A stretch of DNA of 63,851 bases, counting the filler, from Folioceros fuciformis (Eukaryota), in NCBI GenBank assembly GCA_049999805.1. It is 3 parts of 2 records of this genome, joined end to end, with 100 filler letters (N's around TTAATTAATTAA, not from the genome) between each part and the next. Parts side by side here need not be neighbours in the genome. Positions count along the whole stretch, not along the records: positions 1 to 20,304 come from JBNGIO010006342.1; positions 20,405 to 47,623 come from JBNGIO010006342.1; 1 more part is not named here. The stretch is one strand, 5' to 3'. The notes beneath the pieces were generated by a model, which saw only the letters and a list, made by a program, of their open reading frames with translations, made no database searches and was not told the DNA's origin. Within the stretch, counting starts at the first letter, position 1, and the number at the start of each line of letters is the position of its first letter. Position numbers and translations under genes: made by a program. Below are positions 1 through 63,851 of the stretch, one piece after another.

Positions 1-255
1 GCCGGGCTGAGCTGCCTCCGGAAAACAATCTGGAAAAAGTTTCAGATAGGGGTGGCCCAGGCGGAGATGCCATAGCTTCTTGACTTCAGCTTTGTTTGAG
101 GTCCGAGCAAATTGGGCTGATCCGAGGGTTGCATTTGCTTCGAGAGTGTAGAGTTGGTATCTTTCTCTCCGCGGCAGATAACCGAAAGGGACTTGTCATA
201 CAGGTAGATCTCACACTTCTGGGCCTTGAAGTGTACTTCATGACTATCCAAGGTT
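1..255 (-). mobile_element. Ty1/copia pol fragment (GAG-pre-integrase region), frameshifted and cut by the window edge
   Basis: Minus strand reads LDSHEVHFKAQKCEI..ICRGEKD, then in another frame LWHLRLGHP (ctatggcatctccgcctgggccacccc), the WHxRLGH GAG-pre-integrase motif. Confidence 0.75.
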
Positions 256-631
256 CCATATGCTTTATCTAGAACTTTTCATACTCTACACTTGGATTCC
301 ACTCGTAGATTCATTAGTATGCTTTGTTGAGGTCATTTTAGAGAGCTGGTCAGAAGAAGCTAATCCTAGGACATAGTGGAAGAAGATGAGGAGAAGTGGA
401 GATGGTCATAGTGGAAGAAAATGGGGAGAAATGGAAGAAAATGGGGAGAAGTGGAGATGGACTGCGCAAGTTGTTTGGGAGAGGTTCACACAATCCCTTT
501 CTTTGTCAAAACTTGGAACTCTTTGAACACGTGAATGGGGAGAAGTGGAGATGGTCTGTGCAAGTTGTCTGGCACAGGTTCACACAATATGTGGCACACA
601 TGCAATCCCTTTCTTTGTCAAAACTTGGAAC

Positions 632-787
632 TCTTTGAACATGTATGGATTGCTACAACAAGCAACTACATCTTTGAACACGCATGGACTGCTACAACAA
701 GCAACTACATCTTTGAACACGTATGGACTGGTACAACAAGCAACTACATCTTTGAACACATATGGACAGGTACAACAAGCAACTACA
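632..787. repeat. 39-bp tandem minisatellite, 4 copies, preceded by a ~90-105-bp duplication (about 440-640)
   Basis: Unit tctttgaaca(c/t)(g/a)(t/c)atgga(c/t)(t/a)g(c/g)tacaacaagcaactaca occurs four times. Confidence 0.9.
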
Positions 788-1399
788 AGGACACCAAATG
801 AAAATTCTTGGAGGCTTGCTATGTACGAGCAAGCTCATTGGTCACATAGATCCTAGGTTGAGGGAGGAGGACTAAACCATTTCTCAAACTTAGTTTTAGT
901 ATGGAATCCCTCATGCACGTATATACACACATGCCAAACAAAGCTAGCCTTAAGATATGGTGAGGGCATACCTCAACCACACTTGTCTATCTTGATAATC
1001 ATTCTTATTGAAATCACATTTGCTAAACTAATAATGGCTATTCTTAACAAGGTCCATGCACTTGAGAGCAACTTACTACAAATCCCCACTATAACTAGCA
1101 TACCCTAGGTTGAAGCAGTGGATTTGCAATGCCCTAGAGGAAGCCCCATGCTACCTAATTTGCCTAGATTGCCATTTGAGTTTCTATATGCCCTTATCTT
1201 GCAATCTACACTCATCATCATATACAATAATTTCTATTTATAGCAATTGGACTTATGCTATCATGCAAAGTACATATGCCCTAGGTAGTTGATGCAGACA
1301 CAAAGTCAAATGCCATTTAAGAGTGAAACAAAGCAAAACTTCTAGACATAGTGGGTCTTTAAGTGAGAGAGGTTCATAATATCTTCCCTAATGAAGAAA

Positions 1400-1900
1400 T
1401 CAAGTGGTAGCAAAATCTTGCAACTCCTTTTGGAAGGACTTCCTTAAGACAAAATGCCAGTTGGCCCTTCTATCTAGGCTTTAGCTTAGCTCATACCTCA
1501 CGCTTCAATGTATTCAGCCTCATAAACTAATCACTATAGCATAGTGTGAACACTTATATATCTTGATTTAAAACTTCCTTCTTGGAAAGCTTGTGGTGGA
1601 CCATCTTGGTCAAGTAGTATCTCGGACATCAACTAGCTCGCGGTTATTGTAGGGCCTTGTCATCCACCTCACAATCCTGCTTTATAATGTCACTTGTCAT
1701 ACTGAAGCCTAAGATTGCAACTTCCATGTCTAAGGGCATACAAGCAATTGTTTCATATACCAGGTCAAATGGTGAATCATTAAGCCTATTACGGCTTGTG
1801 TTCCAATTTGTATACCTTAGAGAGCTCCAAAGAGGTGAGAATCCCACCTTTGTGATTCCTTCTCCCAAAGTTTTAAGAGGTCCAACCCAACCTTCTCCCA
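1400..1900 (-). mobile_element. Degenerate Ty3/gypsy integrase C-terminal remnant
   Basis: Minus-strand ...SPFDLVYETIACMPLDMEV resembles the gypsy TPFxLVYGxEAxxPxExE motif. The later KLKPR*KG resembles KLxPRWxGP. Many stops. Confidence 0.6.
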
Positions 1901-1999
1901 ACGTTGCACACCCTCTCAATTCAAAATGTGTTTAGGAATTTGTAACGAATCTAACTATGTAGTTAGATTGCAAATACATAAGGACATAGAACCTACAAT

Positions 2000-2360
2000 A
2001 TTTTTACCAACAAAACACAAACACAAACAAGGTCTCTTAAGCAGTGCATACACTCCTTGTCTCTATTTTTTAGAGTGTGAAAATAAGGGTCTATCAATAG
2101 GAAAAAGTAATTTGATTTGAGTAAGAAGTTTGGAATGAAACTATGTATTTCAAGGTCTTTATACTTTCTCTCTCCACAATCTATCACCTTCTTTATAAAA
2201 ACCACAAATTTGAGAGTTAAATAGGATGACTACTATGTCCATGTTCCACACCAAGGACTCCATTGAGTATCTTATCTAAGAAAAACGCCTTAGCCATAGC
2301 TGGGAGGTCATTGAGGTCATAACAACTTCCAAGTATCTGGACATCCATCTAGCAAGTTAG
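2000..2360 (+). mobile_element. Possible non-LTR (LINE) reverse transcriptase remnant
   Basis: Fragments KQGLLSSAYT, FGMKLCISRS and EVIEVITTSKYLDIH resemble RT motifs QG..LSP, GLxINxxKT and IEVVxxFKYLG in the expected order. Heavily decayed. Confidence 0.4.
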
Positions 2361-3917
2361 AGCAATGTCAAGAAATCAAAATGCATCTTGTGAGAGCAAC
2401 GTGATCTCAAAGGGAACAATTGTGTGTATACATCCAGCTTCTTGAAAATCACCAAAGCCTCTAATGTAGCATTGCAAAATGTGAAGGCTTAATTGCTCAT
2501 ATCCAAATTCATGCTGTTTTAGCAAAATAAAGAAGGATTTTCCAATTTTGCCAAGCTCATCGGCAAAATTGGTGAAACTCCCAAGAAAGCATCTAAAATG
2601 GCATATTCTAAGTTTTGGCTATGGCAAAACTAGAATTTCACAAGCCTATTTTGTTTAAGGAACCAAGCTATTCATGAACCCTAGCTAGCTTATCTCACAT
2701 GTTGTTCCAATACATATATGAAAGAAGGGGAGAAGATACTACTGCTACAAGTGCAATGAACTTAAGATGCTATTAACCCACCTTCAATTCTTCTCCCCTC
2801 CAGCCACCATTTAAAATTTAGAATGGAGATTTTAGGATCCATATGGCATGCATCACAATAGGGCACCATGGGGAAAAGTGGAGAAAATTGCATTTGGTGA
2901 AGACAACAAGTTGGAAATGCAAGACTAAAGACTATTATAGAGAGGAGGTATAATAATGCATTCAAAGCTCCCAGTCATTACCAATTGATCATTTAAGATA
3001 GAAGAATTATCATAGCAAAAATATCTGTGATGGTCGCGTGTAGCATTTAATTATCAACTAGGAGTTCTATACAGCTATGGTACGACATATGCCTGGCCGG
3101 CCTCTCGGGATATCCATTGTGGCGGTGCTTGGCGAAACGTACAACCGTTTGACTGGTCTCGGTCGAAATGATCCCGTCCACACTGCATATTCTACTCTAA
3201 AACCTTTCTTTCTCATTCAAGCCAAGTCAAGTCCTTTTCGACCCGCCACACATGCCCGTTCACACATGTAACTCGTTCTGCCCTGTCTTTCTACGTCCAT
3301 TCTGGTCTTCCAGAGTGGCGTCTTAGGAAGGGAGTCTGTGCGCGCGGTCAGGTCTGGGCCGTGCTGAACTTGGGCATCAGAATAAAGTAGTAGTAATGTG
3401 GTTTCGTGAAGAATCCAGAGTGTGGGCTCGAATGCTCCCGAATCCGGAAGAGACAAAGTGGGCAGTAGGACCAGATTTTGGGCCGATCCCGAATGTGCAA
3501 GACCAGAGCAGGTAGCTGGATCAGATCGAATTGCTTGGACTAGTAGGTTGCATTCTACCCGTCAAAGAAGAGCGTTAGGGGGATCTATTACGGGGGGAAT
3601 CGGACGGAGTACTACGGTCATAGAGGATATTTATGCTGCCTTTTGTGAACTGGACCAGGGCACACTAGGCAGCATGAATCATACAGGAAGGGCATGAGGG
3701 GAAAGGAGAAGAAAGTGAGCAGACAAGGGTGGTCATATTGTACGGGCACCCGTTTCAGGTCGTACCTATTGCACGGGCAAATCAGGCCAGGGGGCCAACG
3801 CCGGCCGCTGAGAGGAGTCTAGATAACCTTTGGGCCAGATGAAGTCCGGTTCATAAGCGTGTCGAGGGAGAGGTGCTTTGCTCTCTTTTGGCCCTGGTCG
3901 AGGCTGGAAAGGGACAA

Positions 3918-6110
3918 TGGGAAGCGCTGAGCCTCCTGGTGTGCAGCCGGTGTCAGTATTTATGGAGGGCCGCAACGGCAATGGCTACTACGGCCTGAAT
4001 CACACAATGGAATTGGGTTCTGAAGGAGAATTCACTCAGGACGGTCCTGTAGACTACAGGGGCAGGCCTGCCAGGAAGGCCAGCTCGGGAGGATGGAAGG
4101 CTTGCTTCTTCCTCCTGGGTGGGTGCCATCGCAATTCACGACTTGTAGATTGCGGGCCACGACTTTTGAACTCTATCGCAACAGAGTTGTGGGTGTCGTT
4201 GTTGTAGATAAGGAGCGATAAAATGTTGCTGATTGTAAAGTTGCTGAATGTCATTGATCAGGGATGGACTTGACAGACAGGATGAGCCTCTACGGCATTT
4301 TCTCTAATCTGGTGACTTACTTGACGGAAGTGCAGGGAATAGGCCTGGCGGCTGCTGCCAAAGACGTCAACAATTGGACGGGAACCGTCTTGTTCTCTGC
4401 AGTGCCGGGGGCGTTTCTGGCCGACGCATTTTGGGGCCGCTATAACTCAATTGCGTTCTGGGGTATGGTCAACCTCCTCGTAAGTGACTGACATTCTCAA
4501 CCACATTGCAGTGTCCAGGACTCAGATCGAGCTGACCGTGATGGACGTGGCATGGCTTCAGGGACACATCATGCTGGTGTGCAGCGTGACGGTGGATTGG
4601 TTGAGGCCCCCCTGTCTAGCCGACTCCACTATTCCCTGCACGCCCATCGGCGACGCATCTTCTTCCTCCTCTCCCTCTACGTCGTTGCTTTGGGGACGGG
4701 AATGATGATGCCGTCTACTACTTGCCTGGGAGCCGCGCAATTCGACCAGGAGGAGCCGAAGGAGGCCCCGCTCGTAAACTCGTTTTTCAACTGGTGGTTC
4801 GCAATGCTGGCAGCGGGAATCGTGCTGTCCGTGACACTGGTGGTCTACATCCAGGATTTCGTGAGCTGGGGCTGGGGATTCGGCGTCCCCACACTCTTCA
4901 TTGCTGTTGCACTTGGCTTCTTCTTCACTGGTACAGGAACCGTGTGGTGGAAGGCAGTCCCTTCACCCAGGTCGCCTAGGTCCTGGTTGCTGCACTCCGG
5001 AAATGGAGGGTCCCGATTCCTGACGACCCCCAGCTTCTGTACGAAGTTCCCGGCAGGAAGCATCTGAATCCCAACAGAAGGCAAATGCTGCACACCGGCT
5101 CCTTCACGTAAGCCCTGGCCAGTCCCAACTCTCCGTCGCACAAGTGCTGTTCCTCAATTCAAGCCATGTGCAAGCTTGTACAAGTTTGCGGCTGCATCTG
5201 GGCTCAACCAAAGTCTAGAGTGTTTTTCACCTTCCAGGTTCTTAGACAAGGCGGCGACTGTGGGCACGGCCGACGAGAAATGCGACCCCTGGAAGACCTG
5301 CACTGTGACACAAGTGGAAGACGTGAAGCTGTTTCTCCGGGTACTTCCTTTCTGGGTGACGCAGGTCGTCTTCTATTCAAGTTACGCCCACCTCGGTACT
5401 CTCTTCACCAAGCAGGGCAGCACCATGGACAACAAACTGGGCGCGCCCACTTCCACATCCCTCCAGCCTCCTTCCAGTTCTTCGCCCAAGTCACTGTCAT
5501 GATCTCCCTTCCCCTTTACGACAGGTTCTTCGTCCCCTTCGCCCGCAAATACACTGGCAAGCCCGGAGGGATCACAGTCCTCCAGCGTATGGGAATAGGA
5601 TACGCGTTGTCATGCCTTTCGATGGTGTGCGCAGCTCTCACGGAGAGGCAGAGGCTGCAGTATATGTGGGACCACGGCCTCGAAGCGCACCCTCGCACCA
5701 AGCTGCCTCTCAGTATCTTCCGACTTCTCCCCCAGTACAGCTTCACAGGGCTTTCGGAGGCGTTCACCATGGTGGCAGGATCCCCGTTCTCCTACGGTGA
5801 GAGTCCAGATCACATGTGGACTGTGGGTGTTTCCATGAGTTTGTCAGCCTCTGGAGCTGGGAACTTTCTCAGCGCCGGCTTCATCTCTCTCACATCCCAC
5901 TTCACGGAGAGGAACGGGAATTATGCGTGGGTCGGGGCGAACATCAACGCCTCCAGCCTGGATACCTTCTACTGGTTCCTGGCTATCAAGGATGCGGTAA
6001 ATATCATCGTCTTCCTGTTCCTGGCCTCCAGGTACAGGTACAAGGAGACAGAGACCTGCGTCGTCACGCGGACTGAGCTTCCTCCAGAAAACATTCATCC
6101 AACTCAATAA
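3918..6110 (+). pseudogene. NRT1/PTR family (NPF) transporter pseudogene, 4 exons (about 3918-4118, 4262-4479, 4562-5108, 5239-6110)
   Basis: NPF hallmarks DG.VDYRG.PA...GGWKA, GAFLADAFWGRY, GAAQFD..SFFNWW, GSPFTQV, RFLDKAA, CTVTQVEDVK and ITVLQRMGIG, with GT-AG introns. Frameshifts near 4650, 4930 and 5440 and an in-frame TAG at 4977-4979. Start codon uncertain (3918, 3962 or 4007). Confidence 0.9.
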
Positions 6111-7062
6111 GCGCGCTTGCTCTTGGAGGCACGATGTGAACTTTGATAAGCACATCGGTGCTCAGAGTTGCGTGGATTGCTCATCGTCAGAGGGTTTACA
6201 TTGGTGTTCCCACTCCGTAATCTTCAAAGTTCGGTCAGTGGGACATAGCATCCGCATATTCACGCTCGCGAGTGACAACGACTGTACATCACAGCTCCAC
6301 CTGAGACATCGCTGAAAAACTGCTGCTCACGGTCATCAACAGCACCTTGATGCAACAATTGGTGCATGGTCCAGCACTGGGCAGTAGCCTAAATTTGTGA
6401 TTGACCAGGCACATTGTGTGAGGGAAGCGGATGGAAGGTGTCACTGAGATATCAGTTGCCTGTGGAGATTCAGCAAAATTCACACAAGAAAAATCTATAA
6501 GATTTCAAGGGCTACTCCTGTCTGGGAGCTGGAACACTCAGTGATGGCATGACTACAGGAGAAACGGCCACAGCAAGCATCTTCGGCCACAGCAAGAACA
6601 TCTTTGTGTTTCGTGTCTATGCCCTTAAAAAAACCCACACCTGAGAATGATAGCCCTAGCTTGCCATATTTATCAACTATTTTGAGTGATAGACCATCCA
6701 TTGAAGAGTACATAATAATACGCCTCAAACTCCCAAAGGCAGGGTTTCCAAAGTTTTCCATGGTGGAGAGATTCCCGAAATGGGTATGTTCCATTTGCAC
6801 AAGGTCGAAGTTATAGCACAATAAGCAAGAAGCAACTAAACACCTAGTACACATATATATTGTTATTTAAAGGTAGCTATATTAACCCCAGACTTAATAT
6901 TCCGCATGATGTTTGAGACTGCTGGCCTATATATCTTTGTGGCCGACCCTAACTTCTGATCTCGAGTGAAAGTAAAGCTCCCGGGCATCGTACGATCGGT
7001 CTTTCTTGTTTCGCTTGCGTTTCTGTGCTCACGCTCTGAGGCCCGCGGCCGGTATCCTCACC

Positions 7063-7572
7063 ATGGGTCACGAAGCTGTGTGGAACTCGCACCCGAAGAA
7101 GTACGGGCCCGGCTCCCGCACCTGGTAAGCTATTCGCTGCTCAGCGCTCCGCCACCGCAGTGTCGGCTGATCTTGAAGGCTTGTGCTATGGATGGTTTCG
7201 TTTAGGTCTGGACCAATTGTATCCGGGCTTGTTTTAGAGCCGCCGCTCGGAGTGTTTCGGGTGTGACTGAAGAATTACTGTTGCCTGCCTTTGTGTGGTG
7301 CAGCCGGGTCTGTGGCAACGGACATGGCATGATCAGGAAGTATGGTATCATGGCCTGCCGTCAGTGCTTCCGAATCTATGCCAAGGACATTGGCTTCGTC
7401 AAGGTGAGTGGCTCAGCGTGTGCCTATTTTGGGAGCTGCTCTAGGGTTACTCAGGGTCTTTCAGCAAAGCGACTGTCTTGGGCCTGAACTCTTCCTTGGC
7501 GTGGGAAAGCCTGTATTTAGGGTTTATCCTTTTGGTGCTTATGGTTGTCCCGTGCTTGTGCAGTACCGTTAA
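7063..7572 (+). CDS. RPS29: 40S ribosomal protein S29 (uS14), exons 7063-7124, 7304-7403, 7564-7572; 56 aa
   Basis: Spliced product is [56 protein letters not shown], with a CxxC...CxxC zinc finger and canonical GT-AG introns. Confidence 0.97.
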
Positions 7573-8299
7573 TGCCATCCAGAAGCCCCCTTGCTGCTTG
7601 AGGAAGCCAAGGGTGGACGGTCAGCAGGGTCAGAATGGATGCTCCTGATGTGAAGATGGCGCAGCTTGTGACAGCGAAGGGTCCATTGTTTGGGCTCATT
7701 TTTGTTTTTCGGTCTGGTCCTCTAATTTGAAGCTGCCACACGTCCAAAGAATTTTTCGGTGGCAGCCTTGAGTTTGTTGATTGATCAACCCTACATGGAA
7801 AAATTTTGTTATGCCTCGTAATTGGTGCTCGTAGGGATTGTGACATAGTTACTAGTTAGTTTGTTTGGTCTCCCCGTCGGACCGTAGGGATCTCACCGTC
7901 TTCGCTGTTTGTGGTCGAGGTCACCGATCTGCTCCACAACGCATCCGACCTCTGAACAAAACTGACTGAAACGAATTGCATGAGGCTCCAGATTTCGCGA
8001 GAACGAGTTATGTTTCGCGAAAGCGCGTCGTGTTGTGCATGAGATTTTGCCGCCCATGGCCCTTTGACTACGCCCTTCTCGCACTCTCCCCACGAAAGTG
8101 ATCGAACACCACAATTCCGAGTCCAAAAGAATTGGGCAGTTCTCATGAATAATTTGAATAATTTTGAACATAATTAGACTGGCCTGACATGCGATCGAAG
8201 ATGATGATCGAAAAGTTGGCAATTTCATTCTAAAATGCCTTCGTAAGAGCTCGCAATTTCATTCTAACATACCCTCTTTTGTCAACGTTGTTGTTTTGG

Positions 8300-8590
8300 A
8301 TTTCGTCCTATATATGGCATTAGCTAACTAGCATTGTCATCTTGTATATGGCTTAGCCTATCAACTCTATGGTCCTGTATTTGGTCTTGTATATAATATT
8401 AGCCGACTAACATTATCCTGTACATGATATTAGTCGATCAATATTGTGGTCCTCTATATGGTATTTGTTGACCAACGTTTGGTCCAGTATATGTCATCTT
8501 GTATATGGCATTAACCGATTAGTGTTGTGGTCCTGATATGACATTAGTTGATCAACTTGTTATGCTCTATATGATATTAGCCAACTCTTA
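8300..8590. repeat. Degenerate AT-rich minisatellite (~35-bp unit) between RPS29 and PGM
   Basis: Recurring gtcc/atcttgtatatg(g/a)(c/t)attag(c/t)(c/t)ga units. Confidence 0.6.
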
Positions 8591-8984
8591 CTATATATAA
8601 TGAACCCTAAACAAGATATTTGTATTAGGAAGGACGGAGAAGCAAGTGTCCTCTAAGGACTGTAATTATGTATGGATTGTACTTAAGACGAGTTTGGGGT
8701 GAGCAGAAGAGGCATTGCCATGAGACATGAGTTTCCCAATTCCGGTAGCGAAGGGAGAGAGAAGCTGGGCCATTAAAGGCTTCCTGGTGCTGCCATGTAG
8801 GCTGCCAAAGTGGACACTTGTGTGGCCGGCAGCACAGATAACGTGGACCCGCGATTTCCTAAATCGCCTTGCACCCTTGTCGTCAGGTCGGGCCTCCAGC
8901 ATCACCATCTCTAGCTCTCGATCTCGCGGGATTGTGCTTTGAATTCTGCTGCCTCGCACCCTCATCCTGCCGCGGGGAGGAGCC

Positions 8985-13382
<4,398 letters not shown>

Positions 13383-13832
13383 AGTCGTACCTTCATCGAT
13401 TGCCTTGTCCACCTATCTATTGATGTCTATCTTCTATTGAAGAAGTTTTGCCGTTACATTTTTCTTTGTACAGTAGGTTGCCTGTGACCCTAATGGGTGG
13501 TGGGCGTACGTGATTGAAAGTCACAGGTCTGATTCGTAACGAATTCTCAACTTGGAGCTGGCTTAAGAGATAGTCACTCATTTGAGCTAGGATAAGTTCT
13601 TGTTTTCTGACAAGTTGATCCGGTGCATCCCATTGCGAAGTGCACAACACGATGTCCTTTGCAATAGAATACAAAGCACCTTCCCTGGGTGAGGTCCTTA
13701 ACAATGTAACACCACTCAAACGAATCATTTCTGGAAATCGTAATAATTCCTGAAACTCCTACCCTTCACCAAAGATGGAATACTGATTGTGAACGACAAC
13801 GCAATGCGACTTAAATAGTCCGCCAGAACACT

Positions 13833-15698
13833 TCACACAGCTTGGCTGGAAGGCTCAGCTGAACTAAGTAACAACAGATTCAGGCAAAGCGCTAGACAAA
13901 TCGTCATCACAACCAAAGCCCTTGCTGCAGCAATCTTGGCTACCCGTCCAACTTGCTTCTCAAGTTGTACTAGATTTCCGCTGACTAAAGAGAAGATCCT
14001 CTGCCCAGAGACATTGAATCCTGTTGAGCTTTGGCCCCTACGGCTGGAATTGAAGGCCGAGAACCAGGTCGCAATGGCAGCCTCACAAAACGACTTGACA
14101 GCTTCTGCGCTCACAGTCCTCGCGACCTCGACCACTAGCTTGCGATTGCTCGGGATGGCTAGTGTCCTTGAGAGCCCATCTACCCAACCACGTGTGTGCC
14201 TTTGTGATCGACTACCACTCTCTGAACCACCGTGTTGCTGAGAAGTAGACCTCTCCCCAAGTTCTCGTTTGCCATTTGACTTAAAACCTGTCCTAGACCT
14301 GCTTCCATCCAAAATTTCTGGCGTCCTTCCATTTGAAACATCTTCAACAAACCTCGCTTCGTCCCTGCCCAGGTTGCTATTCATGCTGCTATTATCCAGC
14401 AGAAAATTCTCATCCAACATTTCTCGGTCTGAATCAAGGCTCTGGTCACTTTCCTCGGGACCTGATGAGCCAATGGACAAAACTTCATGGGAAGTTCTCA
14501 CCAAAGTCTGAACAGCATTGGAGCATACTGATGTAAGTATTTCTTTCACAGGCTCTCTATGTCGAGGTTTTGTCATTCCTGCAACTAACTCCTCGTATAC
14601 ATTCACATCTTTCGTCTTTTCCAAGTAGGCAGTAACAGCGGTCGACACAAACGTCTCGATGCACTCTGAAATGAGGGGTCTTCCCTTGGTGCTGCAGGCA
14701 AAATCCAGAATACTCTCAACAACTGGTGCCCATGAATTATCCAACTCACCATCTGACACATCCGATGCAGAGTCTGGGGATGCATCATATTTGCAACTGG
14801 TTACAACACGAGCTCCATATCGTTTTGATCCTGTACTGGTGCCCTTATAGCACTCAATAACACACATGATGAAGTTTCTCGTTGCACTCCCAACAACGGC
14901 TGAGGCAAACCCTGTACCTGCCGGGCTGAAAAGCTTCCCAAGCATCCGTTCAGGAAGCCGGTCATCCAAGTTTACTCCCACATCTTTTGCATTTTTATGA
15001 TGACTTGAACCCCATGTTCCATCCATCCATTCAGACTCACTACTGAACTCCCTAAACAGATCCACACCGTTCATATGTTCGCATTCAGCGGCATCAATCT
15101 GCTTCGACTTGTTACAGAACAAAGAAGACCATTGAGAAGAAGATGGCTTCGAGGTTTCCACCACGTCCATATCTTTGATCCTGCCCAAGCGACTAACAGT
15201 GTCTCCCACACCTCCCACATACAGTCTAAAAATTTCATCATCATCAGCTGCTTGCGAGCCAGTTGTGGCTTTGGTTACCCCGTTCATAAACTTCCCAGAA
15301 CTCATTCCAGCTTTCAGAATGCCTTGGGAAATGGCAGCGGTCAAGGTCATCAACGTAGTCTTCACATCTTCTGACCTCCCCAACTTCAACAGCTGTCTCA
15401 TACTTTGAGGAACTTCATCGCCGTCAGAGACAAGAAACCTATGCAGATCAGCACAAACCAATTTGGTGCAGCTACTCCCTTTCTCTGCAGCTTCAGAAAC
15501 GTTTGAAAGGGTGTTCAGAAGACTCTGAATTTGACTCCTTTTTTGTGAAACATACGAGGACGTGCATAACCGGTAGGTCCCATATCCACCTAACGCCAGA
15601 GCAGTGCACCCGATAAGCAAATTCCTCCTCCACCGGGGCTCCCAGAAGGCTGCAAGCTCACGTTTGCATTTGGACAGCGATCCCATGACCTCCGCCAT
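13833..15698 (-). CDS. PHLOEM PROTEIN 2-LIKE A10-like protein, intronless, 621 aa
   Basis: Long ORF. The N-terminus RRNLL..ALALGGYGTYRL, DLHRFLVSDGDEVPQSMRQLLKL, GTGFASAVVGSATRN and FVSTAVTAYLEKTKDVNVYEEL match my recollection of the plant PP2-A10 family. Hydrophobic C-terminal tail. Confidence 0.8.
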   Translation of the reverse strand: MAEVMGSLSKCKRELAAFWEPRWRRNLLIGCTALALGGYGTYRLCTSSYVSQKRSQIQSLLNTLSNVSEAAEKGSSCTKLVCADLHRFLVSDGDEVPQSMRQLLKLGRSEDVKTTLMTLTAAISQGILKAGMSSGKFMNGVTKATTGSQAADDDEIFRLYVGGVGDTVSRLGRIKDMDVVETSKPSSSQWSSLFCNKSKQIDAAECEHMNGVDLFREFSSESEWMDGTWGSSHHKNAKDVGVNLDDRLPERMLGKLFSPAGTGFASAVVGSATRNFIMCVIECYKGTSTGSKRYGARVVTSCKYDASPDSASDVSDGELDNSWAPVVESILDFACSTKGRPLISECIETFVSTAVTAYLEKTKDVNVYEELVAGMTKPRHREPVKEILTSVCSNAVQTLVRTSHEVLSIGSSGPEESDQSLDSDREMLDENFLLDNSSMNSNLGRDEARFVEDVSNGRTPEILDGSRSRTGFKSNGKRELGERSTSQQHGGSESGSRSQRHTRGWVDGLSRTLAIPSNRKLVVEVARTVSAEAVKSFCEAAIATWFSAFNSSRRGQSSTGFNVSGQRIFSLVSGNLVQLEKQVGRVAKIAAARALVVMTICLALCLNLLLLSSAEPSSQAV

Positions 15699-16379
15699 TC
15701 CACAAAAATAACACTCTCAGAATGGCCTGCTTTGACCATCGAGAAACCCGCCCTCATGCTTCTTCGGACGTCCGTCCTTCATTCCTCTTGCCTGCAAAGC
15801 AAGAACGAACAGCCTGCGCCTCGAACAAGCGAGGCAATCACAGAATTTCACGGCAGCAAACGCAAAGGCCAACCAACCGCCTTGACCCCCAACGCTCCCC
15901 CCCCCCCCACCCCCCGTAAGAGAGAGTCACGCAGTACCCTGCAACAGAGATTGCCACATCTGGTTCAGTATGATCAAGCTATACAAAATTCCGAGTTCCT
16001 CACCACCGAAGCTGCAGGCCTGCGACAAGCAAAGTAAGAAGCAAAAGACAAATGGGAAAGGCAGAGCAGCCTGTGATTTTGCAGCGACCGCCGGATCCCC
16101 ACCTTCTGACGTCTACACGCACAGATTCCACGAGTTGTTCGAAGCCAAGGCCTGAGGTGCCTTTAGTCTGCCATAGGCACCATCGCCCTATTGACGCTTT
16201 ACTTAGACTTTCCAAACGAAATTTGAAGTCTTCTTTTATCCCATCTCCAATTCTAAACTAAAATAGATGCTCTCATGCCCAGAGGCTTTCCCATCGATAC
16301 CCGATGGTCATTAAGACAAATACGGGTCTGACTCGATGGCCATTAACGCAAATATGGTCAGACCCGTCCGGACGCGCAA

Positions 16380-16640
16380 CCCGATGTACCCTGGTTTCCT
16401 ATCGACATACGAGACATAGCATCAACCGATGTACCCGGGCTTGATGTTGACATACACGACATAGCAACATCAGAATGTGGTTCCCGTCGGATACCCGGGT
16501 TTTAGCAACATCAGTTTGTGGTTCCCGTCGCATACCCGGGTTTTAGCAACATCAGTTTGTGGTTCCCGTCACATATCCGGGTTTTGTACCCGTTGTCTAT
16601 AGCATTTTCATACCGGCTTTCCATACCCGGGATGAAAGGT
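16380..16640. repeat. Tandem/subterminal-type repeats (~41-bp unit tagcaacatcagtttgtggttcccgtc..atacccgggttt, 3 copies, plus scattered acccggg motifs)
   Basis: Directly visible repeated units at 16462-16585. Confidence 0.8.
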
Positions 16641-16734
16641 TTCTAAACCCGTGGGTTTTTCAAAGTCCAGGTTTCAAATAAGCTTTTCAAATTTATGCGC
16701 TTCTATGCGATCATGAAAGAAAGCGGTGGATGCA

Positions 16735-17090
16735 AAGATAGGACGCCTAACCAGTTGCACCTCATGGTAGGAGTGTGGGGATAGGACGTCTAATATGCTG
16801 CACCTCATGGCAGGAGTGTGGAGAACCTCATGGCAGGAGCATGGAGACAGGACGCTTAATATGCTGCACCTCATGGCAGGAGTGTGGAGATAGGACGCCT
16901 CATTTGCTGCACCTCATGGTAGGAGTGTGGAGATAGGACACCTAATCTACTGCACCTCATGGTAGGAGAGTGGATTGAATTTCAAGGGCAAGGATCTTAC
17001 ATGAAGTTCTTTCTCATCGCACCTCATGGTAGGAGAGCGGATTGAATTTCAAGGGCAAGGATCTTACATGAAGTTCTTTCTCATCACTAA
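16735..17090. repeat. ~40-45-bp tandem repeat (gcacctcatggYaggagtgtggagataggacg) followed by a ~66-bp direct duplication
   Basis: About seven acctcatggYaggag cores. ggattgaatttcaagggcaaggatcttacatgaagttctttctcatc occurs twice. Confidence 0.85.
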
Positions 17091-18399
17091 TCAACGGAAG
17101 AGTACAAAGAGTTTCCCTAACTCCTCTTTCGTATGAAAGGCCAAATGAGTTGTTGTCCTCGTGAAGGAATCAAGGAGTCACCACATGAGGGCATAAGCCA
17201 AATGGGTCTTTGTATAAAGAAACATCCACAATATGCCACTTCACAAGTTGAACACATGCAAAAAGCGAGTTGAATTCTTGGGAATGTTTGAAGGTACAAA
17301 GTTGTCTTGAGTTCTTCACAGATGAGACAACTATGTGTCTTAACTAAAATTGTCTCAATTGGTTAGCAGGATGCATATGTTGGATGTTGGTTTTCGTGTC
17401 TAAATGTAGCAATGGTAAGTAGTGAACTGCACTACATCAACAACATAGTAAAACATCAACAACATAGTAAAACCTCATAGAGTGGCACTTGAGGAATATG
17501 GTGCACTACACCATGTGGTCAATCCACTATGCTTAGCTATGGCAAGGTGTTCACTTGGTCAAGTACAAGTTGCCATTTTCTCAAGTACTATGATACCAGG
17601 TACCTTAGGAATGTTTGTGAGATGCATATGTTCGAGTGCTAGTTTCTATCAATTGCTTGCCACTAGTTTGGAAGGCCTCCAACCCTACACTTAGTTTCTC
17701 TGCCATTGCTACCGATTGCTTGCCACATGTTTAGAAGGCGCTCAACCCTACACTTAGTTTCTCTACCACCTATACTTTCACCCTTGTGTTGCCACCTGGA
17801 ATTGGACCTCATGTTGACAAACTTCTGGGTACAATGGTCACATTGGTGGCCACCATGTGATCTTATGTTGACAAACTGCTAGTCACAATGGTCACATTGG
17901 TGGCCACCATATTCCCTTGATGCCACGTTCGTAACCTTGCTCTTAGCACAACACCCAGTCACATGTCTCTCGTTCGCACTTAGCAATTGACCTTGTTGCT
18001 TGGCATAGAGGGCACATGAGTGATTGGACAGCATGAGCATAAGGTGCATATAGTGTCATGTGGTCAATCCAATGTGCTACTACTTGGTCACTGCAATCTG
18101 TCCGCTTGGTCAGGTACATGTTGTCATTTTCCCAAGTACTATGACAAATATTTCACTGGTCAAGTCCCTTTAGGGTTCCATGCTAGCTCATATGCATAGT
18201 CTGGTATTCACATGGTCTCCTTATGGATGCACTACATTGTGGGTTGTGTGGACGGAATTTTATTTGCAGTTTTACTAGGAGCACCCTAATATTCAAGTAG
18301 GCCAACGGACATTCAGGAAATTGAAGAATTGAAGCCCTTCTGTGTGAAGAGTTTGCGAGGAAGGAAACTTTGTTGTAGGTATAATGTAGAGATGGCATC

Positions 18400-20197
18400 T
18401 CTGAAGGATGCCTTCAATGAATTGTAAGGAACCAGTTCAAGAGTTTATCCTCGTGGCACCTACCACTAATCCTATGATGTTTGTGCATGTACCACTTTTG
18501 GGTCAGTCTTTCCTACCTGCAATGCTGCATCCTCCTCTTTGCTATTGGTGAGATTCTTGTGTGAACGTATTATGTGTGGAAGGAAACCAAATGCTTATTG
18601 GCATGCTCTTCCATCCTTGTAAGGAAAGTTTGCCAAATGTGATGTCAGCACACTACGATTTTGATTGGTGGAAGTGGATACATATATTCAACCACACTTT
18701 GTGCTTAAGTGGCACTATTTCCAATACTAAGTCATGGGCAAAGATGCAGATCAAATTAGTGTTCACGGAAACCCACCCAACCATGTTTGTGGATTTCCAA
18801 AAGGGTACATTGCAAGAGTTTGTGCTCCATGATTTCACTCAACGATGGCAAGGTATAGAGTTTAAACAATCTATAGAATGGTTTCCACCAGAAGTCGTTG
18901 TGTTGTGATATATTTCTCTCGCATCTACACTTTCTTTGTATAGACCAAAATTCAGTCGATGCATGAGTGAAACGACCAAGTATCCATTATGGTTTTGGTA
19001 TTTTACATGTGCAATGGGCCCCTCCATGCTGAAGATCCAACATCCACCATAGAGAAGTATTACCATTTTTATATTAGCGATGACATTGTCCATGACACCC
19101 TTTTTGTGCAAAACTATTTGTTACATCAATGATAGTGGATGCAGAATTCTGGGATTCTGACTTCGTGGGAGCACTAGTGCTAGTTAGATGGAGCAACTAG
19201 TTAATTTAAGGCTTGTCGACCATCCTACTTCATTGCTCGTTACCCCGGCCTAACACAAGGGTGCAACATGTTGTGGTCATATTTTGGAAGTGAGCAAGGG
19301 AAAGAGGAGCATAATAGTGTTGGTGCAATACTAAAGAGAGCGCTCAAAGCAGCCAACTCCACCCCTACAACTGGTCACTTGCAGAGTGCAGTGGGTGTGA
19401 TGATGTACCTCTGGAACAACATCTCTAATGCTGCTGCAACTTCATATATGTTTAGCAAGCATAAGGTGAATTAGAGTTTTTGGCTAATCGATAAAAATTA
19501 GGTGAACCTCAACAACAAATATGGATGTGACCCCATTCGAGGCTCAAGGATGATGCACAACTTGTATGGTTGCAATGTGAGTGGCCCTACGCAACTAATG
19601 ATGCAAAGCTTGGCTTGCTTTTGTGTGGAGTGTATTCAAAGAAACCGTACTGATTGTGAGACTATCCCTCACTCTGGATTTTGGAAACCGGTGACAATTA
19701 GGCCTCATGGGGATGCAACCGCTCCTCGAATTACTAGGCAAGTTGTTGCAAAGTCAATGACAAAGCTCCCTAGTGCTAGTACTGATTTTATCACCTATGT
19801 GGACGAAACTGATGTGAATGTCTCGCAATTGGTGACAACTTCCTTGTTTTAGCAAACTCGAAAGATGAGAGACAAGACTTTTACCTCATACGCTGCATTG
19901 AAGCAAACCACGAGTTTCGAGTGTCTCGCCATGGTTCTTGGAGCATTACCACCTACCAATCATAGGAGGAGGTGGTTGTTGGTCAGTACTAGGTACCATT
20001 TACAAGAAGAAGAGCTAGGCCATGTGTATAATTTGCCCCTTCATCTGCACGAGTGCATCTTGCCCGCAGTGCTTGTTTAAGCATGCAAATTTGAGATGGC
20101 CCCCCTACACCAAGAGAGTGAACTGTGGCTTTGCCCCCTTCCCTGTTGAAGCACATGTTGTGGTGACCAAAGTGGTGGAGGAATGCTTTTGTGACTC
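18400..20197 (+). mobile_element. Decayed DDD transposase, Sola2-type
   Basis: Read through stops and frameshifts: IYFSRIYTFFV*TKIQSMHE*NDQVSI (approximates DFSENY..QxEIQSxHW), HFYISDDIVHDTLFVQ, LDGATS*FK (approximates SDGxxxQFK) and WSYFGSEQGKEEHNSVGAILKR (approximates HGKGxxDGxGxxxKR), then ACFCVEC. Motif order matches Sola2 transposases as I recall them. Confidence 0.65.
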
Positions 20198-23100
20198 TGT
20201 GGAGACCACATGGTAGATAGGCCTCTTAGAAAATGGGTGGTATTTGTTTTTTTTGGGGTTTTGATAGAATTCCTTGAAGACATAATTAGGAAACTATGTT
20301 AGATNNNNNNNNNNNNNNNNNNNNNNNNNNNNNNNNNNNNNNNNNNNNTTAATTAATTAANNNNNNNNNNNNNNNNNNNNNNNNNNNNNNNNNNNNNNNN
20401 NNNNGCTTGGCCGGATCCGGAGGGGCAGCAGGCCTCTGGCAAGTGGCCGAATCCAGGCAAGAAGGAGGTCGCGCATCCAGGCTAGTGCAAGAGAATCGAA
20501 CCCAGACAGGCCATGGCGGCTGAGCAGGGGGCTGAGTCGCAGCAGTCTTGCGATCCGCTGGCCGGGACGGAGCTAGGTAGGGGCTGGTTGGCGGGCACAT
20601 CCTCCTTGCTAGCCGGATCTAGCCAGCCCGGAGCTAGCCAGGTGGCGATTGTGGCAGCCTGCAGGCGGATCTGCTGGCTAGCTGCATGGCCAAATCCAAG
20701 AGGACAGGCCGACCTGGCAAGCGGTCTGGAGGGTGGCTAGGCCAGCGGCGGCCCGGTTGTGCGACCAGTGGGGCTGGCCGGCTGGATGCGGCTGCGGGCG
20801 GCCGGACTGGTCGTGACTGCAGGCACACAACCAGCAGGCAGCCTGGTAGCGGCCTGGCTGGTCGGCGGCAGGCTAGTTGGCAAGCGGCCGGCAGGCGATC
20901 TTGCAGGCAGCCGCCTGGTGTAGGCCGGCTGGCTGGAGGAGATCCTAGCTGGCAGGGCGAGGAGCGGGGGGCGCCGCCAGAGCAGGTACCCACCTGGCGG
21001 GTGGCTCAGCGGGATCTGGGGCTATCCAGGCGGGCTGTAGGCAGGGCTAGGGGGACGATGGATCCAGCAGCCAGGTCGACTAGCTAGACCATGGCCAGTC
21101 GGTGGCTAGCTCGATCATGGCCAAAGCAGCCAGGCTGCAGGTAGGCGCGGCCACCGGGCCGGTTGCGGAGGAGGCTGGAGAAAATTCAGGCCGGCAGGCG
21201 GATCAGCAGCTGCTGGATCTGGAATTGGCAGGTGGCTGGCTGGGGGAAGTCCAGGCCAAGGGGAATCCTGGCAGGTGGCTGGCCTAGCAGTAGCTGGTTG
21301 AGGAGCAGGCAACCAGGCAAGGCTACTAGATCCAGGAGGCGGGTAGAATCCAGGTCGCAGGTATATCGAATCCAGGGAAGCAACGGCGGATAGACGGCTG
21401 AGGCGGCGGGTTAGTTGGCTAGCAGGTAGCCCAATCATCAGTATGGGGACCGACAGGCAGCACCCCGCCCAGCAGATCGGGCTGCAGGCAGCTAGCAGTG
21501 GCAATGGGTCGCGTGCGACCAAGTGGTGGGCAGGATCGATCAGGCAACAAGGCGGCCGAGGAAGTCGGGCAGTGACTGGCTGCAGGAACCGAGCAGCCAA
21601 GCAGGCTGGCTGCCTCGCTGGATCTGGAAGGCAGGAGGCCGGTGTATGGCCTCAGTGCAGGCAGCCTAGCGCTGAAGGCTAATTGCGTGGGAGGAAGGGC
21701 TCCAGACGGCTGGGGCCGGATTCAGTTGGCCAGGGGATCCGAGTGGAGCACTGGCCTCCAGGTGACCGGCGCTCCGAGCAAGCGAGTGCCATGATTAGTC
21801 TAGCAGACTGGCTGGTTGGTGGAGAATCTAAGCCTTGCCGGATTGCTGGGGCTGAGCGGGCCGGGGTGGCAGGATCTAGGCAACCATGTCGGTGGAATCC
21901 AAGCAGGAATGAGGGGCTCAAGCAACCCGGCGGGTGGTCGGATTGTGACCGGTCGACGGGCTGGCTGAATCCCGGTATAGCAGCGGCTAGCTGGATCGGG
22001 GCCAGGCCTACCAAGCGGGGAGCAAGGGTGGCCCTCGTGAGACGGCTGGGGGCTGGATTCGGGAGCCAGGCAACGACTTGCAGCCTGGCTGCAAGATCCT
22101 AAGCAAGAAGGTCAGTGGGATTTGGGCTTTGGTCTCGGGTGGATCCGGTTGGCTACAGATGCAAGGGAGGGTGCCTGGGCCCTGGTTGATGGTTAGCTGT
22201 CTGGATACGGGCTGCAAGGCACTAGATGAGTAGATCTACCGAGGCATGGGGTCCTTGGCCAGCAGGATGGGGAGTAGACGACTGGAAGAAGGTGGAGTCT
22301 CTGAGGGATTGCAGATGATCTAAGGGAAAGGAGAGGATCGGAGATTGCAGATGATCTAAGGGAAAGGAGAGGATCGGAGAGGGGAAGAGGGTGTCAAGAG
22401 GCACTTCTGAGTTTTGGTATTTTGGAGAGATTGATTGATTTTGATAAGAGCAACCAGGGCCGCAAGTCGGAGTTAGGTTAGGTTAGAGTTAGGTTAGGTC
22501 AGAGTTAGAGTTAGGATTAGGTCAGAGTTAGGTTTAGGGTTTTGACGAGTGGGGGTTCTGTACGAGGCGTGCCGACGTGGTTAGGTAGCGACATGGAGGT
22601 ATAAGAGGCCAGGCTTGTCATTGAGATAGAAGTTTTTTTGGTGAAGAGCGCCCTTGACCTTGTGTGCAGGTTGCTGGGGTAGAGGGTTAATCCAGTGTGC
22701 ACATGCGCCTCGGCCGTGATTCCCTATGCCACTAGGGGAACGCGGCGGCTCCCAAAATTGCTGAGATTTGGGTGGCCAGATCTGCAAGGGCTGACCTTTT
22801 TTGCATGTTGGTTGGGTGGTTGGGGTACCTTGATGTCCCTAAGGGGTTTCCAAGGCAACGAACTGCAGGGCTGTGAGCTGAGGAGGCTATCCAACCTGGG
22901 TCTGCACATCCCTGCCTCAAGGACTGCAAGTGAGGGGCTGTTGTGTTCCAAAGATCCAGGAGTGAGACGTGAGGGTGAAGGGCTGAAGAGTTGAAGCGTT
23001 GGAGTAGAGACTTGAAGTGCTGGAGTAGAGACTTGAGGTGCTGGAGTTTGGAGTGGTTGTGTTGAGGTGAGGAGCTTAGGTGCTGAAGTTCTCAATCAGC

Positions 23101-23375
23101 TGCTGAGGTGGCTGGCATTTAGGGCTGAGAGTGGAGGTTGAGGCCAGGGCTAGGGCCTCCTCTCAGCTGCTGAGGTGGCTAATACCCGGAGCTGGAAGTG
23201 GGAGCTGAAGGTCTAGGAGCCGGCTGATAGATAGGATCAGATTAGGGCAGTGTGGGGAAGACTGTACGAAACCTTGACACTAGTTCACTCCCTTGGGAGT
23301 GAATCCTAGTACTACGACAATAATAAGAGGGAAGTGTGGCCCTTAGTGGTTCTTGGGTGTAAGTTCCACTCCACA
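20198..23375 (+). mobile_element. Solo LTR, family X copy 1 (~3.2 kb including a gap)
   Basis: Termini TGTGGAG...CTCCACA and a perfect 5-bp TSD GACTC (20193-20197 / 23376-23380). Both ends are shared with copies 2 and 3. TATA-like tataagagg at 22600. Confidence 0.88.
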
Positions 23376-24005
23376 GACTCCACAAGCATCCACCCTTAGA
23401 GATCCCTTATACTCATTTTTGCCCCTACCTTAAGGCCATGCATGTTTAGTAGTTAAGAACGTGGCATTGTTTCCTTTGAAAAGCCCGCCATATTCACTAT
23501 CTGGCTATTTTGTGTGCTATTGCACATGGAATTCTTCAACCGCAATGTGTGCCTACCATATCGTGACCACTTCCCCAGGGGTGCGCACTTGTGATATTTT
23601 TGTAATTGCCAAATTTATGCATCGATAGTCCCCTTTCCTCAGTCGACCTAGCACAGGCTCCTGACGGTGGCCCCATCGTCCCACCACGTATTGCTTGCTG
23701 GTCGCCCCACTTGCAACATGGTCTAACCCAGACGGGAGGATTCCACAAAGCCCATTTTGCGCATTTGAAATTTGTCGTGATCCGCACACCTTATCTACCT
23801 TTGATCTAATTTCACAAACAATGACGCCACCGACATGTATTTGTATATTCTTTTTTCTCCAAATGTCAATAAAACCAAAATAAATGAAGTAAACATTTTA
23901 AGTATTCTACTAGAAACTTGATATTTCTTAATTGAAGCATATGGTGCACTAGTCAACCGGCGCACAAACTATTCAAAGTACTTCACGTTCAAGTTTATGA
24001 CGAGT

Positions 24006-27000
24006 TCAAGTTAAGTCAAGTTTATGGTCAAACAAAAACTGGGTCATCCTGGTTGGATCTCTCAGCCGTTGTGCATCCATATCGCCAAAGTCATTGCTGC
24101 CAACTCGTAGCACCAAGAAGTTGGGGTCCTTTGTAGTTTGGGGCGGCAAAGTACAATTCTCATCCCAGACAGTGATGGCGTAAAGGTCCTCTGCTGGCCT
24201 ATCATCAATTTGGGATATGACCTCTCCTTTCTTGCCCAACATATTGAACACCATCAATTTGCGATCTAGTACGCTACCATCACCGTACACTTCCTTCGCC
24301 CAAAACTTTGATGGGCCTCGTGTAAACGACTCTGTCGTAAACTCCTCATCTGCGTCAGGCAAAGACCCTAGCCCGATAATCCGCTGCATAATATATGAAG
24401 TGCACTTGACATCCACATCGATAGCCACCGCATGCCTTCCATGCTGAACTACACTTTGGAGAAGAGATCGCGAGCCTGCGCATGCATCAACCACCCAGTC
24501 CCCTTCACAAGAAAACATATTAATAAGCATACTCATCAACCCCAATGGTTTTTGGTAAGGGGAGACGACATGCGCATCTGCGGAATGGAAAAGGTGCTTC
24601 TTCACCACCGCTCCATGCCTTATAACCCTTGGTAAGAGAAATCCATGATTCGCAAAAAGTGCAGCCTTTGATTCTTGAGCCTCTATTTGCACTACACTTC
24701 CAACAGTGACATATTCAACTATTTCCACTGCTCCTACATTTCAAGGTATGTTATTCTTCTCCCATACCAATGTCTGAATACTCCCCTTCTTGCACCATGG
24801 CCGTAGTGCCTCCCTTGCTTCCGAAATCATATCTACTTCGTGCATTAGAATAACTCTAAAAATATTGCTCGAAGTGCATTCACTGAACCCTCAAAGCATT
24901 TCATCTAACTCGGCTACCTTCATTTGCTTGTCATACTCATGCCATTGTAATCCCCGAGGCAAGTCTGCAAATAGCAACATATAGGGGCGTTTGACAAGAA
25001 ATGCCTTCATTTCGACTACATTCCTTTGAATAACCTGGTATTTTACCTTTGAGTTACTCGCCGGAACCTGAAAATCCGATGACCCTACGTCCATATCAGT
25101 TGCCACCAGCTTCTGCTTCTCTTCTTCCATCCTTTTCCAGTTTTTCGCCGAATATACGAAATCCTAGAATGGCTTGGGCAGTGACTCCAAGTCTGCTATA
25201 TCTGAAGGTTTCTGCAACCAGAATAGTACACGTTAGTTTGGCTACCGATTAAGCTACTTTAACCTGAGCAGACATGAGTGCACTGGTCTACCGGCGCACT
25301 GTTGACCAAGCCGGCTACCCAAGTGCGCCAGTAGACCAGCACACTTAGAGCTCGAGCTAGCTATAGTGTGCCGGTAGAGCGGTGCCCTAGAGCCCGAGCA
25401 GCCAGCAGTGCGCCGGTAGACCGGCGCACTCCTGCCGCAGTCGGCAACGGTGTGCCGATAAGCCAGTGCACTGCTGCCATGTAGGACCAGAGTGCGCCGA
25501 TAAACTAGCGCACTGCTGCCATGCAGGACCAGAGTGCACCGGTAGACCGACGCACTTTAGTCCGATGCACTGCATTAGGGGAGGGAAACAACAGCAAAGA
25601 AGGACTGTCGAACTTTGGCGAAGGGGAACTTTGGCGAAGGCTGTCTGGAATTTCAAAAGATGGTCATCTTCAGTGCGATTGGGGTAGATCTCTTCTGCTT
25701 CTTCAATGGTGTCACACTTCATGGCCATTCGGAAAGCATGTTGTATCAAATGAATCTTCTTCTTCCCAACTTCAGTGTCCATGTCTCTCAGTTGAAGCTT
25801 GCCCTGAATAACCTTCTGCGTCACCGCTATCAACATCTCCTCTCCCTTCACACCTGTTGGGACACCTTGAAAGGCTCTCCATGGCCTGCCCTGCATCGCT
25901 CTTGGCCTCCTGCTGCTATCGTCCGTCACTTGGGTAACAGAACTCTGTAAGGCAGAATCTTGTGTCTTTCGTTTTGCCTTAGCCCTCTTTGTGGTCCCTC
26001 CTGTTACCGTGCTCTTTTGCTCTGCCAGCTCACCCTGTTCCCACATTATGAATATCCTGTCCACATTGTCCCAAAGAACCCCAAAGCATCTGGCTACTCG
26101 ATATGGCAAGGTCTGCCTATCCACCATCTTCTGCACCCAGTCTATGTCGTGAGGATCTCCACCTTCGTCAATCATACCTAGCAACCTGTATAGGTTGAAC
26201 TTCCACTTCACTGGCGGCTTCTCTTCCACTGAATGATTCCGGAAAAAAATATCTAGCTCGTCATGGATGTATCGCACATGCTCAATGAACCCCATCCTCT
26301 TCCTCTTGTCTGCATAGACATTGTGGTTGATAGCGAGAACCCTCATCTCTTCCTCTATCAACCCAGCATACACGTGCCCTTCCATCCATTCATACTTATC
26401 TTCCGCGGGGAACATCTGGTGGAGTTTCTGCATGGCTACAAAGCAGTGGTTGCCCCCTAAGACTCCCATATGGTATTGCTATGCTGTTATCCNNNNNNNN
26501 NNNNNNNNNNNNNNNNNNNNNNNNNNNNNNNNNNNNNNNNNNNNNNNNNNNNNNNNNNNNNNNNNNNNNNNNNNNNNNNNNNNNNNNNNNNNGTCGACAG
26601 CGAGAACCCTCATCTCTTCCTCTGTCAACCCAGCATACACGTGCCCTTCCATCCATTCATACTTATCTTCCACGGGGACATTTGGTGGAGTTTTTGCATG
26701 GCTGCAAAGCAGTGGGTGCCCCCTAAGACTCCCATATGGTATTGCTGCGCCGTTATCGTGTCCAAGGAAACCTCTTCCTTGCTCACTGCTTGCTTCGGAT
26801 CAATCATACAAAGGAGGGGCAAGATCCCTTCCTTAATGGAGCCAGCTTGCATCTGCCTTACTAAGCTCTTCATCCAAGCTTCGTCTACTTGCCTTATCTG
26901 AGCGTAAGAGGTGATGAAAGACGCAGGATGCAACACATCTACATGCAGATTAAACGTTGTGGACCGAATCCTCTTGGCGTGGGCCTTCTTCCTTATCCCA

Positions 27001-28468
27001 TTCAAGTAGTCTTCATCCTGCGCTAACCTCTCAAACCCCTCTGTATCTATTTCTACTATTTGAGTGGGCTCTGGCTCCACCTGCTGCACTGCACCGCCCT
27101 TCCTTCTCTTCTACTTCGCTGCCTGCCCTCTTGCTACAGTGCCTGTTGGTATTCGCCACTTTGGCTGCAGAGATGTGGCTATGGAGACATACAGCCGTTG
27201 TTAGATCGGGGTCAGCAGTCAATGCTTTTCCAATAGAATCAAAGTACCAAAAACAACCCCATAGCAATTTGCTAAGCATGCACATAACAGCCTCACCGGA
27301 TGTCATCTTCCACTGTTTCGAAGGAGATGCTGATGCTTTCCTCTTCCGCTGCCCTGGTCCGCTGGTAGACTGGCGCACCTGGGTCACCCTCTTTTGTGGT
27401 GGAGTGATCTCAAGTGGGGACTCATCAGATGCATCACCCTCGCAGGAATTGCGGGGCATCTCCAGAGCATCGTTCAGACTGTCTTCCGCTGAGGAGTATT
27501 GAGCCATCTCCTGGACTTCCTCCTCTTCGCTGTGTTCTGGAACGTCAGGTGCCTCCTCTTTTGAAACCTCAGGTTGCATACGCGGCATCTCCTGCCTATC
27601 CTTCAAGAAATCCACTGCACAAGTGTTCAAGACACCAAATTCTACTTGCACCGACTTCCATCGCCGCTCCCCCACAAGCCGCCTCACAAGAGCCCTGTTC
27701 TTCAGCACCGCGTCTCCTACACACTGCAACACAATTCGACAAAACTGTTCTCCAACCTAATTAGCGAACAAGCAGACACAAAGTTAGGGTTTATGGTCAT
27801 TCTTGGTAATGAAATATTAAACTTTTAAGCTGAAAAGACCACTTACATCCTTCAATAAAAGACAGTCTTTTAGAGCGTTTCTCAACCACAGCGGTTCGCA
27901 TCGCCAAGGAATGGCCTTCGCAACATTCACAACCACTAAACTGTGATTGTCGTACTCATACGTAATGTGGCCTGGTGGGTGTCGGGTTAGGATGAAATTC
28001 ATGTGAGTTTTGTTGTCTACACCATCCACTGATGCACAAAGAATCCATCCTACCCTTCCTGCTTCGTCCTCCGCCAAGGCTTGAAAACCATTCACCCACA
28101 GAGCAACAGGAGGAATCCACGACAAGTTCAAGTCATCAGGCTCATCTTCAGCTATCAAAAACCATTCCTTATCAGTGTTGAATCTTTTGGCCAGAGTGTC
28201 TTCTAACTTCTTCAGTCTCAATCTCTCTACAAAGTTGTAGGCATTCGGAATGTTGTAATTCTGACTGCCTCATGTACTGCCTTCTTGATTCACATTCAGA
28301 GGAATGTGGTTCAGAGGTCCATCGCTTGCTTTTGAATTGGACGATCTCACTGTCCCACCTGAGTTATCCTTTCTTCCTCCGTTAGTCTGGGCAATAGGAG
28401 TAGCCTCTTCGCCAGCGGGTGCTGTAGATCGGTGTCCATCTCTTTCAGTGTTGTGACCAGACGACACT
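24006..28468 (-). pseudogene. Intron-containing gene for a ParB/Srx-like domain plus beta-class N4/N6 DNA methyltransferase (N6_N4_Mtase-like) fusion protein, decayed; main body
   Basis: ParB-like IRQVDEAWMKSL..GILPLL..GVLGGNH.F.AMQKL..VYAGL.EEEMRVLAINHN. MTase motif IV YMLLFADLPRG, then LVWEK, then QKPLGLMSMLINMFSCEGDWVVDACAGSRSLL..GRHAVAIDVD (motifs X/I/II). Predicted GT-AG introns at about 27845-27759, 27297-27165 and 25611-25212. Several TGA/TAG stops and frameshifts. Confidence 0.82.
25277..25556. repeat. Array of seven 24-bp palindromic repeats (consensus AGTGCGCCGG-TAGA-CCGGCGCACT) with 18-21-bp spacers
   Basis: Copies start at 25277, 25322, 25365, 25407, 25449, 25491 and 25533. An eighth isolated copy lies at 23943-23966. 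Confidence 0.9.
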
Positions 28469-30338
28469 TGTGGAGACCACATGGTAGATAAGTCTCTTAG
28501 AAAAATGGTAGTATTTGTTTTTTTTTGAGTTTTGAGTGAATTCCTTGGAAAGATAATTAGGAAACTATGTTAGATAGGACTAGATTACATAGGCTGATCA
28601 GGAGATAGCGGTGGTGGAGTTCAGAAAGTGAACAGTCGTCTAGCTAACCCGTGCCCGTGGACAGGGGTGCCGACGTGTGTGGAACCCTAGGCTGGGAGTC
28701 TGAGTTGGGGCCTCGGGAGCGTGTGGAAGGCGGTTGGGCATAGGCATGGGGGTGGGGTGCTTAGACTTGCCGTAGCCTTGCCCAGGTGCGACGGGGGCTG
28801 AGGACCCTGAGAGCAGACGGCCACGCAGGAAGGGCCAAGGCTGTGGGTGCATCAGATCAGGGGGGAAAGCTAGGCAGCTAAGGAAGCGTGTGTGCGGTTA
28901 GGTTTGAGTGGAAGGGCTGGAGAGCCAGGAGAGCCGGCCGCCCCGGACTGGTTGGTCAGGGTGGATGGTGGCTGGTTAAGAGGATCCAGACGGGGGTGGA
29001 GCCGAAGCCCGGAGATGGCACCCGGCCAGGTGGGAGCGTCGACTATGGGCGGGCGGCCTAGAGGGTAGCCAGACCAGCGACGGGCCGATTGTTTGGCTAG
29101 CTATGCTGGACGGCAAGCCAAAGCTGGAACAGGGGGCGGTGTGGACCCTGTCGGATGTCTATAGGCAGGGCCAGCGCCGGTGCCGCGATCGGGGTGGCCG
29201 ACCTAGTCATGACGAACGGGCAGCAAGTGCAGAACGGCTGCCTGACCAGGCTCGGAAGGAGCAGGTAGACCGGGAGGCTGGCTGCCTGGCCACATCCCAG
29301 CGGCCAGACCTGACCAGCCAACCAGCGGGCTAGTTGGGCAGGTGGCTGGTTGTGGCGGCTGGTCATAGCTGGGCCAGACAGCTAAGGCGGCACTGGACTA
29401 GGAGCCAGACGGGGCTCTGACTAATTTAAGTCGAGCGGGCCAGCAGGCGGGGTTAGGCGATCCATGAGCCGGATCGACCCACAGGAGCAGCCCGGGAAAA
29501 AGGTAGGCAAGCCAACAAGCTTGCTGCCTGGACAGGACACGCATGGCAGGTGGTCGATCAGCCAGGGGCGGAGCTGGATCCGCCCGAGCTAGGTAGCTGA
29601 TCCTAGGGTCAGGCGGGGGGCTGGCTAGCAGGGGAGGCCCCAGTTGGGGGCAGGCCGGAGCGGATCAGGCAGACCGCCCAGCTTGCAAGGGCTAGCCGGG
29701 GTGGACCTGAGCCGGGCCGGAGCCAGGAGGTGGCCGAGGGCCGGTTGGCTCGCTGGCTAGCCGCTGAGGGGCCTAGCCAGCAGGCCAGCCCAGCCCAACA
29801 GCCGGCAGCCCAGCAGGCGGGTTGCCTGGCCAGGTCCAAGAGGGCAGGAGGCCTGGCATGTCGGTGGGCAAGCCAGCCGGAGAGTAGGCGGCCTGGATGG
29901 GCGTCTGGGCTAGCTAGGGCTGCTCATGACTGGTGCTAAGTAGCCTAGAGCGTAGAGGAGCAGCCAACCTGCAAGCTGGCTGGCAGGCCTGGCTGGGCGG
30001 ATCCACGCTGGTCGGGACCGGGGCTGGTTCCGGAGGTTGGCAAGCGGCCAGTAGCAGCCGGGTCCTGGCTGGTAGGGCGCTCTGGGGTATGGCAGACCAG
30101 GGCAGGATTGAAGCAGGCCGTGTCGGCGCGGGGGTAGGCTGGGTTTGGGCCGAGGTCCCGGGTGGATCCGATCGAATGTGTTAAACCCCATAGTTGATTA
30201 TAGTAACCACGGACGCTGGGTTACCTAGACTAGGGTTAGACATGTTACTTAGGGTTTAGTATTTAAGACCAACACTTTGTAATCATATATACATTATTCA
30301 TTATTCAAGTTTGTTGTTCTCTCAAAGCAATATTGTCA

Positions 30339-30350
30339 TGGTATCAGAGC
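30339..30350 (+). promoter_or_regulatory. Primer-binding site complementary to the initiator tRNA-Met 3' end
   Basis: TGGTATCAGAGC immediately follows the 5' LTR. Confidence 0.93.
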
Positions 30351-32184
30351 GTGGTATGATCTATCTTCCGCTGCATTGGTAAGAGAGACATGCATACATT
30401 TCCTACGTTGGAAAATGCCTCGCCGCAATAGGAACCGTGTGCCCGCGAACATGAGCTTCTTCAATTTTATCACTGATAGATATATCAGAGAGAGGGATCG
30501 CCAAAGGCGCACAAGCCGACTATCACGATCACCTTCTTTGAATAGAACTCCTGCTCGGCCATAGGTCCCACGGCGCAATCGGCCTTCTACACCTCTGGAT
30601 TACCCTGCCATAATTAACAGGTTTAGGGTATCACAGGATAGAAGGAATTCACAAACAAAGGAGGGCTGTGAGCAACCTTACAGCCAAGTCAATCAAGCAG
30701 AGGAGGCATCCCGGCGATTTCTGCTTAATAAGATTTATGACGAACCTGTTATTATCTTAGGAGATTTGCAAGTGTTGCTGTTTCGACACACAACTCGTAA
30801 TCAGGCACTTACGGGACAAATCTTCCTGGAAATCAATGCCATTAAACAACAATTGGATGCCCTGGTGAAGCAGTTTAGCGAGAATTTGGAATTGTGCGAT
30901 GGCCCCATAGTTGATGGGCATTGCCACACGATCTTGTGAATTTTAGCGGGCATTGCCCGCCCTCCCTTCCCGGCAATTTTCTGATAAATTTGCAAGAAGG
31001 GATGGGAGATTCCAAGAGTCGTGNNNNNNNNNNNNNNNNNNNNNNNNNNNNNNNNNNNNNNNNNNNNNNNNNNNNNNNNNNNNNNNNNNNNNNNNNNNNN
31101 NNNNNNNNNNNNNNNNNNNNNNNCTTTTACCTTCTCGCGACCGTCAGGCGAATAGAACCAGAATTATGCTTCAACTTCCTTGCGGCAGGGCTCGTTCTGC
31201 TTACCCTGGAGCACCAACACGCCAGACAGGAGAGGCAGAATTTGTGCACAAGGCCAAGCTTTGATCGTTGCCCAAGGATTATTTTATGCACACAAACGGT
31301 ATTGCACGCAGGATCGGCCACGATTTGTCAATCAGCATAAGGAGCCGGTTTATTTTCTAGTTGAATCCCGGAAGACTTGCTCACAAATGTCAGGGGGTAT
31401 TGCGCGGGCATCCAAGCCAGGATCTGCTGCACGACGGGATCAGCCACCATAGGCGCATGACGCATACAGGATCTGGGGGTGCCGCCCGGTCAGATCAGCC
31501 GTACGGACACGGCAGAACGGCCATACAGTGTTGCAAATCTGGATCAGGATCACGGTGCACNNNNNNNNNNNNNNNNNNNNNNNNNNNNNNNNNNNNNNNN
31601 NNNNNNNNNNNNNNNNNNNNNNNNNNNNNNNNNNNNNNNNNNNNNNNNNNNNNNNNNNNNGCCTCCCATCTCAGGCCTCCCAGCACGGCAGGCTCCACAT
31701 CACGGATGCGCGGCCAGATTTCCTGCCCCACGGCGCTTGCGTCATCACGGCGGGATCTGCTGCATTGGTGCGCGAGGCAAGGGGTGCTTGCAGGAACATC
31801 AACCCCAAGCCACAGCCTGCACTACCAATCCCGGCCCGGTCACGGGACCAGCCGCACGGCAGGCTCTGCTGTCTCACGGCGCGCCCGGCAGCATCCGTGC
31901 GCGGAGGGTGGACCATCCACCGGTAGGATCTGCGGCCACACGGCACGCACGGCAGGATCCCTGTCCGGAGGGAGGACCAGCCATCCCGGCCATTTTCATT
32001 TCCCTTAACTGTTTACTTACTTTTCCATGGCTGGGACTTCTGGTAGCCAGGCTTCCGATGGCGAGGACATCAGCGCTGACCCTGAATTTCAGGCAGGGGG
32101 CCAAGCCATGGACATGGGTGCTGCCCCCAGAGTTGGTGGATCGGCACCCGGCTCTCCTTCCCAGCCGTTTTTGGCCAGACAGCT

Positions 32185-33457
32185 TGTGGACTCCACATGC
32201 TGAATAGGTTCTTGGAAAATGGTTATATTAGATTAGTAGCTAGATTAATGGTGAGGCGAGACGCGTCTTTGAAGGGTTGCTGGAATGATCTGAGAGAAGG
32301 GATGGAATGATTTGAGAGAGGAGGGAGAGTGTTGAGAGGTACTGACCATTTTGGTAGTCTTGAGAGGTTGGTCAATTTTGGTAAGGGCACCTAGTGGTGT
32401 CCATGGGACACAATCCTTATTAGGTCAGAACTAGGTTTGGGTCAAAGTTATGGTTAGGTCAGAGTTAGGTTTAGGTCAAAATTAGGGGCGGCTTAGGTCA
32501 GAGAGAGATTGCTGGGTGGTTGACTGAGGCTAACCCTAATAGATAGAGATGGAGGTTTGGGCCAAGGTAGTATAAGAGGCTAGACCTGCCATTGAGGAGG
32601 GGGCTGTCTACGGTGTGATTTCCCTGGACCTTGGGTGCAGAACTCCTGGCTTAGGGCGCTGAGCTAGTTGAGACTAAACCAAGGTTCTGATTTCCCTTGC
32701 CACTAGGGGAACGTGGAGGATCCCAAGACTACCAAGATTCGTGTGGCCGGATCCGCAATGGCTGACCACCTTGCATGCTGGCTGAGGTGAGGTTGCAGGG
32801 CCGTGAGCCAAGGAGGCTACCCAGCCCTAGGCCTCGCCTCTGCCTTGAAGGCTGCAAGAGAGAAGGCTGTTGTGTTCCAAATTGCAGGAGGGAAGGGTTG
32901 AGTTGCAGATTTTGGAAGTGGAAGTGTTGAAGTGAGGAGTTGAGGTGAAGTGTGGGGCTGGAGGGTGAAGTGAAGTGCTGATGTGAAGGACTGAAGTGCT
33001 GAAGTGAAGGACTGAAATGCCGGGGTGAAGTGCTGAAGTGGTGGAATGAAGTGTTGAAGCTAGAGTGAGGAGCTAGCTGAAGTTGAGGTTCTCGTTCAGT
33101 TGCGGAGGTAGCTAGCACTAGGTGCTGAGAGTTTGAGGCCAAACTTGGGGCTGGAGCCTCCTCTTAGCACTAAAGTGATTGATACTTGGAGCTGGAAGCG
33201 AGGGCTGAAGACAATGCTGGAGTTCTCATTTTGTTGAGGCTGGGGTTGGTGTTGAGGTAGGAGTTGAAGACATGACCAAGAATTCTAACCTATTGCTGTA
33301 GCACTTAGTATATGTTGATAGATAGGGTGAGATTATGGAGATGTAGGTAACCTTGACATTAGTTCACTCCCTTGGGAGCGAATCATAAGACTACCACGAT
33401 AATAAGGGGAACTGTGGCCCCTTGGTGGTTCTTGGGTGTGCAAGAAATCACTCTACA
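32185..33457 (+). mobile_element. Solo LTR, family X copy 3 (short form, 1.27 kb), inserted in the gag 5' region of copia A
   Basis: TGTGGACTCCACATG...ATCACTCTACA, with TSD CAGCT/TAGCT. Its 3' ~1.1 kb aligns by eye with copies 1 and 2. TATA-like at 32571. Confidence 0.82.
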
Positions 33458-34099
33458 TAGCTTTTGGCTCTTTCCTGTCGCAAGGAAACCCAACAACAAC
33501 ATCAACACCAGGATGGACCTCCGCAGGCAATCTCTCTAATTTTGCACCTGGACCCTTCTCACTAGGGTCAGGAGGAGGCACAGGATCAAACTTTACCTTC
33601 ACTGGAGCTGGAGCAGGATTTTCTTCAACACAAGCATCGGGCTCAACCTACCCAAGTTTCCCCCAAGCACGGTATTACAACCCACTGCCAAGCTATGGAG
33701 CTGGACTTGGCAGGAGCTGGATTCGCCAACCCACTGCCGACACTTGGAGCTGGATTTGGGAATCCTGTGAGTGGATACGGAACTAGGCTTGGTCAAGGAA
33801 CCGGTTTTATGCAAGGATCATCGCAGTCACAACAGCCTGGTTTAGGTACAGTGCTTACAAATCCTGTACAAACACTGCCAATGGCCTATCAGCCTTCCTA
33901 CACAATTGAGTTTAAGGAGCGGGATAGGTTTAACGGGACTAAATATCCTGTTTGGAGTGTTCGCATGCGCGCTGCACTAGATGCACGGCATGTGTAGGAA
34001 GTTGTTAGTGGACAGCTTCAGCAACCCCCAACTACTGCTTCACAACTTGCTCAGGAGCGGTGGGAGAATGCCAATAAAGTAGCCCGAGCCCTCCTCAAT

Positions 34100-37000
34100 T
34101 TTAGCCCGAGCCCCAGAGTCCAGGTACAACCCTCGAGCTAGGAGGAAGGCCCGTTCGGTCTCACCGAAGCGGAAGCCATATAGAGTCATGGCGAATCCAC
34201 CACCACCTGCAGCAACAGTGACAAACATAAGGTTAGATTTCAAGGATCGAGATCGTTTCGACGGCTCCGGCTACGATGTCTGGATGCAGCGTGTGAAGAT
34301 TCTTCTCCAACTTGAGGACTTGTGGGATGTGGCTTCTGGCGCAACCGCCAAGCCTGCTGCCGCAACGTCAGCCCCCGATGTCATCGCCAAGTGGGAGAAG
34401 ATCGACCTGCGTGCACGAGCTTTGCTTCAGTCCGCGCTGGACAGCTCAATGATGCACCATGTCGACGACGCCGAGTCCACAGCTCAAGCTTGGGCGTCCC
34501 TCCATCAGGTCTTCACAACAACGAATTCCACATCGCTTGTTTAAGCCAGCCGTCTTTTCTGGAATTTGCACATGAAGGAGACACAATCGGTTGAACAACA
34601 TATCCAGCAGTTTCGCCATTTGAGGCAACGGCTGGTGTCGGCCGACACAAAGGTCTCGGAGCTCCAAGCTGCCGTTGCTCTCCTCATGTCTCTACCATAA
34701 CATTTCAGAACCTTTGTAAGTACTCAAATTGCAACCTTGCGAGCAGTAGCAGTAGCGCCTGCAGGCACAGTGACAATCACATTGTCAGAAATCATCGGGG
34801 CATTGCTGGAGAAGGAGTCCTCTCACAAATCAACTCGAGAAGCGTCTCCATCCTCCGGCAACAGCAACAATCGAGTCCTTTTTGCCGCAAGGGGGAGAGG
34901 GCGAGGCCGTTTTCAAGCCGGCCGACCACCTTGGCAATCCAAGAAGCCAGCAGATAATAGAAGCTGGGGGAGCTCACCTTCGACAACGAAGAAAGGTAGC
35001 TGTAATTGGTGTCTTTTCCCTGGACACCACGAACACGAATGTCGCAAGAAGAAGGCGGGAGAACCTTTCCGGACAGCACCTCCAGAAGCTCATGCTGCTA
35101 CCAAGGCTCGGGGCCCATCCATCCTTGCAGTGTACCTGGTGCATGCGGTTGGCGACAAGCATGCCTTGTACCTGGACTCTGGGGCGTCTGCTCACATTTG
35201 CAACACCAAGTCTGCATTCGTCTCTTACAAGCAAGGCCCGGCACGATAGTACGTGCTTTTGGGAGACGACAGCGGCTTGAAGACCGAAGGTTCAGGTGCG
35301 GTCGAGGTCACACTCAACAATGGCGCCGTTCTAACTTTGGATGACGTGCTGTACGTTCCACAGATGGCGAAGAACCTTGTGTCAGTCCGCCAACTCTGTA
35401 AGTTGCACAAGTTTAGAGTGTGCTTTCAGGCTGAGGCCTACATTGTAAGTGACGAAGGGGGAGATGGCAGTCCTATTGCTCTAGGCTCACCTGTTCACGA
35501 TTTGTACAAGCTGGACATCACTCTTCGGAGATTGAATGAAGGGGAGTCAAGTGCACGAGCTGCCATCTCGAGGAGAATCTCTGCATCTGATGAAGCTTTC
35601 CTATGGCATTGGCAACTTGGGCACACAAATTTTCAACAACTCAAAAGCATAGCTAACTCGGAACTGTACAAAGATAAACTAGATCTGTCAGTCCCAGATG
35701 ATGTCTTTTGTGAATCTTGTATGTATGGCAAGCATCATAAGCTGCCGCATGACAATAAGGATGCCACATGAGCTACACAGCTCCTAGAAGTCGTACATAC
35801 TGACCTATGTGGCCCCATGTCCACCACTTCGTTTGGTGGGGCCAAGTATTTCATGGTCATTGTAGATGATTGGAGTCGTTATACCCTGGCATATTTTTTG
35901 TCACATAAAAGTCAGGCGTTAGACATGTTTGTCAGGTACATACAGTATGCGGAGCGTTTTACAAGCCATAAACTGAAGAGCCTGAGAAGTGATAACGCTA
36001 GTGAGCTGGCCCTTGGCGATTTCAAGGCATATTGTGAGAAGGAAGGCATAGCAAGGCAGTTTACGGTGGCTTACTCTTCTGACCAAAACCCCCTCTCAGA
36101 GAGAAAGAATCGGTACATACAAGAGGGTGCTAAGACGATGCTCCATCAGGCCCAGTTGTCTCGAGGATACTGGGCAGAGGCAGTCTCAGCTGTGACCTAC
36201 ATCCAGAACAGACTACCAACATCAGCATTCACTGGAGAGACACCTTATCAACGTTGGATAGGTCACAAGCCCCGAATAGCTCACCTCCGTGTTTTCGGCT
36301 CACCAGTGTATATCCATGTCCCCACACAGACTAGGCGGAAGATGGACTACAAGGCACGCAAACTGTTGTTTGTGGGTTACACGAAGGGCATTAAGGGATA
36401 TAAAGTCTTCGATCCGACAACTCGGAAGACAAGCTACTCTCGGCACGTCATATTTGACGAACACTATGTTCTGGATTCAAGCTCCAAGACGTCCAAGAAC
36501 AATAATTCACAGAGTAGCTCGCCAGATAGTGAAGCTACAAATTTGTTGTTTAGCAGTAGTAGTACAAGTAGCATGCCTAGCAATGTTCAGAACAATAGTC
36601 AGCTTTCATCTGACAGTGACAGTGATAGTGACTCTCACAGCTATGACGGGGATCATGAACCTGCTAACACAACCAATGCAAAGGCAGGCGTTCACAGAGA
36701 GACTGACTTACTCCCGGAGACGTCAGCTTTTTCGAGGAGGACAGCGATAATGAGGGTGGTGTGGTTGCAGTTGAGGAGCCTGTTCCCTTTCCAGCTGCAG
36801 TGGGAGCACCAAGACGGTCTGCTAGGTATCACACTACCTCTCCAGCTGACTGGAAGGAGCCCCCACTGTCACCAACATTCTCCCGGCCTGCTGTCAAACG
36901 GGGGAGAAAGGAGCCATCAGTTTTGCCAGCAGTCGAAGAAGTACACGTCGAAGTCTTACCTGCTGTAGAAGACGAAGGACATGAAGGTATGCCTGTAGTG

Positions 37001-39327
37001 GAGGAGCCCACCCAGCCTGCAGCGAACGTGTCCCACAGAGCTCTCCTGGCGCAAGCGTTGATGGCTGCACAAGATTTGGGTGAACCCGCGTCCTACCGGG
37101 AAGCTTTGACTTCAAAGGAGCACAAAGAGTGGCAGGCTGCTATTGATTCAGAGTATCAGTCTTTGATCGACAACCATACTTGGCAGCTGCGCCCTCTTCC
37201 TCCAGGCAGACAACCCATGACTTGCAAATGGGTCTTCAAGCGGAAACTCCATCCTGATGGGAGCACAGCTCGCTTCAAAGCAAGGTTAGTGGTGCGAGGG
37301 TTCTCACAACGAGAAGGCCTCGATTATAATGAGATCTTCTCTCCAGTTGTGAAGTCTACCTCTGTAAGGGCACTGCTGGCTGTTGCTGCACAAATGAAGA
37401 TGCAAGTGCACCAAATGGATGTACAAACCGCCTTTCTAAATGGTACCTTGGAAGAAGAAGTTTACATGGAGCAGCCGGAGGGCTACGTCAGTAAGTCCCA
37501 TCCGAATCACTTCTGCAAGCTACAGAAGACGTTGTATGGCCTGAAGCAGTCTCCAAGAGCCTGGTACAATCGCATCCATCAATACTTAATCAAGTCAGGT
37601 TTTGTACAATCACCAATAGATGGCAATGTTTATATTTTGAGAGAAGGGGATGCGGTGGTGTACCTCGCTCTCTATGTTGATGACACGCTAATTTTTGCAA
37701 GTGCACCAAAGATCATGCAGAAAGTGAAGGACATCCTGTCCTCACAATTCAAAATGACTGACCTGGGCATGGTCAAGTTTTTCCTGGGAGTGCAAGCAAT
37801 CGTCAACCTGGTTGACTCGAGTATCTTTATCCACCAGGAGCATTATGTGTACAGGCTCCTGGAAAAGTTCGGCATGAAGGACCGCAAGCCTGTAAGTACA
37901 CCTCTCGCAGTGGGAGATTTTTTCTCGGTGGACCAAGCACCTACTACAGACAAGGAGAGGCAAGAGATGTTAGGCATTCCCTACGGCAAACTAGCAGGAT
38001 GCCTAGATTGGCTGAGTGGCTGGACGAGACCGGATCTTGCTCTGTCTTCTCACAACATTTCGAAGTATATATCTAACCCTGGACAGCAGCACTGGTCGAA
38101 GGCAAAGAGAGCTTTGAGATACCTGAAATTGCATCTGAAGCTCGGCCTTCTGTACAAGCATCAGCCAGGCAAGATACCTCCTACTTTAGCCTGCTTTACT
38201 GATGCGGACTGGGCAGGAGATAAGGATACTCGCAAGTCGGTCACGGCTTACTATGTGATTTTGAGTGGGAGCACCATCTCCTGGACCTGTAAAAGGCAGC
38301 AAATTGTTGCTCTGTCCTCCACTGAGGCAGAGTACATAGCAGCGACATCGGCCACACAGGAAGTGCTGCATGCAAGAGCTTTGCTGGACTCCATCGGGAT
38401 GACACAACCTGAGCCGACGACCATATTCTGTGACAATCAGTCCACCATCGCGTTGTCTCGGAATCCGGTCATGCACACACGCACGAGGCACATAGATGTT
38501 AGGTTTCATTTCATACGGCAAGCAATAGCAAATAGGCATATCCACCTAGAGTACGTCCCCACAGATGACAACATAGTGGACATATTTACAAAGCCACTTT
38601 CACGAGATAAGCACGACAAGCACTGCACCAGCCTTGGCCTCATAGACAAACCAATTACTGGTCAGGGCGGCACCTCACTAGGGTAGCTGCACAAAAGGAT
38701 GGGTGCATGCTGTTTGTTTTGCAGGAAATTCAAGCTCACTCAGGATCCTCGCGGAACCATGGAGAGTAACGAAGTGCCAAGCTGCCATTCCGGCCGATCT
38801 CTGCCTGCTCCAACAACATGTTCAACTCTGGACATCGAGAAAACTTTGGAAGGCGCTATAAGCCTTCAAGGCAATCTGAAGAAGGACGGTGGCGGCGTGA
38901 TGCGGAGCACACTCTCTCGAGCTTAGCAATGATTCCAGCGACAAGCAAAAGGCAGGCCATCCAGATCCAAACCGGAGACATCTGGCCAAGATTCATGTTT
39001 CCTGCCGGAGGCTGGCGGCGGGCGCAAAGTGTCGAGCAAGTGGGAGTGTTAGAAAAGGGCTGTGCCCTAATTACTTTAATACTCAAACACTTATGCTAGT
39101 TAGGGTTTTACATATTTAGATACGAAATGCTACCCTAGCTATATGGGCAGAAGGCCAACGACCAACTGCTAGGTAACGGCTAACTGCCGTACCGACCTCC
39201 TGTTCGCGCGACCACAAAGGCCGACGGACACAACATAATTCACAATCTTTTTTCTCACGCACGTCTCGCTCCTATTCGGCCGATCTTAGTCCATGTCTTG
39301 ATACTTTGATTTCCCTTGTTTTTCCCA
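34100..39327 (+). mobile_element. Ty1/copia retrotransposon B nested in the gag of element A; 5' LTR missing
   Basis: gag from 34188 (DRFDGSGYDVW, CNWCLFPGHHEHEC), PR YLDSGASAH, WHWQLGH, integrase, RT YVDD and RNase H ending at 38686. Three in-frame stops and a frameshift near 36750. PPT at 39038-39046 and putative 3' LTR at 39047-39327 (TG...CA), after which A's gag resumes (ELDAVV*LLTSLPPSY). Confidence 0.9.
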
Positions 39328-42300
39328 TGCCTGAGCTTGATGCTGTAGTATAGCTTTTGACTAGCCTTCCACCTAGCTACCAGTCTTTCGTAACTAGCTA
39401 TGGTGCCACACTTCGTGATGCTGGTAAGGCTGCAACAGCAGGTCAGCCAGTGATGATTAGCTTTGCCGATGTGGTTGGAGCTCTCTTTCAGGAAGAGCAG
39501 TCTCGCAACACATCGCACTTTAATTCTGGCAGGACCAAAACTGACAAGGTTCTCTCTACATCCAAGTTCCGCCCCAAAGGCCGTGGCAAGCTTCCTACAG
39601 CTGGCCCTTCTAAGGATTCCAAGTCATGACAGGTCAAGAGGACAGATGCCTGTAATTGGTGCGGATCCCTTAGTCATTGGGAACGAGAATGTAGAAAGAA
39701 AAAGGCCGGAGAACCTAAGAAAGCCGAGAAGACTCCTCAAGCTCATTCAGTCTCCAAGCCTTCTAAGGTCAGCACCTCGGGCAAGCCTCTCGTTGTTATG
39801 ACAGTTTGTCTTTCCACTGCTTCCAGGGTGGATGACTTTTGGTATTTGGATTCCGGAGCAACAACACACATCTGTCACAACCGAACTTTGATGAGCAATT
39901 TTGTCCCATTGCACACTGCTGAACAGGTACTTTTGGGAGATGAGCTTACTAGAACAGGACTCAAGATTCTTGGACGCGGCTCCTGCTATTTTCAGCCATC
40001 TCATGGAGAGCTCCTTCGAATCGACAACGTCCTCTATGTGCCTAATATGGCCAAACACCTTTTGTCAGTAAGCCAGGTTATGCAGCTTAAATGTTTTCGG
40101 CTAACTTTTACTTCTGATGGATGCATGCTCACTACATCTGGTCCTTCACCTTCTCTGGTTGCTAAGGGCTTGCTAGAGCATGATTTATATAGGCTAGATA
40201 TGTCTTATGTACCTGCTAAGAGTGCCCGTGTGGCTGAGAGGTCTTAGGCAGCTTTAGCTCAGTTGTGGCATGCCCGTCTGGGCCATGCTCACAAAGATAA
40301 ACTTATTACAATGTCCAATTTAGAATGCTATAGAGAACCACTACCTAAGTGTTTTAAGGCCCTTCCCCTTTGTGATGCTTGCATAGTAGCCAAGCAGAAA
40401 GAACTTCCGTTTCCAAAAACTGTAGCTACACGCACTACGTCCGTCTTAGACCTAGTTCATGCAGATATCTCTAGGAAAATACATGTTCCTTCTTTAGGTG
40501 GTTCCCTCTATTACCTCACCCTTACGGATGACTTTAGCCGCTATTCTTGGACTTTTCCCATGAAGAAGAAGTCGGACACTTTTGTCTATTTTCAGGAATG
40601 GCTTACCACGGTTCAAAGACAGACAGGCTGCTCTCTAAAATGCTTGAGGTCGGACAATGGTACGGAGTTTGTGAATGGCCCTTTTGATGAGTATTTATCC
40701 AGCCAAGGGATCATTCGGCAACTTAGCGTTCCGTATACTCAGCAACAGAACGGTGTTGCTGAGCGCCGGAACCAGACTCTGCTCAGCATGACTCGGAGTA
40801 TGCTAGCTTGGTCCGGCTTGAGCAAGGCATATTGGGCAGAAGCAGTTGTGACTGCCACCTATATTCTCAACAGGTTGCTTACCACAGCTGTTCCTAATTG
40901 TACACCTTTCGAACGGATTTGGACACACAAGCCAAGCTTGCTTCATCTCCGAGTGTTCGGCTCCCTTGTCTATGCTTATATCCATGAGGAACAAAGGAAG
41001 AAGCTGGAAGATCGAGCTCAACCCCTTATTTTTGTTGGATATGGTGAGGAGACGAAGGCCTACAAGTTGTACGACCCTTCCACCAGATCTTNNNNNNNNN
41101 NNNNNNNNNNNNNNNNNNNNNNNNNNNNNNNNNNNNNNNNNNNNNNNNNNNNNNNNNNNNNNNNNNNNNNNNNNNNNNNNNNNNNNNNNNNCTCGGAGTG
41201 TCACCTTCAAGGAGCTCACTCAACCAGCTACAACCACTTCTGACCCTACTCCTCCTTTTGATGATGCGGACTTTGATGCCCCTCCCACAGAGTATCCTCA
41301 ATATGCTGCTTATGACCTGCCACCTCGCCCTCCTTTTGATCTTCATGCAGCTAGCAGTTCAGGGGGTGGATTTCCCGCATATGTGCAGATCGCACAGGCT
41401 CCTCCTACATCACAGACACAGGTTCCTGTGCAAGCACCTACACCATCGACTCCTGCACCCACAGCCATAGTTACTGCTGACTCTTTTCTGGACTTTCCTG
41501 AGCAGCAGGATGCAGAAGTTGAGCAGGATGACGAGTCTCAGTTTGACTCACAGCATGTGGACATCCATCTTGATGGTCCTGACTAGCTAGAAGATGAACC
41601 TGAGCTTGCAGCCCTTCCAGAGCCTGAGCCACAACCAGCTGAGGAGACACTTCCTGAACCTGTAGTCGAGGAACGGAGGTATCCTACAAGATCTCGTCCT
41701 GCACGAGACAACTGGAATGAAAGACCATATGAACTAGAGGATTTCCGTCTTCCTCGATCTGCAAGGCTATGTGAAGCCTTCTCTACAAGCACAGCTCATC
41801 CAGCAGATTCTCGTACATATCGAGAGGCCATTATTGGTCCGGACAAGCATCATTGGATCCCTTCAATTCAAGATGAATATAATTCATTAATTAAGAATGG
41901 GACATGGGAGCTATGTCCTTTACCAGCTGGGAGGAAACCAATGAGTTGCAAATGGGTTTTCAAACACAAGCTGAATGCTCAGGGAGAAATAGCCCGCTAC
42001 AAGTCACATTTGGTTGCTCGGGGTTTTTCTCAACTTGCAAGGGTAGACTTTAATGAGACATTCAGCCCTGTTGTCAAGACACAGACTATCAGGATGCTAC
42101 TCGCTCTTGCAGCTGCTAGAGATTGGGATCTCGAGCAGATGCACGTTTCAACCGCATTCTTGTATGGAGCACTTGAAGAAGACATATATATGGATCAGCC
42201 TGAAGGATTCGTGGACGCTGAACATTCAGATTGGGTCTGCAAATTAAACAAGACCATATACGGCTTGAAGCAAAGTGCCCGTGAGTGGTACAAATGTATT

Positions 42301-45300
42301 GATAAATATCTCAAGTCGATAGGTTTCATCCCAAATCCAGCTGACTCCAACGTCTACATCTATTCCAAAGGAGGTCACCTGGTCATCCTAGCACTTTATG
42401 TGGATGATGTTATACTAGCATCCAACAACAGAGAATTACTGGACTGGGTGAAAGGAATGCTGCACAAGGAGTACAATATGCAGGACATTGGACCACTTAC
42501 CTTTGTCCTTGGCGTTCAGTTGTTGCGAGATAGACCTAACCGTACCCTTATCCTACATCAGACTAAATATATTGGTGAGACTCTTAGATGCTTTAACTTG
42601 CAGGATGCTAAACCTATCAGCACACTAGGAAGCCTTAGGGTTAAGCTCTCTGCTCACCAGTGCTCGCAAGATGACTATGAACGTGAGGCTATGAGTCAAG
42701 TTCCTTATCGCCATGCCGTGGGCTGCCATAATTACATTAGCTGTTGGACTAGACCGGATATTCAGCACTCCGTTGGTGTTGTTTCCCAATACCTTGAGAA
42801 CCCAGGCCCCGAACATTGGATGGCAGTTAAGAGGATCCTACGGTACCTTAAAGGCACCTCTACATTTGGGTTATGTTTCCAGGGCGATGACCGTGCATTC
42901 ACCCTTGAGGGATACGCAGATGCTGATTGGGCTACAGACCCAGATCAAAGGAAAAGCATTTCTGCATATTGTTTCCTACTCTCTGGTGCGGCAGTCAACT
43001 GGAGCTCTAAGAAACAAACTTCCATAGCCCTCTCTTCAATTGAGGCCGAATACAAAGCTCTCACGGAATTAGCCAAGGAGGCTGAATGGGAGCGCACTTT
43101 TCTTGCATGATTGGGCTTTCCTCAGTCGGTTCCCACCACTATCTTCTGCGACAATATGTCTACTATTGCCTTGGTTGGGAATCCCCGCTTTCATGCGCGC
43201 ACCAAGCACATCGAAGTTCACTACCACTATGTTCGACATTCTATGGAGCGCAAGGTGATCAAGATCCAACACATATCCACGGAGCTCAATACAGCCGACT
43301 TGCTTACAAAGAGCTTACCAACAAACAAGCATGTCTTCCACACGGAGGCACTGGGCCTCGTAGACTATTCTTCCTACTTGCCTTGAGTTGCAAGTGGAGG
43401 TGCCGGGTGCTGGATGGATGAAGCTTATCGTTCACCTAATCGTCCAACACTCAGCTCGTTTTCTACATCGCCCATCTTCGTCTACATCCCTAATGTAACC
43501 AGCGTCGTGGTTAAGGGGGTGTGTTAAACCCCATAGCTTATTATAGTAACCATGGTCGCTGGGTTACCTAGACTAGGGTTAGGTATGTTACTTAGGGTTT
43601 AGTATTTGAGACCAACACTTTGTAATCATATATACATTATTCATTATTCAAGTTTGTTGTTCTCTCCAAGCAATATTGTCAGAATGTAGGGCGGTGGTGT
43701 CGGATCGGCAGGCCAAGCAGCCAGGCAAGGCTGCCAGATCAAGGAGGCAGCCAAACCCGACCAGGCAGCAAGTGCCGGATCAGCGGCTGCTGTGGAGGGG
43801 TCAGCCGGGCTGGGCCATGGCGGCTAGGCAGGAGGCTGAGTCACAGCGGTCCTGCGATCTGCTGGTCGGGACGGAGCCAGGTAGGGGCTGGCTGGCGGGT
43901 ACGTCCGGCTTGCTAGCCATTCTAGCCAGCCCAGAGCTAGCCAGGCGGCGGTGCTGGATCCGCGGGTGTACCAGACCGCGGCCGGACCCAGGCTGAGGAC
44001 GGGGCTGGCTGGCTAGATGCAACTGGAGGCAGGGCGGCTCCGCTGCTAGCGACTGGTCAAGGTGGATCCAGCCAACCAGTCGGCGGGCTGGATGTATTGG
44101 AGGCGAAGTAGCCAAGCTGAATTCGGGCGGGAAGGCAGAAGAAAGGTGACGGGTTGCTGGGGAGTCTCGACAACGGTGAGCCTGGGCCAGCTGCATGCAG
44201 GCAACAGGCGGGCCAACAAGCTAGCCGCTCGAATGGATCCGAAGGCCAGCAGCGGCCCAAATGCTGGTGGCTGGCCGGGGTGGATCCAAGTAGCTAAGCC
44301 GATGGGTTGGACCCTGGTCCGTCGGCGACCTGGCTAAATCGGGGCCGAAGCCACCAGGCTGTAGGGGGTGAGTCCGGCCGGGATGGCTTGGCTAGTTACG
44401 GCTGGCAGTAGCGGCTGAGGCGTTTGGCTTGCGGGCCTAGGTGACCCCTGGCTGGATCAAGTGCCAGGCCGAGCGAGCGGCCTGGGCAAATCAGCCAAGA
44501 GGTGGTGTGCGTCCGGGCTGGTAGCCGGGCCTGGAAGTCGGAAGGTCGGCTTGCAACCTCTGGACAGGATATGCCGGCGGCCCGACTTGCTGGTGGGCAG
44601 GCCCGCTGCAGGCGAGGGGAAGATGGACTGGCCGGGATCATGTGCAGGCTGGCCTGGGTTGTGTTTAGCAGGATGGCTAGCTAGCTAGGGTGGGGGTCGG
44701 CACTGAGTGAGTTGGATCAGTAACCTGGATGACGGCTAGTTGGTGGCAGGATCACAAACAGGGTATGGGTCGGATCCAAGCATACGGCGGCTGACTGAGG
44801 TGAAAGAAAGGCCAATCTCAGCCGCCGGGCACCAGACCCCTAAAGAGTGGATCAAGGGGTGGGGCTAGAATTCGGGGAGTAGGGACAAGGTGGAGTGGAA
44901 GCAGCTCGAGTCTGGCTCCGGCTCGAGTATGGCTTTGGTCAAGGGGGTTACAGTGACTTGGACAAGGGTTGGGGGGGGTGAAGGCTTCCAGGAGAATGCG
45001 TGCAGACGAAGCTGAGGGATACCACCTCATCCAGATATATGACATAAGTGGCATTCGGCTTTCCATCCACAAGCAACACACCTAGTTGCTTATAGGCGGA
45101 AAGTCTAGTACAGGCGTGCTGCTAGCGCGTGGGAAGCCCAGTGATGGTTATGTTGGCGGAGATGATGGGTTGTCACTTCTAGTGCCAAGCTTACAAGGTG
45201 CCCACTCAGGGCACTAGATGAGTAGCTCTACCAGGTCATGGGCCTTGGCCAGCAGAATGGAGGGAAGGATCTGAAGAGGGTGGGGTCTCTCAAGGATTGC

Positions 45301-46391
45301 AAATGATTCGAGGGAGGAGAGGAGAGTGTTGAGAGGCATTGATGATTTTGTGAGAGGCTGGTCAATTTTGGTAAGGGCACCCAGTGGTGTCAAAGGGATA
45401 CAACCCCTCTTATGTCGGGGTTAGGTTAGGTCAGACTTAGGGTTAGGATTAGGTCAGAGGTAGGTTTAGGTCAGAGATAGGTTTAGGTCAGAGTTAGGGG
45501 CGGCTTAGGTCAGAGAGAGATTGTTGGACGGTGGAGTGAGGCTAACCCTAGTAGATAGAGATGGGGTTATGGGCCAGGGTAGTATAAGAGGCTAGGCCTC
45601 TCATTGAGGAGGGGTGGTCTTACGGTGTGATTTCCCTGGACCTTGTGTGCAGGCTACCAGATTAGAGTGGCTGATTCAGTGTGAGACTAACCAAGGGCTT
45701 GATTCCCCTTGCCATTAGGGGGACGTGGTGGATCCCTAGACTACCTAGATCCGTGTGGCCGGATCCGCAATGGCTGATCATTTTGCAGGTTGGTTGAGGT
45801 AAGGTGGCAGGGCCGTGAGCCAAGGAGGCTATCCAGCCCTAGCCCTCATACCTCTGCCTTGAAGACTGCAAGGGGAAAGGTTGTTGTGTCCAAAATTCCA
45901 GGTTGAGCTGCAGATTTTGGGAGTAGAAGATGAAGTGCTGGAATGAGTTGAAGTGAAGTGTGAAGATGTTAGAGTGAGTTGAAGTGAAGTGTGGAGGTGT
46001 TGGAGTGAGTTGAAGTGAAGTGTGGAGGTGTTGGAGTGAGTTGAAGTTAAGTGGTGAAGTGTTAGATGAAGTAGTAAAGTGTGAAGAGAAGTGCTGGAGT
46101 GAAGGATTGGAGTGAAGAAGTGAAGGGCTGAAGTGAAGAAGTGAAGGGCTGAATGACTGAAGTGCTAGAGTATGGGATTGGTATGTTGAGTTGAAAACAG
46201 GGCTAGGGATTCTGATCTTTTTGCTGTAGCATGGTCAGGGTTAGGAACTGGCTGATAGTTAGAATCAGATTAGGGAATTGTAGGTAACCTTGACACTAGT
46301 TCACTTCCTTGGGAGCGAATCATAAGACTGCAACGATAATAAGGGAAAATGTGGCCCCTTGGTGGTTCTTGGGTGTAAGAATCACTCCACA

Positions 46392-46500
46392 ACGCTCGCG
46401 CAGTTGCTTTCTCGGCTTGCCTTTGCTTTCGTAATCGGGGAAGCGTCTCGACATCCTTGTCCACCAGCAGTAGTTTGTTGCTACGACGACCAAATGCCAT
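46392..46500 (-). pseudogene. Displaced 5' coding segment of the ParB-methyltransferase gene
   Basis: MAFGRRSNKLLLVDKDVETLPRLRKQRQAEKATARA continues in frame into SSGHNTERDG (28463 downward) once solo LTR copy 2 and one TSD copy are removed. Confidence 0.7.
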
Positions 46501-47723
46501 TGGTGTGCACCCAAAAAGGGAAGAGTCGAAAAGCACTTAGTCTTTTCTGGAGACGGAAGCTGTTGTAGAAGAAGTGCCCATGCAGCGGATTTGTACAAGA
46601 CAGATTTCGAAAAGGTACGGTACAGCTCAAAAACGAATACCCACTGTTGCCGACCGCCAATGCATTTATAGCTTGATGAAGGTCATATCAGGTGGCGATT
46701 CTTGTTGAACAGTTAGTTCTATTTTGGCTCACATGTTCAAATTGAACTAGCGTGATGAAGGTCGTTTCAAGCGGCGATTCTCGCTGAACAGTAGTTCTAT
46801 TTTTGGTCTAACGTTCACATTGCATTAAACACCAGCGCTTCGGGACTTGGTTGAGGGGCATTGTTACAACGTTGCAGATTTGAAAGCCAGCCTAGCCGAA
46901 GTTCATACACACCATTTGTTCTTTCCTGCTTCCATGGAAAACAAACCTTCATCATTATGTCGCGGTATGGAGAAGTGTTGTGAAGATAGTAGCGACGAAG
47001 GTTTGGAAGAACGGACAATGCTTAGTATTCGTCGATTCACATGAATTTGATTTGCTTCTGTTTTACTAATGCGTGGATGATTCTTATCCCCGGGATACCA
47101 TCCTTGCAGACATCAGTTTGAGGAGTTCAGGTCGTTGCTAATCCGTCTGAGTCTTCTGGACGAAGTTCATAGTTGTCCAAGCCCGTCATCTCTGTGACAT
47201 TCATTTGTAGGCGCAGTGATGAAGACTACACCTCTAAGGGGGAACGCCGATGTCCGTAGGTTCTCGGGAGGGAGTGGCACTGTGAACCTCCGAAGTTTGG
47301 GGTAGTAGTTTGTTTTGGTTGAAAAAGGGTTAATAGTGGTATGGTTTGGTTTTCTTTTTCAACTTATTTTCCCTAATTTTCCTTGATTTTCTGGTCATTT
47401 TTCCTATTTTTCTTTGTGCTAATTGGGTTAATTGACCAGGAAATAGTGGGTTTGGTTATAAGAGTGGGTATAGGTTTGGTCCCAGAGCTGGGAAGGATTA
47501 GGTTCGGTACCAGGCCATAGGGTTGGGTGATTAGTTTAATATTAATTAAAGATATATAATATTAAATGATTAAATAATAATATAATAATATTAAAATAAT
47601 ATAATAATATAATAATGGTTTGANNNNNNNNNNNNNNNNNNNNNNNNNNNNNNNNNNNNNNNNNNNNTTAATTAATTAANNNNNNNNNNNNNNNNNNNNN
47701 NNNNNNNNNNNNNNNNNNNNNNN

Positions 47724-49300
47724 GGAATGGTGAACCTTTTTAGGCTCGACTTGTAGTCATGGTTTCCGATGTAGCTGAACGTCCAAGGCACCTGACTTCC
47801 AGTATTATCGGACTGGGATGATTATGGGACTAGCACTGGCATTTGGTTCTCAGGATGCATCTGTGAGCAGCTCGGGTTTTGAGCAGAATTTTTGCCCTGC
47901 AATTCCTCAATTGTGGCCTTGAAAGGAAGGTGGCATTAACATGCAGAGGTTGCTTAACGAAGCCGAGGATGTTCACCAGTGGACGCTAGCCTTCTTGGCG
48001 GTCGGCTATTCTTTGTCGTATCATTTCATCTGGTTCCTACTGTGTGGTCGAAATGTAAATAATTTTGGGTAGAACCTTTCCCGACTCCAGGGCACATTAG
48101 CCACCCCATACGTAGGAGCATGTATGCCACCTATTTCATAGGTTTCCTAGCTTCAGGGGATGGACAGAGCTTATGCTCATGTTTCTTTGGATTTGAAGGA
48201 ACATGCGCTCTTGATGGGATTCTGCTTTTGCATTTTGGGAGAAACGGTCTAGACTGGGAGGTGGATCTTAAGGGCACCTATGCTGCATCAATGGCTTATC
48301 TGCGGGGTCTAGGTCACAGACAGTGAATTTGTTGTTTCTGGCAGACAGGTCGGCATGGCTGCTCGTGATTAAGTAATTGTTTTGGAGGGCGTCTGAATAT
48401 GCACTTGCCGCGGCGGGGTGTGCAGCCTCTTAGAGATTAAGATCTGATCACCCAAAGCAGGGCAGCTTCTTAATTGCAACAGATTCTTGCTGGTGCATTG
48501 ACCTGAACGATAGTTGAAGATGTTTGAAGCTGTTGTCTGTCATGGAGCTCTACAACGGGTAGGACTGCGTTCCTTATCTCCGTCTTGCTTTTGTCGTAAT
48601 GCTTGTTGAGTACTAGGAAACGGTAGGTGTGTCTATTTGGTCTTTACGTGCATCCGGGTGGATGCCTCAAAATTCACGGAGACCTGATGGTCTGATAGTC
48701 GTTTGATATTGCAGTATGGGCTCTGCTTCTTACACCATTCCCTCGCTCGCCTGCTGGACATGAACGAGAGTCGACTGAGGTGGCGGTGTCCGAATGCTTG
48801 GCTGAGAAGCTCGATGTCCGTCTCGAGGGAATTGATTAGGTGGCGGACACGGGAAAATGAAGCTAGGAGTGGGGGTTACGGCCGAAAATGAAGCTGGCTG
48901 TGGGGTGTCTCATGTGCCACCTGCAGTTATTTGTGGTAACGACTGTTATCGTCGGGTTATAGTTCAGACCTCGTCCTTTCTCAAGGTCCTGAACTCGTCA
49001 TTTCATCAACGAGGTGTTCTTGCTCCATCGCGTACTGATTTTCTGGGGCCGGGCAGCCCTGTCTTGTTCCGCAAGAGCAATGTTTGGATGGAATCATTGA
49101 ACTCAAATGTCTGTGTTTACACGCCCACAAGTTTCACGCACAAAGCGACGAAAGTATTCTTCAACTACTATTCGTGGTCACTTCAGCTTTTCGTGGTCAC
49201 TTGAGCTGGAACTGTGTGGCTGGTGTTTTTACCCTGGCTTGTGAGCTGCTTTATAGATCCACCTCGGGAATCTACCCAAAATTCTCAGGGTCGTGAACAC
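47724..49300 (-). mobile_element. Probable LINE remnant (AP endonuclease plus upstream region)
   Basis: Minus-strand GIHAPTYG...SRERFYPKL resembles the APE YAPT...EEFYxxL motif. A later SHNHP is SDH-like. Decayed, boundaries approximate. Confidence 0.45.
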
Positions 49301-49401
49301 TGAATGACTCCATCAGCAGCTCCTTTCCTTGTGCAATCGACAGACGACGTGCAGAGTTGTGCTCAGAAATGATTGCTAACTCCGACGTCGACTGTGGTCC
49401 C

Positions 49402-51134
49402 CTACAAAGCATCCTCCCGGTCCGAATGAGGGTCCACTGAAGCTGATGATGAGAAGTACGCGTAGTCCAGGAACTGTGGGTCCAAGCAGAGGTCGGCCAT
49501 GACAGATGCGTTTGCGATGAGCAACGCCGTCAGGTTGTTGGGGCCAAGTGGACTGGGAAGCAAGACGGCGACGCCATCCAGTAAGGGCGAGGTCGGGAAG
49601 TGGGCAACCGCTAGCACGGGCTGAGCCGGGAAACAGAAGCGCAGTTCGTAGAACGGAAATCGATACCAGGAAGACACGGTGAAGTCGTAGCATGAACCGC
49701 CTGGCCTTACGCTGATGTTACCGTGCTTGTCGCTCAGGGCAGCTAGATACTGGAATTCCCGCACGCGGATGCCTGCCACTATATCTCGGATGGTGGAGGC
49801 TGCGAACCCCAATGGTCGCCTCACCAGTTCCTCGGGCTCCACCCCCTTGCTCTTCACAAGCACCAGGCTGTTCCCGAAGTAGGAAGCTGGGAGTAGGGTG
49901 GCGGACTCGGGGTTCGGACCAGTTCTCTGCACCTTGGCATCTGCAGGAGTGCGGAATGTGGATGATCTGTTCTCCTCGCCATGAGCGTCGCCCGCACCGA
50001 TGATACGTAGCCTGGCTTTGGTCAGGCACCGCCACAGGTGCGCGGAAACGCAGGTGAAAGTGGAGAACTGTTCCCCATCGGTATCTAAGTTGGTGGCTGT
50101 GGCGTGCCCGGCAGCAGCAGCTTTGAGCTTGCGAATGGCAGCCTCCGTGTAATGCACGAGCCTGAGGTCAGGCATTTCGAGGCCCGGCGCCACGGCAGGG
50201 AAGCCGATGCCGGCTGCCGCGAAATCTCGATTCCATGCCACGCGCTCCAAGCCAGGGGGAGTGTAGTCTGGGGCCAGGTCCTGGTCAGAGAATGCCCCAC
50301 CGTCCACCAAGTTCGCCTTCTTCAGTGACTCGGCTCGGCCGTGGTCAGGCTCCGGCTGCACCAGCCCTAGGCCCCGGCCGCCATCGCACGCGTCCGACCA
50401 TGCTTTCAGGAACTGCGAGATGGCAAAACCGTCCGCCACAATGTGCAGCCAGTTCACAGCCACAGATACCCCGCCGCATTCGAATCGTGTCACCTGGAGC
50501 CGAACAGTAGCAACAGCACAACACATGAGCCCTGGGAGTCATGGAAGCGTCAAAACTAATCCCTTGTACGTAGATCGTTCACTATCACAAAACAAGTCCG
50601 CACGGCAACGGGAGCACAGCTGTGAAGGTTTACCTGAACCACGAGGGCGGGCTTCTCAATGTCGGCACTCAGGCTGAAGCCTGAGATTTGTGGCCTTGGT
50701 GTGAACTTGAAGTCCCTCGCTCCCGCATCTCCACTACTGTAGACTTTACTCATGGGAGCGTCCACGAGCGCAGTCTTGAAGACGGCACCCGCATTGTTGC
50801 AAAGCAGGTGTGGCTGGTGCCCGAGCCTCTGGACCACCGTGCCCGCTAGCGGATAGAAGGGCACCAGAACCTCAGCCAGCGACCGTTTTAGCTCCTCCAC
50901 CAGGCCTGCAAATCCTGACTCTGCATGTGTTCTCGGGCCTCCTTCGAAGAGCAGGAGAAGAGGCACGTACCCGTTGCGCAAAGTGAGATCCAGACTGGAC
51001 AACTCACACCTCGTCTCATCTTTCTCCCTGTCGAGATATCCTCCAGCCGCAGGAACCACCGTGGTACTGACCGCATCGCGCACAACCACTTCAAGGTCGG
51101 GCCCGGCGCCAACTTTCGAAGCAAATGTGGCCAT
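49402..51134 (-). CDS. BAHD acyltransferase, exons 51134-50634 and 50493-49402; 530 aa
   Basis: LSSLDL, LKRSLAEVLVPFYPLAG, LVVQ|VTRFECGG, catalytic HXXXD (HIVAD), FSTFTCVSAHLWRCLTKAR and YFGN. One phase-0 GT-AG intron after Q, and the frame is intact. Confidence 0.93.
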
Positions 51135-52277
51135 CCAGCCCCCACAGATTCACGGGAGCCTGACTTGATCGATCGGCGTCCTACCGTGAACATCTGAAGC
51201 ATCCTCATGTGGAGTGTACCTCAGAAAGCACGAAGATATTTCTCGAGTGCCTACATTACATGTGCACAGTGGCGTAGGCACCACTCTTACGGAATTGGGT
51301 CTCCCAAACCTTCTTTTTGATATGCACTGAAAGAGGACGAACAACTTCCAGCACCTTGCCCTGCTGGGTGTTCCTTGGCATCGTGATATTCCAGACCACC
51401 ACATGCTTTTGAGAAAGGCCCCCAGACAGTCTCTGCGCATCTGCCGAGCTGCCCAGTGTGCTGACCCTCGACCTGCGTGGGTGGCGGAGGCTTGCACTGC
51501 TCCAAAGAAGATAATGCTATCCTCTTACTCAGCCCTCTGCAGCCCCGCACGGGCACAAGAGAGCAGTTTCCCTGGAAACTTCTGTCATTCTCCTTCCCCA
51601 CCTTTCTGATTATGCACAGCTCTCGTTCTGTTCTGGTCTACGAGAAAAGCTCCGGATCCGTGTCTACGGAAGTGTTTAGGGCCGATGCAGAAACCCTAGG
51701 ATAAGCACCGTTTTCATTGTGCTGCCCCGTTCCTGCAAACCAAACAAGGAACGGAGTATGGAAAATGATATGAGTAAATAAGGACATACTAGGCCACGTT
51801 CCAAGAAGTGGATCGACTTGCAGGTTCGGTTGAGCCAGCCTGCGTCTAAATCTTCGAAGCAATAAATGCATCGGACGGTCTGACGTCCTATGTGGCATGG
51901 CATGCGCCATGTCCTGGTCACTGTCTCTCTCTATCACCACGTACAGCCCGCTTGCATACAACCTAGGTTTCGCCATAAATAAACGGTGGCATAACTTTGA
52001 GTAAAACCGGCTTGCTCGGTTGAACCGTGCAGTGTCTACAACCATGTGCAGGTTACAAACCGAGTTCAAAACCGTGCGCGGGATCATCCCCTACAAACAT
52101 GAACTTGAACCTCATTTTCGCTCTTTGCTTACCCTAACACAAACACAAGCGAAGAGCGGTGAAGGAGCTTGCACACCATGGAGTATTCGTCGTTCATTCA
52201 ATCGCCAACACTTGGCCAGTTCAGTGCAAATGATTTGATTTAAGTTGGCAGGTGGTGAGGGACATGAAGGTTACTTA

Positions 52278-52430
52278 TATTCCTTGGAGTAGAGTGGATG
52301 ACTATGTTTGTGGAGAAGGCTTGAGATGTATTCCTTGGAGTAGAGTGGATGACTATGTTTCTGGAGAAGGCTTGAGATGTATTCCTTGGAGTAGAGTGGA
52401 TGACTATGTTTCTAGAGAAGGCTTGAGATG
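52278..52430. repeat. 51-bp tandem triplication in the MULE transposase 5' region
   Basis: tattccttggagtagagtggatgactatgttt.t.gagaaggcttgagatg occurs three times. Confidence 0.92.
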
Positions 52431-55229
52431 TGCTGCAAGCTTCTACCGGAAGGATTCGAAGAGTGAACATTCCTTGCCTATACCAATTGTGCCGTCCCTA
52501 GAGACTACAAGCACATACATTAGGTATGATTGATCTCCCCCTCCAAGTTGTTGCACTCCATAGCTTTTTCTAACTACATGTTTGTAGGTTACTGTGTTTA
52601 AGTTTGACAAGGCTTTTTCTTTGCTAGGTTATGTTAGGTGCCCACTAAATCTAACATGATGTAGTTACCAATTTGAAGAGTACACATGCCTAATATATAT
52701 TTTGACTACCTATGTAGATATTGGTGCTCATATGGAGCACAAGATTATAGAGAAGGCACGACAGCGAATAATGTATGTATGAAAACTGGATGTATGGCAA
52801 ATTTCGTTGTGAAGCAGTTGCTTTTATTTCCAGATGTGGCTTAAATCCTCCTTCGTGAAGAAGCGCATGTAGATCGCGAATGTGAGGTTTGTCATGGCCC
52901 ACAATATGTGGGTCATCCTAAAATGTCTAGAGCTCCTTGGCTTTTGAAAGAGAAGAAGGATTGGGTGAAACATTGTCTTTATTGCAAGGTTTCTGTGCCG
53001 AAGATTATGCGTCGACATATTCCAGTTGTGTACAAGAAGATGGCGCACTATTCTGGACATGGACCTGGAGATGACATTCAAGATGACTACCTGCAGCGCA
53101 AGGATGTGTTGAACATGAAACGGCAAGTGGAAGCAAGTGAGTGGAAACTCCATGCAGATGATGCAAATTCAACCCAAATGTAGTTGAAAGTGAATGCTGA
53201 CCTTATCTTCCATAGGTCAAAGCTGGGTGAACCATTTGTTTTAGGATTGCAAACTCCTTTCATGCGGCAAATGTTGGTTAAGCATGGGATGAATAGTGTT
53301 TTAGCCATGGATGCCACATTTGGTACGAATAAGTATCGGTACCACTTATTCACTATGATGGTTTTTGATCAACACCTAAATGGTATTCCACTTGCTTGGG
53401 CACTAACATTTCTTTAGTATCATGGTTGAAGCCGCCTCAACAAGTAGCTCTTAACACATGTGCAACATGGGTTCCTAGTTGTTTTTTAGTTGATGATTGT
53501 TTGGCATAGATAGGTGCATTGAAATAGGTATGGGGGGCACATATACATGGTTGTGTTGTGCTTATGGCATGTTAGGAAGGCATGGCAACGAAACCTTTTG
53601 AGGAAGGTGAAATGTAGTATTGCAAGGAAGAAAATTTGGGCTGCTGTTGCAGATATTATGTATGTGAAAGGCCATGGTACAAATGAGAATACTGTTGCAT
53701 GGGGTAGTGTATTATTAGAGTTCTTTTATAAGGAGAAGCATGGAAGCCAACCAGCATTTGTTGAGTACTTCAAGAAATAGTGGGGCGAATCTATAGGTAT
53801 TTTGCTTCTATGTTGCATTGTCCTTTTCGTGATTGAAGGGCTGTGTTCTTGGACGTACGTTGGGTGAGGAGTATAATGGTGTTTTTTTTGGGCAGATATG
53901 TGGTTGAAGAATTGCAAGTTGTATCCTCACGCCGGATAGGATACCACGTTCGCATTGGAGGCCTTTCATTGCTTTTTGAAGGAAAGAGTGCCTTTCACTA
54001 AAGCAGCTCTACCAGGAAGGCGTATGAATTGGCTTTTGCATCAACTAGTGAATGAGGTAGGACGTCATTATTGGTACCTTGATTTCACTAAGGCTGGTGG
54101 TTACATGCCAAATTTGAAGCAAGAGAAGGTATATGAACATGTTTTATTTGTAGCAAGAACCATTCTAGACACATCTGTCACATTTCCGTCAGACGATGGG
54201 TCTACTTTGGCATATTGCAAGTCCTCTGAAGATAGTGAGAAAATATACGTTGTTGAGGCAGCACGCTCACCGTGGGCATTTTGTAGTTGTGCAATGGGGC
54301 AAAAAGGTTTTCTATGCAAACATGTTGTGAAGGTGCAACAAGTTTGTGGTGTATTTGAACATACTTCTCATGTTTTGCGCCTTGCATGGTGTACCAATGG
54401 ATATTATGTTGGGGCAGAGGATGGAGGTAGTGCATTACCTGACCTCAATGTTGTTGTTGAGACCAATGTGACAGAAATGCATAACCTTCAGGAAGTAATG
54501 CCGCAAAGCACGACTTGTAGTGTGACACCGAGTTTGAGGCAACCCAAAAACTTAGAAGAGTTGAAGTTGAAAAGACGTCGAGACTTGGATGCAATATGTA
54601 TGAGTATTCCAAGCATGGTCGAAGCACAACCTGATATTTTGTTTGAGGTTTATGCAATAATGGAACAAGCATAACATCGTATTAGGGAGGTTGTGGCTCG
54701 AAGGATGAGGCCTCAAGTACAATGACAAGGATAGAGGAGTTGGTCCTAAACGATGGAACAAACAAGCTGGTACGATTTAGAGGCATTGAAGAACGGTCAT
54801 GGCCAAGGAAGAAGAAAGGCACTTGGCAATTATAGAGGATACTACTATGTCATGATCCTTGTAGTGGTTTTATTTACAGTAGTAGTTGGGGGAGGAGGTT
54901 ATTCAGGTCATTTGGTGTTTATGTTTTTGTTTGTTGGATGTGAGTGCTTGGTTAGTGTGTAGCCAGGGTACTTTGGTGTTCAGGCAAGCTAACTTGGTGT
55001 TTAGGCAAGCTGATTTGGTGTTTACTTGGGCTATGGTAGGTGCTCACCAGCCTAGCTTCTTTTAATTTTGTATGGCGTGTGTAACATGATCAAGTGTCAT
55101 GAGCAGGTGTCACGATGTTTCCCCCCACCAGCATCATATTCTGTTTAAGAAACACCCCCCAAACCTTTAGCGCACACACTAACCACAACAACTCCCTTCC
55201 CCCCTCCCTAAGCACGCTTCTACCAAGTT

Positions 55230-55680
55230 GAACAGTCCTCAATCCTGGCCACAACACCCCCAAACCACGGTGTGAGCAGGTAATGCTCATTCTGAAATCC
55301 AAGTCCTAAATCCAAACCGTCCTAATTCCAAACCACTATGTTCCCACAACACCCCCAAAAGCACGGTGTGTGGGTGGGCTGCACACAGTAGCCCTCCCAA
55401 ACAACCCTGTGAGTGTGCATGATCTAATCCTAAATTCCAGGTTCTAAATCCATGGGAAACAACACCCCCCAAAGCACGGTGTGTGGGTGTGCTGCCCACA
55501 GTAGCCCTCCCAAACAACGCAGTGAGTGTGCGCTCATGCAGACTCTGTTGATGTAAATTCCAAGTCGTAAATCCAAACGACCGTGTGAGCATAGGCTTCC
55601 AGCAGCACCTGCAAAGCACTGTGTAAGGGCGCGATGCCCACAGCAGCCCTCCCAAACCAACTTGTTCTGACAATCTAAAC
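55230..55680. repeat. Degenerate tandem repeat in the MULE 3' region
   Basis: Recurring caacacccccaaa(a)gcacggtgtg, cacagtagccctcccaaac and aaattccaagt..taaatcc blocks. Confidence 0.7.
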
Positions 55681-56832
55681 TGGCAGCACATTTCAAACAT
55701 TCTCCTGAAATAAATTTGCAGTCTATTCATGCAACATAGGCGATCTTAAAATGCTCCTCTCCAATCTATTCATCCAACATAGGCGATCTTAAAATCCTTC
55801 TCTCCAGCCCAACCCCCTTCCCGTCCTTTCTTCCTTTTCCTGGCCTGATCTCGGCCTCCCTCAAAAGCCTGAAACCCTTTCTCGACCAATTCCTTCCTCT
55901 GCCCAAAGCCAGCACTGCCAACCCTTGATGCCTGATCCGAACACACCCCGATATCCTCTCCTTCTCCCCCTTAGCTCCCACCTGCCTAGATTGAGATGTA
56001 GGCACAGCAGGAGAGACGAGCCGGGGAGTGAAGGTGGACAAACCCTTGAAGGGCGAGTGGATGCGGGCAGTGCTGAAGAGGAATTTGTGGAGGGACGACC
56101 AGACGCGGGCGGGATCGAATATGCTTCGTTCAGCCCGCTTGGTCCTATTGCCAGGGGCACTTAAGCGCATGGCGTAATGCGTCGCGAGAAAACCGTATGT
56201 GTGCTGGCTAGCCTTAGGAGTATGAAGTTCTTTGGATGGACGGGACATGACATGCCACATCCGATTTCACACGAATGAAGCATTTATCGCTTCGGAGATT
56301 GAGACACTCGGTTGAGCCACGGTGGCTCCACATGAGGTGGATGACGACAACGATGGTGGTACAAAATTTCGGTTCCATAAAGTTTGCGAGCAACAATGCT
56401 GGAGCGGTGGTGCCAGAATTGCGCAGGGTTTCTTTTTTTAATTAGGGTTCATTTCTTTAATAGGGATAAGGCAAATGCACGATGGAAGGGTGTGTGGGTG
56501 TTCGTTAGTGTTGCATGACCTTACGCGAGAACTATTTGTGTAGGACCTAGAAGAGGCAAGGGACTATAGGGCCAAACATTCTATCTTGCACTGCATAGAT
56601 TATTTGTTGGATAGATATGGGTTGCATCAAGCCTTGACGAATAGTCTATTTTCCAAGCGGGGGCCTGCAACTCGATTCTAAAGACCAAGCATGGATCCGG
56701 ATCAAGGAGTACAACTTGTGGACATGGCTAGCAATTACCCTTGTGTATGGACTCTTTGTGGTAAGTAAATGAAGGGGGTAGTAGGTTGATGAGCCTAATG
56801 TAGAGACTCCCAAAGATTTGCTGCAATCAAGG

Positions 56833-56985
56833 TGCTAAATGTTGCAATAGTGTAGTGCTCTTGAGAAGAACGAAAGGACTATGCTAAATGTTGCAATAGT
56901 GTAGTGCTCTTGATAAGAACAAAAGGACTGTGCTAAATGTTGCAATAGTGTAGTGTTCTTGATATTGATAAGAACGAAAGGACTG
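56833..56985. repeat. ~49-bp tandem repeat, 3 copies
   Basis: tgctaaatgttgcaatagtgtagtgctcttga.aagaac.aaaggact repeated. Confidence 0.88.
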
Positions 56986-56989
56986 TTTA

Positions 56990-57260
56990 CGGTTGCATTG
57001 GATCGAAGACACATTGGTAATGCATTTGCTGCTTGCATTGAGCCTTGGCGCAATGATGTGCTCTTAGCCCTCCCTACTACTTCACAATTGGTTGAGACAG
57101 TGAGACATGTTCAAATTAGATCTTAAAAGGCAACTTATGTAATTGATAGTCCAATGTCAAGTTGTCCACATCAAAGACAACTAGTATTTTTATGCAAGCA
57201 TGTTGTGAAAATCTAGGTTTGGTGCAATGACACCACACCTATATAGATGAGGAATTGAAG
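56990..57260 (+). mobile_element. Second, more decayed MULE/SWIM transposase remnant
   Basis: ACIEPWRN (approximates AIESWH) and SSCPHQRQLVFLCKHVVKI (SWIM-like). Confidence 0.45.
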
Positions 57261-58497
57261 GAGGAAGTGGACACAACAATGCTCTCAAGGTGTCTTTATT
57301 ATCGTACTAAGCCTTAGGTGCTGAAATGTCTTCCTTGCTACCTTTTTTAGATGAGTTTTGCACACCATAGATACCACCAAAGTTGAACCTTGCAGGTCCT
57401 AATTTCAAGAATTGAGGGAAAAGAAGACAATACTTGCACTTTTACATTGTGTGGAGTAAGGATACAAGTGCTTATGGGATTGTATGTGCATGTATCATGC
57501 TGTTGTCTTTGGGGCAAAGTGCTTGTGTAGGATACTTTACTAGATCTGGAGTAGTTTATAGCAAAATGAAGTAAACTAGTTGATCAAAGTGAGAGCATGC
57601 CATTGCACTTGGACCTTCTAGTAGAAAGTCCAAGCAATAAAGGCTGAATAAAACCTTTGTAGGAAGTCCAAGCCGTCAAGCTGAACAAAACCTTTCTTCC
57701 CTCCTCCAACGAGGAAATGGATGGTGGAGAATGTTTTGAATAAATAACTTTATGGCCTCCAATTTTCATGTCATGCATAACCCTACTCAAGTTTTGGCAT
57801 AAGCGAACCAAATCAACTTGTAATCACGGCACAACTACATGCTCATATATCTTAGTGTTATTCAGCCCCATGGCATTTACAAATTCATGAGAACTGGTGA
57901 TCAACGTTAAGCATATGTACATGTACAAGTTCCTCGCTAACAAGCAAGTTACTATTGTCTGGGCTTTGAAACTGTTCTCTTTGGTACAGGAGGTTCTGGT
58001 ATCCCATCAGTGTGCTTTCAATCCTCACCCTGTAATATGTAGAGAGATCATACAGGTGCATATGCCAGATTGTGACTCCATGGACATGGCTAATGCCTAG
58101 TTCCAGTCTGCACGAGCGAGTTTGTGGGCCCATACCTGGCCACCTGATTCTTCTTACAGCCAGCCTCTTTCCTGGATCCAAACTGATGAGGCTTTCACAT
58201 CGAAGCCGACAGAAGTCATTGCGCTATTTGCAGTGACTCCCAAAAAGAACGCTCATACCTTATTTAAAGCTTTCTTTCTCCACCCAACTCAAGCTTTCAC
58301 TACGCCTTCCAGAGCATTGTGTGCCCGTAAATAGCCTCACATTAAGCAGGGTGCATGTCAGGTACAGGCCCTGGTTCCTTTATAAATCCCGGGATCTTAA
58401 ACTCCATTACCAAAAACACTGATTACCAAAACAAGCCGTGCTCACAACCGGTGTTGCTCTTGGAACGAAACCCGCGCTGCGCTCTTGGAACATCAGC

Positions 58498-59695
58498 ATG
58501 GAGGAGGCCGTTGGTGGAGAAGAAATTTTATGGCTCAGCATGGAGAACAAGGGGGATTCAGATGATGATGTTATGCCTGGAAGTGCTAAAGATTTCCTCA
58601 AAGCTGCAGGCAAACGACCCGAATCTATTGCATGGAGTGAAGAGGCCACAACAACACTTATTGAAGCTTACTTGGAGATGTAGATTGTGCACCTCAAGCA
58701 CGGGAATTTGGGGACGAAGCACTGGACACGAATTGCCCAATAAATCAGCAGCACCTGCAACATGGACAATCTCACAGCTAGGAAATGCAAACATAAGTTA
58801 GAAAACTTGAAGAAGCGCTTTCGGAAGGAGAAAGACATGGTGGCAAGCTCTGGCCAAACCAATTCCTCTTGGCCACACTTTGCTGCAATGGCAACGCTTT
58901 GTGACAACAACCCCAATTTTGCAGGAATCCCCAATGGCATAGACCTAGGTAAATCCATTTCCACTTTGTCCTTGTAGACTGTTCCAAAAGTGGAGGGTGC
59001 CACAAAACCTACTGCTCCCACTACTGAAGTTGAGGAAACAGATGTTGCTAATATTGGGACCCCTCCATCTCTGCCTACAAGAGTCAGCTCAAGGTACCTG
59101 CCTAGGCCAAATTTGTGAGTGATGAAGAGAGTCTACCAAGCTAGATAACAATGGTGCTTTGTCCTACTGAATTTTCTAGTCTACTCCCATGCCTGCCAAT
59201 CTAGTCTGATGTGTCTTCTAGTCTAGTCTCTTATGTGCCTGTTAACTTTCTTTGGTTCTAGTATAGTTCTTGCATGCATGCTAATCCAGACAAGTAAATA
59301 TCTGCTAGTCCTTACTTGTATGGATTTGCTATTTCATTTTGGTCTGATTTTAAAGATTTTGTGGTTGGCAATTTTGCAGTGAAGGCGGGATTTCACATGT
59401 TCCTGAAACCCCATGTGATAGCAACCATTCATCTTCCGAAACAGATAAAGAGGGACACATTGCATATGGAGTGCAATCCAAAAAAATGAAGCGAAGTATG
59501 TCATCAGGCGGTTTAGGCAAGGATCTCATGTTTGGCTTGGTAGCTTTTGTTGAATGCCTCGCTCAAATTGAGTCAGCCAAGATGGCCAATTCCTTGCAGA
59601 TGCAAAAATTGCTTCTTGCAAATCAATTAGAGATGGCAAAAGTATTGGCAGGGCGGTCACTGAAGAAAAGCAAGTCCAATGTCCCAAATGAGTAG
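58498..59695 (+). pseudogene. Myb/SANT-like (trihelix) DNA-binding protein of a PIF/Harbinger element, decayed
   Basis: WSEEATTTLIEAY..W..IA..TARKCKHKLENLKKRFRKEK..SSWPHF, with a coiled-coil C-terminal exon. In-frame TAG/TAA stops. Convergent with the Harbinger transposase. Confidence 0.8.
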
Positions 59696-60049
59696 AAGTC
59701 CTTTTTATTTAGAAATATTATTGGCTATTTGAAGGCAATTTTCTATTTGCAAATGTATTCACTGAAGGTGAATGACATCTTCATGTTTAATGTTTTCTCT
59801 TTGACATTTTCCACCATTCCATACTCTATGTTTCAGCTACCAAGGGACCCTGTGCAGAAATTCTCCAAGTATCGAACAAAGCCTGTCTTATTTTTTTTGC
59901 TTCGTTATATAAATGTCTATATGATATATCCTCCTACATATTTATTTCCTGGCCATCATGTAAAGGATATGGGTCCGCATCGACGTCCCGGGATGTGCCT
60001 CACCAGTCATGATACAATAATTATGTAACTAAGCAATTACAACTTGAGA

Positions 60050-60990
60050 GGTATATTTCAACCTTCCATTCAGGTTTTTCAATATATGCCACCTATTTTT
60101 CAAGAGTGCAAAAGCATTTTCTATCTTCACCTGCCCACACCGCAGGCTCTTATTAAACATAGCCTTCTCTATTATTTCCTACTGCATGAAAAGCTTTTAG
60201 AAGAAAAGGCATCAAAGGGTATGCAGAATCACCCACAGTAAATGACATGATCGTAGTTCCACAAATTTCCATGGAAGGTGATGTCAATATTTGTCCCTGA
60301 ATCATTTTCTACCATGTACTACTTTCTAGTAAAATTGTAGCATGATGGACACCACCTGGATGAGTACAAGAAACATCAAGGAATAATTGGTCATAATCAC
60401 ATATTCCTTGCAAAACAGTAGAGTGAATGTCATGGTGACACCAATAGGCCACTGGGTTGTCTTGTGTATCTGATTGTTTAGCCAACTTTATATGAGATCC
60501 ATCTACTGCTCCAACCATATTTAGTAATCTTGTAAGAACCAAAAACTTTGCAGATATATTCCGTTGCCCAGTTGTAGAGGGCCAAAAAATAAATCTTGAG
60601 AACAACTTGTTAGGATTGCTTAAAACTTCAGTAACCAACACAGTGTACTGAACCACAATGGATGCCCCAACTCCATATATGTCTGCAACAATATGTGGTG
60701 AAAGCCCTCTAGCAAGTCGATGCAACACCATGGTGTAACTCCACTAGTTCTCTTAACCCAGCACGCACAATATAAGGCTTGAAAAGATCAGCCAAAGCCA
60801 TGAAATTAGGGTATGACATCCTATAAGCAAAACGCCACTGAGCATCTCTCACCGCTTTTCCATTGGTTTGCCAAGCTGGCATGTGAACATTTCGCCAGTG
60901 TTATTTGACAAAGGAATTTCCACCATATTCTAGCTCGCTTCTGTTTAGTCTTCTCTCCGGTAGCTGCCACACTAATTGTCATTAAATCCG
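60050..60990 (-). mobile_element. PIF/Harbinger DDE transposase (HARBI1-like), decayed
   Basis: LHRLARG..IVADIYGVGASIV, NMVGAVDGSHIKL and STVLQGICD..LFLDV..HPGGVHHATIL. Stops and frameshifts. Confidence 0.88.
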
Positions 60991-61559
60991 GTAGCTGCCA
61001 CACTAATTGTCATTAAACCAGCTATAATCATAGAATAAACCAATATACTATCCTCTTGAAGAAGAACATTAAGAACTGATTGTTGAACTTGGAGAACTAA
61101 GTTCAAGACACAAGATTGCAAACCTATTCATCATTTTAGGGCATAAAATATCATACAAAACTAGAATGAAGAAACCATGCACTTCACCAAGACCTGGTAG
61201 AGGATTGTCTATACCAAGAAAACTAACAAAAAAAAACAACTCTAACATAACACATGGCAAAAACCAGCAAGACTCCTCTCTACAAAGGAAATGGGACGGG
61301 ACAACCAAGAAATAAAAACCCTAACATAAGAATACGAAGAGTGAAAAGATATACCACTTGTGATGTAGGTTTAAGTCTAGACTCTAAGACCTATCTCTTA
61401 TGATCTCATGCTCTCTTACAAATTATAAATTAACCTTATTATCTGGCCCTAGATAGCGCTGACCGATTCCGCACTTTTCGGACCCTCATTATGAAAGCTC
61501 CTCCCCAAGCACTACGCCGTTCACGGCGCCATCCGTAATGAACGGCGTCGTTAGGCTAA

Positions 61560-62800
61560 AAACTGCGCAGTATTTCTATTCTAGGTTTCCGATGCAGCTC
61601 ATTAAAGTGCACTGTGCAGTGAAGAGAAGCTTGTCTTCTTCGATGTGAAAGCCATATGACACCCTGTTGCAGGAGGCCCACGGACAGTAGGTCACGGAAT
61701 AAGGTACTGTACAGCTTTGCCATCTTCCTGCTTAGCATTCAGGAGGCGTAGCACTTCTTCACCCATGTCAGTCTCCGGGGCATATCCTGCAATGAGAGTA
61801 GCCCACGTTACACCATCCTTCTCACGAAATGCGTTGATCGCACTCTTAGCGTCTTCCACGCTGCCACCTCTCGCATACAATTCTCACCAAACTGCTGGCC
61901 ACATAGATCACGGTCCAATCAGGAAACCGTCTCCTCCCCTACCTTGACCTGCACACGCGTGCCATGGACGATCGTAGGGTAATTCCAGTCGGATGCACGA
62001 AGATCCGACTCCATTTCTAGACGTACTCAGGCAGTTTGGGATGATAGGATACGAATTGCTCACATGAAGCCAGACAGGTGATAGAGGAGGCCGTGTGCGT
62101 GTCTAGATTGCGGACTGTTGGTGTTAGGGTTTGTGGGAAAGTCGAACACGCAGGAACTTGGCATTGGCCACAACTGGGGAGACCTAAACCACGGACAGCA
62201 TCGAAATTTGAACCCTTCCCACCCTTCCCACCCTTCCAGTAGCTGTTTTGCCTATCTGTTGACTACAGGCCGGCTGCTGAGTGCAGTGTGCTGCGGCATC
62301 CACAAGACACAACGAGGCGCACTGGCCCAGCTCAGGCCATCTCTCATTGTGGATTTTTGAATCCGCAGGATCTGTGCGAACTCCATCGATTAGACTTGAT
62401 GTGGCACAGGGGCCTTGATACCAAACCCTCTGTATGACAACGGTGCTTGCACAGGCATTGTGAACGGCAGGCAGGAGTAAGCATTATGCTCAGCCGAAAT
62501 GAGGCCTGGATGTGCGTACCCTGCTAGCATGTCACCACATCCTCTGTGGCCAAGCTTTCGAAAACCCCTCGTACCTCTCCCGGTTCCACCAAACAGTTGT
62601 CCGCCAGCTGCTCTCTTTCCACGATCTGGGAATGCAGCTGCCTGCCCAGGCGTTTCGGATTAGGAAGCACCTCGTCCAGCGTTGTGTGGCTCCGGGAAAG
62701 CTTCCGTCTCTCACCAAGATACTTGAAGCTCTGCTTACTCTTCCCTATCCACAGGAGCTGGATCTCTTTCCGGACGGTGTCATCTAGATCTTCTGCCGCG
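61560..62800 (-). pseudogene. PLS-class pentatricopeptide repeat gene fragment/pseudogene
   Basis: GRQLHSQIVERE, EVRGVFESLATEDVVT and MYARGGSVEDAKSAINAFREKDGVTWATLIAGYA, in broken frames. Confidence 0.7.
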
Positions 62801-63851
62801 TTGTTTCAACCACCACCGCTACCTCGTGTGTTCCTGCACGCTTTATCCTTCGCCTCCGGAGCACGCACGCACAGGCACAAGAGAGAATGGTGCAACACGT
62901 CGTGGCTGTGACGTGAGAGTGCACACAGAGGTGAGCTGGAAAGCGGAGCAGCCTTCTCCAACTTTTGTCTCCTCCGAGATGAGACTGTTCTTTAACAGTA
63001 TGAACCAGACTCCAGCGAGCACGTTTCACGCCACTTTTCACTGCTCACGGCTCACTGGCAGGTTGCGGCAGGCCAAGGTTCATTGAATGGTGACCATCCC
63101 GTACTGTTCGCAATGCCAGCGTCCACCACCGCCAGTTCGTGCAAAATGCGCCTCCACCGCACGGCACACTTCTTCAAGAAAGTAAGCTTGTTGCAGGTTG
63201 GAAGGCTGGAGATGTCAGTTGCGGCAGGCGGTGAGCCACGCCGTACAGCCTTTGGAGCGATCAGCGATGGAGCTACATGTGTACAGGTGTTGGAAGCAAT
63301 ATTCTATCCCTGCGCCTCTCAACTGCCAACTTATTAGGCTTCTTGGCGGGCGCCGTGGCAATCCAGTCGCGCGACAGTCAGGCGGTCGACAACTGCAACA
63401 CTTGAACGCGGCTCGGGGGTACTACTACCCCATTCTCAGCAGCTTTTTACCCGGGCCACCTGTGATCGGATGAACATGGACGCCCCCGGCTGCCCAGCCC
63501 GGACGGTTAGGTAAGCCGTCCCGCACGTACCCCTTTTCATACTCATCAAAGAGGAAGGGCTTGCTGAGCCGTCTCTTTCCTGTCCCGCTCACCCGCCTGT
63601 CGCCTCGGAGTCGAGCGGAGAGGAGAGGAGCGGAGTGGAGTGGAGAGGAGGCAACGCGGGGCAAGGCAGGCGTTTCTATCTTTCTCCGGGCAGGGTGTGC
63701 CAGCGCGCACTGCCCTCGCCCTCAGCCTGAGAGCCGGGCGTGGCCGCGTCTGCCATCCTCACCCACTCCCTGCGCAATGCACTTCATGCGCCTCGTCGCA
63801 GCAACCGGACGCTGCAATTCCCCGCGCATCCCTCCTTGATGCGGAAATGCT

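Follow-up and report, generated by a model that had tools for sequence, protein, structure and literature searches.

A fused ParB-like/DNA methyltransferase gene tail to tail with a decayed DDE-type transposase in Folioceros fuciformis

Sola1-1_Ec32 of Ectocarpus is described as a 21.5-kb Sola-1 DNA transposon with a ParB-like/DNA methyltransferase (MTase) accessory gene on the strand opposite its Sola-superfamily transposase, and the product may mark the element's own DNA (PMC12477816). In giant elements of this kind the transposase genes are said to be often pseudogenes (PMC12477816). In red algae the PAG2/PAG3 cargo cassette is reported from Plavaka (EnSpm/CACTA), Mutator, Zisupton and Fanzor elements; the cargo moves among transposon superfamilies, and inverted-repeat arrays stand beside the cargo genes with a ParB-like domain (10.1101/2025.02.11.637652). 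The finding of a ParB-MTase gene opposite a Sola transposase, with related cargo in red algae, is thus already published and the idea is not new. Fusions of a ParB-CTPase fold with an N6_N4 methyltransferase are reported from phages and prophages (PMC12704722), and the Sola2-Fanzor chimeras of Dictyostelium and Polysphondylium are described as a Sola2 transposase half with exchangeable cargo halves, with 4-bp AT-rich target duplications and short TIRs of 12-21 bp (PMC3627910).

The window analysed here, meaning the whole stretch of 63,851 nucleotides (filler included) from Folioceros fuciformis, was compared with Sola1-1_Ec32 on the basis of its published description. The ParB-like and DNA MTase parts lie in one protein transcribed opposite to a transposase in both, and the size class is alike (1104 aa in Ectocarpus, a gene of ~4.3 kb in the window); self-binding and self-modification were proposed in the published account too (PMC12477816). 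The two differ in that the Ectocarpus host is a brown alga whereas the host here is plant-like, and in that the window transposase is unclassified and shows much heavier decay than its neighbouring cargo gene, in a window where no element ends were found. The red-algal PAG2/PAG3 genes, as described, likewise have PF01555 DNA methylase and ParB-like domains as DNA-transposon cargo, with inverted-repeat arrays adjoining the ParB-like gene, but there the domains belong to separate proteins (the MTase with SET, the ParB-like domain with a 2OG oxygenase) and the array is beside the gene, whereas in the window the domains are fused and the array is inside the gene. The phage and prophage fusions have the same domain pair in the same order and a link to mobile elements, whereas the eukaryotic family adds a long helical middle region. 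When a relative from Chara was searched against 50,697 phage records with tblastn, the match was confined to the SAM-loop region (13% of the query, 37% identity), so any phage origin would be distant. The cargo of the Sola2-Fanzor elements is given as Fanzor1, not an MTase, and TIRs and target duplications of their type were not found in the window.

The ParB-MTase gene and its palindrome array

The gene spans 28269-24006 on the minus strand and is convergent with the transposase. A convergent ParB-MTase gene had been proposed in a first-pass annotation of the sequence, and the two domains were borne out by a PF01555 match, by relatives that span both parts and by the ParB fold of one relative. 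Five relatives, from Ginkgo, Adiantum, Chara, Holothuria and one metagenome, align to the N-terminal and MTase parts alike.

The beta-class DNA MTase domain occupies 24006-25229 (minus strand), with motif IV before motif I and three in-frame stops. PF01555 (N6_N4_Mtase) was detected on the ORF 24006-24740 (minus strand) with 31.4 bits against a cut-off of 26.7 (E 2.3e-7), and in 19 of 19 relatives scanned. A profile search of the PDB with the MTase relatives returned MboIIA (1.9e-9), then DpnA, RsrI and CcrM, and Foldseek, likewise for relatives, returned CcrM at 1.7e-10; beta-class MTases are the best PDB matches both by profile and by structure. The domain shares its fold and motif order with the bacterial enzymes CcrM, RsrI, MboIIA and M1.HpyAVI and with the bdelloid N4-cytosine MTase, but it differs from them in motif IV. 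The canonical motif IV is (D/N/S)PP(Y/F/W), from which the window departs with DLPRG, found near 25010, upstream of the SAM loop near 24480 and in one frame with it. Relatives carry DFPYG, DIPHG, DAPYG or DMPQD at this motif. Because DLPRG is common to the two closest relatives, P0002 and P0003, we take it as a feature of the lineage and not as decay. The SAM loop of the window reads GSRS where P0002 and P0003 have GSGS, so that the glycine-rich loop is not intact. Judged from its sequence, with a Copia insertion in the 5' part, three stops and a Gly-to-Arg change in the SAM loop, the window copy is inactive.

The ParB-like N-domain and a helical (HTH-like) middle lie at 25627-27110 (minus strand), broken by a 100-N gap at 26493-26592. 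The ParB family of Pfam matched neither the window ORFs nor any of 32 relatives scanned, and a word-index protein search of longer proteins with the 363-aa ParB/middle ORF scored 0 of 1059 candidates. An AlphaFold model of the N-terminal half of the Chara relative P0103 reached a pLDDT of 75-95 over residues 100-240. The best Foldseek match of this half was Noc (7nfu, E 5.1e-4), and 26 of the 27 listed rows were ParB, Noc, Spo0J, KorB, PadC, sulfiredoxin or SbnI. The ParB-fold region of P0103 aligns with the window ORFs, and through this alignment to a modelled relative the N-terminal half of the window gene is predicted to have a ParB/sulfiredoxin fold. Upstream, two open frames of 241 aa and 150 aa (27031-28269, minus strand), one of them acidic with a KRK-rich stretch, are also covered by other copies of the gene; no protein family was matched by them. 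A reading of the ORF 27817-28269 as a myosin head was rejected, with an Atlas recognition of 1755 below the guide value of 2300 and no myosin match in Pfam.

A 24-bp palindrome of the type AGTGCGCCGGT-NN-ACCGGCGCACT is repeated six times at 25277-25556, in an array that separates the mid-domain exon from the MTase exon and probably lies in an intron. Most copies are ~42 bp apart, with a spacing of 42-45 bp and one step of 84 bp, and the pattern gives 6 matches where 0 are expected; weaker copies occur at 23943 and 27356. The array is a candidate binding site for the ParB-like part. In the contig mapping, copy-number joints were seen at the array among other copies. Kinship between the palindromes and the tandem arrays at the left of the locus (16381-17085) was considered and dismissed, the alignment scores being inside the shuffle range.

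Transposase relic, LTR insertions and copy number

The DDE-type transposase pseudogene at 18314-19726 lies on the plus strand, as the annotation had stated, and matches residues 6-471 of P0001 (610 aa) in a single frame with 16 in-frame stops (tblastn, 32% identity, E 2.4e-57). Weak matches of P0089 and P0090 at 19813-19956 extend past it. No Pfam family and no PDB sequence match was obtained for P0001; a Sola profile is, according to one source, absent from Pfam (PMC5751038). Its Atlas matches were unnamed eukaryotic clusters only, plus DUF7869 at 0.92, and a search of viral contigs with it gave no match. The name Sola2 is a label given by the earlier reader, and the class could be Sola1, Sola2 or neither.

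Two LTR insertions interrupt the locus. A solo LTR of the Copia family at 20198-23375 (plus strand) begins with TG, ends with CA and is bordered on either side by GACTC (20193-20197 and 23376-23380), an exact 5-bp target duplication. A Copia nest at 28469-46391 (plus strand) interrupts the MTase unit in its 5' part; within it are two integrase-RT sets with the Copia-type domains RVT_2, rve and gag, and its flanks are ACACT/ACGCT, which match at 4 of 5 positions. The ends of the solo LTR and of this block are 88.8% identical over 107 nt and 77.9% over 163 nt. The target duplications and Copia domains agree with the insertions as annotated, and subtracting them leaves 3.9 + 5.1 + 1.2 = 10.2 kb, in line with the earlier figure of about 10 kb. 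The tandem repeats claimed for this remainder are also present, as two arrays within 16381-17085 (41-45-bp units at 16381-16585, 43/66-bp units at 16737-17085), which possibly represent subterminal sequence of the old transposase element. The stretch that follows the Copia nest on its right, 46392-47623, up to the second linker gap, showed neither coding signal nor terminus. The flanks are a host-like ORF at 13833-15716 on one side and a BAHD-type host-like ORF at 49402-50538 on the other. That the region is a transposon nest lying between two host-like genes, in two layers differing in age, seems to us an even call.

On 23200-28600, which covers the MTase side only, 1358 pieces of contigs from run X1 and 1340 from run X2 were mapped at an identity of at least 80%. 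At eight listed sites 10-18 X1 contigs differ from the window letter, and across the gene the organism's contigs show 10-18 or more distinct versions; among long pieces from other copies the identity to the window is 81-90%. The MTase gene is a dispersed repeat in the source organism, with tens of diverged versions at 81-99% identity. Chara braunii has 11 related proteins, on different contigs, and the fern Adiantum has 3; Ginkgo and the sea cucumber Holothuria also hold relatives. The annotation had named a single-copy MTase gene, syntenic across relatives, as the finding that would speak against its proposal; the gene is instead dispersed here and multi-copy in Chara and Adiantum. Run X4, guessed to be RNA, contained pieces of the LTR and a single further piece of 253 nt with 82% identity, on which we place no weight; run X3 looks bisulfite-like. 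Metagenome contigs gave 100 pattern matches in a search with P0041 and 353 in a search with alignment A3, no relative being among them, and viral contigs searched with P0049 gave no match. The MTase-family proteins were also searched for a transposase-like part; none was found at E <= 1 beyond noise.

One insertion or two, and what the family may mean

A spacer at 23381-24005 lies between the gene ends, and without the LTR the genes are ~0.67 kb apart, close to the ~0.6 kb annotated for the tail-to-tail pair. Window-identical contigs run from 23346/23347, at the right LTR end, to 23818/23829 and stop there. Summed contig depth in the three bins left of the MTase stop codon was about 20, 86 and 298 (about 20 at 23381-23561, about 300 at 23743-23923). 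The 180 bp nearest the transposase side hold about one copy's worth of contig depth and the MTase gene tens, as a measure that cannot rank gene parts. Likeness to other copies appears to end ~0.2-0.3 kb beyond the MTase stop codon, which is a hint only, as contigs prove presence and not absence.

Both genes are decayed, as had been noted, though very unequally. The transposase has 16 stops in 471 codons and the MTase gene 3 in 701 homology-supported codons, an 8-fold higher density in the transposase (odds ratio 8.2, Fisher p 1.5e-4), while the content of stop-prone codons is the same in both genes at 0.10 per codon. The observed/expected CpG ratio is 0.35 in the transposase and 0.71 in the MTase domain. 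In the ParB part it is 0.43-0.49, as low as in the transposase-side spacer (0.47 at 23381-23600; 0.81 at 23601-23820), so the layers are not cleanly split by composition. As an age marker CpG depletion is weak: it sets the transposase apart from the MTase domain, not from the ParB part.

We give two insertion layers about an even chance. The first would be the old, strongly decayed DDE transposase relic at 18314-19726, and the second an inactive copy, younger in age, of a repeat that is dispersed in the genome and at least 5 kb long, an order of insertions that we infer. The sole recognisable gene of the second layer would encode one long protein, in which a ParB-like N-domain is joined to a helical middle region that binds DNA and to a beta-class N6-adenine/N4-cytosine MTase, and would belong with the cargo ('accessory') proteins reported from transposons of brown and red algae. 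The ParB-like part would bind the 24-bp palindromes in their ~42-bp-spaced array, the MTase part would then methylate the element's own DNA, and this self-methylation would affect recognition or silencing of the element by its host. The adjacent transposase most likely came in a separate insertion from the MTase unit; it may still be the remnant of an element of the type by which such cargo is mobilised.

The annotation had instead read the locus as one composite DNA transposon, which here would mean that a ParB-MTase cargo gene arrived in one insertion with a convergent, Sola-like transposase, and that the solo LTR and the Copia nest later split this insertion. We consider this somewhat improbable, yet it has real attractions. 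Sola1-1_Ec32 is described with the same layout, in a group whose transposases are often pseudogenes (PMC12477816), and chance adjacency of two gene types this rare, tail to tail within 0.7 kb, would be an uncomfortable coincidence because the arrangement matches that published element. Sola2 elements are reported to swap cargo halves, as in the Sola2-Fanzor chimeras (PMC3627910); subterminal repeats are a possible reading of the tandem arrays to the left of the transposase; and the MTase gene is multi-copy, as expected of cargo. Against a single insertion stands the 8-fold difference in stop density despite equal stop-prone content. On the composite reading, this unequal decay could have come about in three ways: through a non-autonomous lineage, mobilised in trans, whose transposase had already died; through selection that preserved the MTase half where it stood; or through gene conversion, with younger copies renewing the MTase half. 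An amplified dead-transposase lineage should share the spacer, however, and the 180 bp there are at about one copy's depth, with the caveat on contig depth given above. The Sola assignment of the transposase is a label only. Shared TIRs and 4-bp AT-rich target duplications were looked for in the window and not found: the left flank against any right flank gave only chance-level inverted matches of <= 13 nt, where decay could hide short TIRs, and there were no defined ends from which to read a target duplication, the right end perhaps lying in or past the gap at 47624. The annotation had likewise reported no TIRs. Of its composite, then, the multi-copy MTase gene and the published architecture stand in favour, while unequal stop density, the depth hint in the spacer and the unsuccessful search for TIRs and target duplications weigh against it.

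Two further explanations appear very unlikely. One is that the adjacency is an assembly artefact, with two sides from different loci joined over a gap in a high-copy LTR. An N44-TTAATTAATTAA-N44 linker at 20305-20404, within the high-copy solo LTR, does join the transposase side to the MTase side, and the second gap, inside the gene at 26493-26592, is flanked by a 166-nt duplication of 92.8% identity; because of these duplicated flanks the MTase gene was possibly assembled from two copies. The matching GACTC target duplication on both outer sides of the LTR, with a chance of about 1 in 1024, nevertheless supports the join, LTR-family sequence stands on both sides of the linker in the right order, and the window-identical contigs bridge the right LTR junction. 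The other is that an amplified host gene family, spread by segmental or tandem duplication and not as transposon cargo, makes the transposase irrelevant. No termini of an MTase-bearing unit and no target duplications of such an element were found in the window, and in Chara, Ginkgo, Adiantum and Holothuria the relatives are annotated as gene models standing on their own. Yet such a family would have to account for tens of versions diverged to 81-99% identity, a patchy spread over streptophytes plus an echinoderm, a dead window copy within a transposon nest, and published algal relatives borne by transposons.

ParB-MTase cargo has hitherto been reported from algae only, and a full-text literature search found no report of it as transposon cargo in land plants. 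The family examined here combines both domains and points to a wider host range: it has several copies in a plant-like genome, in Chara and in a fern, and members in Ginkgo and a sea cucumber as well. It is conceivable, if doubtful, that a fused ParB-MTase self-marking module is active in streptophytes, with an intronic parS-like 24-bp array and Sola-like mobilisation, and that the window is among the few copies with both halves; the lineage-specific DLPRG would then suggest a changed substrate or a non-catalytic role. A transposon that encodes an enzyme for modifying DNA could place 6mA or 4mC marks on its own sequence, and in this way evade silencing by the host or redirect it. The palindrome array offers a concrete binding-site hypothesis, and the intact candidates among the Chara and Ginkgo proteins bear on the disputed question of transposon-written adenine or N4-cytosine methylation in plants.

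The ParB-MTase gene and its relatives

The minus-strand gene at 28269-24006 had been named ParB-MTase in the first-pass annotation, and the profile and fold matches of its relatives show that this description is right. Its ORF 24006-24740 (minus strand) matches PF01555 above the family cut-off in Pfam. An HMMER search against 1.84 billion representatives gave 86 matches, the top one at 1.2e-16 and none below 1e-30. PF01555 was found by Pfam in 19 of the 19 relatives scanned and a ParB family in 0 of these 19. Five relatives align to the window in both the MTase part (25229-24300) and the N-terminal part (27035-25627): P0006 from Ginkgo, P0020 from Adiantum, the metagenome protein P0041, P0049 from Chara, and P0072/P0093 from Holothuria. 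MboIIA, DpnA, RsrI, and CcrM were among the matches of the MTase-family profile to PDB sequences, the structure model of the Chara protein matched the folds of CcrM, M1.HpyAVI, and RsrI, and the N-half model of another Chara paralogue matched Noc, ParB, Spo0J, KorB, and sulfiredoxin folds in 26 of the 27 matches listed (best E 5.1e-4).

Motif IV of the window MTase is DLPRG, which its two closest relatives share; more distant ones have DFPYG, DIPHG, or DAPYG. The SAM loop is GSRS in the window copy versus GSGS in those two relatives. The gene model P0113 of Adiantum nelumboides (720 aa) opens with ~110 residues that, by eye, resemble a retroelement integrase fragment, joined to a ParB-remnant/MTase part; it is probably an annotation fusion within a transposon nest.

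An array of six copies of a 24-bp palindrome (25277-25556), a feature absent from the first-pass annotation, lies between the exons for the middle domain and the MTase. Neighbouring copies are 42-45 bp apart except for one step of 84 bp, the 22-nt core gave 6 matches where 0 were expected, and weaker copies occur at 23943 and 27356. The unit number varies among other copies of the gene, as seen from contig joints within 25281-25556. Since ParB proteins bind inverted repeats, the array would be a candidate site for binding by the protein that the gene itself encodes.

The nest, its insertions, and the transposase relic

The window is overall plant-like and rich in repeats, with the Copia-type domains RVT_2, rve, and gag in Pfam. 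A transposon nest fills the interval between two minus-strand ORFs. The left one (13833-15716, 627 aa) is intact with a hydrophobic N-terminal stretch, matched no family in a Pfam search, and is probably a host gene; the right one (49402-50538, 378 aa) is a BAHD-type acyltransferase frame ("Transferase", PF02458, Pfam E 1.4e-21) and is also probably a host gene. Each 41-45-bp tandem unit at 16381-16585 contains the short palindrome CCCGGG, and most contain ACCCGGGT; their period is similar to that of the MTase-gene palindromes, but the two sequences are unrelated.

The solo LTR at 20198-23375 starts with TG, finishes with CA, and has the identical 5-bp duplication GACTC on both flanks. Its ends are like those of the Copia block at 28469-46391, which carries two integrase-RT sets (35772-38686 and 40248-43110) between flanks ACACT and ACGCT. 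The LTR-like ends of the block match in patches only (79-95% identity), and the block probably consists of two elements that are nested or have recombined. Removal of both insertions leaves 10.2 kb, in agreement with the first estimate of about 10 kb. Among the six N runs in the window, the gaps at 20305-20404 (inside the solo LTR) and 47624-47723 both read N44-TTAATTAATTAA-N44, where TTAATTAATTAA is a six-frame-stop linker, which suggests scaffolder-joined contigs and not measured gaps. The 100-N gap at 26493-26592 in the ParB region has a 166-nt duplication on either side (26326-26491 and 26593-26757, 92.8% identity), and the assembled gene may combine two paralogous copies or two haplotypes.

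When 18839-19474 of the plus-strand transposase pseudogene was translated with X at stops, it matched a single protein among 265 candidates, the unnamed P0001 (610 aa, E 1.5e-31). Residues 6-471 of P0001 align by tblastn to 18314-19726 in one frame (32% identity, E 2.4e-57), and weak cluster-fragment matches extend the similarity to 19956. P0001 showed no Pfam family and no PDB relative in searches of both databases; its Atlas clusters are eukaryotic and unnamed (Cnidaria, Mollusca, Chordata), together with a streptophyte DUF7869 cluster. Pfam is described as being without a model for Sola transposases (PMC5751038), so the "Sola2" label given to this gene is neither confirmed nor refuted.

One element or two layers

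The two genes had been proposed to form a single DNA transposon. The tail-to-tail arrangement stands, with 0.67 kb between them, and published element layouts speak for the proposal. In Ectocarpus (PMC12477816), the 21.5-kb Sola1-1_Ec32 family encodes a 1104-aa ParB-like and DNA MTase protein opposite to the transposase, so that both domains lie in one protein as they do here, and the authors of that study note that in giant elements of this sort the transposase is frequently a pseudogene. In red algae (10.1101/2025.02.11.637652), Plavaka, Mutator, Zisupton, and Fanzor elements carry an MTase gene with PF01555 together with a gene for a ParB-like protein, the latter adjoined by inverted-repeat arrays, and Sola2 elements are described as swapping cargo halves (PMC3627910). 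ParB-MTase transposon cargo is a kind already known from algae, and because of these layouts pure chance would be an unlikely explanation of the pair. However, three results in the window argue against a single insertion. Decay is unequal: the transposase frame has 16 stops in 471 codons versus 3 in 701 homology-supported MTase codons (odds ratio 8.2, Fisher p 1.5e-4), with equal stop-prone codon content (0.10 per codon). CpG observed/expected is 0.35 in the transposase, 0.71 in the MTase domain, and 0.43-0.49 in the ParB part.

Similarity to other MTase copies also seems to end 0.2-0.3 kb beyond the stop codon. Window-identical contigs from X1 and X2, two sequencing runs from a single sample of this organism, start at the LTR end and finish at 23818 (X1) and 23829 (X2). 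Summed contig depth rises from about 20 at 23381-23561 to 86 at 23562-23742 and 298 at 23743-23923 (9-13 for single exact contigs), a boundary that is a hint, as contig depth cannot rank parts of the gene and absence cannot be read from contigs. Finally, no left and right flank in the window shared inverted terminal matches beyond chance level. On balance we see about an even chance that transposase and MTase gene are two insertion layers, and regard one composite insertion, in any version, as possible but doubtful. A host gene family appears very improbable, and so does an assembly artefact.

Copies of the gene in Folioceros and beyond

The MTase gene is a dispersed repeat, as follows from many diverged contig pieces and variant letters. 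Of the words sampled from 23376-28468, a fraction of 0.66 occurs in X1 and 0.55 in X2. At >=80% identity, 1358 (X1) and 1340 (X2) contig pieces, LTR ends included, aligned to 23200-28600; those of X1 comprise 163 at >=99%, 234 at 95-99%, 472 at 90-95%, and 489 below 90%. A non-window letter is carried by 10-18 X1 contigs at each of eight listed sites, and long pieces from other copies share 81-90% identity with the window. The family is multi-copy outside this organism too, with 11 proteins on different contigs of Chara braunii (among 16 matches) and three in Adiantum. Our full-text literature search found no account of the fused family in streptophytes and an echinoderm.

X3, a third run of the same sample, shows a strong G>A excess on 23200-28600 (329 places), and at many sites every X3 contig has A in place of a window G. 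The run has the appearance of a bisulfite-type library, from which the cytosine methylation state of the MTase-gene repeat might be read.
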